Source of the DNA: Planctomycetaceae bacterium
Lineage (GTDB): Bacteria > Planctomycetota > UBA1135 > GCA-002686595
Direction of reading: 5' to 3'
Assembly (NCBI GenBank): GCA_050480685.1
Contig: JBJHAV010000001.1
Coordinates: 1-56,356 of the forward strand
DNA length: 56,356 nt
In this document: one piece after another, positions 1 to 56,356 of the stretch
Layout of the letters: every line of letters starts with the position of its first letter
How positions within the stretch are numbered: position 1 is the first letter of the stretch
The notes under the pieces: generated by a model
What the model was told of the DNA's origin: nothing
What the model saw: the letters and a program-made list of their open reading frames with translations, nothing else
Databases searched by the model: none
Program-made: the position numbers and the translations under genes

Positions 1-44
1 CTCCCGACATAGCCGGCGCCGCCGGTAACCAGGATCGTCGTCAT
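1..44 (-). CDS. 5' end of an NAD-dependent sugar epimerase/dehydratase (SDR family); runs off the left edge
   Basis: Reverse-strand ATG at 44..42 followed by MTTILVTGGAGYVG, the TGGAGxxG Rossmann motif typical of GalE/WbpP-type enzymes. Only 14 codons are visible. It lies 46 nt downstream of the WecA-like ORF end. Confidence 0.4.
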   Translation of the reverse strand, partial: MTTILVTGGAGYVG

Positions 45-90
45 CGTGGTGGCATCCGTGGTGCTCCAAGGCGCGGCGGGGTGATCCGGC

Positions 91-1953
91 TCAGCGCTTT
101 GCGCTGACCGAAGGGGATGGGCTCATGGTGTGACGCAACTCTCGCTCCCCGCGCGCTGCTGCGATCGGCGCGCTGAGGCGAAGGACGACGATGTAGAGCG
201 CGGCGGGAAGGGCTACCGCCAAGCTGCCGGACACGGCTTCGGGCAGCGTGAGGCCGACAGGGATGGCGACGATCGTCCAATAGATGAGCACGGCACGGCG
301 GCGGCCGAAGCGATGCTCGAGCCGGTGGTGCAGGTGGTCGCGATCGGCTGCGAAGGGCGAGCGCCCGTCGCGTGCGCGGCGCACGGCGAGACGCAGACAG
401 TCGAGCACCGGGATCAGGAACCACGTGACCGCCGTGCCGGCCGTCATTCCGACCGCTACGCCTTCATTGTACAGGAGAATTGCGACGAAGCCGACGAGCG
501 CCGCTCCGGCATATGCTCCGGCATCACCCAGAAACAGCCGCCCGCGCCAATTGAACAGAGTGACGATCAGCACTGATGCGAGCAGCATCGCCAGGGCCGG
601 CGCCAAGCCGGGCGGCGCCAGCACGAGCAACCCGGCCGCGTCGGCGCGCACGCGCGTCGAAGCGCCGTCCAGGTAAGCGTGCGCGATCGATTCCAGGGCC
701 GGCAGCAGCACGCCGTCGAAGCGCTCCGCGTCGCCGCCGGCCTGTTCGTAGTGGCGCGCGGCGCGCGCGAACCAAAGGGCCGCATCCGCCGAGTCGCGCC
801 GCGGTCCCTCGGCCCCCGCGCCCAGGCGTTCGGGCAAGCACCCCGCGCGCAGTTCCGCCGCCAGCCCTTCAAGCGCGGCCCCCAGCGCCTCCGTGCGCCC
901 GCGCGCCGCCGTCAGGCCGGGCAGGGCCAGGGCCGTGTCGCGGCTGCGCTCCCCATACCAGGGATAGCCGGCAATGACCCCCGTCCGACCGGTCCCGTCG
1001 CGGTAGAGAAACGCCTCCGCCGCCAGATCCAGGCGCGCGCCCAGGTCCAGCTCCCGGCCGGGCTCGCCGCCCAGGGCGGCCACTTCCGCCAGCCGCCGCG
1101 CGCTCTCCGCCTCCCACAGGCCTTCCGGATCCTCGACCCCCTCGCCCAAGGCGACCGCGAGCACCACCTCCGCGCCGATCGGCAGGGGCAGCTCGAACCA
1201 GCCCGGGCTGGCGTTGTCCTCGTGGCAGTCGAATCCCTGGGCCAGGTCCTGGGTGTACTCGATGCGCCGATACCAGACCGGATCCGCCTCGAAGCGCGCC
1301 GTCGCGCCCGCCATGGTGAAGGCGACCTGGGGCAGCCCCGGGTACGGCTGGAACGCGACCGCCGCACCCCGGCGCCGGGCGCGCTGGTCGAAGTCGAAGT
1401 TTTCGAAGGTCAGCCGATCCGCCTCGCGGTACGGCAAAAGCGGGCGCAGGCGCAGACTCAGCCCCGCGCGTTCGCCGGTGTTCGTGTAGCGCACCAGCAC
1501 CGCGCGCAGGCCGCGCGGCACCAGGATCTCGCGGGTCACCCGCGCGAGGCCCAGGCGGTAGGTCCAGCGCGGCCACGGCGCCAACTCGAAACCTTCGCAG
1601 CCCAGGTGCCCCTGGGGTTGGAACACCCCCGGATAGCGCGCCGTGCCCAGGGCCAGGGAACGCTCCGCGCCGGCGGCCACCTCGGGCCCGGCGAGGGTTT
1701 CGTCCAAGCGCCCGAGGAACACGTGCCTGCGCACGGATCCCGGCGGCTGGGCCACGAGCAGCCCGTGTTGGCGCCGGGTCGGGCAGAGGGGCACCGTGGA
1801 GGAGGCGTAGCCCCCCAGGCCGTCCGCCTCGACCCACTCGCGGGTCAGGCTGACGTCGAGCTGGTGGCAGTCCTCACGGGACTGGCGCAGGAGCGGCAGC
1901 CCCGCGCGTTCGGGGGTCGCGCCGGAACCGGTCGGGGCAGGGGGCGCTTGCAT
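91..1953 (-). CDS. Chimeric ORF: glycogen-debranching-enzyme-like N-terminal ~445 aa fused in frame to a WecA/MraY-family (GT4 polyprenyl-phosphate sugar-phosphate transferase) C-terminal ~175 aa
   Basis: The N-terminus (LTREWVEADGLGGYASSTV..., ...ALWFARAARHYEQAGGD...) resembles bacterial GDE_N plus the start of the amylo-alpha-1,6-glucosidase domain. The C-terminus (FLGDAGAYAGAALVGF..., DRDHLHHRL) has WecA/MraY signatures and transmembrane helices. The junction is near 600-615. Confidence 0.7.
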   Translation of the reverse strand: MQAPPAPTGSGATPERAGLPLLRQSREDCHQLDVSLTREWVEADGLGGYASSTVPLCPTRRQHGLLVAQPPGSVRRHVFLGRLDETLAGPEVAAGAERSLALGTARYPGVFQPQGHLGCEGFELAPWPRWTYRLGLARVTREILVPRGLRAVLVRYTNTGERAGLSLRLRPLLPYREADRLTFENFDFDQRARRRGAAVAFQPYPGLPQVAFTMAGATARFEADPVWYRRIEYTQDLAQGFDCHEDNASPGWFELPLPIGAEVVLAVALGEGVEDPEGLWEAESARRLAEVAALGGEPGRELDLGARLDLAAEAFLYRDGTGRTGVIAGYPWYGERSRDTALALPGLTAARGRTEALGAALEGLAAELRAGCLPERLGAGAEGPRRDSADAALWFARAARHYEQAGGDAERFDGVLLPALESIAHAYLDGASTRVRADAAGLLVLAPPGLAPALAMLLASVLIVTLFNWRGRLFLGDAGAYAGAALVGFVAILLYNEGVAVGMTAGTAVTWFLIPVLDCLRLAVRRARDGRSPFAADRDHLHHRLEHRFGRRRAVLIYWTIVAIPVGLTLPEAVSGSLAVALPAALYIVVLRLSAPIAAARGERELRHTMSPSPSVSAKR

Positions 1954-2073
1954 GGGTCCTTCCGGAGCGGGCCGGCGGCGCTCTGTTGTAACGCCTGGCC
2001 GCCCCGGGACCCAGGAGCCTCGCGGGGCTTCACCCCCGGGCGGGACCGGCCGGGGCCGCCCGTCGCCGGCGCC

Positions 2074-3150
2074 CTAAAAGCCGCCCGGGCGGGGCGGATC
2101 GGGCCGGGCGGCGCGGAACTCGACCTGGAGCTCCATACGACCGCTGAAAGTGACCGCCTCGAAGCTCTCGATCGGGCGAGTGGGCCCCGGCTGACGCAGA
2201 TCGCGGCGGTCCGTGCCCCGGTACGCGGCGGAGAGTGAAAGCCGCGCGGGGCGCGCCGCGCCCAGATTCCACAAAAGTTCACCCGTCAGCGCGAACACCA
2301 CTTCGGTGGAGCCCGCTTCCCCGCGGTCGATTTCGTCCACCCGCACCCACTCGGAGCGGCAACGCACGTCGCCCGCCAGGCGCAGTTCCGCGAAGCGCCC
2401 GTCCAACTGTTCCCGGCGCCCGAAGAGGGTCAACTCCAGGGGGCCCTCGGGATCGGCCAGGGTGCGCCACCAGCGTTCCAGGAAGGCGCGCGCCGGACCG
2501 TCGAGTTCGTCCGCCCCCTCGCCGTCCTCGAAGGCCAAGGGGCCGCCGGGCTGCCAGAGCTCCCCCAGCACACTCGCCGGCACGGTCCAGCGTTCGCCGA
2601 GCTCGCGCTCCGGGCCCACGCCGAGGGCGGCCAGGTCGCCGTCCGGGGTCAGCTCGCCGAGCCGCTCGGGATCGCCGCGGCGCAGCAGCTCCACGCCGAA
2701 GGGTTCAGCCGGGGAAGCGCGCCGGAAGGCGACTTTCGCCCGCTGGAAGGGGCTCTCGGCCCGCACGTCGAGGGGCAGGTGGGCGCGCTCGCCGGTCAAG
2801 GGATCCTCGTCCGGAACGGAGTGGCGGCGCTGCTCTTCGAGCCGCTCGAACTCGCGCTCGAAGGCCACAACGGCCCCGGTCCCGTCCCTTTCGAATGCGG
2901 AATCGAGCAGCACCCTTCGGCGCACCAGCCGCAGGTCTTGGGGCGAACCTTCCAGGGGCTGGCGGGGCCGGGTGCGCCCGTCCAGGGCCCCGTCCCGGAA
3001 CTCGGCGCGGTGCTCGAAGCGCAGCTCGAAGCGGCGCTCGACCGGGTCTCCGCCGCCGGGCGGAAGCTGGCCCGATCCGCGGCTCCCCAGGCCCAAAAGG
3101 GTGCCGGGAACGGCCAAGAGAACGAGCAGGGTCGCACCGCGCACTGTCAC
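2074..3150 (-). CDS. Secreted hypothetical protein
   Basis: 358-aa ORF with a GTG start and an N-terminal signal-like helix (ATLLVLLAVPGTLLGLG). Acidic/Arg-rich with coding-like composition. No family recognised. Confidence 0.55.
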   Translation of the reverse strand: MTVRGATLLVLLAVPGTLLGLGSRGSGQLPPGGGDPVERRFELRFEHRAEFRDGALDGRTRPRQPLEGSPQDLRLVRRRVLLDSAFERDGTGAVVAFEREFERLEEQRRHSVPDEDPLTGERAHLPLDVRAESPFQRAKVAFRRASPAEPFGVELLRRGDPERLGELTPDGDLAALGVGPERELGERWTVPASVLGELWQPGGPLAFEDGEGADELDGPARAFLERWWRTLADPEGPLELTLFGRREQLDGRFAELRLAGDVRCRSEWVRVDEIDRGEAGSTEVVFALTGELLWNLGAARPARLSLSAAYRGTDRRDLRQPGPTRPIESFEAVTFSGRMELQVEFRAARPDPPRPGGF

Positions 3151-3227
3151 AGGATCACCTCCCGCGCCATGCTAAAGGTCCTTCGCCTGCGGTCCCATCC
3201 TTAGCCGCGGCCCTACCCCCCACCGTT

Positions 3228-3938
3228 TTGGAAACCCGCATCGCCTTCGAGATCCTGGCGCAGCCGGACGATTCCACCTGCGGGCCCACCTGCCTGCAGG
3301 CGGTGTACGGCTTCTACGGCGATGCGCTGCCCCTGGAACAGGTGATCGCGGAGGTGCCGCCCCTGGAGCACGGGGGCACCCTGGCCGTGCTGCTCGCCAA
3401 CCACGCCCTGGCGCGCGGCTACGAGGCGCGCATCCACACCTTCAACCTGCAGGTGTTTGATCCCTCCTGGTTCGAAGCGCCGCTGACCGCCATGCCCGAG
3501 CGGCTCGAAGAGCAAATCCGCGTCTCGCGCAACCCCAAGAAGCGTTTGGCTTCGCGCGCCTACGTGGAGTACCTCGCTCGGGGAGGCGACGTGCAGTTCA
3601 CCGACCTGACCACCGGCCTCCTGCGGCGCTATCTCAAACGCGGGCAACCGATTCTGACGGGCCTCAGCGCCACGTTCCTGTATCGCTGCAAACGCGAGCA
3701 CGGCGAGCCCCTCCGTTTCGACGACGTGCGCGGCAATCCCCAGGGCCACTTCGTGGTGCTGTGCGGCTACGACTCGGAGACGCGGCGGGTGCTGGTGGCC
3801 GATCCGCTGCTCAGCAATCCCCTGGGACGCGACCACTATTACGAGGTCGACATCGACCGGCTGATCAACGCGATTTTGCTCGGCATCCTGACCTACGACG
3901 CGAACCTGCTGCTGCTGCGCCCACGCGGCACGGACTGA
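3228..3938 (+). CDS. Peptidase C39-like / papain-fold cysteine peptidase domain protein
   Basis: DDSTCGPTCLQAVYGFYG (catalytic Cys context) and GHFVVLCGYD (His context). The only start candidate after the divergent gene is TTG at 3228, so the start is uncertain. The stop lies 2 nt before the next gene. Confidence 0.65.
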   Translation: METRIAFEILAQPDDSTCGPTCLQAVYGFYGDALPLEQVIAEVPPLEHGGTLAVLLANHALARGYEARIHTFNLQVFDPSWFEAPLTAMPERLEEQIRVSRNPKKRLASRAYVEYLARGGDVQFTDLTTGLLRRYLKRGQPILTGLSATFLYRCKREHGEPLRFDDVRGNPQGHFVVLCGYDSETRRVLVADPLLSNPLGRDHYYEVDIDRLINAILLGILTYDANLLLLRPRGTD

Positions 3939-3940
3939 AC

Positions 3941-5410
3941 ATGCCCCTGCTCCTGGTCGTCGACAATCCGTCCAATTGGAACCTGGAGATCCCCGGAGTC
4001 GACGTGGTCAAGGCCAGGTCGTACCTCTCGGACCCGGCCTACAGCGAGCTGCGCGGAGTGAAGCTCTTCAATCTCTGCCGCTCCTACGCCTACCAGAGCC
4101 TGGGTTATTACGTGTCGTTGCTCGCCGAGGCGCGTGGACACCGCGCCCAGCCCAGCGTGGCCGCCATCCAGGACATGCGCTCCCAGGCCGCCACGGCGAC
4201 GATCTCGGACGATCTGGACCGCCTGATCCAAAAGACCCTGGGCGGACTGCGCGCCGAGGAACACACGATCAGCATCTACTTCGGCCGCTCGCTCACGAAA
4301 CGGGACCAGCGTTTGGCGGCCACCCTGTGCAACCAGTTCCAGGTGCCCCTGCTGCGCGCGCGCTTCGAACGCCACAAGGACGGCAGTTGGCACCTGGTCC
4401 AGGTGCGCCCGATTCCGGCCTCGGAGATTCCCCAGAGCCACCGGCCCTTCGTGGTCGAGGCCGCCACGAACTACTTCCAGAACGACTCCTGGAGCCGCAA
4501 GCGCCGGGTGCGTCCGCGCGCCTACCTGGCGGTGCTGCACGATCCGGAGGAAGAAAGCCCGCCCTCCAACAAACGCGCCCTGGGGCGTTTCCTAAAGGTC
4601 GCCAAGGAGCTCGACATCGCCGCCCAGCTCATCACCAAAGGCGATTTCGCGCACCTGGCCAGTTACGACGCGCTGTTCATCCGCACAACGACCTACGTCA
4701 ACCACTACACCTGGCGTTTCGCCCGGCGCGCCGCGGCCGAGGGCCTGGTGGTGATCGACGACCCCCAGTCGATCATGCGCTGCACGAACAAGGTTTATCT
4801 GGCCGAATTGCTCGGCCGCCACCAGATTCGCACGCCGCGCACCATGATCGTGCACGAGGGTAACCGCGGGCAGGTGGCCGCAACCTTGGGTTTGCCCTGT
4901 GTGCTCAAGCAACCCGACAGCGCGTTTTCGATCGGCGTGGTCAAAGCGCGTGACGAAGCCGATCTGGAGCGTCACTTGGACCATCTGCTGGGCGAATCCG
5001 ATCTGGTCATCGCCCAGGAGTTTTTGCCCACGGACTACGACTGGCGCGTGGGCATCTTCGACAAAAAACCGCTCTACGTCTGCCGCTACTTCATGGCCAA
5101 GGGCCACTGGCAGATCATCAGCCGTGAGAGCGGCAAGGAGACCGACTACGGCGCGGTCGAAACACTGGCCGTGGAGGATGCACCCCGCAACGTGGTGCGC
5201 ACCGCACTCAAGGCGGCCAACCTGATCGGTGACGGTCTCTACGGGGTCGATCTCAAGCAGTCGGGCAAAAAGGTCTACGTGATCGAAGTGAACGACAACC
5301 CGAACCTGGATGCGGGCTTCGAGGACAAGGTGCTAGGCGAAGGCCTGTACCGCACGATCCTGGAAGGTTTTTTGCGGCGCGTGGAAGCGCGCGGGAGCGA
5401 ACGGCGATGA
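3941..5410 (+). CDS. RimK-type ATP-grasp ligase with a ~200-aa N-terminal extension domain
   Basis: The C-terminal half has ATP-grasp hallmarks (LPCVLKQPDSAFSIGVVKA, IAQEFLPTDYDWRVGIF, GVDLKQSGKKVYVIEVNDNP). ATG at 3941. Confidence 0.85.
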   Translation: MPLLLVVDNPSNWNLEIPGVDVVKARSYLSDPAYSELRGVKLFNLCRSYAYQSLGYYVSLLAEARGHRAQPSVAAIQDMRSQAATATISDDLDRLIQKTLGGLRAEEHTISIYFGRSLTKRDQRLAATLCNQFQVPLLRARFERHKDGSWHLVQVRPIPASEIPQSHRPFVVEAATNYFQNDSWSRKRRVRPRAYLAVLHDPEEESPPSNKRALGRFLKVAKELDIAAQLITKGDFAHLASYDALFIRTTTYVNHYTWRFARRAAAEGLVVIDDPQSIMRCTNKVYLAELLGRHQIRTPRTMIVHEGNRGQVAATLGLPCVLKQPDSAFSIGVVKARDEADLERHLDHLLGESDLVIAQEFLPTDYDWRVGIFDKKPLYVCRYFMAKGHWQIISRESGKETDYGAVETLAVEDAPRNVVRTALKAANLIGDGLYGVDLKQSGKKVYVIEVNDNPNLDAGFEDKVLGEGLYRTILEGFLRRVEARGSERR

Positions 5411-6648
5411 GCGCGCGGGAACGGGGGCCCTTGAGCCTGTTCGAGGGATACGGCATCGAACTGGAGTACATGGTGGTGGATGCGCAGGGGCTGGACGTGG
5501 CCCCGATCGTGCCCGAGCTTTTGGCCGACGCAACCGGCGAGCCGGGGGCCTGCGACGTGGAGCGCGGCAAGGTGGCTTGGTCGAACGAGCTCGCCGCCCA
5601 CGTGGTCGAACTCAAGACCAACGGCCCGGCCCCGACCTTGGAGGGCTTGGCCGCCGCCTTCCAGGCCGACGTGGACGAGATCGAGCACCTGCTCGCGCGC
5701 CGCGGCGCGCGCCTGCTGCCCGGAGCGATGCACCCCTGGATGGATCCAAAGCGCGAGACGCGGCTCTTCCCGGGCGAATACAACGAGGTTTACCGCACCT
5801 TCGACCGCATCTTCGATTGCCGCCACCACGGCTGGGGCAACCTGCAGAGCACCCACATCAACCTGCCCTTCGCGAACGACGAAGAGTTCGCGCGCCTGCA
5901 CGCCGCGGTGCGCGTGGCGCTACCGATCCTGCCCGCGCTGGCGGCTAGTTCGCCGGTGATGGACGGCGCGCCCAGCGGCTTTTTGGACAACCGCATGCGC
6001 GTCTATCGCGGCAATGCGCGCCGGGTGCCCCAGGTGAGCGGTCATGTGGTGCCCGAACCCATGGGCAGCCGCGCCCAATACGAAGGCGAACTGCTCGGTT
6101 CGATCTTCGCGGCCCTCGAGCCCCATGATCCCGAGGGTGTGCTGCGCCACGAGTGGGCCAACGCGCGCGGGGCGATCGCGCGCTTCGACCGCATGGCGAT
6201 CGAAATCCGCATCCTCGACATCCAAGAGTGCCCCCTGGCGGACCTGGCGGTGGTGCAGGCGGTGGTCGCCCTGGTGCGCGGCCTGATGGAAGGCCGCTTC
6301 GGCGATCCGGCGCGTTTTGATGCCCTGGCGACCGAAACCCTGGCCGCGGAGTTGTGGCGCACGGTGGACGCGGGCGAGCGCGCGCGCATCGAGAGCCGCG
6401 AGTACCTGGAATCCTTGGGTTGGCGCGGCGCTGCGCCCGAGGCCGGCGAGTTGTGGCGGCACGTTTTGGAGCGCTGCGCGCCCATCGGCGGGGCCGAGGG
6501 CGAGGCCCTCGGTGTGCTGCTCGCGGAGGGTCCGCTGGCGCGGCGGCTGGAGCGGCGGCTGGGGCCCTCGCCCTCCCGTGCAGAACTGACCGAGGTCTAC
6601 GGCGAATTGGCGGACTGCCTGCGGGACGGGAGGCTGTTGCGTGCGTAG
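5407..6648 (+). CDS. Glutamate-cysteine ligase family 2 (GCS2 / YbdK-like carboxylate-amine ligase)
   Basis: N-terminal GYGIELEYMVVD and overall GCS2-like layout. ATGA overlap with the upstream ATP-grasp gene. Confidence 0.8.
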   Translation: MSARERGPLSLFEGYGIELEYMVVDAQGLDVAPIVPELLADATGEPGACDVERGKVAWSNELAAHVVELKTNGPAPTLEGLAAAFQADVDEIEHLLARRGARLLPGAMHPWMDPKRETRLFPGEYNEVYRTFDRIFDCRHHGWGNLQSTHINLPFANDEEFARLHAAVRVALPILPALAASSPVMDGAPSGFLDNRMRVYRGNARRVPQVSGHVVPEPMGSRAQYEGELLGSIFAALEPHDPEGVLRHEWANARGAIARFDRMAIEIRILDIQECPLADLAVVQAVVALVRGLMEGRFGDPARFDALATETLAAELWRTVDAGERARIESREYLESLGWRGAAPEAGELWRHVLERCAPIGGAEGEALGVLLAEGPLARRLERRLGPSPSRAELTEVYGELADCLRDGRLLRA

Positions 6649-7366
6649 GCGCGGGGCGCCGGCCCTCGTGCTGAGCGCCGAACACGCGTCGCCCCGGGTG
6701 CCCGCCCACCTGCGCGCGGCCTTCGCCGCCGCCGGGCTGCGGGCCGAGGGGCACCGGGCCTTCGACCCGGGCTCGCGCGCGATCGCCCTGGGACTCTCGC
6801 GGGCCTTCGATGCGCCGCTCTCCCTCGGCCAAGTGACGCGCCTGGTGGTCGACCTGAACCGCTCGATCGGGCACCCGCGACTCTTTTCGGCGGCGACGCG
6901 GGGCCTGGGCGCGGAGGCGCGGGAGGAGCTGATCGAGAGTTATTGGCGTCCCTTCCGGGCCGAGGTCGAAGCGCGGGTGGAGGCGGCGACCGCGTGCGGT
7001 CCGGCCCTGCATCTGAGCCTGCATTCCTTCACGCCGGAGCTGGACGGGGAGGTGCGGGAGGTGGATCTGGGCTTGCTCTACGACCCGGCACGGCCCCTGG
7101 AACGGGCCCTGGCGCAGGCCTGGCGGCGCTCCCTCGCGGCCGCGGCCCCGGGCCTGCGGGTGCGTTTCAATCGGCCCTACCGGGGCGCGGCGGACGGGCA
7201 CACCACCGCCCTGCGCCGGGTTTTCCCGGCCGAGCGCTACGCCGGGCTGGAACTGGAGGTCAACCAGGCCCTGATGCCCGGCGGGGTGGCCCCCAGGGGC
7301 CTGCGGGCGGCCCTGGAGCGCTCCCTCCGGGAGCTTCTGACGCATCGCGAGCTATATAGTTGTTGA
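6641..7366 (+). CDS. N-formylglutamate amidohydrolase (FGase) family hydrolase
   Basis: VLSAEHASPRVP, VVDLNR and LHLSLHSFTP motifs typical of the FGase family. GTG start overlapping the GCS2 stop by 8 nt. Confidence 0.75.
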   Translation: MRRRGAPALVLSAEHASPRVPAHLRAAFAAAGLRAEGHRAFDPGSRAIALGLSRAFDAPLSLGQVTRLVVDLNRSIGHPRLFSAATRGLGAEAREELIESYWRPFRAEVEARVEAATACGPALHLSLHSFTPELDGEVREVDLGLLYDPARPLERALAQAWRRSLAAAAPGLRVRFNRPYRGAADGHTTALRRVFPAERYAGLELEVNQALMPGGVAPRGLRAALERSLRELLTHRELYSC

Positions 7367-7391
7367 CTTTCGCAACTGTAGAGCCGATACT
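7363..7391 (+). promoter_or_regulatory. Candidate sigma70-type promoter (TTGACT-17 nt-GATACT) for a leaderless or near-leaderless arsR-family transcript, overlapped by an imperfect inverted repeat
   Basis: TTGACT at 7363-7368, GATACT at 7386-7391, ATG at 7398, and no Shine-Dalgarno in between. ATAGTTG (7356-7362) and CAACTGT (7373-7379) form a 6/7 inverted repeat over the -35 element. Confidence 0.35.
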
Positions 7392-7397
7392 TCCCCC

Positions 7398-7844
7398 ATG
7401 CCGATCGAAACGAGCGACGCCGGGGAGCTCAACCTGCTGCCGGAGGTCCCGGCCGCGGATGGGCTCGGGCACGGCCACTCACAGGGGCACGGGCACGAGG
7501 GCGAAGAAGGCACCTGCGAAGACGGCACCCACCGCCCGCGCGGCGCCGCCAGCCACGGGGAAGAAGCCTTCGAGCGCGCCGTGCGCATCTTCAAGGCCCT
7601 GGGCGACCTCAAGCGCCTGCAATTGCTCGAGCTGCTCGTGCGCGGCGAAGCCTGCGTGACCGAGCTGGCCGACAGCACCGGGGAAGCGCTGCCAGCCATC
7701 AGCCAGCGTCTGCGCCTCTTGCGCTCCGAAGACCTCGTGCGCGGTCGGCGCGACGGCAAACACGTTTTCTATTCCGTCTCCGACGGCCACGTGGCGGCGC
7801 TGGTGCTCAGCGCCCTCGACCACGCCGCGGAGCTCCAACCCTGA
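7398..7844 (+). CDS. ArsR/SmtB-family metalloregulator with an alpha5 (DxHx10HxxE) site and a His-rich N-terminal tail
   Basis: Winged-helix core (LGDLKRLQLLELLVRGEACVTELADSTGEALPAISQRLRLLRSEDLV). SDGHVAALVLSALDHAAE matches DxHx10HxxE exactly. N-terminal GHGHSQGHGHEGEEG. Confidence 0.85.
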   Translation: MPIETSDAGELNLLPEVPAADGLGHGHSQGHGHEGEEGTCEDGTHRPRGAASHGEEAFERAVRIFKALGDLKRLQLLELLVRGEACVTELADSTGEALPAISQRLRLLRSEDLVRGRRDGKHVFYSVSDGHVAALVLSALDHAAELQP

Positions 7845-7864
7845 AACCCAAACGAGATTCCGCC

Positions 7865-8212
7865 ATGGCCTGCAAAGACACCCACGCCTCCCACTCCCAC
7901 ACCCACGGCAAGGACTGCGGCCACGTCGCCGTGCAACACGACGGGCACGTCGATTACCTGCACGACGGCCACCTGCACCACCCCCACGGGGACCACGTGG
8001 ACGAACACCGCCTGGCGGTCGGCGGCGAGAACCCCGCCGACTGCACGCCGAAGCACGCCTGCGACGGCCACGAAGCCGGCCACCGCCATGGCCCCGACTG
8101 CGGCCACCCGGCCGTGCCCCACGGGGACCACACCGACTACCTGGTGGACGGGCACCTGCACCACCCCCACGGCTCGCACTGCGACCACCACGGCGCCGTG
8201 CGCCTGGCCTGA
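7865..8212 (+). CDS. Cytoplasmic His-rich metal-binding protein with an internal duplication
   Basis: 115 aa, of which I count 28 His and 6 Cys. Two copies of CGHxAVxH(D/G)(G/D)HxDYLxDGHLHHPHGxH. No signal peptide. Starts 20 nt after the ArsR-family gene. Confidence 0.75.
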   Translation: MACKDTHASHSHTHGKDCGHVAVQHDGHVDYLHDGHLHHPHGDHVDEHRLAVGGENPADCTPKHACDGHEAGHRHGPDCGHPAVPHGDHTDYLVDGHLHHPHGSHCDHHGAVRLA

Positions 8213-8254
8213 CGAAGTCGGACCGCGATTCGGGCCGCCCGGCGGCCGGTTTCG

Positions 8255-8286
8255 AGGAGAGTCGGCTCCGGCGAGTCGACTCTCCT
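8255..8286. terminator. Perfect 10-bp GC-rich hairpin between convergent genes (candidate bidirectional terminator, no U-tract)
   Basis: AGGAGAGTCG (8255-8264) pairs with CGACTCTCCT (8277-8286) around a 12-nt loop. It lies between the His-rich gene stop (8212) and the M28 stop (8303). Confidence 0.5.
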
Positions 8287-8302
8287 TCCCGTTACCTCGC
8301 GG

Positions 8303-9949
8303 TTAGCGGGGCGCGCGGGCCGGAGCTTGGCGCCGACGGGGAGCGTTTTCGGCGTCCTCCAGCCCTTCGGCCGGGTCGGTGTAGACCCAGGGCTCGGCCC
8401 GCGCGGCGGCGGCCAAGGCCAACTCCTCGACCAACAGGACGAGGCGCGCCATCGAGCCGAACTCGACCTTCTCCCAGGTATCCGTGGGCCGGTGGTAGTC
8501 CGGGTGCCCGTGGGCGTTGGTGAAGAACAGCGCCGGCACCTGGGCCGCCAGGAACGACGCGTGGTCGGAGCGCGCGGAGATCGAACGCGACGGCACCAGT
8601 TCCAGCGGAGAGCGGGCGAAGTGCGGCGCCAACCAGTCGCCGAGCCCCGCGGAGGTGCGCTCGCCCTGCACGCTCACGCGCTCTTCCCGGATGCGGCCAA
8701 CCATGTCCAGATTGATCATGAAAGCGTGCGTTTCGATCGATCGGATCGGTTCGGCGACGTAATGGCGCGATCCCAAGAGACCCGATTCCTCCGCGTCGAA
8801 GAGCAGCAGCAGCAGGGTTCGCCGGGGCTGGTCCTCGGGCCACTCGGCGACGCGCCGGGCGAGGCGCTCGGCCAGCATCAGGACACTCGCGGACCCGCTG
8901 GCGTTGTCGTCCGCCCCCGGGTGCAAAACACCGCCATCGGCCGGTGATCCGAAGCGGCCGTTGCCCACATGGTCCAGGTGGGCGCCGACCACGATGATCT
9001 CCTCGGCCAGCCCGCCGCTGCCCGGCAACAGGGCGCCGAGGTTTTGAGCCGGCACGCGTGTGCGCGCCAGCTCCGCGGCCAAGCGGACTTCGAGGCCCAA
9101 GGGCTGGATCCCGCCCTTTTCATCGGCCGCACGCGTCAACGCTGCGAAGTCACCACCGGCGGCGGCGACGAGCCGCGTGGCGCCTTCCGCGGTCAGGTGC
9201 ATGACCGGCACGCGCACCGCCATCCGGCCGGCTTCCTCGGGTGTCATGATGCGCCGCGAACGGGGATCGAAGGACCCCGGCGGGTTGGCGACGAGCACCG
9301 CGGCCGCGCCGCGTTCGGCGGCGGCGCGCACCTTGTCCGCCAGGCCGGCGCGCGGGGACCAGTTGCCGCTCTCGGTCCAGCGGCTGCGGCCGGCTTCATT
9401 GCGCGGCTCGAAGCGCACGATGAGCGCGATGCGTCCGTCCAGGCGCTCGTCACCTGGAAAACTCGCGTAACCCTCGGGACCGTTCTGGATCCCATAACCG
9501 CAGAAGACCAATTCCCCGGCGGCCTGGCCGGAGCTGCCCAGGCCCAGGGCGTTGAACTCCACGCGGCCGTTCAACTCGATCTCGCCGGCGGCCAGGTGCT
9601 GGGAAACGAGATCCACCGGCCCCGGGTAATCGAAATCTTGGCGCCATTTCCCGTCGAAGGCAGGCTGGGCGCCGCTCGCTGCGAGGAACATCTGCGCGTA
9701 GTCGCGCGCGCGCTCCATACCCACGGTGCCCGGTGTGCGTCCCTCGAAGAAGGGGCTCGTCAGCACGATCACGTGTTCGCGCAGGCGCTGCTCCAAGAGC
9801 GCCAGGTCGAGCTCGTCGGGATGCGCGCCGGCGGCGGACTCTTCGCTGTCCGCGAGGGTGGAGGCCGGCCCGAGGGATGCACCCGCCACCGGCCAGGGCA
9901 GGAAGAGGGCGCAGAGCAGCAGGACCTGTAGCACGCGGCTGTGGAGCAT
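8303..9949 (-). CDS. M28-family aminopeptidase with a PA domain, secreted
   Basis: VGAHLDHVG, HPGADDNASGSA, LFDAEESGLLGSRHY, INLDMVGR and SDHASF metal-ligand motifs. Signal peptide MLHSRVLQVLLLCALFLPWPVAGA from the ATG at 9949. The ORF-track extension to 10084 is unlikely to be real. Confidence 0.85.
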   Translation of the reverse strand: MLHSRVLQVLLLCALFLPWPVAGASLGPASTLADSEESAAGAHPDELDLALLEQRLREHVIVLTSPFFEGRTPGTVGMERARDYAQMFLAASGAQPAFDGKWRQDFDYPGPVDLVSQHLAAGEIELNGRVEFNALGLGSSGQAAGELVFCGYGIQNGPEGYASFPGDERLDGRIALIVRFEPRNEAGRSRWTESGNWSPRAGLADKVRAAAERGAAAVLVANPPGSFDPRSRRIMTPEEAGRMAVRVPVMHLTAEGATRLVAAAGGDFAALTRAADEKGGIQPLGLEVRLAAELARTRVPAQNLGALLPGSGGLAEEIIVVGAHLDHVGNGRFGSPADGGVLHPGADDNASGSASVLMLAERLARRVAEWPEDQPRRTLLLLLFDAEESGLLGSRHYVAEPIRSIETHAFMINLDMVGRIREERVSVQGERTSAGLGDWLAPHFARSPLELVPSRSISARSDHASFLAAQVPALFFTNAHGHPDYHRPTDTWEKVEFGSMARLVLLVEELALAAAARAEPWVYTDPAEGLEDAENAPRRRQAPARAPR

Positions 9950-10125
9950 GGTGTCGGGGTGTCGGGCGGAGGTTGGCTTCGCAGGGTTCGAGTGCATCTT
10001 AGGGGCACGGGCCCGAATCGGGGCAGCGCCGCACTCGGGAGCGCGGGAGGGGTGGTCCTGGCCCCCGGCACGCGCTCCGGCCACACTCTCGGAACATCGC
10101 GCGAGGCTCGCCCCGCGCCCGACAC

Positions 10126-11163
10126 ATGGCCACCATCGCGATCCAACCGGACGACTACACCCTGCCCGGCGCGCCCGCCGAGGCGGACGCCGCTTCGCCG
10201 CGCTGGGCCCGCGGACTCGAGCGCCTAGGCCATCGGGTGCGCTGGGTCGACGTGCGCCGCGCGGACGTATTGGAACAACTGGCCGGCTGCGACGGCTTTC
10301 TGTGGCGCTTCGCCCACTTCGCGGGCATGCCAGCGATCGCGCGCCGTTTGTTGCCGGTGCTCGAACGCACCCTGGGCTTGGTGATTTACCCGAGTCTCGA
10401 CTCGTGGATCGCTTTCGACGACAAGCCGGCCCAGGCCTTGGCCCTGGCGGCCGCCGGCATTCCGTCGCCGCGCAGTTGGACCTGGTACGACGAAGCCTCC
10501 GCTCTCCACTGGCTCGACGCAGCGAACTATCCGCTTGTGATGAAACTCGCCGGCGGAGCGAGTTCCACCAACGTGCGACTCGTGCGCACGGCGGAAGAAG
10601 GGCGCATCCTGACCCGCCAGGCCTTCCGCCGGGGCCTGCGGCGTCTCAAGGGCGACGCCGCGCTGGTCGGAACCGCGGGTCGCTTGCGCCGGGCGCTGGA
10701 CATTTTGGACCACGCGCTGCACGCGTCGAATCAACGCCGCTGCGCGCCCGAGGCCGGCTACGTTCACTTCCAGGAGTTTTTGCCGGGCAACACCTTCGAC
10801 ACGCGCGTCACCGTCATCGGCGCGCGCGCCTTTGCATTTCGGCGCTTCAACCGGCCCGGTGACTTCCGCGCCAGCGGCAGCGGTCACATCGACTGGGACC
10901 CGGCGGCTATCGATTCGCGCTGTTTGGACTTGGCACGCGACACGGCCCGGCGGCTCGGCATGGAATCCTGCGCGACCGATCTGCTTTACGACGGTGAAGC
11001 TCCACGCATCGTGGAGTTCAGCTACACCTTCGGGCCGAGTTTGCGGCTCTGCCCGGGGCACTGGCTGGAAACAGGGACGGGTTGGCAGTGGCAGGAAGGG
11101 CGCATGGACCCGGAGGAGGCCCAACTGGAGGGGTTTCTGGCGCGCCTGGAGCAACGCCCGTGA
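10126..11163 (+). CDS. ATP-grasp domain protein in a polysaccharide-biosynthesis context
   Basis: PLVMKLAGGASSTNVRLV, YVHFQEFLPGNTFDTRVTVIG and ATDLLYDGEAPRIVEFSYTFG fit the ATP-grasp fold. GTGA overlap with the downstream glycosyltransferase. Confidence 0.65.
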   Translation: MATIAIQPDDYTLPGAPAEADAASPRWARGLERLGHRVRWVDVRRADVLEQLAGCDGFLWRFAHFAGMPAIARRLLPVLERTLGLVIYPSLDSWIAFDDKPAQALALAAAGIPSPRSWTWYDEASALHWLDAANYPLVMKLAGGASSTNVRLVRTAEEGRILTRQAFRRGLRRLKGDAALVGTAGRLRRALDILDHALHASNQRRCAPEAGYVHFQEFLPGNTFDTRVTVIGARAFAFRRFNRPGDFRASGSGHIDWDPAAIDSRCLDLARDTARRLGMESCATDLLYDGEAPRIVEFSYTFGPSLRLCPGHWLETGTGWQWQEGRMDPEEAQLEGFLARLEQRP

Positions 11164-12437
11164 GCGCGCTCGCCGGACGGCGACTCGTGTTCCTGATCGA
11201 TTCGCCGCGCCTGGGCGGCGCCGAGCACCAGGCGCTGCTTCTGGCCTCGCAGCTCCGCGAACACGGGGGCGCGGAGTGTTCGTTCTTCGCCCTGCGCGAT
11301 GCGCCCACGGGAGAGGATCCGGTGCGCGAGCGCTGCTCGGCAAGCGGACTGCCGCTTTTCATCGCGCGGGAGCCCATTCCCGAGCGCTGGAGCGCGTGGC
11401 CGCGCGGCCTGGACGGCTTGGCGCGGCAACTGCGCGAACTGCGCACCGAAGTGCTGCTCGGCTACTGGAACCGGCCCAATGTGGCCGGGGCCCTGGTTTG
11501 GCGCGCGGCCGGCGCGAGGCTCTTCGTCTGGGGGCAGCGGGATGAGGGCCGCGACCGACCGCCCCCTTGGCTCGAGCGTCTCGCGCTGCGCCGCACACCG
11601 CACTTTGCCGCGAACTCGTCCAGCTCCCTGCGTTTCCTGCTCGGCCGGCTCGCCTTGCCGCGGGTGCGTGTGAGCAAACTTCCGAACGGCTTCGTGCCCG
11701 CCGCGCCCCTGGAATCCCGCGAGAGTTGGCGCGAACGGCTGGGACTCCAAGGCGACACCTTCGCGGCGACCATGATCGCCAACCTGCACGCTCACAAGGA
11801 TCACAGCACCCTGCTGGAGGCCTGGGCCCGGGTGGTGGCGGAGTGCGCAGCGGGCGGGCCTACGCCTCAACTCCTGCTCGCCGGTGCACCCGGCCCCCGG
11901 GAAATCGCCTTGCGGCGGCGCGCGGCGGCAGCGGACCTCATGGGCTCGGTGCACTTCCTGGGCCGGGTCGACGACGTCGCGGGATTGCTCGGGGCCTGCG
12001 ATCTGTGTGTGCACAGCTCCCGCCGCGAGGGTTTGCCCAACGCCGTGCTCGAAGCGATGGGCGCCGGCTTGCCGGTGGTCGGCACGGACATCCGGGCCAT
12101 GCGCGAAGTGCTCGGCCCCTTGGCCGAAGCTCGTTTGGCCGCTCCCGGGAATGCGGCCAGCTTGGCGAAACGCATCCTAGAGCTGATCGGCATGCAAGCC
12201 CCCCATCGACAGCGCCTGGGCCAAACCTCGAAGGAACGCGCCATCTCCCACTTCAGCCCCGAGCGTTCGCGCCTCCGGGCCGAACGGAACCTCGCGCGCG
12301 CCCTGACCCAATCCTCGCCTGCGGACAACACCGCCGCTTCCCTGGCCAACGACATGGCCGGCTATCGGCGCATCGCTCCCTTGGATCGTCTAGCCCGCAA
12401 ACTCACACGCCGCTGGCGCGACCTTCCGCGCGCTTGA
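11160..12437 (+). CDS. Glycosyltransferase family 4 (GT-B, GT1 superfamily)
   Basis: N-terminal LVFLIDSPRLGGAEHQ. C-terminal SSRREGLPNAVLEAMGAGLPVVGTD (E-x7-E type motif). GTG at 11160 overlaps the upstream stop. Confidence 0.8.
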   Translation: MSALAGRRLVFLIDSPRLGGAEHQALLLASQLREHGGAECSFFALRDAPTGEDPVRERCSASGLPLFIAREPIPERWSAWPRGLDGLARQLRELRTEVLLGYWNRPNVAGALVWRAAGARLFVWGQRDEGRDRPPPWLERLALRRTPHFAANSSSSLRFLLGRLALPRVRVSKLPNGFVPAAPLESRESWRERLGLQGDTFAATMIANLHAHKDHSTLLEAWARVVAECAAGGPTPQLLLAGAPGPREIALRRRAAAADLMGSVHFLGRVDDVAGLLGACDLCVHSSRREGLPNAVLEAMGAGLPVVGTDIRAMREVLGPLAEARLAAPGNAASLAKRILELIGMQAPHRQRLGQTSKERAISHFSPERSRLRAERNLARALTQSSPADNTAASLANDMAGYRRIAPLDRLARKLTRRWRDLPRA

Positions 12438-12638
12438 GCAAACCTGCTCCAGTCATGACCGCAAAGAAGCTGCCATTCGCTGTGTCGAGCAAATTCGGCG
12501 TTCGAGATCGTGCTCCCACTCGATGTACCAACGAGACGCAGTCCGTTCGTCCGTGGTGTGAAGCGGCGGTCCAGCGTGAGCCCACAACAGCCCCGGCATG
12601 CTGAGCCAACTGCGAAATGGGCGGCGCGGCAGGTTCGC

Positions 12639-13544
12639 TCAACGGACCGGGGCGGCCCGTTCCTGGGGACCGACGCGAATGGGGGGCGCAGTGGACTCGC
12701 GGCCGTCCGCGTTCGCGGCGGGGGGATGCTCGGACGGCGCGACCGACAAACCATCGAGACCATTCGCACTGCGCACGCCACCCTGTCGGATGAGGTCCAT
12801 CAGGCGCTGTTCCGCATCCGCGGCCGGGGGATGCTCCGGGTGGTGCAGGTGGTACACAATCGCCCGGTTGAGCAGCGGGGCGAAGGTTCTGCCAGCCCGC
12901 TGCAGGCGCAGTTCCAGTTCGCGATCCTCGCGCCTGGCCGGGGCGTCGTGGTTGTAGCCGTTGATTTCCCCAAAGACGTCGGCGCGGATCGAGAAGTTCA
13001 CCCCCATCAGCTTGCGCGGCCGGGGGTGGAAGATCCGCGTGAGCGCGCTCGGCAACCGCAGTCCAAGGCCGTAGCGGCGGGTGTCCCCCGCAAGCGCGCT
13101 CCACAGGGTCGGCCCCAGCCAGCGCTCCAGGCGCCCGTGGTCGACCCACTCCCGATCGACGCGTGCGGTCAGTGCCGGGCCGAGTTTGACGCGCCGCCCG
13201 CAAAGCACGTCCGCACGCCGGTGAGCGGCCAGGTGATCGGCGACGAAGTGGCGATGGGGAATCGAGTCCCCGTCCAAGAAGATCAGGCGCTCCGCGCGGG
13301 CCTGACGGGCGGCCTGATTGCAGGCGCGCATCTTGCGAAAGCCCTGGTCCGCCTGCCACAGGTGCTCGAGTCCACAGGGAAACTGCGGGCGCCACGCATC
13401 GATGACCGCGCGTGTTTCGGGCCCCGATCCATCATCCGCCACAAGGACCTGGGCCGGCACTTGCACCTGGCGCGCCAAACCCGAGAGAACCAGGTCGAGC
13501 TCACGGGGCGCATCAAAGGTGCTGACGATGACGGCGGCTCTCAT
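12639..13544 (-). CDS. Glycosyltransferase family 2
   Basis: MRAAVIVSTFDAPRELDLVLSGLARQ, LVADDGS and IFLDGDSIP (DxD). ATG at 13544 forms an ATGA overlap with the upstream GT2 gene. Confidence 0.8.
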   Translation of the reverse strand: MRAAVIVSTFDAPRELDLVLSGLARQVQVPAQVLVADDGSGPETRAVIDAWRPQFPCGLEHLWQADQGFRKMRACNQAARQARAERLIFLDGDSIPHRHFVADHLAAHRRADVLCGRRVKLGPALTARVDREWVDHGRLERWLGPTLWSALAGDTRRYGLGLRLPSALTRIFHPRPRKLMGVNFSIRADVFGEINGYNHDAPARREDRELELRLQRAGRTFAPLLNRAIVYHLHHPEHPPAADAEQRLMDLIRQGGVRSANGLDGLSVAPSEHPPAANADGRESTAPPIRVGPQERAAPVR

Positions 13545-14491
13545 GGTTTCCCCAGGAGCTCGGCCAAACGACCCTCGGCCTGCCAACACTTGCGCCTGGG
13601 CCTCAAGCTGGCCGGTCCGCGTTCCAGTGCCCAGCGGGTGCGATAACAGGCCCACACGAGGCACTGCTCGGCGACCTTCAGGGCCGCCATCGGCGCATTC
13701 GGACGGGGACGCATGCGCACGGACGCACGCCCATACCCCAGGTGCCAACGGCGCAGATACTCCCAGCCGACCTTCTCGGGTTGGAGATGGTGATCGACCG
13801 CGGCCCCGGGCAGGTAGCGCACCGCCCGGCCGGCCGCGAGCAACCGGGAGACCAGGTGGGTCTCTTCGCCCGGGACGAGTTCACGCCCCCAGCCCAAGCG
13901 CGGATCGAAACCACCCAGTTCCGCCAGTGCGGCGCGGCGCACCGCCATGTTGCCGCCCCGGGGAGCTCCCACCGGTCCCTTGGGCACCACGTCGCACTCC
14001 TCCTCGCCGTGGTGGTAATAACCCGTGGATCCGCACCCTTCGCACTCGACCGCCCGGCGGTAGTCCTCGGGTGTGCCGGGCGGATAGACCGGCAGCACCG
14101 GCCCGCCCGCAGCCGCTAAACCGGGATCCGCGAAGGCGCGCTCCAGGGACGCGTACCAACCCCGTCGCGGGGTGACGTCGTCGTCGAGGAACACAAACAC
14201 TTCGGCGCCAAGCCCCTCGATGCCGCGATTGCGAGCGTGGGAGAGTCCGAGCCGAGGTTCGAGCAGCCCGTCCAGGGGCCATGGGTAGGCCCCGCGCCGC
14301 GAGTCGAGCACTTGGGCGGCGCCGGCTTCTTCGCCGTTCTCAACGACCCGCACGCACCAGGCTTGGGCGGCCTCGCCGGCCAGCTCCGCCAAACGGTCCA
14401 GCAAACGAGCCAAGGAGCCGACCCGCCGGCGGGTGGGGATCACCACGCCGAAATCCACCTGGGACCCGGCTGCGACCTGGCTGTCACCCAT
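13541..14491 (-). CDS. Glycosyltransferase family 2
   Basis: VVIPTRRRVGSLARLL, SHARNRG and VFLDDDVTP (DxD). Confidence 0.8.
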   Translation of the reverse strand: MGDSQVAAGSQVDFGVVIPTRRRVGSLARLLDRLAELAGEAAQAWCVRVVENGEEAGAAQVLDSRRGAYPWPLDGLLEPRLGLSHARNRGIEGLGAEVFVFLDDDVTPRRGWYASLERAFADPGLAAAGGPVLPVYPPGTPEDYRRAVECEGCGSTGYYHHGEEECDVVPKGPVGAPRGGNMAVRRAALAELGGFDPRLGWGRELVPGEETHLVSRLLAAGRAVRYLPGAAVDHHLQPEKVGWEYLRRWHLGYGRASVRMRPRPNAPMAALKVAEQCLVWACYRTRWALERGPASLRPRRKCWQAEGRLAELLGKP

Positions 14492-14694
14492 GCCCCTAGG
14501 TTATTCCACTTTGCGACTTGGACCGCCGCCCCGAAGCTGGGGACCAAGGCGCATTCCCCTGGCTGGCAGCCCCGCCGATGGAGCCGCGGGGGAGCCCCGG
14601 GGGATCCCCGTGGCCGGGCTCACGGTCCCGAGGGCCCCCAAGTGCTCCACGCCGGTCCCCGGGGCTTCCCCCAGAAAGGCCCCTCCCGGACCGC

Positions 14695-17592
14695 TCAATC
14701 CGAGCTCGGCGGGCCCGGGGCCAAAAATGTCTGGACCTGCCCCCGCGGAAGCCCGTCCGCGTCGTACCAAGAATCCAGCACAACCCCGTGGACCGGGTCA
14801 GCCAAGCGCTGCAACAGCGTCGCCCCGAGCGGCCCGGCCATGCCCGGATCCGTCGCCCCGTCCCGCAGCAACCCGGCCAAGGCCGGATCGAGCAGCGCGT
14901 GGCTGCTGGAAGCCTGGCTGATGCCATCCGGGCGCACCAGCCGGTCCAGATCGAAGACGGCGCCCGCCGGGTCGTAGAAACTCGCCGGCGCTTGATTGAA
15001 GGGTTTGCGGTCGGGGTTCGTGTCCAGCGGATTCACGGGCCGCCCCTGGGCGTCGAAAACGAACAGACCGCTGCCGAGTCCGGCAACCATGTGCACCCAG
15101 AAAGGAGAGTCAAGCTGGTTGCCGGTGTTCCGGCCGATGTGTGTCTTGAGCAACTCCCAGTCCAGATCGTCGTAGTTGCCGGAGGCGATCGCCTGGCGGA
15201 AGTCCTCGTACTCGGGCCCCCAGTTCTCCAGGGCGTTTTCGGTCAGGTGGCATGCGACGCAGTAGCGCGGGCCTTCCATCTTTGGACCGACCTTGCCGCG
15301 GATCGAGTGCGCCATCAAGGCGTTGTGGGAGAGGGCCGGATAGGCCGCCGCCGGACTGTTGCCTTGACCCTTGCGATCGGAGAACGCGAAGACCTGGGAC
15401 AGGTCGCCGTTCAAATCGCGGTAGCGGAAGAAGGTTTTGGTGTTGGCGCTGACCTGGGCAATCTTCCCGCGTGAGTTGATGCCAAGCTGGAAGGGCACCG
15501 GAGACTGGTAGACGAAGTCCGCGAAGCGTTCGCGGAACACGATGCGTTCCCCGGTGATGTTCGAGAAGTTGTTCCCGGTGTTGTACTCCCCTTCCAGGTG
15601 GCACCCCATGCAGGTGTTGGTCCACGCCGAGTGGCAGGTCGCACAATCCATCCGATCCGTGTGGCTGAATCCGGTGTGCGGATTGCCCACCTGCTGGGGC
15701 CCGAGGCCCGTGGAGGGATCGCCGTCGATGCGCCCCATCGCGTAGGAAGCCGCGACGCTGTAGAGGGGCGTTTCGTCGAAGGGGTTGGTCACGCCGGTAT
15801 CGACGGTGACGTCCCGTGTCTGCGGCACGAAGTGCTTGGCGCCAGTGACCTTGCTGTAGAGATAAACGTGCCCATCGGCCTCCCGGCGCACGTGGCGCAG
15901 CACGTTGCCGCGCGTGTCGGTGAGGTGCTGACCGGGCTGCCCCAGGTAGTTTGTGCCCGCGACCGTCTCCGCGTAGTGATCCACACCACCGTGACAGCTC
16001 TCGCAGGAGATCGCCACCGCCTGCTCCATGCGCGAACGAATCGGGCTCAGTCCACTGCCGAGCGTACCTCCGTGCAGTTCGTGGGACCCGTGGCAATCGA
16101 TGCAGCCCATACCGGCCTCGTAGTGGACGTCCGGAGGCGTGTCGTCCCGCCCATCTCCGTCGTAGTCCTCGAAGGATAGGTACTGATGGAAGTTGCGACC
16201 GTTGAAGGTGTTGTTGCCGACTTCCGGATCGAACAGGCGCGGATCGTCCTTGGTGTTCGTGAAGGAGACCGGATTGGCCGGATACTGCCGGTTGCGCCTC
16301 ACATCCTGGTTTTGGTCGAGCCGAATGCCCCAGTACTGCATGACGGTGCGGTTCGAACCCTGGTGGCAACCTGCGCAGGTGTGGTCGTCGATGCCTCCCA
16401 CATGCACACCCGAGTCGAGGGTGCGCGCCACACTTACGATCCGGTGTGCCCGCACGTGGGACCGTTCCCCGGACGCGATGTTGTCCGGGTTGAGAGGCTC
16501 CAGCGGATTCATGTGCGGGTCCTTGCTGCCCGTGCGTCCGCCTAGGCTGTAGGGCATGTGACACGCCGAGCATCCGGAGGACCGGAAGTCGCCCGCCCGG
16601 TTGTTGGCTCCGGCACTGCCCAGGTGGCAATCGCCGCACGTGAAGGCCACCTGTTCGTGGAACAAACGGGCGAGCTCCGAGTCGCTGATGACCCGCCCAT
16701 CGGCGAGCTGCTGGTTGGCGAGCAACGCGGCGCTGTAGGCCTGGTTGTTGTGGATCTTGTTCGGGTGGGTCGAGTTGTGCTGGCTGTGGACCGGATGTTC
16801 GATCAAACGCGGAACCTGCCCGGGTTCGGCTGTTTGCGCCGAGTAGTTGGGGTCGCTGACCGCGCGAAAGCCCAGGTCCGCCGCGGTGTCCAGATGCAGC
16901 CCCTGATTCTCCGCAACGTAGTTCTCGATGCCCGCCGAGAAGGAAGCGCCCGACAGGACCCCCGCCGAAGTGGCCAGCAAGCTGTTGGTCACCAACTCGG
17001 AGTGCGGTGCGTGGCACTCTCCGCAGCCGCGGCCGAGTTGCGTCACCCGCAGGTCGCCGGGATTGATGAACTGCAGGTAGTCGATGGCAGTGTAGGTTTT
17101 GCCGTCCACCGTGTAGTCCGGGAACTTGTCGATCCCGGCCAAGGTGCGACGGTTGAAGAAGGCCAATGCGTTGGTCTTTTGCTTCTCGCGGTCGCCGATC
17201 TGGGGCGGAGGCGGAACGTGGGCCGCGAACTGGTCGCTGGCGCTGCCATCGCCACCATGGCAAACCGTGCAGTCCATGCTCTCCGCGCCGGGAAACGGAT
17301 GCGGGTTTTCGATCCCAGGACCCGAGTAGTTCGCATCCAACGAACCGTTGTGGCACAGCATGCACGAGCTGGCCGTTTGGGGCTGCAAGCTACTGGTTTC
17401 TCCGGGAGTCCCCAGCCCGCAGCCAGTGCTGCCAACAAGCAACAGCGCAAGTCCCAGGGCGAACCCCGCGCCTCTCAGCGCACCCAAGCGCTGCCGCCTG
17501 TCCGCTTCTGCTCCGATCCGGCCTCGCATACCTCTCCCCTCCCTTGCTTCCCAAGCGACCGGCGCGTCCCCACACACCCGGCCTCGCTTCAT
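14695..17592 (-). CDS. Large multihaem c-type cytochrome (11 CxxCH), probably a lipoprotein
   Basis: I count 11 CxxCH motifs (CMLCH, CTVCH, CGECH, CGDCH, CSACH, CAGCH, CIDCH, CESCH, CATCH, CMGCH, CVACH). Signal with a lipobox-like LLLVGSTGC. An alternative start at 17529 (MRGRIG...) is possible. Confidence 0.85.
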   Translation of the reverse strand: MKRGRVCGDAPVAWEAREGRGMRGRIGAEADRRQRLGALRGAGFALGLALLLVGSTGCGLGTPGETSSLQPQTASSCMLCHNGSLDANYSGPGIENPHPFPGAESMDCTVCHGGDGSASDQFAAHVPPPPQIGDREKQKTNALAFFNRRTLAGIDKFPDYTVDGKTYTAIDYLQFINPGDLRVTQLGRGCGECHAPHSELVTNSLLATSAGVLSGASFSAGIENYVAENQGLHLDTAADLGFRAVSDPNYSAQTAEPGQVPRLIEHPVHSQHNSTHPNKIHNNQAYSAALLANQQLADGRVISDSELARLFHEQVAFTCGDCHLGSAGANNRAGDFRSSGCSACHMPYSLGGRTGSKDPHMNPLEPLNPDNIASGERSHVRAHRIVSVARTLDSGVHVGGIDDHTCAGCHQGSNRTVMQYWGIRLDQNQDVRRNRQYPANPVSFTNTKDDPRLFDPEVGNNTFNGRNFHQYLSFEDYDGDGRDDTPPDVHYEAGMGCIDCHGSHELHGGTLGSGLSPIRSRMEQAVAISCESCHGGVDHYAETVAGTNYLGQPGQHLTDTRGNVLRHVRREADGHVYLYSKVTGAKHFVPQTRDVTVDTGVTNPFDETPLYSVAASYAMGRIDGDPSTGLGPQQVGNPHTGFSHTDRMDCATCHSAWTNTCMGCHLEGEYNTGNNFSNITGERIVFRERFADFVYQSPVPFQLGINSRGKIAQVSANTKTFFRYRDLNGDLSQVFAFSDRKGQGNSPAAAYPALSHNALMAHSIRGKVGPKMEGPRYCVACHLTENALENWGPEYEDFRQAIASGNYDDLDWELLKTHIGRNTGNQLDSPFWVHMVAGLGSGLFVFDAQGRPVNPLDTNPDRKPFNQAPASFYDPAGAVFDLDRLVRPDGISQASSSHALLDPALAGLLRDGATDPGMAGPLGATLLQRLADPVHGVVLDSWYDADGLPRGQVQTFLAPGPPSSD

Positions 17593-17667
17593 CGGACCAG
17601 GGGGTGGATCCCTTGAGGCAACCTGTCTACCCGGAAGATTTTTCCGCCCCGCCGCGATGGCCGCCGC

Positions 17668-18336
17668 TCAACGGACTTGGGCCTGCTGCCAGGTCGTCGG
17701 CAGGTGGCAGCGGTCGCAGCGATCGACCCAGCCGAGCGCGATGTGGTTAGGATTTTGCGCACCCTGCAGATCCGCCTGGTGGCACGACACACAATTGTGA
17801 TCGGTGGGCACGAAGCGCCCCACCGCCGAACCCGGGTGGCAACGATGGCAAGCGGTGATCGCGTGAACACCCACCAGCGGAAAACGGGTCCGGTTGTGGC
17901 GCTCCACCATGCCGACCGCTTGCCAATTCACTTCGTGGTGGCAGCTCGCGCAGTTTTGGCCCAGTTGACCGAGGTGCACGTCCTCGTGGCAGCCCGCGCA
18001 GCCACGGGCCGCGAAAACCTCCACCGGGCCTCGATCGTTGTGACACAGCAGGCACTGGGCCGCCGAGTGGGCCCCGACGAGCGCCACTCCCGTCTCCTTC
18101 TCATGGTCAAAATGGAAGTCCGCCCGCAGACGATTCCAGGAGTCACCCTCATGGCACAGACTGCAATCCGCCGGGAAGCTGTCATGGGGCAACACCGGTC
18201 CCAACCCAGACCACCAACGATGCACCTCCACCCGATGCGGCCGAGAGAGTGAGCAGGCGATCGCAAGCAGCAAGAGTGCGGCCGCGGCCACACGCCCGCG
18301 AGCTGTGGGACACAGCCAGGCGTTCAGAAGGTCCAT
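17668..18336 (-). CDS. Small multihaem c-type cytochrome (7 CxxCH, c7/c3-like modules)
   Basis: CSLCH, CLLCH, CAGCH, CASCH, CHRCH, CVSCH, CDRCH. Signal MDLLNAW...AAALLLLAIAC from the ATG at 18336. Overlaps the upstream stop by 13 nt. Confidence 0.85.
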   Translation of the reverse strand: MDLLNAWLCPTARGRVAAAALLLLAIACSLSRPHRVEVHRWWSGLGPVLPHDSFPADCSLCHEGDSWNRLRADFHFDHEKETGVALVGAHSAAQCLLCHNDRGPVEVFAARGCAGCHEDVHLGQLGQNCASCHHEVNWQAVGMVERHNRTRFPLVGVHAITACHRCHPGSAVGRFVPTDHNCVSCHQADLQGAQNPNHIALGWVDRCDRCHLPTTWQQAQVR

Positions 18337-20084
18337 TGGGCAAAGACTCCAACGGCTAGGCCGTACTCTTGGTCGCGCAGGGTGGCCTCCACGGAGCTGG
18401 AGAGGCTCAGCCGCAGGGTCGGGCGCCACACCAGACCGGCGCGCACACGGTGTTGCTGAAACTCATCGCTCTCCGATGGGAAGCCCTTTTGGCGTTGGTG
18501 GGCGTACTCGTATCCGAAGTCGCTGAAGATCCGTTCCCCACCGAACTGAAGGGACTGGCGCGCGCCAAGCACTTCGGTGAAGGCCCCATCCACAGCAAAA
18601 ACGCTGGTGTTCGATGCGGAGCCGGTCCCGAAGAGCCCATCCAGTCGGAAGCCGACCTCCACGTCCCCCCCCTCTTGGCGCACATCCTTCCAGAGCCCCA
18701 GGCGGCCGAAGACACGGCCTTCCTCCACCAGATCGGCCCACAGCTCGGCGCCAACGCGGTCGAGACGCTCCTTGGCGAGTTGCTCGGGAAGAACTTCGGG
18801 ATAAAACTCCTTGCGGTCGAGTTCGGGGAACTCAAGGTGCACGTAGTCGAGGGCCAAGCCCCAGCGCCCGTCGAATTCCCGATTGGCGTTCACGAACGCT
18901 TGGGTCAGGCCCAGGCCCGGCCCACGTTCTTCGTCGCCGCTCGTGTACCAGTCCACCCAAGCCGTGGCGAACCCGCGCCAACCATCCCGCGGCAGGTAGT
19001 GCGCCGCGAGCACGAAGAGATCCCGGTCGGCAGCGCCGTCGTTCCACGTCTTTTGATAGCCGGCCCGCGCGGCCAACCACTCGCTAGGATCCGCGACCCA
19101 CTGGTACCAGAGCCCCACCTGGAAGTCGCGCCCGCTGGTGAACTCCTGGTCCGGTAGGGGCATCCAACCCATGCTCGCGCCAAAGCGGTGACCCTCCTCG
19201 CGTCGGAAGCTCCACTCGCCCCCGTCCAACACCCCGAACTCCGGCATACCGGATTGCAGGAAGCGTCCCGCTTGCCATCCGGCGGGATCGAAGCGTGTCC
19301 CGCCCTCGCGATAACTGAAACGCTCGACCCGCAACCTGGAGCTCGAAAGATCGTCCTGCTCCACCCTGCGCGTGGCCCGCTGGTCCCATTCGACGGCCGC
19401 GTGGAGTTCGCCCCCCCGACGCCCGAGGTTGTGATAGCGCAGTTCGCCGCCCGCACGCAGGAAGCGATCCCTGCGCGAATCGTCGTCCGTCACGATTAGA
19501 TCCGCGCCCACGAACAATCGCCCGCTCATGAAGGGTGTGCGCTCCGATGGATGCACCCCGCGCAAGCCGGCGAGCAGGGGGCGATCTTGGCTCCAGTCAT
19601 CCGCTTCACGGGACCAGGCCGAGGGAGGACGCGTTTCGATGTCCCGCTCCTCCGGAGATTCCCGCGGCTCTTCGTGCGCTTCGTCGGGCCTAAAACGAGC
19701 GGCCGGAACACTCAGACTTCCGCGCGTGCCCGCCGCCCAGGAGCGACCCGGCTCCACCGGTTCCACGAGCGCCGAGCGCAGCTCGACCTCCACGACCCTC
19801 GCCAAAAACGCGACACCATCACGGGGCTGGAAGCGCACCAAGTCGCCGGGCTCCAAGCCATCCGCCGCGCCGCGATCCACGCGAGCACGGCCGCTCTCCA
19901 GGACGCCGACCACACGCATCTCCACGCGCACGTCCTGTGCGGTGGCCGCCTGGAGCACCTCCCCCTGGTCGGCGCCTTCCTGCTCAGATCCGTCTTCCGA
20001 AAGTCCCCGGGCGATCGCACGGTGATTCGGGGCGAACGCGGCAAGCGCGATCACCAATGCCGCACCGGCCAGGGAACCCCTCAT
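18324..20084 (-). CDS. Putative outer-membrane beta-barrel protein with an N-terminal soluble domain (porin-like partner of the cytochromes)
   Basis: Signal MRGSLAGAALVIALAAFA. Long stretches of alternating hydrophobic/polar residues rich in aromatics. C-terminal beta-signal-like ...LAVGVFAQWTF ending in Phe. ATGA overlap with the upstream cytochrome gene. Confidence 0.65.
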   Translation of the reverse strand: MRGSLAGAALVIALAAFAPNHRAIARGLSEDGSEQEGADQGEVLQAATAQDVRVEMRVVGVLESGRARVDRGAADGLEPGDLVRFQPRDGVAFLARVVEVELRSALVEPVEPGRSWAAGTRGSLSVPAARFRPDEAHEEPRESPEERDIETRPPSAWSREADDWSQDRPLLAGLRGVHPSERTPFMSGRLFVGADLIVTDDDSRRDRFLRAGGELRYHNLGRRGGELHAAVEWDQRATRRVEQDDLSSSRLRVERFSYREGGTRFDPAGWQAGRFLQSGMPEFGVLDGGEWSFRREEGHRFGASMGWMPLPDQEFTSGRDFQVGLWYQWVADPSEWLAARAGYQKTWNDGAADRDLFVLAAHYLPRDGWRGFATAWVDWYTSGDEERGPGLGLTQAFVNANREFDGRWGLALDYVHLEFPELDRKEFYPEVLPEQLAKERLDRVGAELWADLVEEGRVFGRLGLWKDVRQEGGDVEVGFRLDGLFGTGSASNTSVFAVDGAFTEVLGARQSLQFGGERIFSDFGYEYAHQRQKGFPSESDEFQQHRVRAGLVWRPTLRLSLSSSVEATLRDQEYGLAVGVFAQWTF

Positions 20085-22243
20085 CTCCCTCCTCCGAAGC
20101 GGCGCAGGGACCCCGAACCGACACCGTGGCAATCGGTGCATGCGCTCCCCAGGGGCTTGTAGCGGATCGTTTCTCGACCGGAGATCACGGTCGGCATGTG
20201 GCAAGCACTGCAGTCGAGCTCGCGGTGCGCCCCATCGAGCCGAAAGCGGGAGTCCCAGTCGTGATCGAAGGTGAGACTCGCGAAGTCCCGCGCCGCATCG
20301 TGGCAACGGGCACAGTCGGCCGCGCGAGGTGCACCACCGGGTGTCAGCGGCTCCCGAGCAAACTGCCCCAGGTGGGGATCAACGTGGCAGTCGGCGCAGG
20401 CATTGCCCCGCGGCGGACCCAAGCTGAGCTCACCCCGTTCGACACCCGCCAGGGGCGTGTGGCAATCGGTGCAACTGGCTTGGGCGTGGGCTCCGACCAG
20501 CGCAAAACCTGTCCACAGAGCGTGATCGAAGCCGTGGGGCAGCTCCCGGAAACTGGTTTCCCCGTGGCAGCGGGCGCACCCTTCTCGGTCGAAGAAGCGC
20601 GTCGGCAGATGGGGTCCGTCGAAGCGCCCCCCATGGGGATCGGTGTGGCACACGGCGCAGCTCTGCCCCACCTCCGCTCCACCGTGCATGGCGGGCAGGG
20701 CGCCAAATCGCTGGGCAACACGACCGAATCGGCGTCGGGCCGTGTCCGGCTCCGACTTGGGTGTGTGGCACGCAAAACAACCCTCTTGTTCGTGCGCCCC
20801 CGTCAGGGGAAAACCGGTCCAGTGCCCATGGTCAAAACGTCCATGGGGTACCTCGGAGAAACGCGTCGGGTCATGGCACTCGGCGCACGCACCCTGCGGA
20901 GCTCGCATCTCGCTCGAAATCTCGGCCAACCGACCATCGAAAAAACCGCTGTGGGCGTCCGCGTGGCAGTCCGCGCATTGGTTGGAGGTGCCGCGAAACC
21001 GCCTCGGAAGATCCGCGTGCGCCTGCTGATGGCACGCCTCACAGGACACCGCCAGATGACTGTCACTGAGCGGCATCGTGGTTCGCCCATGGTGCTCGAC
21101 ACCGAATAGGTGCGGCGCGAAGTGTGTGGTCGCGTGGCAGCCGACACAGCCTTCTTGGGCAAAGGGTCCCGTCGCGAACTGCCCCCCGTGGGGGTCCCCA
21201 TGGCAATCGATGCACGCGAGCTGCTGACGCCCCGGATGGCGTGCAGCAAAGTCCTCGAGCTGGGGATCGTGGCATGCGGAGCAGTCCAGCCGATCGTGGG
21301 GCGCCTCCAAGCGGAAACCTCCCAAAGCATGCAGGTCCGGATCGAGGGTCAGATTGGGATCGCGAAAGCTCGTGTGCGCGTGCTCGTGACAGGCGGCGCA
21401 GCTTGCTTCCAGGGAAAGCCCGAAGCGACGCGCGGCGCCAGAACCAAAGGGCAAGCCGTGGGGGGAATCATGGCAGTCGAGGCAGTTCCTCATCTCCGGC
21501 CCGCGGCCGCCGGGTCTCTGCCGCTCTAGAGCGTGTTTGGTGTTTTCCCCGTGACAGACACGACAGTTGAGCTCCGCGTGGCCACCGATCAGAGGAAGGT
21601 GGCGTTCATGCCCGAGGCTATGCGGTCGATCAAAACCGTGTTGATCGTGGCACTCGGTGCACGAGCGCTGCATGGCTCCTGCGTGGGGATCCTCGTGACA
21701 GGAAGCGCAGTTTGCTTCCAAGCCGAAGAACCTGTGGGATCCGTGGGGCAGCACATCCACGTGCGCATTGGCATGGCAAGCGCTGCAGTCCAGCTCCAGG
21801 TGGCGGCCTTCCATGTGGAAGCCGAGCCGGGAGTGATCGAATTGTGAGGGATCGGGCACCCCAGCCTTGGCAAAACTGAGGCGATTGACCGGGGTGAACC
21901 CGGTTCCATGGTGTTCTCCATGGCATTCCGCACAATCCTTGGCCCGGGCCCCGAGCAGGCCGTGCAGCCCTCTCCCGGTCTCGATGTGCTCCGCGACCGC
22001 GCCGTGGCAATCGAGGCAAGCCGAAGCCATGCTTTGGAACCAGCCCCCGTGGCATGCGCTGCAACTGTTCGGGCCGGCGAGTTCGGGAATGCTTCCGTGC
22101 ACCGCGGACAGGGGCCCCGGTGGAGTGCGCTCCACCTGCACCAGCGCCATGACCACCACCAGGGTTGCGCTGGCCACGGCAACCCAGAGCCCCGTGCGCG
22201 CCGACGGCAATCCGCTTCCCCGGATCTCTCCTTCGATCTTCAC
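20081..22243 (-). CDS. Giant multihaem c-type cytochrome (23 CxxCH) with an N-terminal membrane anchor
   Basis: I count 23 CxxCH motifs. Recurring module FDHxxxxxFxLxGAHxxxxCxxCH. GTG at 22243 gives a GTGA overlap with the upstream stop, followed by the anchor helix LWVAVASATLVVVMALV. The ORF-track start at 22351 would overlap the upstream gene by 112 nt. Confidence 0.85.
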   Translation of the reverse strand: MKIEGEIRGSGLPSARTGLWVAVASATLVVVMALVQVERTPPGPLSAVHGSIPELAGPNSCSACHGGWFQSMASACLDCHGAVAEHIETGRGLHGLLGARAKDCAECHGEHHGTGFTPVNRLSFAKAGVPDPSQFDHSRLGFHMEGRHLELDCSACHANAHVDVLPHGSHRFFGLEANCASCHEDPHAGAMQRSCTECHDQHGFDRPHSLGHERHLPLIGGHAELNCRVCHGENTKHALERQRPGGRGPEMRNCLDCHDSPHGLPFGSGAARRFGLSLEASCAACHEHAHTSFRDPNLTLDPDLHALGGFRLEAPHDRLDCSACHDPQLEDFAARHPGRQQLACIDCHGDPHGGQFATGPFAQEGCVGCHATTHFAPHLFGVEHHGRTTMPLSDSHLAVSCEACHQQAHADLPRRFRGTSNQCADCHADAHSGFFDGRLAEISSEMRAPQGACAECHDPTRFSEVPHGRFDHGHWTGFPLTGAHEQEGCFACHTPKSEPDTARRRFGRVAQRFGALPAMHGGAEVGQSCAVCHTDPHGGRFDGPHLPTRFFDREGCARCHGETSFRELPHGFDHALWTGFALVGAHAQASCTDCHTPLAGVERGELSLGPPRGNACADCHVDPHLGQFAREPLTPGGAPRAADCARCHDAARDFASLTFDHDWDSRFRLDGAHRELDCSACHMPTVISGRETIRYKPLGSACTDCHGVGSGSLRRFGGGR

Positions 22244-24531
22244 AGGGCGCCTACCGTCAACCGCACGGATCCGTAGATCCATGCGTAGGCCACGTGGAAA
22301 GCGGTCAAGAGGATCAGCAGGAGCGCGCCCCAGCGGTGCAACCACCGCCACCCGGAGGCGAGGGCACGCAGATCCTCATAGTGGGAGGAAACCAGCGCCG
22401 CGCGGTGAACACCCCGCGCCAAACGTCCCAACTCGGCCAACTGGTCTTGCGCCATTCCCGACGCGCGTGCGCGCCCGTGCAGGGCCCTCAGGAAGCGCAG
22501 CAGCGACCACTCGGATGCAACAAGTGCAATGAGCCGCGTGGGGAGGCTGGCACCCCAGCGCCGCTGCTCTACCAAGTGCGCCACCTGCTCGCGAATCTCT
22601 TGCGCCAGCCTCGGATCGACACGTTCGAAGCCAGCGGTCCAACGGGCTACACGCTCCCGCGATTCGGCCAACTCCAATTCGCGTCCGCCGGCGGCACGGG
22701 GCACACGGGCGTACAAATAGCGCCCGATCACCCCTGTGACGACCAGGGCCACCAAAACCCAGAGCGCTTGCCCGCCCAGGGTTCCGCGCACCTCCATGCC
22801 TCCATGCAGCAGCACAAGAGGCAGCGCGAGCAACCCCGTGGCCACGTGCACGTCCATCCAGGTGCGCAGCGAGGCGAACCGCACCTTCCACCACTGGCGG
22901 CGGCGCAGCAGGTACGCGAGGTTCAAGGCCAGTGCCAGCGCGGCCGCGAGGCCGAACCACAGACCCCACCCCTGCCCGGGCCTCAGGCGGCCGTGATCCA
23001 AGTGCGTTGCCCGGCCGGCCCGATCCAGGAAGTAGTAGTCCCCATGCCAAAGTGCGAAGCACAGGGCCGCCAGAGCGCCACCCAACGCTACGGAGAGCCC
23101 TAGGGTCAGCCCACGTCGCTGGGTTTCCTGGTCGGCGGCTAGCGCACGGTCGGCCGGATCGAAGGAAACACCGCAGCGCTCGAGCAACGCCTTGGGGGCT
23201 TCACCGCCCGCTTGGATGAAGACCAGGTCGTTCGCGATGCGATCGCTCGTCGAGTCGGCCGCACCCTCATCGACCTCGACCGGACCCAGAAGCACATGAT
23301 CCGCGCCGATGGATCGAACCCGCGTGCCCAAACGCGCTTCGATTCGGCCCGCTTCCAGCGCCTGTTCGAACCGTCGCTGATTTTTTGCTTTGGCGCGCAG
23401 GAGCGCACCCTGGCGGTAGCTCAGCGTTACGCGATTGCCCGGCTGTTCGGCCAAAGCCAGGGCCGTCTCGACCGCGCTGTCGCCCCCGCCGACCACCAGG
23501 ATCCGCTTGCCCCGGTGCGACTCGGCATCGAGCAGGCCGTAGGCCACCTTGGGCAGTTCCTCCCCGGGAACACCCAGACGATTGGGGGCACCCCTGCGCC
23601 CGAGCGCCAAACAGATCTGCCACGCCTTCCACTCACCCCGGCTCGTGCGCACCGTCCAGGTTCCATCCGCAGCCTGCTCGGCGCCCTGGAACTCCACTCC
23701 GCAGGTGATCGGCAGATGATGATCCGAGGCAGCTTTGCCCCAGAGTTCCATCAACTCCTCCTTGGAGTAGCTGTGACGCCCCAGCCTCCCTACAAGCGGA
23801 AGTTCGATCGGCTGGGTCAGAACGAGCTTGGCCCGCGGATAACGCGCAACGGTGCCCCCTAGGCCGGCCTCACGCTCCAAAACAGCGAAGTCCAGCCCTT
23901 GGCGCCGGGCTTCGAGGGCCGCCGCCAGACCCGCGGGGCCGGCCCCGACGATGACAAGATCGAGCACACCGGATCGCGCCGTCCGCCCGCGCGCTGCCTG
24001 GGCCGCCCGGCGAGCCACGGCAGTTCCGTGGTCGACCGCCGTCTTGACCAGCGCCTGGGCCGTCACTTCGCCGGCCAGGAACAATCCCGGTCGCCGTACC
24101 GCTTCGAGGGTCTCATCGATCGCCGGGATGTCCGTGCGGGCCTCCACATCGGAAAGCCCTAGGCGGATGGCCCCCGTGGGGCATTCCCGTGCGCATGCAC
24201 CGGTTCCGACGCAACCGGCACCCCGCACCAGGGAGGCTTGGCCGTGCAGCATCGCCAAGACTTCGTCCTCTGGACAAGCGCGCACGCACGCGCCGCAGCC
24301 CATGCACTTGTCGAGGTCGATCGTCGGGTGCCGCAGGGGTGCGCGGTCGGCTCCGACGGAGCGCACACGTTCGCGCCAATGCAGCAGCCGCTTGAGTTCG
24401 CTGCGACCTTCCCGGCGCAGAACGAACGACAGCACGGCCAAGGCGAGGGTCGAAAGCGCCCCTGTTAGCAGGGCCCAACTCACGGCTGCCTCTCCCCGAA
24501 GGTGCCTAATGCGCGCCTTCTTCCGCGGCAC
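22240..24531 (-). CDS. Fusion protein: N-terminal TM helix, ferredoxin-like FeS domain, FAD/NAD(P)H pyridine-nucleotide-disulfide-oxidoreductase-like domain, and a C-terminal 5-TM domain with two bis-His pairs
   Basis: CMGCGACVRACP and CVGTGACARECP. DLVIVGAGPAGLAAA and ILVVGGGDSAVETA dinucleotide folds. C-terminal helices carry H562/H576 and H732/H746, each pair 14 residues apart. GTG start at 24531. Confidence 0.8.
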   Translation of the reverse strand: MPRKKARIRHLRGEAAVSWALLTGALSTLALAVLSFVLRREGRSELKRLLHWRERVRSVGADRAPLRHPTIDLDKCMGCGACVRACPEDEVLAMLHGQASLVRGAGCVGTGACARECPTGAIRLGLSDVEARTDIPAIDETLEAVRRPGLFLAGEVTAQALVKTAVDHGTAVARRAAQAARGRTARSGVLDLVIVGAGPAGLAAALEARRQGLDFAVLEREAGLGGTVARYPRAKLVLTQPIELPLVGRLGRHSYSKEELMELWGKAASDHHLPITCGVEFQGAEQAADGTWTVRTSRGEWKAWQICLALGRRGAPNRLGVPGEELPKVAYGLLDAESHRGKRILVVGGGDSAVETALALAEQPGNRVTLSYRQGALLRAKAKNQRRFEQALEAGRIEARLGTRVRSIGADHVLLGPVEVDEGAADSTSDRIANDLVFIQAGGEAPKALLERCGVSFDPADRALAADQETQRRGLTLGLSVALGGALAALCFALWHGDYYFLDRAGRATHLDHGRLRPGQGWGLWFGLAAALALALNLAYLLRRRQWWKVRFASLRTWMDVHVATGLLALPLVLLHGGMEVRGTLGGQALWVLVALVVTGVIGRYLYARVPRAAGGRELELAESRERVARWTAGFERVDPRLAQEIREQVAHLVEQRRWGASLPTRLIALVASEWSLLRFLRALHGRARASGMAQDQLAELGRLARGVHRAALVSSHYEDLRALASGWRWLHRWGALLLILLTAFHVAYAWIYGSVRLTVGAL

Positions 24532-24618
24532 CGCGTGTTATGGGTTTCCAGGACCTTGGGGAGTGGTCCTGGAATCCTCTGGCGCTCGAGCCTCCCCATG
24601 AGCGTGCCCTCCCCGGGC

Positions 24619-25311
24619 TCAGCGCGGCTCGCTGATGCGGGCCGTGGTCTGCACCCGCCCGATCGGTGCGGCACTTTGCACGTAGTCGCGACCGGCTTTG
24701 TGAAGCCGATCGATCCGCCGCGCGAGTTCGGTCAAGCCGATGCGCAGGGTGTCGATCTGCGGCTCCAGGGCCGTCACCGAGGACACGCTCAGATCATTGG
24801 CCAGATAGCGTGTGTAGTCGAGCAGCAGGTTGTTGAAGGCGTCCAGAGCCTCCTGTACGGGTCCGATGGCCGCTACGACTGCCTGATACTGGGCTTGGGT
24901 CATGCTGCGCCGCTGCCGAGCCTGCGTCGCTAGGCCCGGATCGCTGATCGCATCGATGTCGGCTTGCCAAGAGTCGAACACCGCTGCGGCCGAGGACTCC
25001 ATCGGTCCCAGCCCGGCGCGAAACCGGTCCGCTTGGGCCTGGCTGCGCTGCACCGAGGCGCGGAACGACTCGTAGGCCTTGTGGGCGTCTCCTTGCAGTT
25101 CTTGCCGCACGATCGATCGCAGCACATCGACGGCATCGCGGGCTCGGCCCTGGGCCACGTCGGCATCCAAGTGCATGCGTTCGACGCGGCCGACCAGGCC
25201 ATCCACTTGTTGGATGCCGGCTGCCTGCTGCGGCCCCTGGCAAGCGACGAGCAACGTGCCGACCGCCGCGGCGAGGACCCAACGGGTGAAAGACGTTTTC
25301 ATGGGGTTCAT
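24619..25311 (-). CDS. Coiled-coil lipoprotein, DUF2959-like
   Basis: Lipobox LLVAC. The helical, Gln/Ala/Arg-rich sequence resembles the DUF2959 family as I remember it. That family assignment is unverified. Confidence 0.55.
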   Translation of the reverse strand: MNPMKTSFTRWVLAAAVGTLLVACQGPQQAAGIQQVDGLVGRVERMHLDADVAQGRARDAVDVLRSIVRQELQGDAHKAYESFRASVQRSQAQADRFRAGLGPMESSAAAVFDSWQADIDAISDPGLATQARQRRSMTQAQYQAVVAAIGPVQEALDAFNNLLLDYTRYLANDLSVSSVTALEPQIDTLRIGLTELARRIDRLHKAGRDYVQSAAPIGRVQTTARISEPR

Positions 25312-25346
25312 TCGTGTGTCTAGATGGAACGGATCCGCGTGCGGCC

Positions 25347-27413
25347 TTATGCGGCTTCACGCGGTGAGGAATCGACAGCGAGTGTGGTCACCGCCTCCGG
25401 GCTGCCTTCGGATCGTGTTCGACTTGCGCGCCAGGCCAGGTAGGGACCGAGGCCGCACACACTCCACTGGAGCAGGTAGTAGGTCCACAGGGCCCCGTGA
25501 ACGCCGCTGGTGAAGCCGTAGCTGTGCAATCCGACGCCCAGCAAGTTCGTGCCCCACCAGGAGAAGGCCACGATGGTGCCCGTGAAAGCGGCACAGGCGG
25601 CAATGCCCACTTCACGCAGCAGACCCGAGGCCTTGCCGTGCAGAATCGCCAGCAAACCGATGCAAATCAGCAGGGCGCCGTTCTCCTTCGGATCCCAGCC
25701 CCAGAAACGCCCCCAGGAGTCGTTGGCCCAGATGCCTCCCAGGATGGTGCCCACCAGGGAGAAGATCAGTCCGAAGGCCACCGCGCCGTAGGTCATGCGC
25801 GTCAGGGCGCGGCGTCGATCGCGGGGCATGCGATCCCCGCGCACCACCCGCCAGATCAAGTAGACGCTGCCGAGGAACGCGGCGAACAGGGCCGCCGCAT
25901 AACCGATCACGATCGTGGTGACGTGGGTTGCCAACCAGAAGTTGGTGTCCAGCACGGCCACCAGACTTGGCATCGTGTCGCGCCGCTCCAGCGTTTCGTA
26001 GCCGTTTGCCAGAAACAGGCCCACGACTCCCAATCCCACGGCGAGCGCGCCCGAAATGCGCCTGCGATCGATCCACTCGATGACGAGGCCGAGGGCGACG
26101 CCGCAGGCCGTCACGAAGAGGACGGTCTCGTAGAGTGTGCTGACGGGGGGACGTTCGCGGATGATGCAGCGCAGAACGATCGCAAACGTCAGCAGCACGA
26201 GGCCCACGGTGGCAAGTCCCGTCGCCGCCGTTTGGGCAAAACGCGCCGCCGGCCGCAGCCAGGTCCAGACCGTGGCGGTGAAGGCCAGCAGGAAGGCCAC
26301 CAGGCTCCAATGCAGCGGCTTGAGGCGGTAGTAGCGGATCTCTAAATCCAATCGACGGGTTTCGCCCCGCGCCGCCGCCAGGGGTTCGGTTTGAGCCAGC
26401 AGTGCGCCCAGTGCGGCCTCGACCCGTGCCGGATCCCAGGGCCCGGCGGTAGCGCGCGCCAGGCCTTCCAAGGCTTCAAGGGAGGCAAACTCCGCCGCGC
26501 TCGCGCGCCGGCCGCCAAGTCCCGCGTGTAGCCATTCTCCGGGTGTCCACCAGTCCGGTTGCGCTGTGACCGGCTCCGCCGGCGGCAACACGGCGAGCCG
26601 CGTGGAGGCCCGACCTAGGTCCGACGCCAGTCGCAACACGCCGTCGAGGCGTGTGACCGACTCCCGATCGAGGGGGTCGCTGCTCGCCCCCCAACTCCGA
26701 TAGTGGGCCGCGACCTCGGGGCCGCGGGCGACCAACTGCGAGTAGCGGATCGAGTTCGCCCCCCCGAAGAGGGTCCGCACACTGCCGTCCGCCGGCAGGG
26801 GCAACTCGAGCTGCGCGAAGTCCAGGAAACCCGCCAAACCGAGGAACAGGTCGACCGCCTCGGCCAACTGCACCACCTGGTGCTGCAGGGAACTGCGTTG
26901 CCCGGCCGGGATCGGCGCCCACTGGTGCGCCAACTCGAAGAGTTTGGAAACGCCCGGTTGGAGCTCGTCGAACGTGTAGCGATCGCGCCGCTTCTTGATT
27001 CGCACGTCCAGTCCCAGGGCGTGCACGGCCGCCGAGTCTTGCACCTGGAAGCTGGGATAGGTCGCTGCCCGCGCCGGATCGGTCAGCACGTCGAGCAACC
27101 ACGCCGTGGCGCCGAGGGTTTCACCGTCGGGTGTCGTCACGGTGCGCCTTCCGTTCAGGCGCAGCAGGGTGAAGGAGGCGTAGGTCGAAAGCGGCTTGAC
27201 ACGACCTCCATCCTGGACAGGCAGACGCCCTGCGAGTTCCAGTGCCCGCTTCGACCACGGAGCCGTGCGCACGTCGCCCTGCACTTGTCCGTGGGCTTGG
27301 GCGAATTCGTGCGCGTGCACGCCGTGCTGTGCATTGGCGACTCCCGCGAAGGCGCTGGGAATGCCCCAGGTGGCGATCAGTACCAGGGCGGCCGCGAGCA
27401 AGCGATGCCTCAT
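25347..27413 (-). CDS. ccsA: Cytochrome c biogenesis System II protein CcsA/ResC with a ~340-aa N-terminal periplasmic extension
   Basis: WWD/Trp-rich motif WANDSWGRFWGWDPKENGALL, multiple TM helices in the C-terminal half, and a signal peptide at the N-terminus. ATGA overlap with resB. Confidence 0.85.
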   Translation of the reverse strand: MRHRLLAAALVLIATWGIPSAFAGVANAQHGVHAHEFAQAHGQVQGDVRTAPWSKRALELAGRLPVQDGGRVKPLSTYASFTLLRLNGRRTVTTPDGETLGATAWLLDVLTDPARAATYPSFQVQDSAAVHALGLDVRIKKRRDRYTFDELQPGVSKLFELAHQWAPIPAGQRSSLQHQVVQLAEAVDLFLGLAGFLDFAQLELPLPADGSVRTLFGGANSIRYSQLVARGPEVAAHYRSWGASSDPLDRESVTRLDGVLRLASDLGRASTRLAVLPPAEPVTAQPDWWTPGEWLHAGLGGRRASAAEFASLEALEGLARATAGPWDPARVEAALGALLAQTEPLAAARGETRRLDLEIRYYRLKPLHWSLVAFLLAFTATVWTWLRPAARFAQTAATGLATVGLVLLTFAIVLRCIIRERPPVSTLYETVLFVTACGVALGLVIEWIDRRRISGALAVGLGVVGLFLANGYETLERRDTMPSLVAVLDTNFWLATHVTTIVIGYAAALFAAFLGSVYLIWRVVRGDRMPRDRRRALTRMTYGAVAFGLIFSLVGTILGGIWANDSWGRFWGWDPKENGALLICIGLLAILHGKASGLLREVGIAACAAFTGTIVAFSWWGTNLLGVGLHSYGFTSGVHGALWTYYLLQWSVCGLGPYLAWRASRTRSEGSPEAVTTLAVDSSPREAA

Positions 27414-28579
27414 GATCTCGTGCGCTCCTTCGCCACGAAGAGCGCTAGCTTGCGGCCGAAGTGGAGCAGCATCCCGGCGGCGATCACCAGACAGGACCAG
27501 AGCGGCCAGGGATCGGAGGGGTTGCGCGAGACGGCCAAGGTCGAGAAAAGCGGATCGCCGGGCCGCGCGTTCGAGGGCCCCCAGGAGGCCTGGTAAAGCA
27601 CCAATCCGCGCTCCCGCAGCGGTTGGTTCATGGAGATGGTCACCGGTCGCGCGGTGCCACCTTCACGGACGAGCACATCGCTCGAAAACCAACTGGGCAT
27701 CGACGTGCGCGGGTGATCGACTTTCGTGAAGCGCTCCAGCGTGACCTCGAAGGGCATCGGCCAACGTTCGCGGCGCAGGTCGATGGCAAAAAGTTGACCT
27801 GCGACTTCCAGGGTCCAGGGCGCCGCATCGAAGGCCCACAGCATGCCCTGGGTGCGCACGCCCCCCGGTTCAACCACGTTGACGTAGGCCCCCGGTCCGT
27901 TGCGCTCCGATTGGCGATCGCGCGGCTCGGACCGCAGGAAAAATCCGTCGACCACGGGGACATCCACCTGGAAGGCCGGCCCCTTGGGCAAAGCCGTGGC
28001 GTTGCCGAACCAGTGGGTCACCTCCAGATCGAAGGGCAGGTCCGGATCGGCAAACACGAGCGGCGCGTCCGGCCGGGCATGGGCCAAACGGCGCTGGTTC
28101 ACCACCCGCTCTTCCACGCGGCCATCGGGCAAGATGCGCGAAATCGCGATCTCGTTGGTGTGGTAACTCTGGAACGAGCGCGACGTCTGACCCTCATAGA
28201 GTGTCGTGTGCCCATCCTCGGCAAAGTGCAGCTTGACGAAGCCCGAGAGCAGCAGGAAAGCGATCCCGACGTGGGTCACTAGGATGCCGGCCGTTGCCCA
28301 AGAGCGCCGCAGTCGCAGCACGCCGCCGACGAACAGATTGATGCCGAGCAGGCTCAGAACGAGGTTCGCGCCGGGCAGCGGAATCGTTACGGGTCCGGCC
28401 CAGTGAACGAGGGCGTAGGACTCGAAGTACTTCTTCTGGACGTCGTAGAGTCCGTACTCGACCTGCTCCAAAGTGCCCAGGAAGGTCAAAAGACCCAGCA
28501 GCAGGAGCAGGACGAACGCCAGCCGCATCGAACCCAAGACCGACCCGATGCGCCCACCCAAACTGCGAGCTCGTTTCAT
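27410..28579 (-). CDS. resB: Cytochrome c biogenesis System II protein ResB/CcsB (Ccs1)
   Basis: N-terminal MRLAFVLLLLLGLLTFLGTLEQ, a large periplasmic loop and a C-terminal TM helix, matching ResB layout. Coupled to ccsA. Confidence 0.8.
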   Translation of the reverse strand: MKRARSLGGRIGSVLGSMRLAFVLLLLLGLLTFLGTLEQVEYGLYDVQKKYFESYALVHWAGPVTIPLPGANLVLSLLGINLFVGGVLRLRRSWATAGILVTHVGIAFLLLSGFVKLHFAEDGHTTLYEGQTSRSFQSYHTNEIAISRILPDGRVEERVVNQRRLAHARPDAPLVFADPDLPFDLEVTHWFGNATALPKGPAFQVDVPVVDGFFLRSEPRDRQSERNGPGAYVNVVEPGGVRTQGMLWAFDAAPWTLEVAGQLFAIDLRRERWPMPFEVTLERFTKVDHPRTSMPSWFSSDVLVREGGTARPVTISMNQPLRERGLVLYQASWGPSNARPGDPLFSTLAVSRNPSDPWPLWSCLVIAAGMLLHFGRKLALFVAKERTRS

Positions 28580-29859
28580 CGGACCTCCTCAAGGGAAGAG
28601 AGCAGTTCGAGGAAGTGCCCGCGCTGCGCCCTTGCGGTGGCCTGCGGCCCGATCAGCTTGAGGAAAACCGTGCGCTGGTCCAGCATCGCCACGGCGCCCA
28701 GCAGGTAAGCGTTCTCGAGGGAGCTCTCGCCCATGCCGCGGTAGTGGCCGGTGGCTTCGATCAGCACCGCTTGGACTCCTAGGGCGTCCACGCGCTCCAA
28801 TGAGGCGTGTTCGGCCGGGGACAGGGGCCCGAGTCCGATTTGACCGCGCCAGCGATCCAGGTTGGATCGCACACCACCGCCGTCGCCGGCCAGCACCGCC
28901 ATGTAGATCTCGACTTCCCCTTGCGTGCCTGCGTGCCACGTGGCGACGCGCATGGGCCTGGCCGCCCCGTCGACCCAAGGATCGGGTCGGGTCCACGCCA
29001 GCCCCTGGCCGCCCGTGCGCGCTTCGGAAGCGCCCTGATGCGCGCCACCGACGTAAGCCCGTGCGCCCGGTTCCTTCGCCCCATGCTCGGCGCAGTCGTC
29101 CCAGTCGTGATCGGAACCATGCCCGTGGGTGTACCCGTGATCGGTTGCTGGCCACTCGAATCGCAGGGAGGCGGCAAAGGTCTCGAACGCCGCGAGCTCC
29201 GCGCGCACGATCTCCTCGGGGCCGGTGAATTTGAGGAAGGCGGAACCTTCCGGATCCACAGCCAATAGCCCGAGCATGCGATATCCGGGCCCACCACCCG
29301 CCGCCGGATCACTGGGTAGCGCCATGCCCCCGTAGGTCCCCGCTGCGTCGAACCAGACCGCGGGCACACCCAGCAACGTGCGGCGTTCCAACGCAGCGAT
29401 CCCCGCTTTACCGAAAGGGGCGAGGCCGAGTTGTGCGCGCCAACGATCCACGTTGGCCGCCAGCCCTCCGCCGTCCCCATTCAAGAACGTCAGCGTCACC
29501 TCGGCGCGCGCATCACCGGCGGCCAGGAGGTTGAGCGTGCGCATGTCCGTGGGCGCCAACTCGCGCCAGCCCTCGGGAAGCTCGTGGGCCAGAACCGGTT
29601 CCGAAGCCTGCCCCGCGGAAGGCGCCGCTTGCCTCCCGGTGCCCCCCGCCTGCCGCCCCGGGGCCGCTGCCCCCGTGAAGCCAAAGCGCTCCGCCGTGGG
29701 GACGCCCATGCGCGGAGCACGTTCCTCGACCACACGGACCACGTCGAAGCTTTCGAGCCCGCGATGGGCATCGCCGCAGCCCACGCCCCACCAGGCGAGG
29801 CAGCCCACAAGCCACGGAGCCCCGCTATTTCGAATCCTCTGCACCAACACCCCCTCCAC
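28576..29859 (-). CDS. Lipoprotein with two tandem copies of an uncharacterised ~140-aa domain joined by a His-rich linker
   Basis: Motif GDGGGxxxNxDRWRxQxGLxP occurs twice (aa 128-147 and 325-344) inside two alignable halves. Linker HGYTHGHGSDHDWDDCAEHG. ATGA overlap with resB. Alternative GTG/TTG starts are possible. Confidence 0.65.
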   Translation of the reverse strand: MEGVLVQRIRNSGAPWLVGCLAWWGVGCGDAHRGLESFDVVRVVEERAPRMGVPTAERFGFTGAAAPGRQAGGTGRQAAPSAGQASEPVLAHELPEGWRELAPTDMRTLNLLAAGDARAEVTLTFLNGDGGGLAANVDRWRAQLGLAPFGKAGIAALERRTLLGVPAVWFDAAGTYGGMALPSDPAAGGGPGYRMLGLLAVDPEGSAFLKFTGPEEIVRAELAAFETFAASLRFEWPATDHGYTHGHGSDHDWDDCAEHGAKEPGARAYVGGAHQGASEARTGGQGLAWTRPDPWVDGAARPMRVATWHAGTQGEVEIYMAVLAGDGGGVRSNLDRWRGQIGLGPLSPAEHASLERVDALGVQAVLIEATGHYRGMGESSLENAYLLGAVAMLDQRTVFLKLIGPQATARAQRGHFLELLSSLEEVR

Positions 29860-30012
29860 GACGGGACGCCGCCCGGTCGTTTCGGGCCCATCGGTTCGAG
29901 TAGGAGGTGAACTTGAGGGGGGAGCTACGGACAGAGCCGCGAACTGGGAGTCGGGGGCCGTTGCCCGTGCGCCCGAGGATCCCTACGTTGTTTCCCCAGC
30001 CCAGGAATCCAG

Positions 30013-31155
30013 ATGGCGGAACCCTTCAAGAATCTACTTGGGCCCGAGGCCATCCGCCGCGCCTCGGGACATCTGGAGCGCGCCGTCGCGGGCTTCGACG
30101 GGCGGGCCTTCGAGCGCCACGCCCTGAAGGGCCTCGACCGCTTGGAGTTCAAGGCCCGCGCGCAACACATCGCCGATGCCATCGAACGCCAACTGCCCGC
30201 GGACTTTCCGAAGGCGGCGCGCGCCTTGCGCGGCGCGCTTGCCGAGGTGCGCGGCGACGAGGCGATCTCCGAGGTCAGTGCGCACCCGAGCGGCCTGTGC
30301 GGCTGGATCCTGTGGCCTGTGGGCGTATGGGTAGAACGCCGCGGACTGGACCATCCCGACGCCGCCCTGGACCTGCTCCGTGAATTGACCCAGCGTTTCA
30401 CCGCCGAGTGGGCCTTGCGGCCGTTCCTCGAGCATCACCGCGAGCGGACCTTCGCGCAGCTCGAATCGTGGTTGAGCGACCCGAGCCATCATGTGCGTCG
30501 CCTGGTGAGCGAAGGTTCGCGCCCGCGCTTGCCCTGGGGCCGGCAGTTGCGCTTCCTGATCGAGGACCCGACTCCCACCCTCGGACTGCTGGAGCGCTTA
30601 CTCGACGACTCTTCGGCCTACGTGCGTCGCAGCGTCGCCAACCATCTGGGCGATATCGGCAAGGACCATCCCGCGGTGCTTGCGGAATTCGTGGAGCGCC
30701 ACCTGCCCGGCGCGACCGGCGATCGCGTGGCTCTCCTGCGTCACGCGTGCCGCGTGCCCATCAAAGCCGGCGACCGTCGCATTCTAGCAGCCTTTGGTCT
30801 CGCCGCCGACTTCCAGGGCGAGGCCCTGCTGCGCCTCTCGGCCAAACGCGTGACCCTGGGAAACCACATCGGCCTGGACGTCGAACTGCGCTCAACCGCG
30901 CGCCGCCCACAGGTCCTCGAAATCGATTACGCCGTGTGGCACCAGGGGGCGAACGGCCTGCGGCCGCCCAAGGTCTTCAAGGGCTGGCGCAAAGCGATTC
31001 CGCCCGGCGAGCGGCTCCAGCTCGAAAAGCGCCATCCACTGGTAGTCATCACCACCCGCCGTTACTACCCCGGCGAGCACCGAATCGAACTGCGCATCAA
31101 CGGCCGCGCCGTCGCCGAGCAGACCTTTCGCCTTTCCCTGCCACGCGAGGGGTGA
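30013..31155 (+). CDS. DNA alkylation repair protein, HEAT-like repeat family (AlkC/AlkD-like)
   Basis: VRRLVSEGSRPRLPWG and SAYVRRSVANHLGDIGKDHP are typical of the DNA alkylation repair enzyme family. Divergent from the cytochrome block. Confidence 0.65.
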   Translation: MAEPFKNLLGPEAIRRASGHLERAVAGFDGRAFERHALKGLDRLEFKARAQHIADAIERQLPADFPKAARALRGALAEVRGDEAISEVSAHPSGLCGWILWPVGVWVERRGLDHPDAALDLLRELTQRFTAEWALRPFLEHHRERTFAQLESWLSDPSHHVRRLVSEGSRPRLPWGRQLRFLIEDPTPTLGLLERLLDDSSAYVRRSVANHLGDIGKDHPAVLAEFVERHLPGATGDRVALLRHACRVPIKAGDRRILAAFGLAADFQGEALLRLSAKRVTLGNHIGLDVELRSTARRPQVLEIDYAVWHQGANGLRPPKVFKGWRKAIPPGERLQLEKRHPLVVITTRRYYPGEHRIELRINGRAVAEQTFRLSLPREG

Positions 31156-31184
31156 GCCCCGACCTGGGCCGCTTTGACCTTGCC

Positions 31185-33755
31185 ATGCCCCAACGAGCCG
31201 CCCTCTTCCTCCTCGCACTCGTCGCCGTCACCGCCGGTCTGCTGCTTTTTTGGCGCACGTCCGCACCGACCGCGACATCGCCAGCCTTCCCCCAGCCCTC
31301 CACGCAGCCGGCAGCCGCTCCGCCGGCACTCGTACCCGACCCGCTGCACGAAGCCCGCCCCCGCACCGAACGCCAAGCCCTACCTGCTCCCGCAGGGATC
31401 GAGCCTGGGGCCGAAGAGATGGCCTCGGCTGCCCGACCCTTTGTCCCCGGCCCCTCCGATGGCTTCGGCGTGCGCGTGCGCTTTGCGGACGGCGAGCCCG
31501 CCGCGGGCGCGCGCGTGGAGTCCCTGGGCGCGGAGCTATACCTCAGCCCCGGGCGCATCGCGCTCGAAGTGAGAGCGGAGCGCGCCGCCCGCCAGAACCA
31601 AGCCCTTCCACCGACCTTTGACGGCGCCCACGCGGATCGGCGCTTCAGGGCCGATGACGAGGGTTGGGTACGGGTCCCCGATCTCGGCCTCGGCCAGATG
31701 TTGCTCGCGTTCGCCGAGCGCGACGAAAAGGAATGGGTCGCAAGCCTGCACCTTTGGCAAGCGCGCCGCGATCGACCCGTCGGCGAGATCGAACTGGTAC
31801 TGGAACCCCGCGTCGAACTCGAAGTCGAACTCGTCGATGCTCGCGGCGAGCCCGCCCCAGGCGTTGCGCTCTACGTGATCGGGGACCTTCCGATGGACCA
31901 CGGCCGCTGGCCCAACTCTTTGCGGGGGAGCCAGCTGGGTCGAACTGCGGCGCTTGGGGCACGCACGGATGGCGCCGGGCGTGCGCGGCTGGCGGAGCGC
32001 GCCATTCGGTTCCGCGATTTGGACCGCCCCGCCTTGTACGTGGCCTTGCCCTTCGACCCACCCATTGTGCCCTTCCTGGAGGAGACTCCCGGTGGCGGAC
32101 CGTGGCGCATCGTGCTCCCGCCCACGGGGTCCGTGCATGTCCAGGGCGCTCGCAGCGAGGTGTTCTTGCAGGTGGAGGGATCCGGCGCGCGGCCTTCCTC
32201 CACCTCGCTTCCTATTGACGGACGAGCCGAGTTCCCGCTGGTCGGGCTCGGTCTGAACCTGCGCGCCCAGGACCGCAGCGAGTCCGCGGCCCCTAGGCAC
32301 TTCGCAGGTCCAACCGAACCCGGCGAGCGGATCAAGGTGACCTTGGAGTCCAAGCGACTCTGGCGCCTGAATTTGGTGGATGCGGCTGGACAGGCGCTTG
32401 CGGATCGGACCGTTCGTGTGTCGGAGCGATCGGGGCGCAGCGCCATGTCCGGATACACCCTGACGGATGAAGCCGGTGGGCTCGACTTTGTGCCTAGATT
32501 GGAAGTCGGAGAAACCTGGCGCTTGGAGCTCGAAGTCGGAAACGAAGGTCCGAAATCGTCACATCACTTGAACGCCCGGATGGACTCGCTGCCGCCAGAA
32601 GAAGGGGAAGTCCAGGTCGTGCTTTACCCTGCCCCCCACCACGGCACGGGGCGTGTGCTCAATGACGTCGGCGATGCGGTCGCAAATGCCGAAGTCTTCC
32701 TCGTTCCGGAGGATCAACTCTTCGTCGCCAACAACATCTTCGGTCGCGGCCCTTTCGCGGTCACGGACAACGAAGGCCGCTTCGAGCTCGCGGGACCTCT
32801 GCCCGACCTCTTCGGGGATCTGCCCCTGGTCCGCTTCGCACGGCGGCCCGGGTATCCCGACTCGCTGCCCGTTCCCCACCGGCCCGGAGAAGACTCCGTG
32901 CTCGTCCTGGCGCGACCGGCGGAGGTGTCCTTCGAAATCCATTGGCCCGAAGGCTTTGCGATCGAGAGCCTCTCGTTCGAGCTGCGCTCTCCCCACGGCA
33001 CTCGCCTGTTGATGGACAGCCCCGGCGAGGCCGACACACCCGAACCCGGCGTGCGTAGCCGCCGGTGGCACGCCATGGGGGCCCCCAGTGGAGACATCGA
33101 ACTTCACGCCCACTCCCAGCTCGACGGCGCCTGGCTCACCTCGTGGCCGCTCCACGCGCCGGCCGGGCAGCGCGCGGAGCTGGACCCCATCGATCTACGT
33201 ACCGCAGTACCAATGAGTGCTGTGACGGTGCACTTGGAGGACCCCTCGAAGGTGCGGCACATTCGGCTCACCGGGCAGGTCGACGGCCTCTCGCACAGGA
33301 CCTGGATGGCGCCGGACATGTGGCTCCTGCCCAGGCCCGCGTCTGCCTTGGTACTCTCGGCCAAAGCGGAAGGACACCGCACCATCGCGTTGACCTGGGA
33401 CGGTTCCCCCTTGCGACTCGACTTTGAAATCGGCTGGCGGCTACCCGTTCGATTTTCGCCGGGCTTCGAAACTCCGGTCGAGTACGGCCCCCTGCATGTG
33501 CACTTCAACCTGACGGGGCCGGGTGGAAGTACGCCCAGCTCCCACTCCCTGGACTTTTCCCGCTCGGCGACCCAAGAGCTTCGGATCGAGGGCCCAGGTA
33601 CGCTCCGTGGTTATCCCTTCCTGCCGGAAGCTCCCGATCCGTTCGGGCCGCAAGTGACGATCGAACTCGACCTCGAACGCCTCGAAAGCGGAGAGCCGTT
33701 GGTGCTCGAGTTTGACCGCGAACGTTGGCAAGCCTGGTTGGATCGCCAGCGCTGA
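31185..33755 (+). CDS. Large N-terminally anchored secreted protein with repeated beta-sandwich-like (carboxypeptidase-regulatory-like) segments
   Basis: ATG at 31185 followed by AALFLLALVAVTAGLLLFW. Recurrent V(D/E)xxGxPxxGxxV-type segments. The ORF-track extension back to 30408 overlaps the AlkC-like gene and is junk-like. Confidence 0.6.
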   Translation: MPQRAALFLLALVAVTAGLLLFWRTSAPTATSPAFPQPSTQPAAAPPALVPDPLHEARPRTERQALPAPAGIEPGAEEMASAARPFVPGPSDGFGVRVRFADGEPAAGARVESLGAELYLSPGRIALEVRAERAARQNQALPPTFDGAHADRRFRADDEGWVRVPDLGLGQMLLAFAERDEKEWVASLHLWQARRDRPVGEIELVLEPRVELEVELVDARGEPAPGVALYVIGDLPMDHGRWPNSLRGSQLGRTAALGARTDGAGRARLAERAIRFRDLDRPALYVALPFDPPIVPFLEETPGGGPWRIVLPPTGSVHVQGARSEVFLQVEGSGARPSSTSLPIDGRAEFPLVGLGLNLRAQDRSESAAPRHFAGPTEPGERIKVTLESKRLWRLNLVDAAGQALADRTVRVSERSGRSAMSGYTLTDEAGGLDFVPRLEVGETWRLELEVGNEGPKSSHHLNARMDSLPPEEGEVQVVLYPAPHHGTGRVLNDVGDAVANAEVFLVPEDQLFVANNIFGRGPFAVTDNEGRFELAGPLPDLFGDLPLVRFARRPGYPDSLPVPHRPGEDSVLVLARPAEVSFEIHWPEGFAIESLSFELRSPHGTRLLMDSPGEADTPEPGVRSRRWHAMGAPSGDIELHAHSQLDGAWLTSWPLHAPAGQRAELDPIDLRTAVPMSAVTVHLEDPSKVRHIRLTGQVDGLSHRTWMAPDMWLLPRPASALVLSAKAEGHRTIALTWDGSPLRLDFEIGWRLPVRFSPGFETPVEYGPLHVHFNLTGPGGSTPSSHSLDFSRSATQELRIEGPGTLRGYPFLPEAPDPFGPQVTIELDLERLESGEPLVLEFDRERWQAWLDRQR

Positions 33756-33806
33756 GCATGCCGGTTCGTGCGCCGTCCCGCGGACGGAAAGACGCAGGCC
33801 CTCGCC

Positions 33807-34727
33807 TCAGAACTGGAAAGTCAAACGCACCCGACTGGAGAAGGCCCACTCCGACAGCACCGGACAGCCCCCTGCTCCCGGGGCGTAGGTCGCCCATTGA
33901 ACGTCGAGCGCTCCGCCGCTCAAACCCGCTTGACAGGGCACCACGAGGGAGTGGAACGCCCGGCCGGAGGCCACCGGCTTGATGAAGTAGATCCCGAGCG
34001 GCTGGATTTCGCAGGGCCCGCAGACGAGCGGGATGCTCGCGGTGGAAGCGAGGTTCAGGATGGCAATCGTCTGGTCGCCGGGGGAGCCGTTCAATCGCAG
34101 GGTCAGCGTGCTCGAACCAATCGCAGCGGCCCCATCCACGATCGCATTGCCGCCCCCGCAGCCGCCACCCAAGGGTGTCACGTTCGAGCCTGTGCCGAAC
34201 GACACGCGCTGGCCGAGGATGTCGCCGATTCCCGAGTTGATGCGGCACATCACGAGCAAACCCTCCTCGGGCTCCGCACTACCCGCCACGGCTGGCGCGG
34301 CCAAGGCCACACGCGCTTCGGCCGACGTTGTACTGCTCGCCACGGAACCCAGATTTTGGCACGGCGCACAGGAAGCGGAATCCAACGCGTGCAGCAGGAA
34401 GGACTCCGAGGTGGGCAGCAGGTCGCTGGATTGGACCCACGCCACGAAGGTCTTGCCCGGCCGAAAGGCCACGGCCGGGCGGCGGCCGTTGCCAAAGGTG
34501 AAGTTCGTCAACAGTTGCTCCGGACCTACCTCGATGGTGGCTCCGTTGCCGCTCAACCGCAGGCTGCGGGCCGCCAAATTGGTCCGACCCGCGGCCACTT
34601 GATGTTCGTAGGCCAGAACGAAGTCGGATCCGAGGCCGTCCAGGGCCGGGTGGCGCCGGTCGGCTCCCCCCGCGGCCAACACCGTCTCCGCGGTTGTTGC
34701 GCCCCCCCCAAGTGAAACCGTGCGCAT
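33807..34727 (-). CDS. C-terminal part of a frameshifted large secreted protein; in-frame coding signal continues upstream to about 34796
   Basis: Coding-like composition, Cys pairs, C-terminal ...VRLTFQF. The reading frame stays open upstream of the annotated Met (…GTRASGLPAFRGTATPGQTSLRM…). Confidence 0.55.
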   Translation of the reverse strand: MRTVSLGGGATTAETVLAAGGADRRHPALDGLGSDFVLAYEHQVAAGRTNLAARSLRLSGNGATIEVGPEQLLTNFTFGNGRRPAVAFRPGKTFVAWVQSSDLLPTSESFLLHALDSASCAPCQNLGSVASSTTSAEARVALAAPAVAGSAEPEEGLLVMCRINSGIGDILGQRVSFGTGSNVTPLGGGCGGGNAIVDGAAAIGSSTLTLRLNGSPGDQTIAILNLASTASIPLVCGPCEIQPLGIYFIKPVASGRAFHSLVVPCQAGLSGGALDVQWATYAPGAGGCPVLSEWAFSSRVRLTFQF

Positions 34728-36052
34728 GCGCAGTGAAGTCTGACCCGGAGTCGCCGTCCCCCGAAACGCCGGAAGACCACTGGCACGTGTCCCCCCGCCG
34801 TGCTCCGGCGGGGAACGGCCACTTGTCCAACGACCCCTTCCGTGGCCAAGTCCCAGGCCAATGGCTCGATGAAGCCGGAGAGCGACAGATTCCCGTTTTG
34901 ATCGCTCTGCACGCGAACGAAGCGCAGCGAGGCCAGGTTCTGATCGCGCCAGAGGACCACGAAGCGGTTCAGGGGGACCAGGGAGCGGTCGGCGGCGATG
35001 ACCGGCTCCGTGAGCGGATTGCCCACTGCGTTTGCGGCCGCGGAAAAGATCGGCCCGAAGGATATCGAACCTGTCCCGAAGTCCCGGCCGACCCGCATGC
35101 GAATGGAGTAGCCGTCCGTGGACGAGGATGCGCCCGGGGTGCGCTCCTGCCAGACGACGCCGAAGCGCGAGGAACCGAGGTCGGCGATCCTCGGGTTCTG
35201 GGCAAAGGACTGAAAGGGTGCCTGGGAGGGCGAAACTTCGAAGGCGATCTTGTTCGAGCCCGAAACGTTCGATGCGCTGCCCCGGATGACCGCGTGGTTG
35301 GCGGAAAACACCCGCTGGAACACGACCACGTGGTCGAAATCTCCCCCTACCAATCGCACCACGTCCGGGCGCAGGTCCTGTTGGGCGCCGCTCGACACGT
35401 TGAATACCGTGCCCACGAGAGGATCGACGAGCAGCGGATATCGCGCGGTCTCCACGAACTCGGCGGCCAGGCGCAACTGGAGCTCGCCGGGCGACCAGCG
35501 CAGCTCGCCGCCAGCCGTGCGGCCGTCCGCGTCAATGCCTGTCACGCCGCCGATCCGCACTCCGCCGACCCCGGGATACTCGAAGAGCAAACCACCGCAG
35601 GGCTGAGCAATGGGGTCCGGCAGGGTTGAGACGACGGGCACACGCAACACCAGATCCCCATCACCGACGGGACGTGCCGGGAGTAGGTAGGAGAACTCCA
35701 CGCCCCGGGGACCGATCTCCCAGCGTTCGCTCCTCCCCGCGCCCAGGTCGTAATCGACCCCGTTACCATTGCGGGCGAAGGCCATTCGGGGGAGCGGCTC
35801 ATCGGGGGCCGATTCACCTCGGCCCAGGCTCGCCGCACCGAAGTGCAGGGACTGAAGCGTCGGGACCAGATGCCCGAGGGCCGGCACGTAGCGAACTCCA
35901 CCGGGCTCGAAGTGAGCGCGGTAGTGGGGACCGATCGCCACATAGGCATCGGATTCGGCCCAAAGGCCGACCGCGTCGATGAACGAATTCTGGGCGGCGC
36001 CGGGTAGCCCGGCGGTGACGAGGAGCGCGGCGGCGAGTGCGGTCCGAAGCAT
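34553..36052 (-). CDS. N-terminal part of the same frameshifted secreted protein; the last ~80 codons are out-of-frame read-through
   Basis: Signal peptide MLRTALAAALLVTAGLPGAAQ. Composition turns Arg/Cys/Trp-rich junk after ...PRRSTAGG, at a G6 run on the coding strand (34791-34796). Confidence 0.55.
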   Translation of the reverse strand: MLRTALAAALLVTAGLPGAAQNSFIDAVGLWAESDAYVAIGPHYRAHFEPGGVRYVPALGHLVPTLQSLHFGAASLGRGESAPDEPLPRMAFARNGNGVDYDLGAGRSERWEIGPRGVEFSYLLPARPVGDGDLVLRVPVVSTLPDPIAQPCGGLLFEYPGVGGVRIGGVTGIDADGRTAGGELRWSPGELQLRLAAEFVETARYPLLVDPLVGTVFNVSSGAQQDLRPDVVRLVGGDFDHVVVFQRVFSANHAVIRGSASNVSGSNKIAFEVSPSQAPFQSFAQNPRIADLGSSRFGVVWQERTPGASSSTDGYSIRMRVGRDFGTGSISFGPIFSAAANAVGNPLTEPVIAADRSLVPLNRFVVLWRDQNLASLRFVRVQSDQNGNLSLSGFIEPLAWDLATEGVVGQVAVPRRSTAGGHVPVVFRRFGGRRLRVRLHCACARFHLGGAQQPRRRCWPRGEPTGATRPWTASDPTSFWPTNIKWPRVGPIWRPAACG

Positions 36053-36151
36053 GGCTGGAATGGACGGGGGTGGGGGCGACCACCGGGTCCATGGGCGATG
36101 CGGAGGGAGCGTTACGGCGGGCGGGGGCCGGCCCCCGGACCGGCGGCGGGG

Positions 36152-37510
36152 TCAGCGGGGGGGCAGGGGGCCGCCAACGGAGGTCAGGGCTTCAGCCAGG
36201 CGCTCGGGCAGGTCCGCGAGGCGGGGGTCGGACCCTGCGGGGAGGCGGCGGTGGGCTTCGGCGACGGCCGCGACCAGCTCGGCGGCGACAGCGGCAAGGG
36301 GCGCGGGCCGCAGATCGGGCACGGGCTCCGGGCCCTTGTGCAGCCTCAGGTGGGCCAGGCTGCCATCGGGGAGCACCAGCCGGTAGGCCTCCAGGTCGCA
36401 ACCCGGGCGGCCGAAGTCCCGCTCTTCGCCGAGGGCTTCCAGCGCCCCCGTGAGGGCCTCGGCCAGCCGCCGCGCGGTGCCCTCCGCCAGGGGCAGCTCG
36501 GCCGGATTGCCCAGGCCCAAGCGCAGCACATCGTCCCGCCCCACGGCCACAAACCACTCGCCCCGCCGACAGGAGCGCAGCTCAAGGCCCACGACCGCCG
36601 GTGGTAGGGCCAGGGGCGGCCGAGCCACTTGAGGCAAGCGCGGTAGTTCACTGAGCTCGAGGCCCGCGCGCGCGGCGATGCGCACGGCTAGGTCCGCTCG
36701 GGCGCCCTGCTGCCCCGGATCGTTCGGATCGAGTTCCGCGCGCACTTCGCCCAAGTCCCCGAGCCTGCGCTCCAGCAGCCGCCGCGCGTCGTGGCGCGCG
36801 GCGCGGCCCGGGTCCAACTCGAACCAGCGGTCGTCCCGGGCCAAGTCCGCGAGGGGCCAGGCCAGGGAAGCCGGCTCTCCCCAAGCGTCGAGCAACAGGG
36901 CCGCCGTGCGCCGAACCCGGTCGTCCTCATCAGCCAGCCGCGCGCGCACGCTCGGACGGCTGTCCAAGTCCGGGTCCCAGTCCACCGTCCACCCCAGGGC
37001 TTCCAACCCGAGCAGGGCAGCCTGCCGGACCGCCGCCAGGGGATCGTAAAGGGCGTACAGGAACCCCGGTCGCCACCGCTCGGCCTCGTCGGCCCTTCCG
37101 CCGGCCACCCGATCGTTCGCACCCTGGGCCAAGGCGCGCATGGCCGCCGGCCGCCAGGGAAAGTCCCGTTCCGAAATCACCGCCCAGAGCAGTCCGTCCA
37201 AGCGCCCATCGGCGAAGCGCCCGAGCACCTCGACCGTCTCCGGCCCCTGCTCCGCCAGTGCCTGCAGGTCCTCGCCGAAGCGCTCGGCGAGCCAGCCGGC
37301 CGCTTCCTCGCCCAGGCTCACCAGGCGGTTCGCCGCCTGGGGCCGAACCGGCGGCGGCCCGCTCTTGGCCGCATCGAGCCAACGTTCGAACAGCGCGGCC
37401 CGTTCGGCCGGGTCCTCCGGGATCGCCGGAGCCCCGCGCTGGGCGAACGCGGGCACCCCAGCCGACAACCAAAGCGCCGCCGCGAGGACAACGCAGCAAA
37501 GCCGCCTCAA
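36152..37510 (-). CDS. Secreted HEAT/ARM-like repeat protein
   Basis: Signal LCCVVLAAALWLSAGVPAFAQ. Repeated D..VR..A...L segments (DPLAAVRQAALLGLEALG, DEDDRVRRTAALLLDAWG). TTG at 37510 would give a TTGA overlap with the upstream stop. The ORF-track start is 37561. Confidence 0.55.
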   Translation of the reverse strand: MRRLCCVVLAAALWLSAGVPAFAQRGAPAIPEDPAERAALFERWLDAAKSGPPPVRPQAANRLVSLGEEAAGWLAERFGEDLQALAEQGPETVEVLGRFADGRLDGLLWAVISERDFPWRPAAMRALAQGANDRVAGGRADEAERWRPGFLYALYDPLAAVRQAALLGLEALGWTVDWDPDLDSRPSVRARLADEDDRVRRTAALLLDAWGEPASLAWPLADLARDDRWFELDPGRAARHDARRLLERRLGDLGEVRAELDPNDPGQQGARADLAVRIAARAGLELSELPRLPQVARPPLALPPAVVGLELRSCRRGEWFVAVGRDDVLRLGLGNPAELPLAEGTARRLAEALTGALEALGEERDFGRPGCDLEAYRLVLPDGSLAHLRLHKGPEPVPDLRPAPLAAVAAELVAAVAEAHRRLPAGSDPRLADLPERLAEALTSVGGPLPPR

Positions 37511-38004
37511 TAGACGCGGCCCTTGAGCCGGTAGAGACTGGTCAGAAAACCATCGTCCCATTGTTCACCGACCTCGAAACGGCCGATCACCTCGAATTGG
37601 CCGGTCATGCGGCGCACGCGCCCGTTCGGGCCCAGATCCACTTCCACGAAGTGGTGCACGAGCAGGCCCGCGGAGCACTGGCAGGACTCGCTCACCAGCG
37701 GAAAGGTGCGCGCGTCCTCCTCGGCGTTCATGTGCATGAAACCGCGCAGAACCACCCGCCGCCCATGCAGGGCGCGGATGTCCTCGGGCACGTCGGCGCC
37801 GGGCTCCCAGTTGATGTTCGTGAGCCGCATCAGGTCCACTTCAATCACCGGGTCTTGGGCAGTGTCCGCGTGATGGGCAGAGCCCAAAACATGCGCAGAG
37901 CCCGCAGGCTGCGCGGCGACGCCGCTTGAGCCCACCGGTAGCTCTGCGAGAAGCGCAGCGGCGAATGCCACCGCACCGGCCCGAATCGCAAAACGACTCA
38001 CCAC
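37507..38004 (-). CDS. DUF3299-like periplasmic protein, paralogue 3
   Basis: LHGRRVVLRGFM...FPLVSESCQCS...VEVDL...VIGRFEVGEQWDDGFLTSLYRLKGRVY matches the DUF3299 layout. GTG start overlaps paralogue 2 by 7 nt. Confidence 0.65.
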   Translation of the reverse strand: MVSRFAIRAGAVAFAAALLAELPVGSSGVAAQPAGSAHVLGSAHHADTAQDPVIEVDLMRLTNINWEPGADVPEDIRALHGRRVVLRGFMHMNAEEDARTFPLVSESCQCSAGLLVHHFVEVDLGPNGRVRRMTGQFEVIGRFEVGEQWDDGFLTSLYRLKGRVY

Positions 38005-38933
38005 AAACGCTCCACCGTCTGGGCACGCTGGCGGAAGATGCTGCGCACGTACCCGTAATCGTCGAGCAACTCGCCCACCTCGAAGGTCCCGATCACGCGC
38101 ACGGTGCGGTAGGCGAAGTACTCCACGCCATTCGGATCATCGACCTCCACGTCGATCCACTCGTCCATGCCCGGCATCCCGCCGAAGCAGCAACCGGGGG
38201 GATAGGGCGACAGCACGAAGGCGGTCACGCGCGAACCCTTGAAGTCGGTCGGCAGCATGAAACCTTCCACGGCCACGCGGCGACCGTCGAAGGCCAGCAC
38301 CTCGGCCGGGAACAGGTCTTCCTTGGTGTAGCCGTCGTCCGGGTCGAGGGGCGAGGGCGGCTCATAGTCGGGCACCATCAGGTCGTCCCAGGTGGCCAGC
38401 ACAACACCTTCGGGCAGGGGTAGATCGCTGGAACCGGCGCGCACCGGACCGTGATCCAGACCGCCGAAGCTGGAGAGCGGGTCGATTTGGAACCCCCCAT
38501 CCCAGCCTTCATCGTCCCAACCCTCGCCGTCATCGAATCCGTAGTCGGCCAGGGAGCCGCCCAGATCGATGGTCGCGCGGTCCGCCTGGGCGAGCCGCTC
38601 CGCGGAAAGCCCGTCCTCCAGGAGTTCGCGCGCACCCACGGCGACCCCGTCGATCGTGCCGTCGTCGGGGATCGTGTAGCCGGATCCCGCCAACGCCTCG
38701 CTCGCCTTCGAAGCCGCTTGTTCTTCCCGCGCCCGCTCCCCCCGGCCGCGCGGGGCGCGGGCCAGACGCTGGGGCCTGGGCGTGGCGCCCTCGACCGCGG
38801 CGTCGATACGCGCGGCCGAACGCACCAGGGCCTCGACCTGACCGTCGCCGGCGCCGTCACGGCCGCCGAAAAAGGCGGTGGCGAGGCCCACGGCGAGCAG
38901 GCATGTACCGAGGATGGCGATGGCGTACTTCAT
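37998..38933 (-). CDS. DUF3299-like periplasmic protein, paralogue 2, with a long acidic N-terminal region
   Basis: FDGRRVAVEGFMLP...FVLSPYPPGCCFGG...IDVEV...VIGTFEVGELLDDYGYVRSIFRQRAQTVERLW. N-terminal signal/anchor MKYAIAILGTCLLAVGLA. Confidence 0.65.
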   Translation of the reverse strand: MKYAIAILGTCLLAVGLATAFFGGRDGAGDGQVEALVRSAARIDAAVEGATPRPQRLARAPRGRGERAREEQAASKASEALAGSGYTIPDDGTIDGVAVGARELLEDGLSAERLAQADRATIDLGGSLADYGFDDGEGWDDEGWDGGFQIDPLSSFGGLDHGPVRAGSSDLPLPEGVVLATWDDLMVPDYEPPSPLDPDDGYTKEDLFPAEVLAFDGRRVAVEGFMLPTDFKGSRVTAFVLSPYPPGCCFGGMPGMDEWIDVEVDDPNGVEYFAYRTVRVIGTFEVGELLDDYGYVRSIFRQRAQTVERLW

Positions 38934-39066
38934 GGGGGCTTGGGGCGAGGGGCGGTGCGGCTACCTAGTGTAGGACGTCGGAGCCCGCCGCCGGTTTCCC
39001 CCGCCGAATCCGCGGTCGCGGGCCCCGTTCGAGGGCGCCGTGCGCGGCCTGGGAGCTCCACCGCCC

Positions 39067-39771
39067 CTAAAGCAGCGTTTCGATGCGATCCGCGCGCAAT
39101 CTGTAAAGACTCTGCACGAATCCGAGCACGTCGAGCTGCTCCCCCACTTCGAGCCGACCGGTCACGCGCACGGCCAAAAACGGGTGCCACGTGAAGCGCA
39201 GGTTCGGCCCGAGCGGCACGTCGATCAACTGGTCCTGGCCGAGCATCCCGCCGAACTGGCACGAAGGCGGGAACGGCGACAGCAGGATCACCGTGATCCG
39301 GCCGTCTTCGTAGTCCAGGGGCATGGCGAAGCCCTCCAGGGCCACCTGGCGTCCGTCGAGGGCCAGGATCTCCGGCGGGAAGATCTCCTCCCGCGGGGGC
39401 CGCTCCTCCTCCGGTCCCCCGCCGCCGGAGACATAACCGGGCAGAGCCAGGTCCTGGACCGTCAGGGGCACCACCCCTTCCGCGGGGGAATCGAGCAAGC
39501 GCCGGGGCGGAGTCAGGCCGTGGGCGCGCCAAAAGTCCCCGGCGGCCGGATCGTCGTGGCGCACGCTGCGCTCCACGGCGTTGAAGCCCCCCGCCAGAAA
39601 GGACGCGTCGAGACCCTCGGCGATGCGCCCCGCGCGGCGCTCCAGGGGCGCGGGCGGCGAGGCCCACTCCGCCTGGCGCGCTTCACGCCAGGCATCGGCC
39701 CCAAATCCCAGCCCCAGGGAAACAATCCCCGCCGTCAGCCAGGCCTGGAGCGGGGATGCGGTTTTTGCCAT
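39067..39771 (-). CDS. DUF3299-like periplasmic protein, paralogue 1
   Basis: LDGRQVALEGFAMP...ILLSPFPPSCQFGG...IDVPL...VTGRLEVGEQLDVLGFVQSLYRLRADRIETLL. Confidence 0.65.
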   Translation of the reverse strand: MAKTASPLQAWLTAGIVSLGLGFGADAWREARQAEWASPPAPLERRAGRIAEGLDASFLAGGFNAVERSVRHDDPAAGDFWRAHGLTPPRRLLDSPAEGVVPLTVQDLALPGYVSGGGGPEEERPPREEIFPPEILALDGRQVALEGFAMPLDYEDGRITVILLSPFPPSCQFGGMLGQDQLIDVPLGPNLRFTWHPFLAVRVTGRLEVGEQLDVLGFVQSLYRLRADRIETLL

Positions 39772-39805
39772 CGCGGATCGAAGCCGTGCCGTAGGGCGAA
39801 GCGGC

Positions 39806-40294
39806 TCAGAGGCCTTCGGGATGCTCGTACTTCATCGCCACCGACTCGAAGGTCAAGCCGCGTGTGACGATGCGCCGCAGGGTGCCTTCGAAAGCCGTCG
39901 CGCCGACCAGGGCCTCGTGGCTCCCCGAAAACTCGGAGGTATCCCCCACGGTTTCGCCGGTCAACTGACTGGCCATCGGCAGGAGCTCCAACTCGAAGCT
40001 CTGCCCTTGGGCGCTCCCGTCGATCACCATGCGATCGTGGGTCAAACGCACCGGGTGTTCCGCGTGGGCATCGAGGGAATACACCCGCAAGGTGCCGCTG
40101 GCCGGCTCCAGGATCAACTCCAAGTTGGCCTGGTGGTCCCCGAGTTCGATCAACACACCCCCGCGCGGCGCCACGTGCACATGCCCGTGTCCGTGGTCGT
40201 GCGCATGATCGTGATCGTGGCCGCAGCCGCTGGTGAAGGGCAGGGCCAGGCAAAGCAGCCAGGTGGCCGCGGTGGAGCGTGTGCGAGCGAACAT
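39806..40294 (-). CDS. His-rich (lipo)protein, putative periplasmic metal-binding component
   Basis: ATG at 40294 is preceded by AGGAGG (reverse complement of 40303-40308). Signal ending FTSGC, then GHDHDHAHDHGHGHVH. The ORF-track start at 40432 would overlap the permease gene. Confidence 0.7.
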   Translation of the reverse strand: MFARTRSTAATWLLCLALPFTSGCGHDHDHAHDHGHGHVHVAPRGGVLIELGDHQANLELILEPASGTLRVYSLDAHAEHPVRLTHDRMVIDGSAQGQSFELELLPMASQLTGETVGDTSEFSGSHEALVGATAFEGTLRRIVTRGLTFESVAMKYEHPEGL

Positions 40295-40323
40295 GGCGAA
40301 TTCCTCCTGGGATCGCGGATGGG

Positions 40324-41601
40324 TCAACTGGTCGGTTGGAGATTGTCCACCACCGCAGTGGCGTAGGCCTTCACGGCCGGGGCGAGGCCGGCGGCGGCGC
40401 CGAGCAGCACCATGCCGAGGGGCGCCGCCCACAGTACCGGGTGGGGCGCGAAGGGGTCGAGCACCACACCGGTCTGCTGGCGCACCACATAAGCCGCTCC
40501 GGCCAGGATTCCGCCGTAGAACAGGAATCCCGCCAGGCTGCCCAGGGCGGCGATGGCGCCGGCCTCGAGCACGATGGCGCTGAAGACGGTGCGTTTGCGC
40601 GCGCCCAGGGCGCGCAGAATCGCGAACTCGCGCCGCCGCTCGTGCATCGTGTTGTAGATCGCGGCCAGGATCGACGCCGCGGCCACGAGCACCACCAGGT
40701 ACGCAACCGCCTGCAACACACGCACGGCCCAGCCCAGCTTGTCGAAGATCTCCAGCATCACGCGCTGGACCGGATAGGCCAAGGTCGCGCGGGTGCCCTG
40801 GCGATTGATCTGCATGCCGAACTGAAAGCCGATCTGGGGCGTGCGGAAACGCAAAAGGACCGCGGAAACTTCCTTGTGCTCGTCCGGGATTTCCTGACCG
40901 GCCTCGGGGATGAAGTCCTCGCCCGTACCGCGCAGGATGTGCCCGTCCATGCGGAAGATGCCTTCGATCGGGATCAGGATCACACGATCGAGGGGTGTGC
41001 CGGTGGGCTCCAGGATGCCGACGACCTGATACTCCTCCGGGTGGATGATCTCTTGGCGCGGATCGGGCGCCGGCGCCAAACCGTGGCGCGGATTGAAGAA
41101 GCTGCCGAGCCTCAGGTTGGCGAGCCGATGCACTTCCGAGCCAATCACCGCCTCGCGCACGTCCGGGTCGAAGATCACACCGCCGGGACGAACCCTCAGG
41201 CGCTCCCCGCGGCGCACTTCGAGTTCGTGGAAGATCGCCGTGGTGGTGCCCACGATGCGAAAGCCCTGGTAGTTGTCGCCGACCGCGTAGGGGATCGCCA
41301 TGGAAACCCGCGGGTCCTCGGCCATCTCGCGGTACATGGACCAGGGGATGTTGCCCGGCGAAGTCTCCAGGTGGAACACGCTGTTGAGCACGAGCTGCAC
41401 TTCGCTGCCCCGCGCCCCGAGCACCGCATCCACGCCGAGGCCCTCGGCCGTGAAGGCGGCGCGGGCCTGGCTGTGCACGTTGAAGATCGCCATCACCAAG
41501 CCGATCGCCAAGGCGGTCGAAAACACGGTGACGACGGTCGAAACCAAGTGTTGGCGCAGGGAGCGCCGCACGATCAAGAGCAATCCAGCGAGCGACTTCA
41601 T
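40324..41601 (-). CDS. ABC transporter permease, MacB/FtsX type
   Basis: One N-terminal TM helix, a large periplasmic domain and three C-terminal TM helices with the FtsX-like segment (REFAILRALGARKRTVF). ATGA overlap with the ATPase gene. Confidence 0.85.
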   Translation of the reverse strand: MKSLAGLLLIVRRSLRQHLVSTVVTVFSTALAIGLVMAIFNVHSQARAAFTAEGLGVDAVLGARGSEVQLVLNSVFHLETSPGNIPWSMYREMAEDPRVSMAIPYAVGDNYQGFRIVGTTTAIFHELEVRRGERLRVRPGGVIFDPDVREAVIGSEVHRLANLRLGSFFNPRHGLAPAPDPRQEIIHPEEYQVVGILEPTGTPLDRVILIPIEGIFRMDGHILRGTGEDFIPEAGQEIPDEHKEVSAVLLRFRTPQIGFQFGMQINRQGTRATLAYPVQRVMLEIFDKLGWAVRVLQAVAYLVVLVAAASILAAIYNTMHERRREFAILRALGARKRTVFSAIVLEAGAIAALGSLAGFLFYGGILAGAAYVVRQQTGVVLDPFAPHPVLWAAPLGMVLLGAAAGLAPAVKAYATAVVDNLQPTS

Positions 41602-42299
41602 CGGGCCTTCTCCCCGGCTGCTTCGGGCTCGCTCCGGAACGCTTGATTGATCTCCGATAACTCGACCACCCGTTCGAAACGGTCGCGCACTTCGCGGTCG
41701 TGGGTCACCACCAGGAGCGCGGCCCCGTGTTCGCGGCAGAGTTCCTGCAAAAGCGCCAGTGCCTGCCGGGCGCGCTCCGGGTCCAAGTTCCCGGTGGGTT
41801 CGTCGGCGAGCACCAACCGCGGGCGGTTCGCGAGGGCTCGGGCCAGGGCCACCCGCTGCTGTTGGCCCACGGAGAGCTGGCCGGGCCGGTGCAACAAACG
41901 ATCCCCCAGGCCCAGTCGTTCGAGCAGGCCGCGGGCGAAGGCGCGGTCGGGGCCGGGCCCGAAAACCATTCCGAGCAGCACGTTTTCCAGGGCGCTGTAG
42001 CCCTGCAGCAGGTTGAAGGTCTGGAACACGTAGCCGATCTGCCGCGCCCGCAGGGCGTCGCGGCGCGCCTCCGAGAGCCGCACCAGGTCCGTGCCGTCCA
42101 GGCGCACCGAACCGCTGTCCGGGCGCAGGATGCCGGCGATCGCGTGCAAAAGGGTGGTTTTGCCCGAGCCGCTCTGCCCCACCAGCGCCACGTGCTCGCG
42201 CGCCTCCAGGGAAAACGACGGCACATCGAGCACCGGCTGGACCTCCCCGTCCGGCGAACGGTAGGTCTTGACCAGATTTTCTATTTCGAGCAAAGGCAT
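41598..42299 (-). CDS. ABC transporter ATP-binding protein (MacB/LolD-like)
   Basis: Walker A GQSGSGKTT, signature LSVGQQQRVALARAL, Walker B LVLADEPTGNLD. Confidence 0.9.
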   Translation of the reverse strand: MPLLEIENLVKTYRSPDGEVQPVLDVPSFSLEAREHVALVGQSGSGKTTLLHAIAGILRPDSGSVRLDGTDLVRLSEARRDALRARQIGYVFQTFNLLQGYSALENVLLGMVFGPGPDRAFARGLLERLGLGDRLLHRPGQLSVGQQQRVALARALANRPRLVLADEPTGNLDPERARQALALLQELCREHGAALLVVTHDREVRDRFERVVELSEINQAFRSEPEAAGEKAR

Positions 42300-42351
42300 C
42301 GGCGCTGCGGGGGCAAAAGCGGGGCTACGGGGCGTCAGGATACGCGTTGGC

Positions 42352-42383
42352 GGCCCCGGATCGGACCGAATTGCCCCGGGGCC
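42352..42383. terminator. GC-rich hairpin downstream of ppk2 (weak terminator candidate)
   Basis: GGCCCCGG (42352-42359) pairs with CCGGGGCC (42376-42383). No U-tract. Confidence 0.3.
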
Positions 42384-42443
42384 GGATGCCTGGCGCCGCC
42401 CGCTGCGCGCCAGGGACCGCCCGCAGGCTCGCGCGGCCGCGGT

Positions 42444-43955
42444 TCACCCCCCCAGGGCCGATTCGAGCCGCCGCGCCACCGTTTCCAGCACGTGAAGGCG
42501 GGCGAAGTACTTGTAGTTCGCCGGCACCACGCTCCAGGGCGCCTCGGGGCGGTGAGTGCGGCTGAGCATCTCGCCCACGGCCTCTTCGTAGGCCGGCCAC
42601 TTGGCCCGATTGCGATAGTCCTCTTCCGTGATCTTGTAGAGCTTGAGCGGATTGCGCTCGCGCTCCTGGAAACGCCGCAGTTGTTCGTCCGGGTCGATGT
42701 GCAGCCAAAACTTGTGCACGATCACACCCGACTCCGCCAGTTGTTCCTCGAAGTCGACGATCTCCCCGTAGGCGCGCTCCCAGACCGGCGGTTCGATCAG
42801 TTTTTCGACGCGCTCCACCAGCACCCGTCCGTACCAGGAGCGGTCGAACAGGCTCATGCGCCCCGGACGCGCGAGCCGTGTCCAGAAGCGCCACAGGTAG
42901 TGCTGCGCCAGTTCGTGGCGCGTCGGCGCGCCGATCTGCGTGACGCTGTACACCAAGGGATCGAGCATCGCGGTCAAACGCCGGATGCAACCACCCTTGC
43001 CGGCCGCGTCCCAACCTTCGAAGACCACCACGCTGGAGAGCCCCGCATGCCGCGCGCGCGCGGTCAGGCGCCGCAGTCGCCGCTGGAGCTTCTCGAGCCT
43101 GGGCTCGTATTCCTCCTCGGGCACACGGCTCGATAGATCGCAGTCGGCGAGCCGCGGCGCGCCCTTCGCGGGCGGAGCGGGAGAAGGCGCCGGCGCCACC
43201 CCGGCGGTCGGATCGGGCTCGCCGTCCAATCGCGCCTCCAGCGCATCCGCCAAGGCGCCCAGCACAAGCGCGTCCCGGCGCCGGCGCTGGGCAACTTCGA
43301 CCACGTGCAGGGGCGAAGTTTCGGTGGCGGTCGCTTCGCGCGCGGTCTGGGCCAATTTGCGAAATGCCTTGGGCCGCTCGGCCAGGGCCCAATCGAGTTC
43401 GCCCTCGTGCAGCGCTCCGACGCCGCGTTTCGCCCGCGCGAGCCGCCGTTCCAACCGCTCGGGCGGCAAGGTCAGCCAAAACTTGAGCAGCAAAGCGCCG
43501 TCCGCGAGCCACATGCGTTCGGTGCGCTCCGCATGGGCCAGGCGTTGCTCGAAACTGGCCCCGCGGCCGTTCTTTTCGCCCCGTTCGGCCTCGGCCAAAA
43601 TGGCCTGGGTCGTCCAGCCGCCGACAAACACCGCCATGCGCCCGCGCGGCGGCAAAACCCGCCAAAACCGCCACAGGGCCGGCTTTTCGCGCTCCTCCTG
43701 GGTCGGCGCCCCCAAAGCGTGCACCTCCAGGTGCCGCGGATCCATCCAGGCGAACAGGCGCCGCAGCACCTCGCCCGCCCCTGCGCGATCCTCGCCGCTC
43801 AGCACCAAAATCACCGGGAAGTCCGCCTCCAGCAGCCGGAACTGGGCGGCCAGCAGCCGCTCCCGCAGGCGCGGCGCGATTTGCTCCCACTCGGCGCGGG
43901 CCAGGCGCCCGGCGGGCGCCACGCGCAGGCCGGGCTCGACGTTCTCGAAGGCCAT
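42444..43955 (-). CDS. ppk2: Two-domain polyphosphate kinase 2 family protein (polyphosphate:AMP/nucleotide phosphotransferase type)
   Basis: Second domain has FEGWDAAGKGGCIRRL ... YLWRFW ... FDRSWYGRVLVERVE. A degenerate first PPK2 repeat lies at the N-terminus. Confidence 0.85.
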   Translation of the reverse strand: MAFENVEPGLRVAPAGRLARAEWEQIAPRLRERLLAAQFRLLEADFPVILVLSGEDRAGAGEVLRRLFAWMDPRHLEVHALGAPTQEEREKPALWRFWRVLPPRGRMAVFVGGWTTQAILAEAERGEKNGRGASFEQRLAHAERTERMWLADGALLLKFWLTLPPERLERRLARAKRGVGALHEGELDWALAERPKAFRKLAQTAREATATETSPLHVVEVAQRRRRDALVLGALADALEARLDGEPDPTAGVAPAPSPAPPAKGAPRLADCDLSSRVPEEEYEPRLEKLQRRLRRLTARARHAGLSSVVVFEGWDAAGKGGCIRRLTAMLDPLVYSVTQIGAPTRHELAQHYLWRFWTRLARPGRMSLFDRSWYGRVLVERVEKLIEPPVWERAYGEIVDFEEQLAESGVIVHKFWLHIDPDEQLRRFQERERNPLKLYKITEEDYRNRAKWPAYEEAVGEMLSRTHRPEAPWSVVPANYKYFARLHVLETVARRLESALGG

Positions 43956-44092
43956 CGCCCCACCATGGGGCCGCGCCAGGCCGGGCGCAAGTCGACACTC
44001 CCACCGGGCGCCCTCCCCGCTCCATACTGCGCGCTGCGGCGGGGCAGGGCCCGCGCCGCGCCGAAGTTCCCATCCCCGACGGAGATTCTTAG

Positions 44093-44533
44093 ATGTTCGC
44101 CAAGCTCGTTCGCCTCAGCGAAGCCCCCTTCCAAGGCCCCCGTCAGAAGGTTTGGAGCGACCTGGCGCTGCTGCTCCTGCGCCTGGTCTTCGGGGGCGCG
44201 ATGTTGCTACTCCACGGGTGGGGCAAGCTGATGAACTGGGGGGAAGCGAGCGCCCGCTTCTCCGATCCCCTGGGCCTGCCCGAACCCTTCGGCTTCGGCG
44301 CCCTGGTCTTCGCAGAAGTCCTCTGCGCCGCCCTAGTGGCGATCGGCCTCTTCACCCGCCTGGCGCTTTTGCCCCTGATCTTCGCCATGGGGGTCGCGCT
44401 GTTCGTGTTCCACGCGAACGACCCCTGGAATGCGAAGGAGCTCTCCCTGCTCTTCCTGGCCGCCTACACCGCGCTCCTCATGCTCGGCCCCGGCCAGTAC
44501 TCCCTGGACGCCTCCCTCAAGGGCAAGGGCTGA
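44093..44533 (+). CDS. DoxX-family membrane protein
   Basis: LALLLLRLVFGGAMLLLHGWGKL and four hydrophobic helices typical of DoxX. Confidence 0.8.
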   Translation: MFAKLVRLSEAPFQGPRQKVWSDLALLLLRLVFGGAMLLLHGWGKLMNWGEASARFSDPLGLPEPFGFGALVFAEVLCAALVAIGLFTRLALLPLIFAMGVALFVFHANDPWNAKELSLLFLAAYTALLMLGPGQYSLDASLKGKG

Positions 44534-44865
44534 AGGGGATTGTAATGCGCAAGTAAGGCGCCCCGAGTCCGGCCGGGCGGGTGCCGGCGCAAGCGAGGCT
44601 GCTTTGGTTGCTCGGGATCACCGCACCCGAGGACTGCCCCGATGGCCCGGCCGGCTTCGAGGGCTGCACAGCCCAAGTGACCCTGCCCATGGGCGCAATC
44701 ACCTGGAGCGGGCCGACGAACGATCCGCGGACCGGCAACCCCAGTTCTGCGCAACCATCGCGGCCGCGTTCCGCTGGGAACAGTCCTTAGGGATTTGTGA
44801 CATCGTGAACCCTGGGGTCTAAAGGCTGCGGCCCCTGGCTCCTTGCGAAGGGCTAGGGACCGCCC

Positions 44866-46896
44866 ATGAACCGACGCTCTACCGTCCTGCGAGCCGTGGC
44901 GTTCACGCTCGCTGTCGTGGTCGCGGTCGTCTGGTTTGTTTCGGACTTCGCTCCCGAGGGCCAGCTTCCGGGGAACGACTTCGCGGCGCGGGGGCTGCCC
45001 GCGAGTGCATCGGGCGGGGAGGGTTCGACCGCGATCCAGCGGCCCGCCGACGACGAGTCGATGCGCAAGGAGATCTCTGCGATCTCTGCTCCACAGTCTG
45101 CCGCGGCCGCACAGCGCGAGATCGTGGGCAGGCTTGTCCCGTGGCCGGACATCGGAAGCGGCGTTGCCGCCCTCGACGGCGAAATTGCGATCCGGATCGA
45201 AGCCCGGTACGAGCTGGGCGAGCCCCACCCAGCCGCGTCGTGGATCGTGTCCGTGGTGGAAGGCAGGTTCCGCATCGGGCTAGCCGAGACGTTGGATGGC
45301 ACGCTCCACTTCGCCGAGCCGCGACTCGGTGGCGGACCGGTACACCTTCTGGACGACCGCGTGCCGGTACGACCGGGAGTGGATGAGATCCGGCTCCGGG
45401 TCGCGACCGCGCCGACCCTCACCCTGCGTGACGCCGAGACCGGAGTGGAGCTCGGGCTAGCGTGGCTCGCCGGCTCAAGCACGGTCGTGCCCGGGGCGCG
45501 CCCGCGCTGGCCCTATCCCGATGTGAGCGACGGCAGCCCCGCCCTGCTGGAGCGCGACGCTCCCGTTCCTGTGGACGCCCTTCCCGCCGGCGGCCGAACC
45601 CTGATTTCGGCGCCCGGGTACTGCTGGCAGCGCATCGGCGACGTACACGCGCGGAGGGGAGGGACTGTGCTCTTGCGGCGCTCGGGCGCCCTCGACCTGC
45701 GCTTCCATTGGTCCGCGGGAAACGCGAGGCGCATCGAGCTGCTCCTGCGCCGGACGCCGCCCGATACCTGGGAGTACCCGTCCTACGCGTTCGCATTCGA
45801 TTCCCCGGGATCCTCGATCTCCCGAGAGTTCGCCGCTGTGTTGGAAGGGCTGGAGCCGGGAACGCTGCAGTTCGTCGCGGCCCTCGACGGCGACATGGAG
45901 CATCACCTCGCCACGGGCTCCGTCGAGATCGTCGCCGGCATAGCGACCGCCCTAGGGATCGACTTCGCTCCGGCCGCGGAAGTCGATGTCGAGTTCCACC
46001 TCTCGTTCGAGGACGCGGCCGACCGCGCGCGGGCCCGCTCGTTCCGCGTCGCGGCGACGGACCCGCTCGCCAAGCCTGAGTGGAAGGTGGGCCGTCGATT
46101 CGACCTCCCTGACGGGGACGAGCCCTTCGCGCACCTTGGGCCCCGCCCGATGCCGCCGGGCGACTACGTGGCCGTGTTCGACTTCCTCGGCCTCCGGCAG
46201 GCATTCCGCATCGCGGCGGAGCCGCCCATTCAGGGCGTCCTGATCGAGCTCCCGATGCTGCGGCCGGTCCCGGTCCGGGTCGTCGGCCCGGACGGGACAC
46301 CCGAGGCCAAGGCCGCCGTACTGGGCTGGCGCGCCCGTCTGGATGACGGCGACCTTCCGGACGCCATGGTCCTGTGGCACCCGAGGCTCGAGACGCCCGC
46401 CCACCTGCCCGGTGTCGTGCCGCTGCCCCGCGCGCCGCTCCTCGACCTCGACCTCGACGCCGGCGCCGCCGGCAACGTCGCGCTGCGCGGCGTCCCAGGC
46501 GGTCCGGAACTCGAGCTGCGCGTGCCTGCGCCGCGCACCCGCATCGAGCTAATCGCCCACGTGGACGGCCGCCCGACCTACGTTCCGAGCGACTGGTGGC
46601 ATTCGAGCTTCCACGTCGTGATGGAGGATGGGAGCACCGAGCCAGCCTGGCCCTCCCTCGCGGACCACGGGCTACTCAACTCGCCGCCGACCACGCTGAC
46701 CCGCTGGGGCGCGATCGGGGGCTCCCGAGCGACCGCGTCGCACGGCACCCTCTGGCTCCACCCGGACGCGGTGTCGCTGGTGATCGCGGGCGCTGCGCCG
46801 GGCGACCCCCCAAAGACATTCGACGCCGCCCGACTCCGCGAGACCGGCGGCCTGACCATCGACTTGACCGCAGCGCCGGTCGCGGGCGGGCAGTAA
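44866..46896 (+). CDS. N-terminally anchored hypothetical protein, possibly beta-sandwich repeats
   Basis: Anchor VLRAVAFTLAVVVAVVWFV and a 676-aa ORF with coding-like composition. No family recognised. Confidence 0.55.
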   Translation: MNRRSTVLRAVAFTLAVVVAVVWFVSDFAPEGQLPGNDFAARGLPASASGGEGSTAIQRPADDESMRKEISAISAPQSAAAAQREIVGRLVPWPDIGSGVAALDGEIAIRIEARYELGEPHPAASWIVSVVEGRFRIGLAETLDGTLHFAEPRLGGGPVHLLDDRVPVRPGVDEIRLRVATAPTLTLRDAETGVELGLAWLAGSSTVVPGARPRWPYPDVSDGSPALLERDAPVPVDALPAGGRTLISAPGYCWQRIGDVHARRGGTVLLRRSGALDLRFHWSAGNARRIELLLRRTPPDTWEYPSYAFAFDSPGSSISREFAAVLEGLEPGTLQFVAALDGDMEHHLATGSVEIVAGIATALGIDFAPAAEVDVEFHLSFEDAADRARARSFRVAATDPLAKPEWKVGRRFDLPDGDEPFAHLGPRPMPPGDYVAVFDFLGLRQAFRIAAEPPIQGVLIELPMLRPVPVRVVGPDGTPEAKAAVLGWRARLDDGDLPDAMVLWHPRLETPAHLPGVVPLPRAPLLDLDLDAGAAGNVALRGVPGGPELELRVPAPRTRIELIAHVDGRPTYVPSDWWHSSFHVVMEDGSTEPAWPSLADHGLLNSPPTTLTRWGAIGGSRATASHGTLWLHPDAVSLVIAGAAPGDPPKTFDAARLRETGGLTIDLTAAPVAGGQ

Positions 46897-47084
46897 CAGG
46901 GAGGTCGCCGAGCCGAGGCTTCGCAAGCGCTGACGGGCGGCGTGTTGCGAAGGTCAAGCACCCCCTCGCTGCCCGTGGGTGGGGGAGCTCACTTTCGCGG
47001 GCGTAACGCAATCCAGCCCGGGGATGTGTTGTTATCTTGTACCGACACCGTAGGTGCGCTCTCGGGCGGCCGCGGTGTCACCCC

Positions 47085-49628
47085 ATGGCATCTCCCAGGC
47101 CGGCAGACCTCGCGAGCGCGACCCCTCCCACGGGGGAGACTTCCCCCCTGCGGGAAGCCCGTCTCTATGCGGAGGCCGAGCAGATCTTCCACGAGGCCTG
47201 CGACCTGTCGGCGCACGACCGGGCAGCGCTGCTCGAACGCACCGCCGCGCGCAGCGAGCCGCTCGCCGACCTGGTGCGGCGACACAGGGAGACGCGCGGG
47301 CAGGTCGGTGACTTCCTCGACCCGGACTCCTCCACGGTGCGGACCGGCATCCCGGCGGCGGACGTCGCGGCGGGTTACGGTCCCTACGAACCCAAGCGGC
47401 TGATCGGCGCCGGGGGCATGGGCGTCGTCTACTTGGCGCGGGACCGGCACCTGGGGCGCGAGGTGGCCCTCAAGGTGCTGCGCACCGACTCCGCGGACGG
47501 GCCCGGCATGGCCCGCTTCCGCCGCGAGGCGCAGATCCTCGCGTCCCTCGACCACCCGGGCATCGCGAAGCTGTACGGCGCGGGTGTCGAGACGACGCCG
47601 CTGGGGCCCCAGGCCTGGATGGCCATGGAACTCGTGGCGGGCCGGAGCCTCGACGAAGCGGCCCGGGAAGGTTCCCCCGAACGGGTGCTGGAACTGCTGG
47701 CCCAGGTGGCCGACGCGGTCGAAGCCGCCCACCGTCTGGGGGTCGTGCACCGCGACCTGAAGGCGGCCAACGTGCTCGTCACCGCGGAGGGACGGGCCGT
47801 GGTGCTGGACTTTGGGGTCGCCCTGCTGAGGGCCGAAGGCCGCGCGACCAGCGTGCACACGCTCACGGGCCAAGTGCTCGGCTCCCTGGTCACGATGGCC
47901 CCCGAACAAACCCTCGGGAACGGCGCCGCCTTGGATCGGCGCGCCGACGTGTACGCCCTAGGGGCTTTGGCCTACGAGCTCCTGACCGGCAGCCTGCCCG
48001 TGGAGGTGCGCGGCGTCGGACCGGCGGAGGCCATGCGCCGCATCCGCGAATGGCCGCCCACGCCGGCGAGCCAAGTGGCTCCCCACCTGCCCCGGGCCGT
48101 GGAGCGAATCCTGGGCAAGGCCCTCGAGAAGGAACCCACCGACCGCTACGCCACCGCCGCGGACTTCGCCGCGGACCTGCGCGCCCATCTGGCCGGCCGC
48201 CCGGTCAGCGCCCGGCCGCTCTCCTCGTACCAGCAGGCCCTGCGTCTCGCCCGTCGGCATCGCGCCTTGGTCGCTGCAACGACGGCGATCATCGCCGCCT
48301 TGGCCCTGGGGCTCTCCTTCGCGCTGCTCGGGCTCTCCCGGGCTCGCCATGCGGAGCGCATGGCCCTGGAGTTGGCCGACGAACGTTTCATCGGCCTGCT
48401 CTCCGCGCGGATGGACTCCCTCTGGCCGGCAAAGCCCGAGATGCTGCCCGAGTTGCAGCGCTGGCTCGACCAGGCCGAGGGCATCGCGGCGCGCTATGAA
48501 CTGTCGCTCGCCTCCGCAGCGCCGGCGGTGGCCGGCCTCGACGCCCTGCTCGATCCGGAGGAGGGCGCCTTGGTCGCCCTGCGCGAGCGCGTCGCCTGGG
48601 CCCGCGACCTGCACGGCGCTTCGATCGAATCCCAGCGGGACGCCTGGGAGGCCGCCGCCGCACGGGTGGCCGCAGCGCCGGCCTACGGCGGACTGGAACT
48701 CCCGCCGCAGCTCGGTCTGGTGCCCCTCGGACCCGACCCCCGAAGCGGCCTCGAGGAGTTCGCCGTGTTCGGCACGGGCTCGATCCCAAGGCGCGAAGAG
48801 CAGAGCGGCGAGCTGCTTTTCAGCGGCCGTTCGGCGGTCGTGTTGGTGCTGCTTCCCGGCGGCCCGTTCCTCTTCGGCCAACAGGGCAACGACCCCACCG
48901 GCCCCAACTACAGCCCCTTCTCCCGCCGCCACGAGGGCCCCCCCATCACCCTCGATCTGGACCCCTTTTTCCTCTCGAAGTACGAAACGACCCAGGGCCA
49001 GTACCTGCGCGTGATGGGCGACAATCCTTCCCAATCCACCCCGGCGGACAGCGGGCAGACCTATCAGGTGACCCTGCGCCATCCGGTGGAGAGCCTTCCC
49101 TACGCGGCCGCCCTAGAGTTCGCCCGGCGCCTGGACCTGCTCTTGCCGACCGAGGTCCAGCACCAATACGCGACCCGGGCCGGCACCACGACGGGCCACT
49201 GGGCGGGAGAGCTCTACGAGGACCTGGACGGCAAGGAGCGGGTGGCCGGCCTGGAACGGGCCGGGAGTTACCTCACGCCGCGCGGTCCCCGTGCGTTCCC
49301 GGTCCTGCGCAACCACACACCCACCGGCGCCTACGCCCCCAATCCCTTCGGGCTCTACGACATGATCGGCAACCTCGCCGAGTGGTGCCGGGACCCCTTC
49401 CTGCCGACCCTGGAGCCGAGCGACTTCGCGCCCGGTGACGGGGCGCGCCTCTCGACCCACTACCCCGACGGCGGGTTGGCTCGCCACCGGGTGCTGCGTG
49501 GAGGCGCGGGCGTTCCCGCCCAAGCCTGGACAGGGCACCGCACGGGCGCCGTCGAAAACACGAGCCACATCGACCTGGGCTTCCGCGTGTCCCGCGCCGT
49601 CGATCGCATCGAGCGCGGGCGTCCTTGA
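47085..49628 (+). CDS. Receptor Ser/Thr protein kinase with an extracytoplasmic FGE/SUMF1 (formylglycine-generating-enzyme-like) domain
   Basis: GAGGMGVVYLARD, VALKVL, HRDLKAANVLV, DFG and APE kinase motifs. One TM helix (LVAATTAIIAALALGLSFALLGL). C-terminal FGE-sulfatase motifs (FLSKYETTQGQY, NPFGLYDMIGNLAEWC, RVLRGG). ATG at 47085. Confidence 0.85.
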   Translation: MASPRPADLASATPPTGETSPLREARLYAEAEQIFHEACDLSAHDRAALLERTAARSEPLADLVRRHRETRGQVGDFLDPDSSTVRTGIPAADVAAGYGPYEPKRLIGAGGMGVVYLARDRHLGREVALKVLRTDSADGPGMARFRREAQILASLDHPGIAKLYGAGVETTPLGPQAWMAMELVAGRSLDEAAREGSPERVLELLAQVADAVEAAHRLGVVHRDLKAANVLVTAEGRAVVLDFGVALLRAEGRATSVHTLTGQVLGSLVTMAPEQTLGNGAALDRRADVYALGALAYELLTGSLPVEVRGVGPAEAMRRIREWPPTPASQVAPHLPRAVERILGKALEKEPTDRYATAADFAADLRAHLAGRPVSARPLSSYQQALRLARRHRALVAATTAIIAALALGLSFALLGLSRARHAERMALELADERFIGLLSARMDSLWPAKPEMLPELQRWLDQAEGIAARYELSLASAAPAVAGLDALLDPEEGALVALRERVAWARDLHGASIESQRDAWEAAAARVAAAPAYGGLELPPQLGLVPLGPDPRSGLEEFAVFGTGSIPRREEQSGELLFSGRSAVVLVLLPGGPFLFGQQGNDPTGPNYSPFSRRHEGPPITLDLDPFFLSKYETTQGQYLRVMGDNPSQSTPADSGQTYQVTLRHPVESLPYAAALEFARRLDLLLPTEVQHQYATRAGTTTGHWAGELYEDLDGKERVAGLERAGSYLTPRGPRAFPVLRNHTPTGAYAPNPFGLYDMIGNLAEWCRDPFLPTLEPSDFAPGDGARLSTHYPDGGLARHRVLRGGAGVPAQAWTGHRTGAVENTSHIDLGFRVSRAVDRIERGRP

Positions 49629-50200
49629 CCCCATCGCAAACAAAACCGAACATGCCCTCCATGACCAGCGCCGAGGGAGCCGGCGCGGCTCGCATCCCCT
49701 TCTCGCCCCAGGGGGAAATGGTGGCCGCGCATTACGAACGGCTGCGTTCGCTCGCCAAACGCCTGCTCGGCATGCCCGCCGGGTCCGGGATCGAGGCCAC
49801 GGACGTGGTGCACGAATGTTACCTGCGCCTCGAGCGGCTGGAGGGTTTCCAGGACCTGGGCTCGACCCGATTCCTCGCCCTGGCCGCCCGGACCATCCGC
49901 CACGTGCTGGTCGAAATGGCCCGCAGGCAGGGGGCTCTCAAGCGCGGCGGCAACCTGCACCGGGTGACCCTGCGCGCGGCCCTGGACATCGAGGGCAAGT
50001 CGGAGATCGACGTGCTCGACCTGGAAGAAGCCCTGGAGCGCCTGGACGGCCTGCATCCGCGCCAGGCCAGGGTGGTGGAGCTGCGTTTCTTCGGCGGCCT
50101 GACTGCGGAGGAGACCGCCGAGGTGCTGGGCATCGACCGCCAGGTGGTCCGCCGGGACTGGAACATGGCCCGGGCCTGGCTCCTGGACCAGCTCGGCTGA
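49625..50200 (+). CDS. ECF-type sigma-70 factor (TIGR02999 / kinase-associated ECF-like group)
   Basis: VVHECYLRL, RHVLVEMARRQGALKRGG, ARVVELRFFGGLTAEETAEVLGI and VRRDWNMARAWL. TTG at 49625 gives a TTGA overlap with the kinase stop. An ATG at 49652 is the alternative start. Confidence 0.8.
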   Translation: MTPSQTKPNMPSMTSAEGAGAARIPFSPQGEMVAAHYERLRSLAKRLLGMPAGSGIEATDVVHECYLRLERLEGFQDLGSTRFLALAARTIRHVLVEMARRQGALKRGGNLHRVTLRAALDIEGKSEIDVLDLEEALERLDGLHPRQARVVELRFFGGLTAEETAEVLGIDRQVVRRDWNMARAWLLDQLG

Positions 50201-50336
50201 CCCCCGCCGCGCCTCGGGCCGCCCGCGGCTGCTCCCGGCCGGCCCGGCCGATCGCCGCCGACCGCCCTACCCGCCCCGGCCGGGTCGCGCGGGCTCACGC
50301 TCGGGGTAGACTTCCGCCGAAGGGCCCCTGGGACCG

Positions 50337-51038
50337 ATGGATTCCCGGGTTCTCCAGGGCCGATTGGCCCCCCGTCCCCCGTTCACGATGGTCGAGACCA
50401 CCACCGCCGCGCCCGTCAAGCGCACCCACTGCCCCAACTGCGGGGCGAAGATCCACAGGCAGGACATGTCCAACTGCCTGTACTGCGCGATGCCCTTCGA
50501 CTTCGTGGAGAAGAAGGAGGAGGCCAAGCGCCCGTCGGCCCTGCAGGCTCGCCTGACGCGGATGCGTGAACACGCCGACTATGAAGCCGCGGCCGCCTGG
50601 GTCCCCCCCGGCGAAGAGGACCTGGAGCGGGCGAGCGCCAAGATCCGCTGGGGCACGATCCTGATCGCTCTCGGCGCGCTGCTGGTGCTCTGGGCCGTAA
50701 CCGGCGCCGGACTGGGTTGGGGCAGGCTCCTGATCGGACTCGCGGCCGCCGCTCCCGGGGCCAAACTGCTGCTGGACGGACTCAAGCTGCGGCGCGAACG
50801 GCTGCGCTTGCCCCTCTTGCGGCGCCCCGCCCTGGTCTCCGATCGGCGCAGCGAAACCTCCATGGGTTGGATGGATGGCAAGACCGTCTACTACTTCCAA
50901 ATGGAAATGGAGGACGGCGGCGGAGAGTTCCGCTACCCCGGACGCGGCACCCAGGACGACCTCTTGGTGAAGGGTTTGACCGGGCTGGCCTACACACGCG
51001 GCGACGTGCTTTTGGCCTTCAAGACCATCAAGGTCTGA
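50337..51038 (+). CDS. Zinc-ribbon membrane protein, uncharacterised
   Basis: CPNCGAKIHRQDMSNCLYC zinc ribbon, two hydrophobic helices (ILIALGALLVLWAV, LLIGLAAAAPGAKLLL) and a C-terminal soluble domain. An alternative ATG at 50388 is possible. Confidence 0.5.
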   Translation: MDSRVLQGRLAPRPPFTMVETTTAAPVKRTHCPNCGAKIHRQDMSNCLYCAMPFDFVEKKEEAKRPSALQARLTRMREHADYEAAAAWVPPGEEDLERASAKIRWGTILIALGALLVLWAVTGAGLGWGRLLIGLAAAAPGAKLLLDGLKLRRERLRLPLLRRPALVSDRRSETSMGWMDGKTVYYFQMEMEDGGGEFRYPGRGTQDDLLVKGLTGLAYTRGDVLLAFKTIKV

Positions 51039-51145
51039 CAGCCTGGGAAAAATTCGGACCGGCCCGGCCGGCGGCGTGACAAAGTGCGGCGAGTCATCGG
51101 CCACGGGCCGATCGAACTCCCCACCCAGCAGAGCGCCGACCGCCC

Positions 51146-51991
51146 ATGTGCCGATTCCTGCTCTACCAAGGTCCGGCCATTCGACTGAGCTCCCTGATCA
51201 CGGAGCCGACCCACTCGCTGATCCGCCAGAGCGCGCACTCCAAGGAGCGCGAGGAGCCGCTCAACGGCGACGGCTTCGGTTTGGCCTGGTACGTGCCGCG
51301 GCTGGATCCGCACCCGGCCCTCTTTCGGTCGGTCACGCCGGCTTGGAACGACGCCAACCTGCACGAGCTCGCGCGTGTGGTCGAGAGCCCCTGTGTGTTG
51401 GCCCACGTGCGCGCGGCCACCCAGGTGCGCTCCGTGTCCCAGGCCAACTGCCATCCGTTCACCCACGGCGACTACGCCTTCATGCACAACGGCGACGTGG
51501 GCGGATTCCACCGGGTGCGGCGCCGGCTCCTGGGCGAGTTGTCGGACCGCACCTTCGGCGCGATCCACGGGGGCACCGATTCGGAGCACGCCTTCGCGCT
51601 GATGCTCGAACACCTGCCCGAGCAAAGCGCGACGCTCGATCAACTCGTCGAGGGCATGCGCCGGGGCGTGCGGCATCTGCTCGGGCTCGTGGAGCAAGGC
51701 GCTCCCGGCAGCCACAGCTACCTGAACTTCGCGCTCTCCAACGGGCGCTGTTCGGTGGTCCTGCGCTTCAGCGACGACCCGGACCACCCGGCCGAAAGCC
51801 TCTACCTACACCGCGGCCGGCGCTACGTCTGCGAGGGCGGCCTGTGCCGCATGGTGGAGCCCGAGACCCAGGGCGGTGCGGTGATCGTCAGCTCCGAATG
51901 CCTGAGCGAGGATCCGGGCTGGGAGCCGGTGCCCCAGGGACACCTGATCGCCGTCGGCGAGGACCGCAGCGTGCGCGTCGAGCCGCTCTAA
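51146..51991 (+). CDS. Class II (Ntn) glutamine amidotransferase, YafJ/EgtC-like
   Basis: MCRFLLYQG with the nucleophile Cys at position 2, NGDGFGLAWY and HVRAAT motifs. Confidence 0.8.
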   Translation: MCRFLLYQGPAIRLSSLITEPTHSLIRQSAHSKEREEPLNGDGFGLAWYVPRLDPHPALFRSVTPAWNDANLHELARVVESPCVLAHVRAATQVRSVSQANCHPFTHGDYAFMHNGDVGGFHRVRRRLLGELSDRTFGAIHGGTDSEHAFALMLEHLPEQSATLDQLVEGMRRGVRHLLGLVEQGAPGSHSYLNFALSNGRCSVVLRFSDDPDHPAESLYLHRGRRYVCEGGLCRMVEPETQGGAVIVSSECLSEDPGWEPVPQGHLIAVGEDRSVRVEPL

Positions 51992-52022
51992 TCGGGAGGG
52001 AGGTCCGTGGGCGGCTCTTGTC

Positions 52023-52781
52023 CTAGAGGGCCGAGGCGGCCTCGGGATCGAGGAGAAGCTGGCAGTCCTTGTGGCCGGCGAGCAGCGAGAGGGGCGCATT
52101 GGGGTCGCGGTCGGCGACCAAGGCGTTGCGCACGGCTTCGGCCCGGTCGGCACCGAAGGCCAGGATGCGCACGCGCTTGGCCTGGCGGATGGTGGCGAGC
52201 CCGATCCCCAGGGCTTGGGTCGGAACTTCGGTGAACTCCGGATGCAATTCCGCCAACTCGCGGCGGGTGACTTCATCGAGCTCCACCAGCGCCGTGCGCG
52301 CTTCCGGGTCCACACCCGGCAAGTGGAAACCCAAACGCCCGGTCGAGCCCATGGGGATCGGCAGCACGTCGATGGGATCGGCGGCGGCGAGCAGCTCTTC
52401 ATAGCGCGCGCACTGCTCGGCGGCGCTCGACGTCCCCGGGTCGGCGCCGGGGAAGTGGATGTTCTCGTCGCGCGCGCCCCAGTGGTCGTAAAGGTGCGTG
52501 CGCAGCCAGTGGTGCATGGAACCCGGCGCGGCGGGATCGCGGCCGACGAACTCCGCCATTTCGAAAACACGCACGCCGGAGACCGGCAACCCGCCCTTCT
52601 CCTCGACGCCCGAGAGGCGGATCAGCTCCTTGGCCAGGCGATCCATGGGCGCGCCCGAGTGCAGGCCCAGGACCGCATCGCCGCGCTGGTAGCGCTTGGT
52701 GCGGATCCAGTTGCCCATCTCCCGGGCCACCGCAAGCACGGCTTCCTCGCGGGTGTCGAAGACGTACGTCTTCACGGGCAT
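52023..52781 (-). CDS. Glucosamine-6-phosphate deaminase / 6-phosphogluconolactonase family protein
   Basis: VLGLHSGAPMDRLAKELI and RILAFGADRAEAVRNAL fit the NagB/Pgl fold. ATG at 52781 (MPVKTYVF). Confidence 0.65.
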   Translation of the reverse strand: MPVKTYVFDTREEAVLAVAREMGNWIRTKRYQRGDAVLGLHSGAPMDRLAKELIRLSGVEEKGGLPVSGVRVFEMAEFVGRDPAAPGSMHHWLRTHLYDHWGARDENIHFPGADPGTSSAAEQCARYEELLAAADPIDVLPIPMGSTGRLGFHLPGVDPEARTALVELDEVTRRELAELHPEFTEVPTQALGIGLATIRQAKRVRILAFGADRAEAVRNALVADRDPNAPLSLLAGHKDCQLLLDPEAASAL

Positions 52782-52907
52782 GAACTCGATCTCTCGGCGC
52801 AAAGTTCGTTCCTCGAAGGAGGCTGGGATGGGCTCGGGTCCTGCCCGCGCGGCGTGAGAATAACCCAAGCGCGCGGGAAAGTGCCGCCCGGCCGGGGCCC
52901 GCGGGGC

Positions 52908-54983
52908 TCAGGGCCGGCGCGTTCGCCTGCGTGAGGTGCCCGGGCGGCCCTTGGCCTTGCCCTTTGCTCCGCGCGCGGCTCCGCGCGCCTTGCCCGGCGG
53001 CGCTCCCGCGCCCTGGGCCTCGGACCCGGCGGGGCACCAATCGGCGGGGGGAGGTTGGCCCTTGATCTCGAAGACGAAACGCGAGGGGTGGCACAGGGAG
53101 CGCCCGCCGCCGCGGTTTCGCTGGGCGCACCAGGAGAGCACCAGCCGTTCCTGGGCGCGCGTGATGCCCACGTAGCAAAGGCGCCGCTCCTCCTCGACGC
53201 CGTCCTCGGCCACCGCGCGCCCGTGGGGCAAAACACCCTCTTCCAAACCGACCAGGAACACCCGCCGGAACTCCAGGCCCTTGGCGGCGTGCAAGGTCAT
53301 CAGCGTGACCACGTCGCGCGCTTCGCCCTCGGTTTCGGGCCGGTCGGCGGACTCCAGGCTCAGTTCGTCGAGGAAGCGCTCCAAGCTCGGCCGTTTGCGC
53401 CGGCGCTGGTGGTTGCGCGCCATGTCGATCAGGTCCTCGACCGCCTTCCAGCGCGCCTCGCGGGTCGTGTCGTCGGGATAGGTGCGATCCACCTCGGAGC
53501 GGTAACCGACGCGCTCCACGAGTTCTTCGAGCCGGGCTCCCAAATCACCGCCGGAGGTGTTTTCGCCCCACTCGGCGAGGGTCGCCATGAGTCCTTCCAC
53601 GGCCCGCGCCGCGCCGCCCGAGACCCCGGCCTCGGCGGCGTGTTCGCCGAAGACATCGAGCACCGAGAGGCCTTCCGCGGTGGCGTGCTCCAGGGCCCGC
53701 TCGATGCTCGTGCGGCCCACGCCCCGGGGCGGGCGCTCGACCACGCGCAAGAAGGCGGTTTCGTCCCCCGGATCGAGGGCCAGCCTCAGGTATCCGAGCA
53801 CGTCCTTGACCTCCTTGCGGTCGAAGAAACTCATGCCGCCGATCAACACGTAGGGCAGGCCGCGCTGGCGGAACTGGGCTTCGAAGACCTTGGGCTGCGT
53901 CGCCGTGCGGAAGAGCACGGCGAAGTCGCGGAGGGCCGCCTGACGGCCTTGCACCGCCGAGAGGATCGTGCGCGCCACTTGGTCCGCTTCCTGGACCTCG
54001 TCCTCGGCCACGAAAGCGGTCACCGGCTCGCCCGAGGGCAGGGCCGCGCGCAGGGTTTTGCCGTGGCGCAGGGGGTTGTTCGCGATCACCGCGTTGGCCG
54101 CGGTGAGGATCTCCGGCGTCGAGCGGTAGTTGGTTTCCAGGCGCACGACCTTGGCGCCGGGAAAGTCGCGCTCGAAGTTGAGGATCTTGCCGACATCGGC
54201 TCCGCGCCAGCCATAGATCGATTGGTCGTCGTCGCCGACCGCGCACAGGTTGCCGCTCGCGCCGGCCAGATGGCGCAGGATGTCGTACTGGGGTGTGTTC
54301 GTGTCCTGGTACTCGTCGACCTGCACGTAGCGCCGACGTGTGCGCTGCTCGGCTAGCACTTCGGGGTGTTCGCGGAAGAGCCGCAGGGTTTCGAGCAGGA
54401 GATCGTCGAAGTCCAGGGCGCGCGAACGGCGCTGCCAAGCGGCATAGGCCCGCCAAACGCGCCCGATGCGCTCCTCGCGGTCGTCCGCGGCCCCTGCCAG
54501 GAAAACCTCCGGGTCCTGTCCGCGGCTCTTGGCCAGGGAAATGCGGCCGAGCACATCCCGCGGGCGCAGCTCCGCTTCGGCGATGCGCTGTTCGCGCAGG
54601 GCCTGCTTGACGGCCGAGGTTTGATCGGCTTCATCGAGCAACGCAAACCTGCGTCCCAGGCCCAAACGCTCCGAGTTCTCGCGCAGGAGCGCCATGCAGT
54701 AGGCGTGGAAGGTGCCGATCGACAGGCGCGCCGAAGGTTCACCGACCAGGGTGCCGATGCGCTCGCGCATCTCGGCCGCGGCCTTGTTCGTGAAGGTGAC
54801 GCAGAGAATGTGCTCGGGCTCCACGCCGCGCGCCACCAGTTGCGCGGTGCGCACGGTGATCACACGGGTTTTGCCGCTGCCCGCGCCCGCCAGGACGAGC
54901 AACGGTCCTTCCGTGCATCCGACCGCTTCGCGCTGCTCGGGGTTGAGCGAGTCGAGGGCCTGCTCCAATCGCGCTTCGAGCAT
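52908..54983 (-). CDS. UvrD/PcrA/Rep-family superfamily 1 DNA helicase with a basic C-terminal tail
   Basis: LNPEQREAV, AGAGSGKTRVIT (Walker A), VDEYQDTN, TNYRST, TLMTLHAAKGLEF and LCYVGITRA motifs. ATG at 54983. Confidence 0.9.
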   Translation of the reverse strand: MLEARLEQALDSLNPEQREAVGCTEGPLLVLAGAGSGKTRVITVRTAQLVARGVEPEHILCVTFTNKAAAEMRERIGTLVGEPSARLSIGTFHAYCMALLRENSERLGLGRRFALLDEADQTSAVKQALREQRIAEAELRPRDVLGRISLAKSRGQDPEVFLAGAADDREERIGRVWRAYAAWQRRSRALDFDDLLLETLRLFREHPEVLAEQRTRRRYVQVDEYQDTNTPQYDILRHLAGASGNLCAVGDDDQSIYGWRGADVGKILNFERDFPGAKVVRLETNYRSTPEILTAANAVIANNPLRHGKTLRAALPSGEPVTAFVAEDEVQEADQVARTILSAVQGRQAALRDFAVLFRTATQPKVFEAQFRQRGLPYVLIGGMSFFDRKEVKDVLGYLRLALDPGDETAFLRVVERPPRGVGRTSIERALEHATAEGLSVLDVFGEHAAEAGVSGGAARAVEGLMATLAEWGENTSGGDLGARLEELVERVGYRSEVDRTYPDDTTREARWKAVEDLIDMARNHQRRRKRPSLERFLDELSLESADRPETEGEARDVVTLMTLHAAKGLEFRRVFLVGLEEGVLPHGRAVAEDGVEEERRLCYVGITRAQERLVLSWCAQRNRGGGRSLCHPSRFVFEIKGQPPPADWCPAGSEAQGAGAPPGKARGAARGAKGKAKGRPGTSRRRTRRP

Positions 54984-55051
54984 TGCGGCGCGGTCGCGCA
55001 AAGGCGCCGCTCGGCGTAGGATACCCGCCGCCCGAGCCCACACACACGCAC

Positions 55052-55717
55052 ATGGACGAACCGCTGCTCTCCGCTGTCGAAATGGAACCCAAGGGCCCCG
55101 TGCGCGGCGCCGTGATCTGGCTGCATGGGCTGGGCGCGGACGGCCACGACTTCGAGCCCGTGATGCCGATGCTCGGCCTCTTGGAGCGCGGCGTGCGCTG
55201 CATCTTGCCCCACGCACCGTCGATCCCGGTGACGATCAACGGCGGCTGGATCATGCCCGCCTGGTACGACATCCGCAGTCTCGACTTCGACGACCGCGGA
55301 GACGCCCAGGGCATCCTGCTCTCCACCCGCCGCATCGAGGCCCTGTTGGCGCGCGAGCGCGAGCGCGGCGTGCCGGCCGAACGCATCGTGCTCGCGGGCT
55401 TCAGCCAGGGCGGCGCCATCGCCGTTCATACGGCCCTGCGCCACGGGGAGCGCCTGGGGGCGGTGGTGGCCCTCTCCACCTACCTGGTGCGCGGCAAGGA
55501 ACTGCCGGCCGAAGCCGCACCGGAAAACCGCGGGCTGCCGATCTTCCAGGGCCACGGCACCCAGGATCCGATGGTGCCGATCGCGGCGGGCCGCGCGCTC
55601 GCGGACACACTGCGGGCCCAGGGACACGAGGTCACCTGGCGCGAGTACCCCATCCAGCACGCGGTCTCACCGGAGGAAATCGCCGATGTGGCGGAGTTCC
55701 TCGGCGGTGTCCTCTAG
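55052..55717 (+). CDS. Carboxylesterase/phospholipase-family alpha/beta hydrolase
   Basis: VIWLHGLGADGHDF, GFSQGGA nucleophile elbow and FQGHGTQDPMVP. ATG at 55052. Confidence 0.85.
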   Translation: MDEPLLSAVEMEPKGPVRGAVIWLHGLGADGHDFEPVMPMLGLLERGVRCILPHAPSIPVTINGGWIMPAWYDIRSLDFDDRGDAQGILLSTRRIEALLARERERGVPAERIVLAGFSQGGAIAVHTALRHGERLGAVVALSTYLVRGKELPAEAAPENRGLPIFQGHGTQDPMVPIAAGRALADTLRAQGHEVTWREYPIQHAVSPEEIADVAEFLGGVL

Positions 55718-55753
55718 TGTCCTGCGGCGTCCTTCTCCGGATGCGCCACCGAA

Positions 55754-55790
55754 ACGACGCCTACCTACACGACGCCTACCTACACGACGG
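55754..55790. repeat. Tandem 15-bp direct repeat, about 2.5 copies of ACGACGCCTACCTAC
   Basis: Read directly at 55754-55768, 55769-55783 and a partial copy at 55784-55790, in the convergent spacer between the esterase gene and rpmG. Confidence 0.7.
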
Positions 55791-55852
55791 CCCGGCGCGT
55801 TAGGCACGCGGCGGATCCTTCTGGCCGCGCGCGCCAGGCACGCGGCGGCCGG

Positions 55853-56011
55853 CTAGAGCTTGCGCTCCTTGTGGTCCGTGTGGGACCGGCAGAAGGGGCA
55901 GTACTTCTTCTTCTCGAGCTTGTACGCCGCCTTCTGGCGCTTGTGGGTGGTGTAGTTGCGGTTCTTGCACTCACCGCAGACCAGGAACACGAAACGCTCT
56001 TTGATCTTCAC
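55853..56011 (-). CDS. rpmG: 50S ribosomal protein L33 (Cys4 zinc-ribbon form)
   Basis: Not in the ORF track because it is under 60 aa. Reverse strand GTG at 56011, then [51 protein letters not shown] and TAG. AAGGAA lies upstream. Immediately downstream of rpmB. Confidence 0.85.
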
Positions 56012-56034
56012 GGGGGTTCCTTGCGGTTAGGTGC

Positions 56035-56319
56035 TCAGGAGCGGTTGCGGACGGCTTTGACCAGGGGGAAGCGCAGGGTCTTGCCACCGCGCTCCAACTC
56101 CACCACGCCGGTTTTGATGACCTTCGTGCACACGCGGATGCGCTCGACCGTGCCGTCCGGCATGACGATGCGGATCTTCTGCACATTCGGCTTGAAGGTG
56201 CGCTTGGTGTGACCGGTGGTCTTGATGCCGACCCCACCCTTGGCTTTGGCGAGACCGCGGCGGGCGATGCTGCCGCCCGAGCGGGTGCGCTTTCCGGTGA
56301 CCTGGCAGACGCGGGCCAT
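56035..56319 (-). CDS. rpmB: 50S ribosomal protein L28
   Basis: MARVCQVTGKRTRSGGSIARRGLAKAKGGVGIKTTGHTKRTFKPNVQK is canonical L28. Confidence 0.9.
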   Translation of the reverse strand: MARVCQVTGKRTRSGGSIARRGLAKAKGGVGIKTTGHTKRTFKPNVQKIRIVMPDGTVERIRVCTKVIKTGVVELERGGKTLRFPLVKAVRNRS

Positions 56320-56356
56320 GACAATCGATCCTGTGGCTGAAGGCTGGGGTAACGGC

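Follow-up and report, generated by a model that had tools for sequence, protein, structure and literature searches.

In the rimABK operon of Pseudomonas, a peptidase gene, rimB, lies directly upstream of the ligase gene rimK, and the length of the poly-glutamate tail on ribosomal protein S6 (RpsF) is set by the protease (PMC10092738, PMC11957791). Other RimK-family enzymes, namely MyfB (methylofuran), MptN and CofF, are alpha-L-glutamate ligases that act on non-protein substrates (PMC8141765). LysX and ArgX are ligases of amino-group carrier proteins. Glutathione biosynthesis combines a carboxylate-amine ligase of the glutamine-synthetase fold (GshA/GCS2-type) with an ATP-grasp ligase (GshB), adding a gamma-glutamyl cap and then a C-terminal extension. 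The RimK-like animal enzymes RIMKLA and RIMKLB were reportedly described by Collard in 2010 (cited in PMC10219603) as synthases of N-acetylaspartylglutamate (NAAG) and beta-citrylglutamate; there a RimK-like ligase puts Glu on the carboxylate of an N-blocked acid, with a GNAT making the N-acetyl-aspartate. Among hydrolases, ComA and PCAT1 are C39 double-glycine leader peptidases fused to ABC exporters, and HutG is an N-formylglutamate amidohydrolase of the same Pfam family as Atu2144, an uncharacterised structure.

We analyzed a 56,356-nucleotide stretch of DNA from a Planctomycetaceae bacterium (the window), in which the initial annotation had described a cassette at 3228-7366 encoding a C39-like Cys peptidase, a RimK-type ligase with an extra N-terminal domain, a GCS2 ligase and an FGase-family amidohydrolase. 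All four genes were confirmed, and the extra domain is real, matching Pfam RLAN over residues 25-173. The features are as follows.

3228-3938, plus strand: C39-like Cys peptidase ORF, TTG start, 236 aa
3941-5410, plus strand: RLAN-RimK ATP-grasp ligase ORF, ATG start
3941-4495, plus strand: RLAN domain, ligase residues 1 to ~185, a basic alpha+beta domain
4508-5410, plus strand: complete RimK/LysX-type ATP-grasp module, ligase residues ~190-489
5407-6648, plus strand: GCS2 carboxylate-amine ligase ORF, ATG start, 413 aa
6641-7366, plus strand: FGase-family amidohydrolase ORF, GTG start, 241 aa
7363-7391, plus strand: promoter-like site TTGACT-17-GATACT, marking the cassette's downstream boundary

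Homologue N-termini (alignments A1, A3 and A5) agree with the chosen starts, as do the genes called in a relative with 76% identity. The junctions, as the sequence itself shows, are those first noted: a 2-nt gap between peptidase and ligase (TGA at 3936-3938, 'ac', ATG at 3941), a 4-nt overlap between RLAN-RimK and GCS2 (ATGA at 5407-5410), and an 8-nt overlap between GCS2 and FGase (GTG at 6641, TAG at 6646-6648). Shine-Dalgarno-like sequences, GGGAG (5393-5397) and GGGAGG (6628-6633), lie within the upstream genes, and the cassette genes are translationally coupled. All four have coding signal (GC3, the G+C at third codon positions, of 0.85-0.88; GC2 of 0.42-0.57), and their products are predicted to be soluble and cytoplasmic and keep the family-invariant residues at positions expected for catalysis. 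The downstream ArsR/His-rich pair, whose functional link had been left open, shows no general partnership with the cassette and has its own promoter-like site (1 such site found, 0.2 expected), just after which the ArsR gene starts (ATG at 7398).

The product of 3228-3938 (plus strand) is predicted to be a cytoplasmic, papain-fold, C39-like cysteine peptidase. It matches Pfam Peptidase_C39_2 at 4.4e-11, and its profile (A3) matches the double-glycine peptidase domains of ComA and PCAT1 at 1e-4. It shares their fold and their Gln/Cys/His/Asp catalytic set; among 30 homologues Q12, C18 and H174 never vary, and D192 almost never does. Unlike ComA and PCAT1, the cassette enzyme is free-standing, cytoplasmic and ~90 aa longer, with no ABC exporter fusion and no leader-peptide gene nearby. 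It has no signal peptide and no TM segment, the Kyte-Doolittle maximum over a 19-residue span being 1.82 and confined to a C-terminal strand.

The ligase matches Pfam RLAN at 5.1e-43, Pfam RimK at 1.9e-10 and TIGR00768 (rimK_fam) at 8.4e-19. Its RLAN domain is basic (pI 8.9), contains the invariant motif NLCRSYxYQSxGYYVSLLAEARGH and was modelled by AF2 with a pLDDT of 81; the Foldseek matches of this domain are weak and every one is an ATP-grasp protein, and profile comparison found no similarity between it and the ATP-grasp part of its own protein. That part matched LysX, ArgX and RimK in Foldseek at 1e-15, with TM(target) ~0.8, and K323, Q359, D437, E449 and N451 are invariant in the homologue alignment. 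The best structural matches are LysX and ArgX (1.3e-15, TM(target) 0.81-0.84), which share an 'HW' motif in the substrate loop with the cassette ligase, but no LysW-like carrier or lysine/arginine biosynthesis gene lies near the cassette. RimK has the family fold in common as well (1e-14, TM(target) ~0.78), and glutamate addition is probably the chemistry of both enzymes. The poly-Glu contact Arg64 of RimK is kept as R248 in 'DALFIRTTT', whereas contact R189 has no alignable counterpart; the N-terminal contacts S7, R8 and S14, outside that alignment, are probably not conserved, judging by the E. coli RimK sequence.

The GCS2 protein (Pfam GCS2, 2.2e-33) has a glutamine-synthetase-like fold, and its profile (A4) matches YbdK (1r8g) at 4.5e-4 and also plant GCL. 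Its invariant residues are G16/E18/E20, N60/E61, H65/E68, R254 and R268. The last protein matches Pfam FGase at 1.4e-25 and no NCBIfam model. Profile A5 matched Atu2144 (2odf) at 1.8e-38 but the true FGase (2q7s) at only 1.5e-5, a pattern that would assign the protein to the Atu2144 subgroup. The candidate metal ligands of the family (H15, D42, H124, H128, E204 and E206) are invariant.

The initial annotation knew of no biochemically defined product, and the enzymes fit no known pathway, each NCBIfam match falling far under its curated cut-off. No cassette protein reaches the cut-off of the characterised families RimK (34.7 vs 331), LysX (55.8 vs 275.6), GshA (cyanobacterial; 39.3 vs 249), GshB (glutathione synthetase; 29.1 vs 408), EgtA (24.9 vs 370.8) or HutG, and MptN (50.2 vs 350) and CofF (35.3 vs 300) score similarly low. 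Nor is there a sign of a histidine-degradation route: hut genes are absent nearby and the FGase protein lacks an NCBIfam match. Compared with RimK/RimB, which has the same peptidase-ligase gene order, the cassette ligase carries the extra 185-aa RLAN, the peptidase is C39/papain-like rather than retropepsin-like, and there are two more enzymes, GCS2 and FGase. Compared with the glutathione route, the ATP-grasp ligase is RimK/LysX-like rather than GshB-like, there are two dedicated hydrolases, and Cys is a putative substrate. Unlike MyfB, MptN and CofF, the cassette has no cofactor biosynthesis genes in its neighborhood.

Co-conservation, which had been suggested as a check, was strong in both directions of a two-way neighborhood test, one anchored on the ligase (80 GTDB loci) and the other on the peptidase (80 metagenome loci). 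Among evaluable ligase-anchored loci, C39 was present in 69/77, GCS2 in 62/71, FGase in 40/64 and all four genes in 39/63; in the peptidase-anchored set, the ligase followed in 63/66, with GCS2 in 31/36 and FGase in 14/32, the FGase gene lying beside GCS2 in both sets. The linkage of peptidase and ligase is thus the tightest. The order C39, RLAN-RimK, GCS2 (then FGase) is common to Planctomycetota, Bacteroidota, Pseudomonadota, Acidobacteriota, Verrucomicrobiota, Nitrospirota and Spirochaetota. Gaps between the genes have medians of 20-36 nt, identity across phyla is 50-62%, and dozens of unrelated genomes share the order, far more than chance would give. Three genes, C39, RLAN-RimK and GCS2, make up the conserved core. 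FGase is accessory: it is absent from about half of the loci, and in some loci other amidases replace or supplement it, namely a class-II amidotransferase/Ntn hydrolase (L012) and a GNAT+CN_hydrolase (L066). No other gene, short ORF or transporter is co-conserved around the cassette loci, so the substrates must be generally available in the cell; likewise, the lack of a precursor ORF noted at the outset extends to 80 loci, with no conserved ORF of 20-120 aa within 900 bp on either side. The window copy is therefore one member of a widespread, database-recognised cassette, and we found no experimental work in the literature that identifies its product.

Both the peptidase and the ligase also occur in other settings. 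In one metagenome locus (L131), a C39-like peptidase of the cassette family precedes a predicted amidoligase pair of circularly permuted ATP-grasp and Alpha-E proteins, which suggests that this peptidase family partners amidoligases more generally; those ligase families differ from the cassette's, and the pair is absent from the window cassette. The RLAN-RimK module also stands alone, as in P. aeruginosa PA1345, or is fused to an N-terminal GNAT (GNAT-RLAN-RimK), with variable neighbors in both forms, and some genomes have the ligase without GCS2. PA1345, itself the RLAN-RimK homologue, was located on a plasmid record with what we take to be the gene order of the PAO1 PA1338-PA1347 region, and ggt and a Glu/Asp ABC transporter are close to it. 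The fused GNATs match RimI best among NCBIfam models (58.5 bits against a cut-off of 86.4); RimI acetylates S18, which partners S6 in the ribosome.

The hedged first reading, in which a Glu-containing peptide is made independently of ribosomes or a glutamyl tail is added, is supported and is what the evidence allows. Our preferred reading, to which we give a probability of roughly 45%, is that the cassette may both make and turn over a small, N-blocked peptide containing Glu, in the cytoplasm and independently of the ribosome, with glutathione/NAAG-like logic. The peptide would be built from free amino acids by a self-contained module that also degrades it. GCS2 would activate Glu at its gamma-carboxylate and couple it with the amino group of some amino acid X, giving gamma-Glu-X, like GshA, YbdK and EgtA. 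RLAN-RimK would then phosphorylate the free alpha-carboxylate of the N-blocked acid and add one or a few alpha-linked Glu, as GshB adds Gly to gamma-Glu-Cys or the RimK-like NAAG synthase adds Glu to N-acetyl-Asp, while the basic RLAN domain may hold the acidic substrate or product. The C39-like peptidase would cleave or transfer the peptide and so set its length or level, and the FGase-like metallo-amidohydrolase, where present, would take off a C-terminal or N-acylated Glu and recycle it. The glutathione scheme thus serves as the working model. Substrate identities, step order and physiological role are what we infer here, the substrates being assigned by family analogy.

This small-peptide reading is favored by the kept catalytic residues, the cytoplasmic location of the proteins, the coupling of the genes and the cross-phylum order, by the lack of any further co-conserved gene, by the extra small-molecule amidases at L012 and L066, and by the RimK-family precedents on non-protein substrates (PMC8141765). 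The GNAT-ligase fusions favor it too, because they fit a ligase with an N-blocked amino acid as acyl substrate and would place both NAAG-type steps in one protein; in the cassette the block would come from GCS2 and be gamma-glutamyl instead of acetyl. The likeness drawn is one of logic; RIMKLA and RIMKLB lack RLAN, and the window ligase has GCS2 as its partner where the NAAG route has a GNAT. The GCS2 and FGase families use free amino acids and N-acyl-glutamate as substrates, which also favors a small peptide. The reading is weakened by the genomes in which the ligase functions without GCS2, so that GCS2 cannot be an obligatory substrate supplier, and by the peptidase, as C39-type enzymes usually cut peptides of at least 10 residues, not tripeptides.

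The main rival, which we judge rather unlikely, is a writer-eraser like RimK/RimB, in which RLAN-RimK would extend a conserved cellular protein, encoded elsewhere, with alpha-linked Glu at its C-terminus, the C39-like peptidase would shorten the tail or free the end that accepts it, and GCS2 and FGase would modify or recycle Glu. Three observations argue for it and weaken the small-peptide reading: the tight peptidase-ligase linkage, which mirrors rimB-rimK on S6 (PMC10092738, PMC11957791); the closest structural relatives, LysX/ArgX and RimK, whose substrates are protein C-termini; and a cross-phylum identity unusually high for secondary metabolism. The retained R248, the basic RLAN, the operon without a substrate gene and the RimI match are also consistent with protein glutamylation, although that match is below cut-off and may be generic GNAT similarity. 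The ligase is, however, far below the RimK cut-off and R189 cannot be aligned, it is not obvious what GCS2 and FGase would do on a protein, small molecules being the substrates of their characterised relatives, and P. aeruginosa encodes a canonical RimK (structure solved) besides PA1345, so the RLAN form is unlikely to be simply the S6 enzyme.

A cyanophycin-like polyamide, made and mobilised by the cassette, seems improbable. In this scheme, RLAN-RimK would make the alpha-polyglutamate backbone while RLAN anchors the chain as it grows, GCS2 would attach an amine or amino acid to the gamma-carboxylates, and the C39-like peptidase together with FGase would break the polymer down again. RimK and MyfB do make long poly-Glu chains, RLAN is basic, two hydrolases suit stepwise depolymerisation, and an anchoring N-domain with an ATP-grasp, a second ligase and dedicated hydrolases parallels cyanophycin synthetase/cyanophycinase, as known from the CphA1 structures. 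But the window ligase has no match to the cyanophycin synthetase model, no CphA N-domain is among the RLAN fold-search matches listed, and we know of no GCS2 enzyme acting on polymer side chains except the distant PafA, nor of any report of granules or polymer in cassette-carrying organisms. We give equally little credence to salvage or catabolism of imported gamma-glutamyl or N-acyl-glutamyl peptides, or to a set that is only syntenic and shares no product. Half of the four enzymes are hydrolases, about half of the loci do without FGase, and the stand-alone P. aeruginosa homologue sits near ggt and a Glu/Asp ABC transporter, but a purely degradative route would have no use for two ligases that consume ATP, transporter co-conservation is absent, and the stop/start overlaps and cross-phylum synteny argue for a common function. 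If the cassette does make a small N-blocked Glu-containing peptide, that product may serve as a compatible solute, a thiol or metal buffer, or a nitrogen store.

The four cassette genes follow one another on the forward strand, each an open reading frame with a Pfam match to its enzyme family.

3228-3938, forward strand: C39-like peptidase gene (Peptidase_C39_2, 4.4e-11)
3941-5410, forward strand: RLAN-RimK ligase gene (RLAN, 5.1e-43; RimK, 1.9e-10)
5407-6648, forward strand: GCS2 ligase gene (GCS2, 2.2e-33)
6641-7366, forward strand: FGase amidohydrolase gene (FGase, 1.4e-25)

These matches bear out the four families named in the initial annotation, and its account of the junctions also stood: a 2-nt gap between peptidase and ligase, read in the sequence as TGA-ac-ATG, a 4-nt overlap of ligase and GCS2 (ATGA, 5407-5410), and an 8-nt overlap of GCS2 and FGase (GTG at 6641 to TAG at 6648). 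The G+C content of the window is 65-73%, and we regard the four ORFs as coding because their GC3 is 0.85-0.88 and their GC2 0.42-0.57. Homologue N-termini support the chosen start codons, as do the gene calls on a contig that carries a 76%-identical ligase in the same upstream context, and the Shine-Dalgarno-like sequences GGGAG and GGGAGG sit within the preceding cassette genes.

We analyzed conservation of the arrangement in the 80 loci most similar to the query ligase on one-genome-per-species GTDB contigs, counting partners only in loci with enough flanking sequence. The C39-like gene was directly upstream of the ligase in 69 of 77 loci, GCS2 directly downstream in 62 of 71, and FGase after GCS2 in 40 of 64; all four genes were found in 39/63 and the three-gene core of peptidase, RLAN-RimK ligase and GCS2 in 55/63, fractions that hold for the cassette-type clade and do not extend to RLAN proteins as a whole. 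The median gap between matched segments was 20-36 nt. When the peptidase was taken as the starting point in an independent metagenome collection, the ligase lay downstream in 63 of 66 cases, GCS2 in 31 of 36 and FGase in 14 of 32, so that the neighborhood check proposed in the initial annotation gave conservation in both directions. The window has the same organization, with the C39-like gene directly upstream and GCS2 directly downstream of the ligase on the same strand and the accessory FGase after GCS2.

Clustering of all ORFs of at least 70 aa in the 80 GTDB loci identified no fifth conserved gene. The initial annotation had seen no precursor-peptide ORF in the cassette, and we likewise found none: across the 80 loci, the 900 bp beyond each end held no conserved ORF of 20-120 aa, and the small-ORF search of both flanks returned only Arg-rich, low-complexity chance matches. 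One ORF cluster, present in 13 loci, was discarded as a candidate peptide gene since it proved to be an antisense ORF inside the C39 gene. With neither a fifth gene nor a small conserved ORF, the cassette amounts to a three-gene core that is complete in itself, plus an accessory fourth gene, and the locus does not encode its substrate.

Homologues of the ligase are numerous, filling more than 8000 database clusters at 90% identity, which is a lower bound. The best 120 of these show 57-76% identity to the window ligase; their sources are Planctomycetota, Omnitrophota, Myxococcota and Gammaproteobacteria, and their annotation goes no further than "RimK family protein". Stand-alone genes account for about 10% of the close homologues (Nitrosomonas, Nitrosospira and Gallionella), and more distant full-length homologues of 44-45% identity also stand alone in Azospirillum and in a P. 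aeruginosa plasmid record. The P. aeruginosa homologue, in what we take to be the PA1345 region, is flanked by an SDR, an aminotransferase, a Glu/Asp ABC transporter and ggt. A profile of RLAN only, run against 1.84 billion clusters at 50% identity, retrieved 956 representatives, several of which have an N-terminal GNAT domain. These GNAT-RLAN-RimK fusions, of ~645 aa and 42-45% identity to the window ligase, account for the majority of the top 120 clusters listed; named examples (homologue protein P0198 and its relatives, and loci L085-L087) belong to Acholeplasmataceae, Izemoplasmataceae, Clostridia and Bacteroidales. The fusions always stand alone among unrelated neighbors, and the best curated match of their GNAT part is RimI, below cut-off. 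We discarded a link to Ngg (NAGGN synthetase), which stays an analogy only: the fusions had no match to an Ngg-type model, and no Sinorhizobium record came up in the plasmid search.

The cassette itself also varies. Legionella adelaidensis carries it under the PGAP names "RimK family protein", "glutamate-cysteine ligase family protein" and "N-formylglutamate amidohydrolase". In one locus (L012, 3757-4545) FGase gives way to a class-II amidotransferase/Ntn hydrolase, and in another (L066, 10763-12328) a fusion of GNAT and CN_hydrolase sits between GCS2 and FGase. At a third (L131, 6001-9632), where an MFS transporter lies upstream, the cassette-type C39-like peptidase precedes not RLAN-RimK and GCS2 but a circularly permuted ATP-grasp (CP_ATPgrasp_2) and an Alpha-E protein; this latter pair is predicted to be another amidoligase system.

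The window ligase joins an RLAN domain to a RimK-type ATP-grasp module. K323, Q359, D437, E449 and N451 are invariant among 20 homologues, and these five residues are taken to be the nucleotide and Mg ligands of the ATP-grasp; the RLAN motif NLCRSYxYQSxGYYVSLLAEARGH is invariant in the same set. In an AlphaFold model (pLDDT 82), residues ~190-489 form a complete RimK/LysX/ArgX fold (Foldseek 1e-15, TM 0.8). RLAN modeled separately (window 3941-4495, pLDDT 81) gave weak Foldseek matches (E 3e-4 to 1e-2, TM 0.2-0.35), exclusively to ATP-grasp proteins, namely synapsin, LysX, Asp1 kinase and MdnB. We examined the idea that RLAN is a degenerate duplicate; profile-profile comparison with the ATP-grasp part of the same protein gave a probability of 1.3%, without similarity. 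The poly-Glu contacts seen in P. aeruginosa RimK include Arg64 and Arg189 (PMC10092738). Arg64 is kept in the window ligase, whereas a LysX-like "HW" motif and an insertion stand in for the Arg189 region, which sets the ligase apart as a distinct clade within the RimK/LysX family.

Among 30 homologues of the C39-like peptidase, Q12, C18 and H174 never vary and D192 hardly does; these residues are the papain/C39 catalytic set. The GCS2 protein retains the G-x-E-x-E and N-E...H-x-x-E motifs, and the FGase protein retains invariant His, Asp and Glu as candidate metal ligands. None of the four proteins has a signal peptide or transmembrane segment.

The initial annotation was aware of no biochemically defined product, and we found that no characterized pathway claims the cassette, as every NCBIfam match fell far under its curated cut-off.

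NCBIfam scores and curated cut-offs
rimK_fam: 68, cut-off 143
LysX: 55.8, cut-off 275.6
MptN: 50.2, cut-off 350
CofF: 35.3, cut-off 300
RimK equivalog NF007764: 34.7 bits, cut-off 331
YbdK family: 69.5, cut-off 176
Cyanobacterial GshA TIGR02048: 39.3, cut-off 249
NF010043 (GshA/EgtA/GshB test): 42.5, cut-off 409
EgtA: 24.9, cut-off 370.8
Glutathione synthetase NF009110: 29.1, cut-off 408

RimK proper (30S ribosomal protein S6--L-glutamate ligase) was thus rejected by its equivalog model (34.7 vs 331), and rpsF is absent from the window. The glutathione and gamma-Glu-Cys enzymes GshA, GshB and EgtA were set aside on their scores, all under the curated cut-offs. No NCBIfam model matches the FGase protein, which also spoke against HutG of histidine utilization, as did its PDB matches: 1.8e-38 to the uncharacterized Atu2144 and 1.5e-5 to true FGase (2q7s). 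The neighbors of the cassette in the window are a glycogen debranching enzyme, an ArsR regulator and an M28 peptidase, not hut genes. For the other proteins the PDB matches were RimK for the ligase (3e-8 with a single sequence, 1.6e-11 with a profile), the ComA/PCAT1 peptidase domains for the C39-like peptidase (1e-4) and YbdK for the GCS2 protein (4.5e-4); all of these best PDB sequence matches are distant or uncharacterized. A RiPP, graspetide or bacteriocin locus was dismissed for want of a precursor-peptide gene or any conserved ORF of at least 70 aa beyond the four genes in 80 loci, and a bacteriocin-type C39 role on the grounds that the peptidase is a free-standing protein of 236 aa with no ABC transporter co-conserved in those loci. 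Anti-phage defense was likewise discarded, with no PADLOC match for the four cassette proteins and two neighbors.

The following features border the cassette.

2074-3150, reverse strand: 358-aa ORF, divergent from the cassette, no Pfam or PADLOC match
7363-7391: promoter-like site before the ArsR/His-rich pair
7398-7844, forward strand: ArsR-family regulator with a His/Gly-rich N-terminus
7865-8212, forward strand: 115-aa protein with two His-rich repeats, DCGH..V..H.(D/G)H(V/T)DYL(H/V)DGHLHHPHG(D/S)H

The 358-aa ORF has a counterpart of 369 aa at the same position in the closest relative (L084) and not in other cassette loci; the glycogen debranching enzyme, upstream and divergent, is likewise shared with a close relative. 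The ArsR regulator and the 115-aa protein are probably a metal-sensing and metal-binding pair. Their linkage to the cassette had been left open in the initial annotation, and we rejected them as a general partner, since ArsR is near the cassette in only 2 of 80 other loci and the pair has its own promoter-like site. Both of those loci (L014 and L025) are from related Planctomycetaceae and have ArsR upstream and divergent, so that the link is lineage-specific at most.

Further along the window, 8303-10084 (reverse strand) encodes a secreted-type peptidase with PA and M28 domains, the architecture also of glutamate carboxypeptidase II, the enzyme that hydrolyzes NAAG in animals; NAAG is the product of a RimK-like enzyme. 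This peptidase is not conserved beside the cassette elsewhere. A 345-aa ORF (10126-11163, forward strand) bears a weak resemblance to RimK-like ATP-grasps (Pfam E 0.007; motif QEFLPGNTFDTRV) and overlaps the start of a GT4 glycosyltransferase gene (11082-12437), with a GT2 gene nearby (13541-14500); the ORF possibly encodes another ATP-grasp ligase, a divergent one, within a glycan locus. Large multihaem c-type cytochromes, one with an MtrC/MtrF-like domain, are clustered at 14695-28588 (reverse strand) with a fusion of ferredoxin and pyridine-nucleotide-disulphide oxidoreductase and the cytochrome c maturation proteins ResB/CcsA, and the cluster looks like an extracellular electron-transfer locus. 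The window also encodes a two-domain PPK2 polyphosphate kinase (42444-44114, reverse strand), a Ser/Thr kinase fused to an FGE-sulfatase domain (47007-49628, forward strand) and a PF07638-type ECF sigma factor (49439-50200, forward strand); taken with the high G+C content, these genes point to a host resembling Myxococcota or Planctomycetota. A class-II glutamine amidotransferase/Ntn-hydrolase gene (GATase_4; 51080-51991, forward strand) lies 44 kb from the cassette, preceded by an ECF sigma factor and a zinc-ribbon membrane protein; its product shows 30% identity (1e-27) to the FGase replacement of L012. There were no tRNA genes and no Rfam families at the gathering threshold in window 1-56356.

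The reading that fits best, at a probability of roughly 0.45, is a cytoplasmic pathway that both builds and degrades a small Glu-containing peptide. GCS2 enzymes couple the gamma-carboxylate of Glu to an amine and RimK-family enzymes attach Glu to a carboxylate, and the two steps together follow the logic of glutathione synthesis. The existence of GNAT-fused relatives suggests an N-blocked amino acid as the acyl substrate of RLAN-RimK, the blocking group being acetyl in the fusions and gamma-glutamyl in the cassette. Such a scheme of an N-blocked acid plus Glu resembles NAAG synthesis in animals, where NAAG is reportedly made by a GNAT and a RimK-like ligase (Collard 2010, cited in PMC10219603). 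The peptidase and the FGase-type amidase would then cut the two kinds of bond, and the occasional extra amidases are compatible with small-molecule amide chemistry.

The main rival, that RLAN-RimK glutamylates a protein encoded elsewhere, strikes us as rather unlikely. The tightest linkage in the cassette is that of peptidase and ligase, which parallels rimB-rimK, the nearest structural relatives of the ligase work on protein C-termini, and sequence conservation is very high; however, GCS2 and FGase have no clear role in such a system, and the P. aeruginosa record has a stand-alone RLAN-RimK although the species also has a canonical RimK, the structure of which is solved. Cyanophycin synthetase was rejected as an identity for the ligase, TIGR02068 being absent from its matches and the second ligase being GCS2 and not Mur-like; we hold a cyanophycin-like polyamide as the product to be quite improbable, and a salvage route equally so. 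Slimmer still are the chances of a Glu-based bacterial protein conjugation, in which RLAN-RimK would glutamylate the C-terminus of a conserved protein, GCS2 would link the new gamma-carboxylate to a target lysine or amine, the papain-fold C39-like enzyme would process or deconjugate, and FGase would trim leftover Glu. GCS2 and the Pup ligase PafA belong to the same glutamine-synthetase-like carboxylate-amine ligase superfamily and, if true, this would be a Pup/ubiquitin-like tagging pathway across many Gram-negative phyla.

The amidoligase survey of Iyer et al. (Mol Biosyst, 2009) is said to be the source of the RLAN definition and to describe such neighborhoods. That a Pfam RLAN family and PGAP family names exist shows that the cassette is already recognized in databases, and the window copy is a further example of a computationally recognized cassette with its product undefined. 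We found no experimental study of it in the full-text literature under RLAN, PF14401, PA1345 or the family combinations; PA1345 appeared only as a "hypothetical ATP-binding protein" with a CpxR site. The cassette or its ligase occurs in at least 7 phyla, including the culturable Blastopirellula marina, Thiobacillus thioparus, Pontibacter and Legionella adelaidensis; as conserved enzyme cassettes without a known product go, this one is among the more widespread. Our analysis narrows the experimental target to the three-gene core, names these tractable hosts and shows that the locus does not encode the substrate. Knowing the product would close one of three gaps, by revealing a new bacterial metabolite of the glutathione or NAAG type whose turnover is built in, a second system of protein glutamylation that does not depend on RimK, or a new storage polyamide. 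RLAN would gain a function as well, and so would a distinct clade of GCS2, C39-like and FGase-like enzymes.

Follow-up and report, generated by a model that had tools for sequence, protein, structure and literature searches.

A planctomycetal multihaem gene cluster with the predicted parts of an NAD(P)H-fed, trans-envelope electron conduit

The window analysed is a stretch of 56,356 nucleotides from a Planctomycetaceae bacterium (assembly GCA_050480685.1, contig JBJHAV010000001.1, positions 1 to 56,356). Its positions 14695 to 29859 contain nine ORFs, all on the minus strand, whose coordinates, as first noted, were confirmed by checking the ORFs and their translations. The genes and the domains of gene 5 are as follows.

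28576 to 29859, minus strand: gene 1, lipoprotein with two homologous domains of ~170 aa (ORF and translation, self-similarity)
27410 to 28579, minus strand: gene 2, ResB/CcsB, haem-handling subunit of system II cytochrome c biogenesis (Pfam PF05140)
25347 to 27413, minus strand: gene 3, CcsA, system II cytochrome c synthase with an N-terminal extension of ~400 aa (Pfam PF01578)
24619 to 25311, minus strand: gene 4, DUF2959 lipoprotein, accessory (Pfam PF11172)
22240 to 24483 (ORF open to 24531), minus strand: gene 5, inner-membrane fusion protein (Pfam, NCBIfam, PDB, AF2)
24142 to 24336, minus strand: gene 5 ferredoxin domain, CxxCxxCxxxCP and Cx5CxxxCP (Fer4_7, Fer4 and Fer4_10 at residues 67–124)
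23122 to 23964, minus strand: flavoprotein domain of gene 5, with Rossmann folds for FAD and NAD(P)H (Pyr_redox_3, E 9.8e-33, residues 193–470)
22243 to 23112, minus strand: gene 5 membrane domain, five transmembrane (TM) helices and a cytoplasmic helical insert of ~100 aa (invariant His, Pfam matches)
20081 to 22243 (gene-caller start 22282), minus strand: gene 6, 23-haem c-type cytochrome with N-terminal membrane anchor (23 CxxCH)
18324 to 20084, minus strand: gene 7, outer-membrane protein of 586 aa (AF2, Foldseek)
17668 to 18336, minus strand: gene 8, 7-haem lipoprotein cytochrome of 222 aa (7 CxxCH)
14695 to 17529 (ORF open to 17592), minus strand: gene 9, 11-haem lipoprotein cytochrome of ~944 aa (11 CxxCH)

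Direct reading of the junctions gave ATGA between genes 1 and 2, 2 and 3, and 6 and 7, GTGA between genes 5 and 6, and an overlap of 13 nt between genes 7 and 8 (ATGGACCTTCTGA), in agreement with the overlaps of the initial annotation (four of 4 nt, one of 13 nt). Its statement that no gap exceeds about 90 nt probably does not hold, however. The likely true starts of gene 5 (24483; called gene P0065, 747 aa) and gene 9 (17529) are both 3' of a Shine-Dalgarno-like purine run, and their use leaves two intergenic gaps of ~135–138 nt. The CxxCH motifs were recounted with the same total of 41, of which 23 are in ORF 20081–22351, 7 in ORF 17668–18429 and 11 in ORF 14695–17592. No CxxCK or CxnCH variants were found by motif count in the three multihaem cytochromes. 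Because the 23, 7 and 11 haem motifs recur in 62 of 68, 74 of 82 and 58 of 58 homologs, respectively, a chance origin of this pattern is, on motif counts, excluded.

The ResB homolog matched PF05140 with 58.9 bits (cut-off 24.6), and its gene has an ATGA overlap at both ends. The CcsA homolog matched PF01578 (Cytochrom_C_asm) with 82.7 bits at residues 425–630 (cut-off 29.9) and the NCBIfam ccsB model (E 3e-37), and it possesses a WGRFWGWD (WWD) motif at residue 567. The gene 4 product matched PF11172 with 68.3 bits and has an LVAC lipobox, and a lipobox was found in 40 of 44 homologs. These matches bear out the identities that had been proposed for the three proteins. The duplication that had been noticed in gene 1 is also real, with 36% identity across 170 aa in a self-comparison (E 2e-25). 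Neither gene 1 nor four of its homologs matched any Pfam or NCBIfam family, a lipobox was present in 10 of 14 homologs, and the gene accompanies ResB/CcsA. ResB and CcsA would mature the 41 c-type haems, probably with the help of the gene 1 lipoprotein.

Gene 5 encodes an N-out TM helix, a ferredoxin domain, a flavoprotein domain of the TrxR-like FNR/YpdA type and a five-TM dihaem cytochrome-b-type domain. The AF2 model (pLDDT 82) has the same order, from TM helix to cytoplasmic domains to five TM helices, and its best Foldseek matches were YpdA and FNR, similar to the PDB sequence matches, which were YpdA/Bdr and TrxR-like FNR. Among 64 sequences, seven Cys, two GxGxxG-type motifs and four TM His were invariant. 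The seven Cys are those of the ferredoxin domain (C60, C63, C66, C70, C91, C97 and C101 in the alignment), whose second FeS motif is one Cys short. In the flavoprotein domain, GAGPAG, GGGDSA and R357/R363 were invariant and no CxxC redox disulfide was found; its score with the NCBIfam YpdA model was 125.8 bits, under the cut-off of 339.9. TM3 and TM5 of the membrane domain each carry a W-x3-H-x13-H motif, predicted to bind two bis-His b haems, and H89, H103, H259 and H273 of this domain were invariant in 57 of 57 sequences. Judged by its motifs, this pair is the signature of dihaem cytochromes b and ferric reductases. The matches of the membrane domain to PF01794 Ferric_reduct (56 of 57), DUF4405 (53 of 57) and Ni_hydr_CYTB (cytochrome b561; 48 of 57) were mostly below the gathering threshold. 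When its profile was aligned with helix B of cytochrome b6 (E 0.008), both of the His that ligate haem were matched. The N-terminus is short and uncharged and Arg/Lys-rich segments follow TM0, TM2 and TM4; therefore, the flavin and FeS domains are most likely cytoplasmic. Given the two W-x3-H-x13-H motifs, the arrangement is predicted to be NOX-like, from NAD(P)H to FAD, FeS and two b haems. The initial annotation had recognized the ferredoxin–flavoprotein–membrane fusion, whose first two parts Fer4 and Pyr_redox_3 confirm, but not that its membrane domain is of the dihaem cytochrome-b type.

The gene 6 cytochrome has 31 aa per haem and is wire-like. It matched Cytochrome_C7 (E 2e-24) and, in part, DmsE/MtrA (E 5e-15), and its profile matched GSU1996, MtrA (6r2q_A) and MtrF. 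The membrane anchor noticed earlier corresponds to a hydrophobic helix at the N-terminus that is conserved and lacks a lipobox, which supports a predicted anchorage in the inner membrane. The gene 8 cytochrome has 32 aa per haem, an invariant lipobox Cys (C28) and a median identity of 63% across loci. It is a tentative candidate for the cytochrome embedded in the barrel.

The gene 9 cytochrome has 86 aa per haem, and its lipobox, first described as lipobox-like, has a Cys invariant in 53 sequences. Its identities across loci ranged from 56 to 72%, which makes it, together with the 7-haem protein, the best conserved component, and the homolog in the split-type cluster L090 still reached 57%. 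It also has many invariant non-haem residues, and its invariant His and Met are enough for six-coordinate haems throughout. A region of ~100 aa is shared with NCBIfam ExtM, ExtN and ExtO (ExtM E 6e-28), the haem pairs are weakly NrfA-like, and no solved structural homolog was found. This protein is a candidate for a surface-exposed terminal reductase. Its unusually high conservation and low haem density would also suit an enzyme with a specific substrate, as opposed to a promiscuous reductase of minerals.

The gene 7 protein matched no sequence in Pfam, NCBIfam or PDB. It is predicted to consist of a signal peptide, a small β-domain (residues ~51–127) and a 22-strand β-barrel (185–585) with a C-terminal Phe β-signal. 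The barrel fold that had been suspected is supported by the AF2 model built with 64 homologs (pLDDT 85.4, pTM 0.75), whose Foldseek matches were solely outer-membrane barrels, e.g., ushers and porins, and by a terminal Phe in 68 of 76 homologs.

The barrel family was found in at least 107 species genomes, a lower bound, and every named genome among them belongs to Planctomycetota, including the cultured Engelhardtia mirabilis and strain Pla163. In Planctomycetota genomes, the fusion, 23-haem and barrel genes were contiguous in 53 of 56 loci and the barrel, 7-haem and 11-haem genes in 56 of 60, with unrelated flanks. Among loci with 10 kb of sequence upstream, the DUF2959 gene preceded these genes in 38 of 50. 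The lipoprotein–ResB–CcsA module was adjacent in only 17 of 50, about one third of genomes, so that haem-attachment genes are present in the cluster here but are not a constant part of it. By gene order, the conserved unit is therefore a core of five to six genes, (DUF2959)–fusion–23-haem–barrel–7-haem–11-haem, and not the nine-gene set. In distant relatives, the flavoprotein and cytochrome b are encoded by separate genes, which neighbour each other wherever the locus extends far enough. A split cytochrome b gene was found in seven loci, which represent six distinct relatives (L094 and L095 encode an identical protein) with membrane-domain identities of 24–35%. In the five split loci that reach far enough, the ferredoxin–flavoprotein gene adjoins cytochrome b or shares its cluster, in three gene orders. 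Haem-rich cytochromes are also found in four of these five; homology of their barrel-sized ORFs to the barrel was tested in one locus only.

The cultured host strains were isolated as aerobic heterotrophs, and the isolate names of carrier MAGs point to activated sludge, lakes and groundwater. Activated sludge and other oxic habitats are the source of many MAGs, so that the hosts do not obviously live by anaerobic metal respiration; like the aerobic isolation of the cultured hosts, this is a counterpoint to a conduit. Several carrier MAGs (OFTM34, OFTM161, OFTM220 and OFTM274) originate from the Oslofjord tunnel, where the biofilms were described as Fe/Mn-oxidizing (PMC10732223).

Our results suggest, somewhat more probably than otherwise, that the cluster provides a conduit for electrons across the cell envelope, with its starting point at cytoplasmic NAD(P)H and not at the quinone pool. 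The flavoprotein domain of gene 5 would oxidize NAD(P)H and pass electrons through the fused ferredoxin domain to the two b haems, by which they would cross the inner membrane; one haem is proposed to lie near each membrane face, a placement shared with cytochrome b and NOX/ferric-reductase-domain proteins. They would then enter the 23-haem cytochrome, which should span the periplasm, and move on to the 7-haem lipoprotein in or under the barrel. Finally, the 11-haem lipoprotein on the outer face would reduce an extracellular or cell-surface acceptor, most likely Fe(III)/Mn(IV) minerals, humics or similar. An entry point made of flavin, FeS and dihaem b strengthens the cytoplasm-to-surface reading first proposed. 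On thermodynamic grounds the direction would be outward, because electrons in a simple two-haem transmembrane wire to an NAD(P)-linked flavoprotein cannot be pushed inward when both the NAD(P) couple and the membrane potential oppose them. Counting against this conduit, export of NAD(P)H electrons without quinone coupling would conserve no energy. The mostly sub-threshold Pfam matches of the membrane domain, the Cys missing from the second FeS motif and the enzyme-like conservation and haem spacing of the 11-haem protein also speak against it.

It is also conceivable, though unlikely, that the same NAD(P)H-driven outward path has a non-respiratory role, such as assimilatory ferric iron reduction (as by eukaryotic FRE), production of extracellular superoxide (as by NOX) or, in aerobic, particle-attached heterotrophs, a redox overflow valve. 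The ferric-reductase/NOX-like architecture of gene 5 and the lack of energy conservation would agree with such a role, as would the absence of anaerobic respiration genes beside the cluster in the window and the habitats of the MAGs. Multihaem chains that end in bis-His haems are poor O2 reductases, however, and 41 c haems, a dedicated barrel and, in one third of genomes, a maturation module would be a large cost for iron scavenging. Moreover, neither the window nor the annotated related loci showed genes for Fe(II) transport, siderophores or Fur-type proteins linked to the cluster. Cultured strains from the particle-attached fraction of the Baltic Sea are among the hosts (10.1101/817700), which fits the non-respiratory options.

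Similarly improbable is that the 11-haem protein is a catalytic reductase that acts, on the surface or within the periplasm, on one defined soluble substrate, such as selenite, tellurite or another oxyanion, or a nitrogen or sulfur species, with the barrel serving substrate access or anchoring instead of electron export to solids. Its conservation, invariant non-haem residues, haem spacing and NrfA-like haem pairs, as well as the region common to ExtM, ExtN and ExtO, which belong to the operon for selenite/tellurite reduction in Geobacter, are in line with an enzyme. The ExtM match is partial, however, with 97.5 bits far under the cut-off of 800, and neither CxxCK nor another atypical catalytic haem motif was found, with six-coordinate ligands sufficient for all haems. 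The surface cytochromes MtrC/OmcA also typically have 65–70 aa per haem, and an invariant lipobox and a barrel gene locked between cytochrome genes by start/stop overlaps are a hallmark of porin-cytochrome export.

Least probable is the same conduit in which the gene 5 membrane domain would be a cytochrome b active with quinones, in line with the proposal of He et al. for the inner-membrane proteins of PCC3/PCC4 (PMC5566968). Electrons would then enter or leave via the quinone pool, possibly inward during Fe(II)/Mn(II) or cathode oxidation, and the flavoprotein would be a side branch or regulator. The Oslofjord tunnel MAGs and the weak matches to the quinone-reactive Ni_hydr_CYTB-type and cytochrome b families point in this direction. 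Against it, the ferredoxin–flavoprotein is fused to or beside cytochrome b in every long-enough relative, despite low identity and shuffled gene orders, which argues that it is an obligatory redox partner; no motif for a quinone site was recognized; and inward transfer to NAD(P)+ would be uphill against both the redox couple and the membrane potential. No quinol dehydrogenase of the NapC/CymA, ImcH or CbcL type, as first noted, nor one of the NrfD type, was found among the scanned ORFs of the window or in the annotated regions beside the cluster in six related loci, which counts in favour of the NAD(P)H entry point.

Among the systems described so far, the PCC3 porin-cytochrome cluster comes closest. 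The inner-membrane protein of PCC3/PCC4 and gene 5 share five TM helices, two W-x3-H-x13-H motifs and an S/TGxxG signature, and PCC3/PCC4 clusters, found mainly in iron oxidizers, were modelled as quinone-linked (He et al., PMC5566968), which also favours the quinone-linked alternative. The likeness to porin-cytochrome complexes that had been pointed out stands for the architecture of a barrel with two lipoprotein cytochromes, but not for family membership: the components are not family-level homologs of Shewanella MtrCAB or Geobacter Omb/Oma/Omc, and the cluster is not a member of the latter or of Ext. No description of NAD(P)H-fed, quinone-bypassing porin-cytochrome wiring was found in the literature.

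All nine ORFs of the cluster (14695–29859) were recovered on the minus strand by ORF calling and translation, in agreement with the initial annotation. In order, they encode a lipoprotein with a duplicated domain, ResB/CcsB, CcsA, a DUF2959 lipoprotein, an inner-membrane fusion protein (gene 5), a 23-heme cytochrome, a β-barrel, a 7-heme lipoprotein, and an 11-heme lipoprotein. Direct reading of the bases showed four 4-nt overlaps at their junctions (ATGA, ATGA, GTGA, and ATGA) and one 13-nt overlap (ATGGACCTTCTGA), as claimed initially. The translated ORFs ending at 20081, 17668, and 14695 contained 23, 7, and 11 CxxCH motifs, respectively, which confirmed the count of 41, and scanning of these three ORFs found no variant heme motifs. 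The claim that no gap exceeded about 90 nt, however, did not hold for two gaps, which are ~135–138 nt with the likely starts of the fusion gene (24483) and the 11-heme gene (17529). Both starts are downstream of those of the longest ORFs and are preceded by purine-rich Shine-Dalgarno-like runs. In addition, the public gene call for gene 5 (P0065) uses 24483. The revised starts leave the overall picture of the cluster unchanged. A scan for promoters and terminators detected no promoter-like site, and terminator-like sites were fewer in number than in shuffled sequences. Given that homologs exist and heme counts are conserved, the possibility that these are chance or artefactual ORFs of a window with ~68% GC was rejected.

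The flanks are unrelated to the cluster, with glycosyltransferase genes downstream, a divergently transcribed HEAT-repeat gene upstream, and housekeeping genes in the remaining window. An 863-aa ORF on the plus strand (47037–49628), in which a Ser/Thr protein kinase domain is fused to an FGE-sulfatase (sulfatase-modifying-factor-like) domain, also appears unrelated. Two neighboring DUF3299 proteins beside a MacB/FtsX-type permease and an ABC ATPase (37998–42299, minus strand) probably form an export system. Upstream of this set are two HEAT-repeat proteins and a 1115-aa ORF (30408–33755, plus strand) whose sole match, to CarboxypepD_reg, was weak.

Gene 5 had been described as a flavo-FeS fusion. 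Two Fer4 domains followed by a Pyr_redox_3/YpdA/TrxR-like flavoprotein were indeed identified, but this description was incomplete, as a predicted dihaem cytochrome-b-type membrane domain is also present. Fusion homologs of ~740 aa are numerous in Planctomycetota. Among 64 aligned fusion sequences, seven cysteine residues were invariant, first as CxxCxxCxxxCP and then as Cx5CxxxCP. It is the form of this second FeS motif of the ferredoxin domain (domain at 24142–24336, minus strand) that limits the invariant cysteines to seven, a pattern that would fit one [4Fe-4S] and one [3Fe-4S] cluster, or an additional, eighth ligand. Moreover, GAGPAG (FAD), GGGDSA (NAD(P)H), two arginine residues where TrxR-type enzymes bind the 2'-phosphate, and four transmembrane histidine residues, arranged as W-x3-H-x13-H on each of two helices, were all invariant in these 64 sequences. 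The flavoprotein folds as two Rossmann domains, for FAD and NAD(P)H, and lacks the CxxC disulfide of TrxR. As no conserved CxxC was found in the 64-sequence alignment, its identity as a thioredoxin reductase was ruled out. Its best PDB and Foldseek matches were 7a76/7a7b (YpdA/Bdr), 2zbw, 3ab1, and 6gar (FNR; TrxR-like ferredoxin-NADP+ reductases). It scored 125.8 against the YpdA equivalog model, whose cut-off is 339.9, and is therefore a relative rather than an ortholog of YpdA.

The membrane domain, which comprises the C-terminal 290 aa, was characterized by its motifs, Pfam counts, and an alignment with cytochrome b6. W85-H89-H103, W255-H259-H273, and G127-x2-G130 (TGxIG) were invariant in 57 sequences. 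Pfam matches of these homologs were mostly sub-threshold: Ferric_reduct (PF01794) was matched by 56 of the 57 (E ≤ 0.1, best 1.4e-7), DUF4405 by 53, and prokaryotic cytochrome b561 by 48. The window protein matched DUF4405 alone, at 20.8 bits, which is below the cut-off of 26.7. In the profile alignment, the last helix paired with cytochrome b6 helix B, and both heme-ligand histidine residues were matched (E 0.008). The AlphaFold2 model of the fusion (pLDDT 82) contains an N-terminal transmembrane helix, the soluble domains, and five transmembrane helices, the last of which is preceded by a helical insert of ~100 residues. A Foldseek search with the whole, uncropped model matched the flavoprotein domain alone. 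Read with the positive-inside rule, the FeS domain, the flavin domain, and the insert would be cytoplasmic. This topology would place one histidine pair near each membrane face, which is the electron-carrying arrangement of NOX, FRE, STEAP, and cytochrome b.

When the membrane domain alone was used as the query, a full HMMER search identified 1559 representative proteins at E < 1e-3, many of which are free-standing proteins of ~290–300 or ~420 aa. Six free-standing relatives with identities of 24–35% were examined in seven loci from other genomes, L094 and L095 encoding an identical protein. The split-type loci, in the coordinates of each locus, are:

L089, 6059–13182: locus with a barrel-sized ORF and a multiheme lipoprotein
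L090, 6622–16791: locus with a barrel-sized ORF and a multiheme lipoprotein
L092, 723–11001: locus with a barrel-sized ORF and a multiheme lipoprotein
L093, 190–2394: short locus in which the gene pair alone is visible
L094, 9001–18013: locus with a 591-aa cytochrome and a 547-aa ORF

The ferredoxin-flavoprotein was encoded by a separate gene in all five loci reaching far enough, either directly upstream with a stop/start overlap, directly downstream, or at the far end of the same cluster. Three gene orders were found, and the polypeptides ranged from 440 to 482 aa for the ferredoxin-flavoprotein and from 283 to 420 aa for the cytochrome b. An anchored cytochrome of 20 hemes (or 591 aa) adjoins the cytochrome b in four of the five loci. 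The lipoproteins of L089, L090, and L092 possess 10–16 hemes and are homologous to the 7-heme protein. In addition, the barrel-sized ORF of L090 is homologous to the barrel of the window (hhalign 96.7%, E 4e-10), and its 11-heme protein is 57% identical to that of the window. Fusion in one lineage, together with conserved adjacency in shuffled orders elsewhere, provides strong genomic evidence for joint action of the flavoprotein and the cytochrome b, with each other and with the cytochrome/barrel set.

The periplasmic hemes amount to 30 in the window (23 + 7; 17668–22243) as well as in L090 (20 + 10; L090:9263–11846), and to 20 + 16 in L089 and 20 + 13 in L092. The extra C-terminal hemes of the split-type lipoproteins align to the 23-heme protein, which suggests that heme modules may have been exchanged between the 23-heme-type and 7-heme-type cytochromes.

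The product of 18324–20084, which was initially proposed to be a β-barrel with a β-signal, is indeed predicted to be an outer-membrane β-barrel. No Pfam, NCBIfam (E ≤ 0.01), or PDB sequence match was found for this 586-aa protein, either as a single sequence or as a profile. Its 64 homologs (35–48% identity) are all annotated as "hypothetical". Based on their alignment, the AlphaFold2 model (pLDDT 85.4, pTM 0.75) consists of a signal peptide, a small β-domain (residues ~51–127), and 22 antiparallel strands (residues 185–585). A C-terminal Phe typical of a β-signal (…AQWTF or …LQRSF) is present in 68 of 76 homologs. When the model was searched against the PDB with Foldseek, only outer-membrane barrels were returned (PapC/FimD ushers and porins; E 1e-10 to 1e-6, TM-score 0.3–0.5), and MtrB was absent from the first 50 matches. 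Thus, the predicted fold class is clear, yet the barrel has no specific relative. The small β-domain, which is kept even in the distant L090 homolog, was matched weakly by profile to ribosomal protein L24, in its KOW/SH3-like fold (E 0.016); it may act as a plug or in docking on the periplasmic side.

The 23-heme protein has a conserved hydrophobic N-terminal helix without a lipobox, followed by a conserved SPGPL motif, and contains one heme per 31 residues. Its profile matched the Geobacter dodecaheme GSU1996, MtrA (6r2q_A, E 1.5e-6), and MtrF, and its C-terminal ~180 aa matched the DmsE/MtrA decaheme model (E 5e-15). It looks like an anchored periplasmic wire. The 7-heme protein (222 aa) has an invariant lipobox Cys, and its size would fit plugging a 22-strand barrel. 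The lipobox-like signal noted initially for the 11-heme protein was upheld, as its Cys is also invariant among homologs. These two proteins are the best conserved components, with 56–72% identity for the 11-heme protein, which has 86 aa per heme. No solved homolog of the 11-heme protein was found; single-sequence and profile searches gave marginal matches to NrfA-type heme pairs (E 0.005–0.5). Against NCBIfam ExtM it scored 97.5 bits, compared with a cut-off of 800, over a shared region of ~100 aa and two shorter stretches.

For the conservation of the cluster, the barrel profile was scanned against one genome per GTDB species, and the nine window proteins were compared by tblastn with 80 retained loci. 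The barrel was found in at least 107 genomes. All named matches were from Planctomycetota, as were those of the fusion and 23-heme searches. The gene linkages are:

Fusion, 23-heme, and barrel genes, contiguous and co-directional: 53 of the 56 loci having enough upstream sequence
Barrel, 7-heme, and 11-heme genes: 56 of the 60 loci having enough downstream sequence, nine with insertions before the 11-heme gene
DUF2959 gene upstream: 38 of 50 loci
ResB and CcsA genes upstream, usually with the gene 1 lipoprotein: 17 of 50 loci, two of them inverted

The flanking genes varied between loci. The heme counts were fixed: 62 of 68 homologs had 23, 74 of 82 had 7, and all 58 of 58 had 11. Given these linkages, the conserved unit is a core of five to six genes; of the nine-gene unit proposed initially, the maturation module is optional, though a frequent neighbor. 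Both the parts of the proposed conduit and their linkage were shown. The window (66–73% GC) was most similar, at 54–70% identity, to the loci in the complete genomes of the cultured Engelhardtia mirabilis Pla133 (CP036287.1) and strain Pla163 (CP036290.1) of the "Saltatorellota" lineage.

Several loci showed peculiarities. In Pla163, whose fusion protein has 906 aa, an 832-aa SMC/AAA-like gene and a small ORF on the opposite strand lie between the 23-heme and barrel genes (L008:15065–17823). The CcsA and DUF2959 genes of E. mirabilis are separated by two small ORFs and an AraC-family regulator (L007:6932–9047). The MAG PL25a_bin.106 (JANQJF01) holds two paralogous loci, L038 and L086. The more divergent of them (barrel 32% identical), as well as L087 and L088, had no 11-heme gene within 10 kb downstream; the "7-heme" homolog of this more divergent locus is longer.

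Genes 2 and 3 are, by sequence, a System II cytochrome c biogenesis pair of the ResB/CcsB and CcsA types. The Pfam models ResB (58.9 bits, cut-off 24.6) and Cytochrom_C_asm (82.7 bits, cut-off 29.9) were both matched as annotated initially, and CcsA carries the WWD motif (WGRFWGWD). CcsA (25347–27413, minus strand) has 688 aa, of which the Pfam domain covers only residues 425–630. The first part of its N-terminal extension of ~400 aa comprises a signal-like helix and a stretch rich in His (HGVHAHEFAQAHG), and its homologs in related loci, where called, are of similar length (676–681 aa). Pfam and NCBIfam also confirmed gene 4 as DUF2959. The internal duplication of the gene 1 lipoprotein was verified by self-comparison (36% identity over 170 aa, E 2e-25), and no known family was found for it in Pfam or NCBIfam.

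The barrel prediction, the gene linkage, and the domains of gene 5 support the initial reading of the cluster as an electron conduit, with the refinements described here. On balance, an outward conduit from NAD(P)H to an external acceptor is its probable function. Electrons would pass from NAD(P)H to FAD and FeS within gene 5, then to the heme b at the inner face and the heme b at the outer face of the membrane. From there they would enter the 23-heme wire and reach the 7-heme protein in or under the barrel and, finally, the 11-heme surface lipoprotein, which would deliver them to the acceptor. In this scheme, we infer the cofactor loading, the order of the cytochromes, the surface exposure, and the acceptor. 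The outward direction is preferred because inward flow to NAD(P)+ via a passive two-heme wire would have to overcome the membrane potential as well as the redox span.

Less probably, the same wiring might serve a non-respiratory role, for instance in iron acquisition, in superoxide production, or as a redox valve, which is favored by the oxic habitats of many of the MAGs and the aerobic lifestyle of the cultured hosts. A quinone-coupled or inward, metal-oxidizing role, as proposed for PCC3/4, is another less likely candidate, the inward version of which would run against the thermodynamic argument for outward flow. It is also conceivable that the 11-heme protein, given its conservation, is a substrate-specific reductase. 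Neither the window nor the annotated related loci supported a reductase that is purely periplasmic and works with a separate, known quinol dehydrogenase.

The cluster may represent quinone-independent extracellular electron transfer (EET), in which a NOX-like NAD(P)H dehydrogenase, with flavin, FeS, and two b hemes on a single polypeptide, is hard-wired to a chain of ~41 hemes across the periplasm and a 22-strand barrel. From the cytoplasm, reducing equivalents would pass straight to external acceptors. Such a system would be evolutionarily modular, with a fused and a split version, and widespread across the Planctomycetota, among them aerobic species that can be cultured. We offer this wider proposal tentatively. 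To our knowledge, every diderm EET route characterized so far, namely Mtr, Pcc/Ext of Geobacter, and PCC3/4 as proposed, exchanges electrons with the quinone pool. Electrons are drawn from this pool or delivered to it via CymA, ImcH, CbcL, or cytochrome-b-type proteins. The proposal, if true, would imply a different bioenergetic logic, redox balancing without quinones that is electrogenic like NOX. It would also extend multiheme-based electron export to Planctomycetota, for which we know of no such export. Moreover, the cluster suggests how the enigmatic "IMP" of PCC3/PCC4 clusters might be assigned, in a way that is open to testing. As it occurs in the complete genomes of the cultured strains Pla133 and Pla163, it is directly amenable to genetics and biochemistry. 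A compact, self-contained module with its own heme-attachment genes in some genomes would also be attractive for engineering NAD(P)H-to-electrode coupling.

Neither this cluster nor any porin-cytochrome system linked to a flavoprotein was described in the literature searched. The Oslofjord-tunnel MAG paper (PMC10732223) mentions porin-cytochrome hits generically, and a Phycisphaerae survey and a peat EET preprint do not cover the cluster. Similar to MtrCAB of Shewanella, MtoAB, and PioAB, the cluster combines a predicted barrel, a putatively embedded multiheme cytochrome, and a putative surface lipoprotein cytochrome. Similar to OmbB-OmaB-OmcB/Ext of Geobacter, a porin and periplasmic and lipoprotein multiheme cytochromes are encoded side by side, and the 11-heme protein is partly similar to ExtM, ExtN, and ExtO. 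However, membership in the Mtr or Geobacter families was rejected, as the barrel had no family match and the cytochrome matches were partial and far below threshold; because the defining family models fail, the cluster is not a member of Mtr, Omb/Oma/Omc, or Ext. Different from MtrA/DmsE, the 23-heme protein has 23 hemes rather than 10, and TIGR03508 covers only its residues 563–743 (55.7 bits, cut-off 192.2). Different from MtrB/PioB, the barrel lacks a family match and has 22 predicted strands; the MtrB barrel has 26 (6R2Q). The 11-heme lipoprotein, without an MtrC/OmcA match in Pfam or NCBIfam, belongs to a different family from MtrC/OmcA, and the heme numbers of 23, 7, and 11, with scores far below the family cut-offs, also set the cluster apart from MtrCAB. 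Electron entry would differ as well: it is via CymA and quinol in Shewanella, and here would be via a flavo-FeS-cytochrome b protein. No ImcH/CbcL-type quinol dehydrogenase as in Geobacter was found among the window ORFs scanned or the annotated flanks of six related loci. The flavin-based EET of Listeria (Ndh2-EetAB-PplA) has a dedicated NAD(P)H-linked dehydrogenase on a route apart from aerobic respiration. In Listeria, a monoderm, this route passes through a pool of demethylmenaquinone and through flavinylated lipoproteins. The cluster would resemble it in such a dehydrogenase feeding EET, but would involve c-type multiheme cytochromes and an outer-membrane barrel, with no quinone step.

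In its architecture as well as in the motifs that mark its membrane domain, the cluster comes nearest, among described systems, to PCC3, which was compared by its published description (PMC5566968). PCC3 clusters of Gallionellaceae, Leptothrix, and other Proteobacteria (He et al., 2017, PMC5566968; Hoover et al., 2023, PMC10734462) encode a porin, a periplasm-spanning cytochrome of 21–27 hemes, an extracellular cytochrome of 10–35 hemes, and an inner-membrane protein of ~300 aa (PMC5566968; PMC10734462). Similarly, the cluster encodes the 22-strand barrel, the 23-heme anchored cytochrome, and the 11-heme lipoprotein consecutively and in a conserved manner, and the 23-heme protein is likened to the 21–27-heme cytochrome, which was judged able to span the periplasm by its length (PMC10734462). 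The inner-membrane protein of PCC3 has five transmembrane helices with W-x3-H-x13-H on TM3 and TM5 and S/TGxxG on TM4 (PMC5566968); all of these motifs are invariant in gene 5, and its AlphaFold2 model has five such helices. Different from the free ~300-aa protein of PCC3, however, this module is a domain of a 747-aa fusion. Moreover, PCC3 was modeled as quinone-linked without a flavoprotein, whereas the module here is fused to, or in relatives lies beside, a ferredoxin and a TrxR-like flavoprotein. The cluster also has an additional 7-heme lipoprotein, and its hosts are Planctomycetota rather than Proteobacteria.

Similar to NOX, FRE, STEAP, and MsrQ, gene 5 would transfer electrons from NAD(P)H via flavin and two transmembrane bis-His b hemes to the outside, and the two H-x13-H pairs expected for the two b hemes of NOX/ferric reductases are present in its sequence. 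Different from NOX/FRE, the dehydrogenase is an N-terminal, Pyr_redox_3/TrxR-like two-Rossmann module, not the C-terminal FNR-type FAD_binding_8/NAD_binding_6 module. A ferredoxin FeS domain is interposed, Pfam scores of the membrane domain are mostly below threshold, and the acceptor would be a 41-heme c-type chain, not O2 or Fe(III) directly. Gene 5 would work like NOX/FRE with a different, TrxR-like dehydrogenase and a ferredoxin domain. The cluster is of a known kind, a porin-cytochrome conduit, and its distinguishing feature is the proposed NAD(P)H-linked flavo-FeS-dihaem-b entry point.

Follow-up and report, generated by a model that had tools for sequence, protein, structure and literature searches.

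The gene found at 22240..24483 (-) in a 56,356 nt stretch of Planctomycetaceae DNA (the window) encodes a fusion protein in which an N-terminal anchor helix (TM0), a ferredoxin-type domain with seven Cys, a YpdA/TrxR-like flavoprotein and a five-helix membrane domain follow each other in this order. It is best read as an electron wire representing a new variant of the NOX/STEAP/MsrQ-Fre logic. We consider it fairly probable that the wire is independent of quinone, a single polypeptide carrying electrons outward from NAD(P)H through FAD, FeS and two haems b to multihaem cytochromes c. A preliminary description of the region had already proposed NOX-like electron transfer from combined modules, and this interpretation is supported, with qualifications, by the conservation of four His residues, by the topology and by the gene linkage; the sequence features listed in it were found in place, apart from the second GxGxxG motif and the gene start. 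The reading is built on the domain composition, the motif conservation, the predicted topology, the fold of the flavoprotein and the linkage of fused and split genes, and from these we infer the cofactor content, the donor, the partner contacts, the direction of flow and the physiological role.

Architecture of the fusion protein

The maximal ORF reaches 24531 and would give 763 aa, and this position had been taken earlier as the start. It was replaced by GTG 24483, the likely start, which matches the M-S-W-x-L-L N-terminus conserved in 44 of the 45 orthologue N-termini inspected (the remaining one is a shorter gene call) and is preceded by the ribosome-binding-like stretch GGGGAGAGG. The database gene call for the fusion (P0025) has 747 aa as well. 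The basic stretch PRKKARIRHLRG upstream of GTG 24483 is probably untranslated. Residue numbers of the 763-aa maximal ORF are converted to the 747-aa numbering by subtracting 16. The features of the fusion are the follows:

22240..24483 (-): fusion-protein gene, 747 aa, stop codon included
24409..24480 (-): TM0, N-terminal anchor, residues 2-25, AlphaFold2 (AF2) helix with pLDDT 91-95
24148..24330 (-): ferredoxin-type FeS domain with seven Cys (Pfam Fer4_7, Fer4, Fer4_10)
24271-24306 (-): first Cys motif, CMGCGACVRACP, residue 76 (763-aa numbering)
24178-24213 (-): second Cys motif, CVGTGACARECP, residue 107 (763-aa numbering)
23119..23964 (-): YpdA/TrxR-like flavoprotein with two dinucleotide-binding motifs (Pyr_redox_3 114 bits, Pyr_redox_2 86 bits)
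23929-23946 (-): FAD motif GAGPAG, residue 196 (763-aa numbering)
23473-23490 (-): NAD(P)H motif GGGDSA, residue 348 (763-aa numbering), followed by an S-Y-R motif
22243..23115 (-): C-terminal membrane domain with five TM helices, a putative PCC3-IMP-type dihaem cytochrome b
22804..22869 (-): TM3 with W542-x3-H546-x13-H560, His codons 22846-22848 and 22804-22806
22708..22779 (-): TM4 with the (S/T)GxxGR motif (TGVIGRY), both Gly invariant or nearly so
22381..22707 (-): insert that separates TM4 from TM5, about 110 residues, helical in AF2, predicted cytoplasmic
22273..22380 (-): TM5 with W712-x3-H716-x13-H730, His codons 22336-22338 and 22294-22296

The one complete CxxCxxCxxxCP motif and its degenerate copy, CMGCGACVRACP and CVGTGACARECP, were present as had been described. 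The seven Cys of the Fer4 domain were invariant in all 120 full-length orthologues. In 117 of the 120 the place of the missing eighth Cys was taken by V, H, I or T. Cys was not one of the four commonest residues there, and the split-form flavoproteins had His. Since only seven Cys are present, assignment of the domain as a 2x[4Fe-4S] bacterial-type ferredoxin with eight Cys was rejected. The seven Cys fit either the 7Fe type ([3Fe-4S]+[4Fe-4S]) or a His-ligated cluster, and the domain would carry one [4Fe-4S] and one [3Fe-4S]-type cluster.

Two GxGxxG folds had been reported for the flavoprotein. The GAGPAG at residue 196 could be confirmed, while the second motif, GGGDSA at 348, is in fact GxGxxA. 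Among the orthologues GxGxxG, GGGDSA and the Arg of S-Y-R were invariant, and the S and Y were kept in 112 and 119 of 120, respectively. The best match of residues 174-455 in structure and sequence was to YpdA/Bdr and the TrxR-type ferredoxin-NADP+ reductases (FNR; PDB 7a76, 6gar, 3ab1, 3lzw), which are likewise built from two Rossmann-type domains bearing the motifs for FAD and NADPH. Foldseek matched the flavoprotein with 7a76 (Bdr/YpdA) at E 1.9e-17 and a target-normalised TM-score of 0.69, and TrxR-type ferredoxin-NADP+ reductases were also among the matches. Unlike these enzymes, the fusion is membrane-anchored and joined to FeS and putative haem domains. The active-site Cys of YpdA sits within its FAD motif, where the fusion has GAGPAG, and this Cys is absent. 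The redox-active CxxC pair of TrxR is missing too; neither the sequence nor the orthologue alignment contained a CxxC pair outside the Fer4 domain. The sole conserved Cys of the flavoprotein (C307 in the 763-aa numbering, 119 of 120) lies in the ...CLALGRRG strand. The NCBIfam equivalogs for YpdA (TIGR04018, 125.8 bits against a cutoff of 339.9) and TrxR (TIGR01292, 67.4 against 343.5) were both rejected.

In case of the membrane domain, AF2 gave the five C-terminal TM helices that had been predicted before (457-479, 505-529, 539-560, 569-592 and 702-737 in the 747-aa numbering), together with the N-terminal TM helix and four helices in the insert between TM4 and TM5 (605-622, 624-639, 647-674 and 679-700). 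The pLDDT of the models was 87.8 and 89.5, the latter for the membrane domain alone (pTM 0.84). The His pairs spaced by 14 residues, His562/His576 and His732/His746 in the 763-aa numbering, were verified together with their codons. Conservation of the four His, on which the preliminary description had made its proposal depend, was complete in the 120 full-length orthologues and in 20 of 20 distant homologues, down to 23% identity. In a diverse sample of the family they were present in 141 of 151 sequences; nine of the other ten are truncated and one has I at the third position, so the 141 are all those members that are neither truncated nor misaligned. In the same sample W558 occurred in 151 of 151 and W728 in 144 (the rest being gaps), and G600 and G603 in 151 and 150, respectively (763-aa numbering). 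Standalone relatives of the domain have 270-340 aa, contain the insert of about 110 residues as well and show SGxxGRY as the TM4 consensus; named relatives come from Planctomycetota, Kofleriaceae, Calditrichota, Zixibacteria and Elusimicrobiota. We propose that the insert, for which no PDB match was obtained, may serve as a docking platform for the FeS/flavoprotein module.

Sequence searches of the PDB with the membrane domain gave nothing significant, and Foldseek, which is weak on helical membrane bundles, gave a best E of 0.35 and no match with E < 0.001. No Pfam family matched the domain of the window above its gathering threshold. DUF4405 (PF14358) scored 20.8-21.6 bits against a gathering threshold of 26.7 and Ferric_reduct (PF01794) 12.8 against a 28-bit cutoff; both of these weak matches fall in TM5, which is matched by a motif like helix B of cytochrome b6 as well, at E 0.12. 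Among 20 homologues, weak matches to families of the two-haem clan were obtained for DUF4405 in 17, Ferric_reduct in 13 (best E 2.1e-5) and Ni_hydr_CYTB in 6, and some database relatives have a precomputed PF14358 match. The earlier statement that the modules are unrelated has to be qualified for the membrane module by these sub-threshold matches. The conservation of the four His and the similarity at the clan level suggest that the domain binds two b haems.

The uncertainty about the side of the flavoprotein had come from positive charges on both sides of the N-terminal helix. Those on the N side disappear with the start at GTG 24483, therefore the caveat on the topology is removed. In the 120 orthologues TM0 is flanked by 0 charged residues on its N side and about 9 K/R on its C side, and its N-terminus is predicted outside and its C side inside. 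The charge statistics of the same orthologues agreed with the positive-inside topology suggested previously: the loops conform, and the flavoprotein and the insert (593-701, K+R = 19.8) are placed inside. In this topology the inner leaflet would house H546 and H716, and the outer surface H560 and H730 (747-aa numbering).

The gene cluster and its fused and split forms

The following genes surround the fusion in the window:

14695..17592 (-): 11-haem cytochrome c, up to 965 aa, lipobox-like signal (VGSTGC)
17668..18336 (-): 7-haem cytochrome c, 222 aa, lipoprotein-like signal (LAIAC)
18324..20084 (-): putative outer-membrane beta-barrel (porin), 586 aa, signal peptide, without Cys, C-terminal ...AQWTF
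20081..22243 (-): c-type cytochrome with 23 haems, 720 aa, hydrophobic anchor or signal at the N-terminus
24619..25311 (-): DUF2959 lipoprotein, 230 aa, directly upstream of the fusion (Pfam DUF2959, 68 bits)
25347-27413 (-): CcsA-like gene, System II cytochrome c maturation
27410-28579 (-): ResB-like gene, System II cytochrome c maturation
28576-29859 (-): 427-aa protein without family assignment, beside the System II genes (whole block 25347..29859)

The 23 CxxCH motifs of the cytochrome (31 aa per haem; Cytochrome_C7 and DmsE-like matches) and the GTGA overlap of its start with the stop of the fusion gene, both noted earlier, were confirmed. Its own stop overlaps the start of the putative porin gene (ATGA), and these two overlaps indicate translational coupling of the three genes. 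The 7-haem cytochrome gene overlaps the end of the putative porin gene by 13 nt. The 586-aa putative porin had no Pfam or NCBIfam match. The 23-haem cytochrome is proposed as the periplasmic electron acceptor of the fusion, and the 11-haem cytochrome, the equivalent of which in Engelhardtia mirabilis has 955 aa and 11 haems, is a candidate cell-surface cytochrome. The order of the System II block is the same in E. mirabilis.

The fusion was found in 70 of 72 loci. In 59 of 60 Planctomycetota loci a cytochrome with at least 15 haems, exactly 23 in 43 of these 59, is located directly downstream of the fusion, so the connection with a many-haem cytochrome, seen before in the window, is not specific to it. 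Conservation of the operon was counted over the 34 loci with full flanks: the 7-haem cytochrome was present in all 34, the putative porin in 33 and the 11-haem cytochrome in 23, and a DUF2959 gene was found upstream on the same strand in 25, as well as in E. mirabilis.

In other lineages the flavoprotein and the membrane protein each have a gene of their own; the two genes are neighbours, in four different arrangements, and belong to clusters of the same type. The split-form flavoprotein is 41% identical to that of the fusion, contains the 7-Cys motif too and has retained the anchor segment at its N-terminus; the helix was detected by hydropathy in the loci L085 and L088, and in L002 an M/V-S-W-x-L-L start below the hydropathy threshold is present. 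The cytochrome of the split forms is homologous, its L002 equivalent being 33% identical to the 23-haem cytochrome of the window.

Comparison with known systems

The fusion resembles NOX, FRE and SpNOX in that a single polypeptide would connect NAD(P)H and flavin with two bis-His b haems, which are putative here. As in NOX and ferric reductases, the third and the fifth helix each bear a His pair with a spacing of 13-14 residues, and the transfer is proposed to be outward and electrogenic, as in NOX. The differences are, however, considerable. The dehydrogenase is N-terminal and YpdA/TrxR-like (Pyr_redox_3), while that of NOX is C-terminal and FNR-like, and two putative FeS clusters are placed between flavin and haem. 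The membrane part has five helices, one separate anchor and the 110-residue cytoplasmic insert; no Foldseek match to solved NOX structures was obtained and the Ferric_reduct score is far below the threshold. The proposed acceptor is a multihaem cytochrome instead of O2 or a ferric chelate.

Other combinations of such modules exist. STEAP proteins combine a haem membrane domain of the ferric-reductase type with an NAD(P)H or flavin module that is not of the FNR kind, and in MsrQ-Fre-MsrP a haem membrane protein works with a separate cytoplasmic flavin reductase and serves a periplasmic partner; these pairings parallel the fused and split forms described above. STEAP carries a single haem together with an FAD that spans the membrane, and the enzyme served by MsrQ is a molybdoenzyme; neither STEAP nor MsrQ-Fre is known to have FeS clusters or a multihaem partner. 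In the Tmc and Hmc complexes of sulfate reducers, a membrane cytochrome b links the multihaem cytochromes c of the periplasm with an FeS protein on the cytoplasmic side. They are multi-subunit complexes with an HdrD-like CCG FeS subunit, in which the electron flow is thought to be inward, and we know of no NAD(P)H flavoprotein in them. In contrast, the fusion has an NAD(P)H-type flavoprotein, and its FeS domain is not related to the HdrD-like CCG subunit. The DUF4405-like, PepSY-TM and FezC cytochromes share with the fusion a helical membrane bundle with four central, highly conserved His, and binding of haem b by a DUF4405 protein was demonstrated experimentally (Huang et al. 2024, mSystems; PMC11334425). 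These proteins go with ApbE flavinylation or ferrosomes and not with multihaem conduits (PMC11334425), and DUF4405 has six helices as compared with the five helices and the insert of the fusion domain.

A bioinformatic study described the PCC3 and PCC4 clusters (He et al. 2017, Front Microbiol; PMC5566968). Their conserved inner-membrane protein (IMP) of about 290 residues has five TM helices, with (S/T)GxxG on TM4 and one W-x3-H-x13-H each on TM3 and TM5. Its gene adjoins those of a porin, of a periplasmic cytochrome carrying some 20-27 haems and of other multihaem cytochromes. [quoted passage not shown] The membrane domain of the fusion has the five TM helices, both W-x3-H-x13-H motifs and TGVIG/SGxxG on TM4, and the cluster has the corresponding 23-haem, putative porin, 7-haem and 11-haem genes; the likeness is one of motif signature and cluster content. 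Whereas PCC3/PCC4 belong to Proteobacteria, the present clusters belong to a Planctomycetota lineage and have another gene order. Unlike in PCC3, the IMP-like domain is here fused to a membrane-anchored FeS flavoprotein, or elsewhere encoded beside it. Such a partner of the PCC3 IMP is absent from He et al. (PMC5566968) and from the literature found, and its presence here points to NAD(P)H and not to the quinone pool as the cytoplasmic partner.

The proposed electron route and its alternatives

According to the proposed mechanism, TM0 would insert with its N-terminus outside, and the 7-Cys ferredoxin domain and the YpdA/TrxR-like flavoprotein would be held in the cytoplasm, beside the membrane. 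The five-helix domain would stack two b haems across the membrane, the inner one on H546 and H716 and the outer one on H560 and H730 (747-aa numbering). FAD would be reduced by NAD(P)H, probably NADPH, and single electrons would pass from it through the [4Fe-4S] and the [3Fe-4S]-type cluster to the inner and then to the outer haem. The outer haem would reduce the 23-haem cytochrome c, tethered to the inner membrane, which would pass the electrons on, at the outer membrane, to the porin and to the cytochromes with 7 and 11 haems, and finally an extracellular acceptor, e.g. Fe(III), Mn(IV) or humic substances, would be reached. The quinone pool would be bypassed. Since electrons moving from the negative to the positive side are helped by the membrane potential and dissipate it, the system would be a route of electron disposal or redox balancing, as in NOX, and would not conserve energy. 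The possibility can be raised, tentatively, that FAD, two FeS clusters, two b haems, 23 + 7 + 11 c haems and the porin form one continuous wire from NADPH to the exterior, and that the flavoprotein provides the connection to the cytoplasm that has so far been lacking for PCC3-like conduits of several phyla. If this is true, extracellular electron-transfer systems of a widespread class draw on the pool of pyridine nucleotides and not on that of the respiratory quinones.

It is rather unlikely that electrons pass mainly via the quinone pool, the dihaem domain being a quinol:cytochrome c oxidoreductase or a quinone reductase and the flavoprotein an NAD(P)H:quinone reductase or a side entry. To our knowledge, the inner-membrane components characterised so far in extracellular electron transfer are all quinol dehydrogenases, which speaks for this alternative, and the NDH-2 enzymes share the broad fold class of the flavoprotein. 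A quinone-active cytochrome b is what He et al. proposed for the PCC3/PCC4 IMPs, which have the same signature (PMC5566968). Beside the genes of some standalone members (L086, L087 and L089) the examined stretch contained no flavoprotein gene, which means that the membrane protein may also use another partner, e.g. quinone. However, a ferredoxin-type FeS domain between the anchor and the FAD domain suits a one-electron wire and not the two-electron transfer from hydride to quinone, and NDH-2 is devoid of FeS. The flavoprotein and the membrane protein are fused or tightly linked in five arrangements, and no quinone-site motif was identified; the conserved Arg, Tyr and His at the helix ends could be explained as ligands of haem propionates.

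A flow in the opposite direction, in which an extracellular donor (Fe(II), cathode) would reduce cytoplasmic NAD(P)+ via the fusion, might be considered, as PCC3 clusters first became known from bacteria that oxidise Fe(II) (PMC5566968, PMC10734462) and multihaem conduits of the Mto/Mtr type can work in both directions (PMC10734462). On bioenergetic grounds this is very unlikely: the midpoint of NAD(P)+, near -320 mV, is below most environmental donors, movement from the positive to the negative side opposes the membrane potential, and the architecture shows nothing that could couple the flow, e.g. a proton channel or a second, bifurcating flavin. The sequence of NAD(P)H, flavin and two haems, as in NOX, FRE and MsrQ-Fre, and the weak Ferric_reduct matches would agree with a true NOX or ferric reductase, the outer haem of which makes superoxide or reduces a periplasmic ferric chelate while the cytochromes are functionally separate. 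This is highly improbable in view of the multihaem cytochrome that comes next, with a translationally coupled start, in 59 of 60 loci, and of the split forms inside the same cytochrome-porin operons. Finally, the window, like E. mirabilis, has System II maturation genes (ResB, CcsA) upstream, and the TrxR-like module could be imagined to give thiol-reducing power for cytochrome c maturation, outside any electron-transfer chain. This is hardly conceivable for a flavoprotein without a redox-active CxxC pair, and thiol relays work by Cys pairs, not by His-ligated haems; moreover, ccs genes occur in 14 of the 34 loci, while the cytochromes occur in all 34.

The fusion gene and its soluble module

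In the 763-residue translation of the maximal open reading frame, all motifs listed in the preliminary description were found in place, including the spacing of 14 within each His pair and the GTGA overlap, in which the GTG start of the next gene overlaps the TGA stop of the fusion. The start at 24531 assumed there had to be corrected to GTG 24483 on the basis of the orthologue N-termini and the database gene call for this contig (P0025), which is also 747 aa. Of the 45 orthologue N-termini inspected, 44 begin with M-S-W-x-L-L directly at the hydrophobic helix; the window equivalent is the GTG at 24483, just before which stands the purine-rich stretch GGGGAGAGG. This conserved start lies 48 nt downstream of the maximal one, and the extra 16 codons (24484-24531) would add a strongly basic peptide, PRKKARIRHLRG, which none of the inspected orthologues has. 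Residue numbers are those of the 747-residue protein unless marked; numbers in the 763-residue translation are 16 higher. Public databases label the protein only as "NAD(P)-binding domain-containing protein" or "ferredoxin-NADP reductase".

Features of the fusion gene (reverse strand)
22240-24531 (-): maximal open reading frame, 763 residues
22240-24483 (-): fusion gene with the corrected start, 747 residues
Residue 76 (763-residue numbering): FeS motif 1, CMGCGACVRACP
Residue 107 (763-residue numbering), 24178-24213 (-): FeS motif 2, CVGTGACARECP, second Cys replaced by Thr
Residues 196 and 348 (763-residue numbering): dinucleotide motifs GAGPAG and GGGDSA
22846-22848 and 22804-22806 (-): codons of His562 and His576 (763-residue numbering)
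22336-22338 and 22294-22296 (-): codons of His732 and His746 (763-residue numbering)
22972-23046 (-): loop between TM1 and TM2, residues 480-504
22381-22707 (-): insert between TM4 and TM5, residues 593-701

Pfam recognised Pyr_redox_3 (114 bits), Pyr_redox_2 (86 bits) and several Fer4 families in the fusion; the nearest NCBIfam models were YpdA and TrxR, both with scores far under cutoff. For the whole protein, AlphaFold2 gave a confident model (pLDDT 87.8, pTM 0.76) from an alignment of 131 sequences. Its top PDB match was the bacillithiol-disulfide reductase YpdA/Bdr (7a76, E 1.9e-17), the other best matches being ferredoxin-NADP+ reductases of the TrxR type. The motifs of the soluble module were counted in 120 full-length orthologues. 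Both the FAD and the NAD(P)H motifs are invariant, as is the Arg of an S-Y-R motif after the second Rossmann strand (S in 112, Y in 119). Judged by the way in which TrxR-type enzymes bind the 2'-phosphate, this conserved Arg suggests NADPH as the nucleotide. A redox-active CxxC pair was found in the flavoprotein of none of the 120 orthologues, and a disulfide-reductase function was therefore rejected. A lone Cys at residue 291 (C307 in the 763-residue numbering; 23563-23565), in the context VCLALGRRG, is kept in 119 of the 120 and has no partner Cys.

All seven ferredoxin Cys are invariant in the same set. At the eighth position 117 of the 120 have V, H, I or T, and Cys is outside the four commonest residues. 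The preliminary description had taken the second FeS motif for a three-Cys or degenerate cluster; judging from the conservation it is not a degenerate site, and the seven-Cys pattern classically marks a 7Fe ([3Fe-4S]+[4Fe-4S]) ferredoxin domain or, where the eighth position is His, may provide a His-ligated cluster instead. His occupies this position in 33 of the 120 Planctomycetota orthologues and Thr, Val or Ile elsewhere, the Cys never being restored; this suggests that, inside a single family, the cluster switches between a [3Fe-4S] and a His-ligated [4Fe-4S] type. The FeS domain follows directly C-terminal to the membrane anchor TM0. Within the soluble module it thus lies closest to the membrane, the position expected of a wire that links flavin to haem.

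The membrane domain and its predicted topology

With residues 457-747 alone as query, few close relatives were obtained, among them free-standing proteins of 270-340 aa with 23-38% identity. Four His, two Trp, two Gly, one Arg and one Pro are invariant in 20 of 20 relatives. Searching 1.84 billion representative proteins with a profile enlarged the family to 5,230 clusters (50% identity) at E ≤ 1e-3, of which 679 reach E ≤ 1e-30; the best 150 clusters include 94 standalone proteins (≤340 aa) and 18 long fusions. The conservation of the four His held in this larger set: 141 of 151 family sequences carry all of them, the exceptions being nine truncated fragments and a single sequence with I at the third position. 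Named relatives come from Elusimicrobiota (among ten standalone representatives) and from Calditrichota and Zixibacteria (profile search).

The pattern of the domain, W-x3-H-x13-H on the third and fifth helices and (S/T)GxxGR on the fourth, is exactly the signature in the published motif description of the "conserved inner membrane protein" of the PCC3 and PCC4 porin-cytochrome clusters, for which two b haems were proposed (He et al. 2017, PMC5566968). Members of the family give weak but recurrent matches to Pfam families of the two-haem clan (DUF4405 in 17, Ferric_reduct in 13 and Ni_hydr_CYTB in 6 of 20); the fusion of the window itself is under every gathering threshold for these families. 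A purified DUF4405 protein binds haem b (PMC11334425). The domain was also modelled separately, again with confidence (pLDDT 89.5, pTM 0.84), and Foldseek matched this model to no solved structure in the PDB; the all-helical hits that it returned were not significant (best E 0.35). Searching PDB sequences with two family profiles gave nothing significant either; below significance, TM5 resembled helix B of cytochrome b6 (W..R..HRW.A...LH, E 0.12). Since the clan matches are weak and no solved structure was matched, the domain is a distinct family, whose kinship with haem domains of the NOX or cytochrome b type is at the motif or clan level only. A tblastn search of the domain against plasmids gave no match.

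The charge distribution in 120 orthologues predicts an N-terminus outside, FeS and flavoprotein domains inside and a C-terminus outside. With the corrected start, no charged residue precedes TM0, while its C-terminal end carries about two K/R and the linker seven more (means); the concern that this helix has positive charge on both sides is thereby removed.

Mean K+R of the segments in 120 orthologues and their predicted side
TM1-TM2 loop: 3.3, balanced by acidic residues; periplasmic
TM2 end and TM2-TM3 loop: about 3.8, acidic residues almost absent; cytoplasmic
TM3-TM4 loop: 0.8, balanced by acidic residues; periplasmic
TM4-TM5 insert: 19.8; cytoplasmic
C-terminal tail: 0.5, balanced by acidic residues; periplasmic

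H546 and H716, four residues past an interfacial Trp, are thus predicted on the cytoplasmic side and H560 and H730 close to the periplasmic surface, in agreement with the inner and outer placement proposed before (H562/H732 and H576/H746 in the 763-residue numbering). The TM4-TM5 insert, about 110 helical and Arg-rich residues present in standalone members too, matched nothing in the PDB significantly, by structure or by sequence. In the TM1-TM2 loop the motif DYYxL...RxxHxxHxxLRP(G/S)G is strongly conserved; one of its Tyr is invariant and two of its His are often conserved. A possible role is to bind the propionates of the outer haem or to dock the 23-haem cytochrome.

Gene clusters with fused and separate modules

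The gene 3' of the fusion codes for 720 residues with 23 CxxCH motifs. Translational coupling is seen at the window junctions (17668-22243): GTGA between fusion and cytochrome, ATGA between cytochrome and porin, and 13 nt shared by the porin and 7-haem genes. The putative porin (586 aa) is so called from its signal peptide, zero Cys and aromatic C-terminus (...AQWTF). Scanned with one genome per species, the fused form has relatives in 358 species-level genomes, and the best 80 of these are almost all Planctomycetota. Among these best 80, 70 of the 72 loci that allowed a judgement have the Fer4/flavoprotein fusion, and a cytochrome with at least 15 haems follows immediately in 59 of 60 loci, exactly 23 haems being counted in 43 of those 59; the linkage noted in the window therefore holds across the group.

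Gene presence in 34 loci with full flanks
23-haem cytochrome: 34/34
7-haem cytochrome: 34/34
Putative porin: 33/34
DUF2959 lipoprotein: 25/34
11-haem cytochrome: 23/34
Maturation genes (ccs): 14/34

The order in Engelhardtia mirabilis Pla133 is that of the window: ResB, CcsA, a few genes, DUF2959, fusion, 23-haem cytochrome, a 582-aa protein without family, 7-haem and 11-haem cytochromes. The DUF2959 lipoprotein gene (24619-25311 (-), signal ending in LVAC) lies directly upstream of the fusion on the same strand, in E. mirabilis as well. Further upstream (25347-29859 (-)) a dedicated System II maturation pair, ResB-like and CcsA-like, was found, and the 427-aa protein beside it gave no family hit. 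A Ser/Thr kinase fused to an FGE-sulfatase domain (47037-49628 (+)) has a similar 854-aa gene near a split-form cluster (L085, 1-333), which is probably coincidence.

Other lineages encode membrane protein and flavoprotein by two genes within the same type of operon, arranged in four orders.

Gene orders of the split forms
L002: membrane protein, flavoprotein, 23-haem, 37-haem, 531-aa protein ending in F
L085: flavoprotein, membrane protein, 20-haem, 16-haem, 536-aa protein ending in W
P0018 contig: flavoprotein on the opposite strand adjoining the membrane protein, two cytochrome c genes, 523-aa protein
L088: membrane protein, 20-haem, 16-haem, 545-aa protein, flavoprotein

The L002 flavoprotein is 41% identical to residues 58-452 of the fusion, and the 23-haem cytochrome of that locus is 33% identical to that of the window over the full length. 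All three translated flavoproteins (L002, L085, L088) have the seven-Cys pattern with His at the eighth position (CxGHGxC), and all three keep the N-terminal anchor segment: in L085 and L088 as a helix detected by hydropathy, in L002 as an M/V-S-W-x-L-L start that stays under the hydropathy threshold. These split forms are the strongest evidence for a functional coupling of flavoprotein and membrane protein. No flavoprotein gene was seen in the limited sequence of three further loci; set against the four split orders, this means that the partnership is recurrent and perhaps not universal. In two standalone-type clusters the second cytochrome has 52 CxxCH motifs (L087, 9573-13421, 1,282 aa) and 58 (L089, 9583-13863, 1,426 aa), to our knowledge among the largest haem counts known; a C-terminal CHP(D/N/R)G motif recurs across cytochromes of this type.

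The proposed electron path

The best-supported path would lead from NAD(P)H to the 23-haem cytochrome through FAD, the [4Fe-4S] cluster, the [3Fe-4S]-type cluster, the inner and then the outer haem b. From the 23-haem cytochrome, which has its own N-terminal hydrophobic anchor, the electrons would reach the porin and its companion 7-haem and 11-haem lipoprotein cytochromes, and finally an external acceptor. Since the NAD(P)H midpoint is low (near -320 mV), and electron transfer from the negative to the positive side is aided by the membrane potential, it follows from established bioenergetics that the flow through the fusion would be outward. Inward flow is disfavoured because it would be doubly uphill and no coupling device is seen in the architecture of the fusion. 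Outward flow would dissipate the membrane potential, as NOX does, so that electron disposal, redox balancing or the production of reduced extracellular species is a likelier role than energy-conserving respiration.

An exported periplasmic flavoprotein (Tat or Sec) was rejected, as neither a twin-arginine motif nor charge precedes TM0 and the nucleotide donor, NAD(P)H, is found in the cytoplasm. Involvement in the maturation of cytochrome c was considered and rejected too, since the flavoprotein has no CxxC pair and the ccs genes accompany the cluster in 14 of 34 loci, against 34 of 34 for the cytochromes. The bypass of quinone is inferred from the fusion of the modules, and the fusion may nevertheless hold a quinone site; the 2017 bioinformatic description of the PCC3-type membrane module and its cluster type used a quinone-linked model (PMC5566968).

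The direct NAD(P)H-to-haem path shares its principle with NOX/FRE, STEAP and the two-component MsrQ-Fre system, in which NAD(P)H, flavin and bis-His haem act across a membrane. All characterised inner-membrane entries to bacterial extracellular electron-transfer conduits known to us are quinol dehydrogenases (CymA, ImcH, CbcL, CbcBA), and the Ndh2 route of Listeria runs via quinone; the fusion would differ from these in joining a dehydrogenase directly to a transmembrane haem relay. No description of the fusion was found in the literature searched; the clusters treated in a 2013 Zixibacteria paper, a 2017 Verrucomicrobia paper and a 2026 peat preprint are different ones. Within that literature three points appear new: a membrane-anchored YpdA/TrxR-like flavoprotein with a seven-Cys ferredoxin domain as the dehydrogenase module, its fusion or tight linkage to a PCC3-type membrane protein in several phyla, and the implied link of such conduits to the pyridine-nucleotide pool.

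If the path is correct, oxidation of cytoplasmic NAD(P)H would bypass the quinone pool and conserve no energy, so acting as an electron-disposal valve comparable to eukaryotic NOX, and the PCC3-type "conserved inner-membrane protein", whose function has been guessed at since 2017, would gain a concrete and testable partner. With 358 species-level genomes for the fused form and more than 5,000 membrane-domain clusters at 50% identity, the system is not rare. Since E. mirabilis Pla133 and Rohdeia mirabilis Pla163, both in culture, carry the cluster, genetics and biochemistry are feasible, and an idea of relevance to the field of extracellular electron transfer is directly testable in these two strains.

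Follow-up and report, generated by a model that had tools for sequence, protein, structure and literature searches.

We have analyzed a window of planctomycete DNA, 56,356 nucleotides in length, in which seven co-directional open reading frames (ORFs), some of them overlapping, occupy positions 36152-42299 of the minus strand. In the direction of transcription they encode an ABC ATPase, an FtsX/MacB-type permease, a His-rich lipoprotein (HisLipo), three DUF3299-related paralogues (A, B and C) and a secreted HEAT-repeat protein. A first-pass annotation of this DNA had described seven co-directional genes, and all of these ORFs were found. As it had proposed, the ATPase and permease genes overlap by an ATGA, and the 311-aa and 165-aa genes by 7 nt. 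The TTGA coupling that it considered possible is borne out by an in-frame TTG at position 37510 that overlaps the upstream TGA. The remaining spacers are short, with a gap of 133 nt between paralogues A and B. The seven genes form a single operon.

Could these simply be adjacent genes of unrelated function, grouped by chance? The 133-nt gap could house an internal promoter, but start and stop codons overlap elsewhere, and the gene set repeats across numerous independent genomes and contigs from metagenomes. Gene content and order are identical to the window in two other loci (L009 and L010). Genes for the ATPase, FtsX-type permease, B-type and C-type DUF3299 and HEAT proteins are found together in Engelhardtia mirabilis (L011) and in L001, L015, L016, L071, L110 and L112, most of which also carry HisLipo. 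The widely conserved set comprises the ATPase, the permease, the lipoprotein, one DUF3299 protein of CCFG type and one of CxC..H type, and the HEAT protein. In metagenomes, 23 of 62 informative loci have the permease gene immediately upstream of HisLipo, and 23 of 47 have a DUF3299-like gene ≤1.3 kb downstream of it. The same gene order in independent genomes indicates that the arrangement is not accidental, and since this synteny already contradicts a chance grouping we regard it as exceedingly improbable.

The ATPase (233 aa; 41598-42299, minus strand) is of the LolD/MacB/YbbA type (PF00005, 118 bits), and its top NCBIfam and PDB relatives are the nucleotide-binding domains of LolD, YbbA, DevA, FtsE and MacB. 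It exceeded the equivalog cut-off of no NCBIfam model, scoring 202 bits for LolD against a cut-off of 308. The permease (40324-41601, minus strand) matches PF02687 (57.9 bits) and PF12704 (MacB_PCD, 29.2 bits), and missed the LolCE equivalog with 28 bits against a cut-off of 362. Hydropathy gives four transmembrane (TM) segments (residues 22-40, 298-316, 343-368 and 389-407), with a loop of ~255 aa between TM1 and TM2. Its PDB matches are weak (5xu1, MacB and LolF) and are limited to the FtsX/MacB/LolF TM region. The three Pfam matches and the four-TM topology uphold the earlier assignment of a MacB-type ABC transporter.

With the type VII ABC transporters MacAB-TolC, LolCDE and FtsEX the cluster shares a four-TM FtsX-type permease with a large periplasmic domain and a LolD/MacB-like nucleotide-binding domain. 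These common features suggest that the pump probably operates by mechanotransmission rather than as a transmembrane channel. Characterized transporters of this type (MacB, LolCDE) act on their substrates from the periplasm and are not known to import them. In contrast to the known systems, the planctomycete cluster has neither a MacA-type adaptor nor TolC; no match to the HlyD/MFP or OEP families of membrane-fusion proteins and outer-membrane factors was found among the seven products. Moreover, the periplasmic domain of its permease is hardly recognizable (MacB_PCD, 29 bits), and its partner proteins are different, namely OB-fold proteins of the DUF3299 type, HisLipo and the HEAT protein.

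A conserved element, CCAACGCGTATCCTGACGCCCCGTA (AAC-N16-CGTA; 42326-42350, minus strand), lies ~30 nt before the ATPase start. It is shared upstream of the ATPase orthologues, with a spacer of 16 in L009 and 17 in L010, and L011 retains GTATCCTG. It looks like an ECF-sigma promoter, and we regard it as a candidate of that type. The first-pass annotation had called for a search for Zur/Fur-type boxes in 42300-42443; no such palindrome was found there, the conserved ECF-sigma-like element being present instead. Neither the window nor its three closest relatives has an AT-rich inverted repeat upstream, with the reservation that Planctomycetota's own Zur box is not established. No gene for Zur, ZnuA or COG0523 was found among the 25 other ORFs of the window that were scanned.

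A His-rich lipoprotein and its genomic company

HisLipo (162 aa; 39806-40294, minus strand) is preceded by AGGAGG ahead of its ATG. Its N terminus reads MFARTRSTAATWLLCLALPFTSGC followed by GHDHDHAHDHGHGHVH. A signal peptide and Cys24 are followed by a disordered, His/Asp-rich HDHDHAHDHGHGHVH tail and an eight-strand β domain, with the conserved motifs HxHxAP(H/R)GG and LTGETVGDTSxF; the HxH/Glu motif is conserved. The AF2 model (pLDDT 87) is all-β. Searches of Pfam and NCBIfam gave no match, and Foldseek found no PDB fold at E < 1e-3 (best E = 0.016). With 96 proteins in the family and 422 metagenome relatives, HisLipo represents an unannotated family of metal-associated lipoproteins with hundreds of members.

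Is HisLipo the counterpart of PA4063/ZrgA (DUF2796), as its likening to the His-rich protein of PA4063-PA4066 implied? It is indeed exported, His-rich and encoded in the same operon, but homology to PA4063/ZrgA was rejected. There is no Pfam match, and the all-β model differs from the α/β ferredoxin-like fold of PA4063, which is missing from the model's Foldseek list. The sole PDB sequence match to PA4063 (7ahw) is a low-complexity His run (E = 0.056). The analogy to ZrgA/PA4063 thus rests on composition and context. HisLipo also resembles ZinT (with ZnuABC) and CusF (with CusCBA), which are likewise small exported proteins with His-rich segments, encoded beside, and presumably serving, metal transporters of the uptake and efflux types. 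Unlike these it is lipid-anchored, has its own motifs (HxHxAPHGG and LTGETVGDTSxF), and matches no solved chaperone in sequence or fold.

Metal genes occur among the neighbors of HisLipo relatives. Among 102 neighbors in 29 pump-less loci there were seven COG0523/CobW genes, three ZnuA, two ABC-3, two TonB receptors and one CobN. In L091 the order is COG0523, HisLipo, ZnuA, ZnuB, COG0523, and in Ca. Uabimicrobium HisLipo is directly preceded by ZnuA. Around 24 full clusters we found four ABC-3 and two ZnuA genes; L055 reads ZnuA, ZnuC, ZnuB, a 177-aa gene, ATPase, FtsX, HisLipo, DUF3299, and L081 reads ZnuA, ZnuB, ATPase, FtsX, HisLipo, DUF3299. In three loci (L042, L059 and L084) CusA/CzcA-family RND pumps (718-1209 bits; cut-off, 701) adjoin HisLipo relatives. 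Through the ZnuABC, COG0523 GTPase and CzcA-type pump genes beside HisLipo relatives, the system is linked to zinc or a comparable divalent metal, and the zinc link suggested earlier is supported by the association with ZnuABC and COG0523. The same neighbors hint, indirectly, that the operon may be controlled by Zur or induced when zinc is limiting.

DUF3299 paralogues and their HEAT-repeat partner

Paralogue A (234 aa; 39067-39771, minus strand; motif PPSCQFGG..DQL, with a single Cys) and paralogue B (311 aa; 37998-38933, minus strand; motif PPGCCFG..DEW) score 25.1 and 24.4 bits against PF11736 (DUF3299, the ZrgE/PA4066 family), passing its gathering threshold of 22 bits. They are 44% identical to each other across 136 aa (E = 2e-35). 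Paralogue C (165 aa; 37507-38004, minus strand; motif SCQC..HHF) has no Pfam match. By BLASTP it is nevertheless related to A (5e-14) and to the other paralogue (7e-9), and hhalign connects the C family to the B family with 98.9% probability (E = 2.7e-17). Judged by these alignments, C is a true, more distant DUF3299 homologue. The proposal of three DUF3299 proteins therefore holds by the Pfam cut-off for A and B, and by homology for C.

Paralogue B is anchored in the membrane through its N terminus and has an acidic linker, and its domain is 64-66% identical to its counterparts in L009-L011. It is the prototype of a large CC subfamily, 40 of 47 members of which match PF11736 (E ≤ 0.01). The suggested comparison with PA4066 was fruitful, since the subfamily profile matches the crystal structure of that protein, 4hsp (PMC8561739), with E = 1.1e-11 over chain residues 34-146, C being linked through B.

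The Cys motifs were present as described earlier, the loops reading SCQFGG in A, GCCFGG in B and SCQCSAG in C. The Cys-x-His-x-Pro-rich motif given earlier as canonical is present in 4hsp/PA4066, which reads GACIHVPPPPSNQ. The canonical loop G-A-C-x-H-x-P-P-P-P is absent from A, B and C, which retain the Cys alone, and this reduction places the three proteins in a divergent DUF3299 subfamily. At E ≤ 1e-10 the subfamily profile recovers more than 1000 cluster representatives; among the best 150 matches the CC-type motif is the commonest form and is read in most. In paralogue C, C108, C110 and H118 are invariant, and CxC-x7-H is kept in all six aligned family members. On the evidence of these sequences the Cys motifs are hallmarks of the family and not peculiar to this locus. 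The Cys loop is the most conserved feature of DUF3299, with C-x-H, CC, CxC..H and single C as natural variants, and the site may bind metal or may be thiol/redox-based.

The DUF3299 gene had been called triplicated. Three copies are present, but they comprise two old and distinct types (CCFG and CxC..H), conserved jointly with the HEAT gene across Planctomycetota, and one faster-evolving copy found in the window and two MAGs only. Orthologues of paralogue A were found in L009 and L010 only (41-46% identity), and the third copy is a recent extra.

The HEAT-repeat protein (PF13646, 28.3 bits) has 452 aa when read from the TTG at 37510 (36152-37510, minus strand), a start that gives a clean signal peptide; an alternative ATG at 37561 would give 469 aa (36152-37561). 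A HEAT solenoid is followed by a C-terminal α/β domain with two invariant Cys residues, corresponding in the AF2 model (pLDDT 93.4) to helices at 34-281 and an α/β domain at 305-446. Foldseek returned generic HEAT/alphaRep scaffolds only. Among 59 full-length homologues, all those with a taxon name are from Planctomycetes or Planctomycetaceae. Wherever both are found the C-type gene is directly upstream of the HEAT gene, making the pair a conserved module.

Elsewhere, CC-type DUF3299 domains occur as fusions with a WD40 propeller, encoded next to an ATPase and a double FtsX permease. Such fusions beside other FtsX pumps suggest that DUF3299 may serve pumps in general as an adaptor, and not be a metal protein. 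The operon would then encode a mechanotransducer like FtsEX or LolCDE for activating or releasing envelope proteins, lipoproteins or peptides, with DUF3299 proteins as periplasmic adaptors, the HEAT (elsewhere WD40) protein as client-binding scaffold and HisLipo as cargo or accessory. An ATPase nearest to LolD, a permease recognizable in its TM region alone, and a C-type/HEAT pair with no pump nearby (L111) would all suit such a role, and zinc binding is not evident for PA4066. Against it stand the His/Asp-rich tail and conserved HxH/Glu motif of HisLipo, the repeated linkage of HisLipo and of whole clusters to ZnuABC and COG0523, and the fact that in Vibrio and Pseudomonas the homologous operons with DUF3299 and ABC genes are regulated by zinc. 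We consider this reading quite unlikely.

A variant of the Zrg system and its proposed function

The zrgABCDE and PA4063-66 operons are induced under zinc limitation and aid growth in low zinc, and ZrgA is required in zinc-deficient medium in a V. cholerae background deleted for znuA (PMC9817125, PMC9820375, PMC11481552). They matter to the low-zinc growth of Vibrio and Pseudomonas, and the direction of transport is disputed. The resemblance to PA4063-PA4066 pointed out in the first-pass annotation holds for the split MacB/FtsX ABC pair, the DUF3299 homologue and the exported His-rich protein; the His-rich protein is, however, unrelated in ancestry, and no Zur box was found. Like the ZrgABCDE system of Vibrio cholerae and V. 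parahaemolyticus and PA4063-PA4066 of Pseudomonas aeruginosa, the planctomycete operon has a separate ATPase and four-TM FtsX/MacB-type permease, a homologous periplasmic DUF3299 protein (ZrgE/PA4066), an exported His-rich protein of metal-binding type, and zinc-uptake genes as genomic company. Those Zur-regulated operons are from Gammaproteobacteria, whereas the operon here is from Planctomycetota. It differs in having an all-β lipoprotein unrelated to the DUF2796 ferredoxin-like ZrgA/PA4063, two to three DUF3299 paralogues in which CC or CxC..H replaces C-x-H-x-PPPP, and, in addition, a conserved HEAT-repeat protein that is secreted. None of the seven products could be recognized as a homologue of ZrgD (DUF2607). 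The operon is a lineage-specific variant of a poorly understood zinc-starvation system, and not a wholly new kind.

On balance, the operon probably encodes a Zrg-like machine that handles zinc, or a comparable divalent metal, in the periplasm and is based on a type VII (MacB/FtsX/Lol-like) ABC transporter. The structure of the genes, their homologies, the folds, the synteny and the association with zinc genes are shown by the data; in the following scheme we infer the metal binding by the components, the contacts among them and, above all, the direction of transport. Metal would be captured by the flexible His/Asp tail of the lipid-anchored HisLipo and pass to the conserved HxH and Glu/Asp site on its β-sandwich. 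HisLipo may then exchange the metal, in either direction, with the permease's periplasmic domain and with OB-fold DUF3299 proteins docked there, whose conserved loop contains Cys (CC..DE in B, CxC..H in C). The ATPase on the cytoplasmic side would, on hydrolyzing ATP, change the conformation of the periplasmic domain by mechanotransmission and move the metal onward, and the HEAT-repeat protein may act as a scaffold that pairs with the C-type paralogue. The company of ZnuABC and COG0523, together with the V. cholerae genetics, leads us to favor import. Counting against the zinc-handling reading are the absence of a Fur/Zur-type palindrome upstream, the lack of Zur, ZnuA and COG0523 genes among the 25 other ORFs scanned, the absence of homology between HisLipo and ZrgA/PA4063, and the RND efflux pumps beside some HisLipo relatives.

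The flow might instead be reversed, with HisLipo feeding a MacB-type extruder that exports or detoxifies periplasmic metal or metallophore-metal, as CusF feeds CusCBA. Characterized MacB-type pumps are exporters, and RND pumps directly adjoin HisLipo relatives in the three loci noted above. Export of pyochelin-cobalt has been argued for PA4064/65 (PMC11481552). The cluster, however, encodes no membrane-fusion protein or outer-membrane factor, the company of ZnuABC/COG0523 is at least as frequent as that of RND pumps, and Zrg aids low-zinc growth in Vibrio. Export is in our estimation fairly unlikely.

A more specific mechanism can also be imagined, which we offer as a speculation and consider unlikely. 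The HisLipo family and two specialized DUF3299 proteins would form an ATP-powered periplasmic metal relay of a kind not yet described, passing zinc via conserved thiolate-containing CC..DE and CxC..H sites under the drive of the MacB-type mechanotransducer, with the C-type/HEAT pair delivering metal to, or extracting it from, a partner. If true, this would be the first mechanistic assignment for DUF3299, and for the puzzling MacB-type pumps in zinc homeostasis.

The triad of pump, DUF3299 protein and His-rich protein is ancient and widespread. Unrelated folds can fill the His-rich slot, which argues for function over ancestry.

Organization of the operon and identity of its DUF3299 proteins

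Seven co-directional open reading frames (ORFs) were called on the minus strand between positions 36152 and 42299 of the window, whose overall G+C content is about 70%. The first (41598-42299) encodes an ABC ATPase matching PF00005, whose nearest solved relatives are the nucleotide-binding domains of LolD, YbbA and MacB. It shares an ATGA overlap with the gene for the permease (40324-41601), which gives an FtsX match and a weak MacB_PCD match; hydropathy indicates four transmembrane segments, with a periplasmic loop of ~255 residues between TM1 and TM2. A 29-nt spacer with AGGAGG stands in front of the gene for a His-rich lipoprotein of 162 aa (HisLipo, 39806-40294), the signal peptide of which has Cys24 as its last residue, followed by GHDHDHAHDHGHGHVH. 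There follow the DUF3299-like paralogues A (39067-39771), B (37998-38933) and C (37507-38004), with a 7-nt overlap between B and C. For the HEAT-repeat gene, a TTG codon at 37510 coincides in part with the C stop codon (TTGA), and translation from this TTG gives a clean signal peptide. The first-pass annotation had thus described the seven-gene cluster accurately.

The same annotation had called all three paralogues DUF3299-like. On Pfam this holds for A (25.1 bits) and B (24.4 bits), both of which pass the threshold of 22 bits narrowly, but not for C, which gives no Pfam match and is linked to the others by BLASTP (A-C 5e-14, B-C 7e-9; A-B 2e-35 with 44% identity) and by hhalign, where the C and B families align with a probability of 98.9%. 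A subfamily profile matched the sequence of PDB 4hsp, which is the Pseudomonas aeruginosa DUF3299 protein PA4066 (PMC8561739), over the whole domain with E = 1.1e-11, and 40 of the 47 subfamily members matched PF11736. By these comparisons the homology of A, B and C to DUF3299 is secure. A word-indexed homology search with paralogue A returned the query itself as the sole match.

The loop of PA4066 reads GACIHVPPPPSNQ. Comparison with 4hsp upholds the earlier observation that Cys motifs stand in its place; the Cys alone is retained in A (SCQFGG..DQ), B (GCCFGG..DEW) and C (SCQC..HHF). In C, residues C108, C110 and H118 are invariant among six aligned sequences. Cluster representatives found in an exhaustive profile search numbered 2612 at E <= 1e-3, of which 1042 reached E <= 1e-10. 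The great majority of the best 150 hits carry a CC-type motif, e.g., PPGCCFG..(D/N)EW, with CH, CQ or CG instead of CC in a few; the top-scoring members of this large subfamily thus have CC more often than any other form, and the motif is not a peculiarity of this locus. The linker of B (38400-38620, minus strand; residues ~105-175) contains repeated GxDDxGW motifs (GFDDGEGWDDEGWDGGF) and is strongly acidic; it might bind cations with low affinity or serve as a spacer.

Genomes were scanned with the pattern [FY]PPGCCFG, taken from the narrow CCFG alignment. This gave 21 loci, among them one in the complete Engelhardtia mirabilis Pla133 genome. The title of L026 is 'bacterium' alone, whereas the other 20 are titled Planctomycetota or Planctomycetaceae. 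In synteny mapping, all seven genes recurred in exactly the same order in two MAGs (L009 and L010). The Engelhardtia locus (L011; ~1.329-1.334 Mb of NZ_CP036287) and L001 have the ATPase, FtsX, HisLipo, B, C and HEAT genes without A, and B, C and HEAT occur together with the pump in L015, L016, L071, L110 and L112. Because B, C and HEAT are kept with the pump across relatives and A is mostly absent, we conclude that the ancient arrangement comprised two distinct DUF3299 types, B and C. Paralogue A, whose orthologues are just 41-46% identical and which has lost the second Cys, is a recent extra copy. Synteny resolves the proposed triplication into two old types and one lineage-specific copy.

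Each locus that yielded both a C and a HEAT gene has C directly upstream of HEAT, including one (L111) with no pump nearby. Full-length homologues of the HEAT protein number 59 and span 395-707 aa (mostly 407-455 aa), and those named by taxon are all from Planctomycetes or Planctomycetaceae. Its model (pLDDT 93) consists of a HEAT solenoid (residues 34-281) and a C-terminal alpha/beta domain (305-446) with two invariant Cys residues. A fold search returned generic HEAT/alphaRep scaffolds alone for the solenoid protein and no informative match for the C-terminal domain. We read the HEAT protein as a protein-binding scaffold, the partner of the C-type paralogue.

The His-rich lipoprotein and its genomic neighbours

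HisLipo has no match in Pfam or NCBIfam. Its family comprises 96 database proteins, of which those named by taxon come from Planctomycetota (including Phycisphaeraceae and Ca. Uabimicrobium) and one from Hydrogenedentes, together with 422 metagenome relatives. The lipobox Cys, HxHxAP(H/R)GG, a Glu (invariant) and LTGETVGDTSxF are near-invariant features. The AlphaFold model (pLDDT 87) has a disordered His tail followed by an eight-strand all-beta domain, and a Foldseek search against the PDB gave no match at E < 1e-3. PA4063/ZrgA, the His-rich protein of the zinc-linked systems of Pseudomonas and Vibrio, has instead an alpha/beta ferredoxin-like fold, and the sequence match of HisLipo to PA4063 is confined to the His run. 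Homology to PA4063/ZrgA is thus ruled out by both sequence and fold, and HisLipo is analogous to ZrgA.

In the informative metagenome loci, HisLipo comes after an FtsX gene in 23 of 62 and before a DUF3299-like gene in 23 of 47. Where HisLipo is not beside the pump (29 loci), the 102 neighbours include seven COG0523/CobW GTPases, five RND pumps, three ZnuA, two ABC-3 permeases, two TonB-dependent receptors and one CobN. Four RND pumps scanned singly comprised three of the CusA/CzcA family and one of multidrug type. In L091 the gene order is COG0523, HisLipo, ZnuA, ZnuB, COG0523, and in Ca. Uabimicrobium HisLipo is immediately downstream of ZnuA. The surroundings of 24 complete clusters contain ABC-3 four times and ZnuA twice; the order is ZnuA, ZnuC, ZnuB, a 177-aa gene, ATPase, FtsX, HisLipo, DUF3299 in L055 and ZnuA, ZnuB, ATPase, FtsX, HisLipo, DUF3299 in L081. 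A genome has few COG0523 and ZnuABC genes, and our estimate is therefore that this company of zinc genes is far above chance.

Other neighbours were also seen. In L042, L059 and L084 (HisLipo at ~3851, 8001 and 8001), a heavy-metal RND pump of the CusA/CzcA family directly precedes the HisLipo relative, with a CNNM/CorC-type protein between the two in L059 and probably, to judge from the size of the gene, in L084. A CobN/Mg-chelatase-like neighbour (L086:4238-7945) accompanies a COG0523 GTPase and a tandem pair of HisLipo copies, and further neighbours are 1232-aa proteins with a zinc-carboxypeptidase M14 domain (L048:4184-7879). An L28 ribosomal protein upstream of HisLipo in L006 was considered as a Zur-regulon marker and rejected, being an ordinary-looking single-Cys copy and uninformative. 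No metal genes were recognized among 25 other ORFs scanned in the window.

Comparison with the Zrg/PA4063-PA4066 systems

Systems of the Zrg/PA4063-PA4066 kind provide the best description of the operon, which we take to be their planctomycetal variant. The resemblance to PA4063-PA4066 suggested in the first-pass annotation extends to the pump and to the DUF3299 homologue, which matches 4hsp, but not to the His-rich lipoprotein, which is non-homologous. The operon differs further in having two conserved subtypes of DUF3299 whose loops contain thiols, one additional DUF3299 paralogue in the lineage of the window, and a dedicated HEAT-repeat partner.

Zinc limitation induces the published systems that have the pump and DUF3299 in common with this operon, and these systems aid growth in low zinc (PMC9817125, PMC9820375, PMC11481552); zinc binding by PA4066 is not evident. 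With modest confidence, we take zinc or divalent-metal handling to be the most likely role of the operon, import being the favoured direction. A metal export system would accord with the argument that the MacB-type pump of Pseudomonas exports pyochelin-cobalt (PMC11481552), and with the CzcA-type efflux pumps among the HisLipo neighbours, but Vibrio genetics indicate import, and we regard export as unlikely.

A CC-type DUF3299 domain is also found C-terminally in a WD40-propeller protein of 486 aa (L014:8921-10378; similar in L018, L019 and L022). Its gene adjoins those of an ABC ATPase (L014:4895-5590) and a permease of 1094 aa that contains two FtsX stretches (L014:5604-8885). The fusion is a second architecture of the pump and DUF3299 pairing, and the CC-type domain may be a general adaptor of the FtsX pump class. 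That the operon is a non-metal mechanotransducer seems doubtful to us. The natural variation provides a way to test the roles of DUF3299 and MacB-type pumps in zinc homeostasis.

Upstream region and flanking genes

For 25 orthologous ATPase genes, 250 nt of upstream sequence were scanned for AT-rich inverted repeats. No Fur/Zur-like palindrome was found upstream of the ATPase in the window or in its closest relatives L009, L010 and L011, and the scattered palindromes upstream in more distant metagenome loci are mutually unlike. A sigma-70 consensus scan of 36000-44200 gave nothing. A conserved element, CCAACG-N-GTATCCTG...CCCCGTA (42326-42350, minus strand), common to L009 and L010, is located ~30 nt before the ATPase start. 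Its core is AAC-N16/17-CGTA, which by its spacing and AAC/CGT cores resembles an ECF-sigma promoter and not a Fur/Zur operator.

Directly upstream of the operon on the same strand (42444-43955) is a two-domain PPK2 (polyphosphate:AMP phosphotransferase), scoring 544.7 bits against TIGR03708 (cut-off 547.65); this neighbour is shared with L009 and absent in more distant relatives. Four flanking ORFs, at 34553-36052 (-), 33807-34727 (-), 44866-46896 (+) and 31155-33755 (+), are large with coding-like GC3. None of them has a significant Pfam family; the last gives a sub-threshold CarboxypepD_reg match alone. About 5 kb from the operon, a gene for a fusion of a Ser/Thr protein kinase with an FGE-sulfatase domain (47037-49628, plus strand; 863 aa) overlaps by 4 nt that of a planctomycete-type ECF sigma factor (PF07638; 49625-50200, plus strand), and the two are a possible regulator pair.
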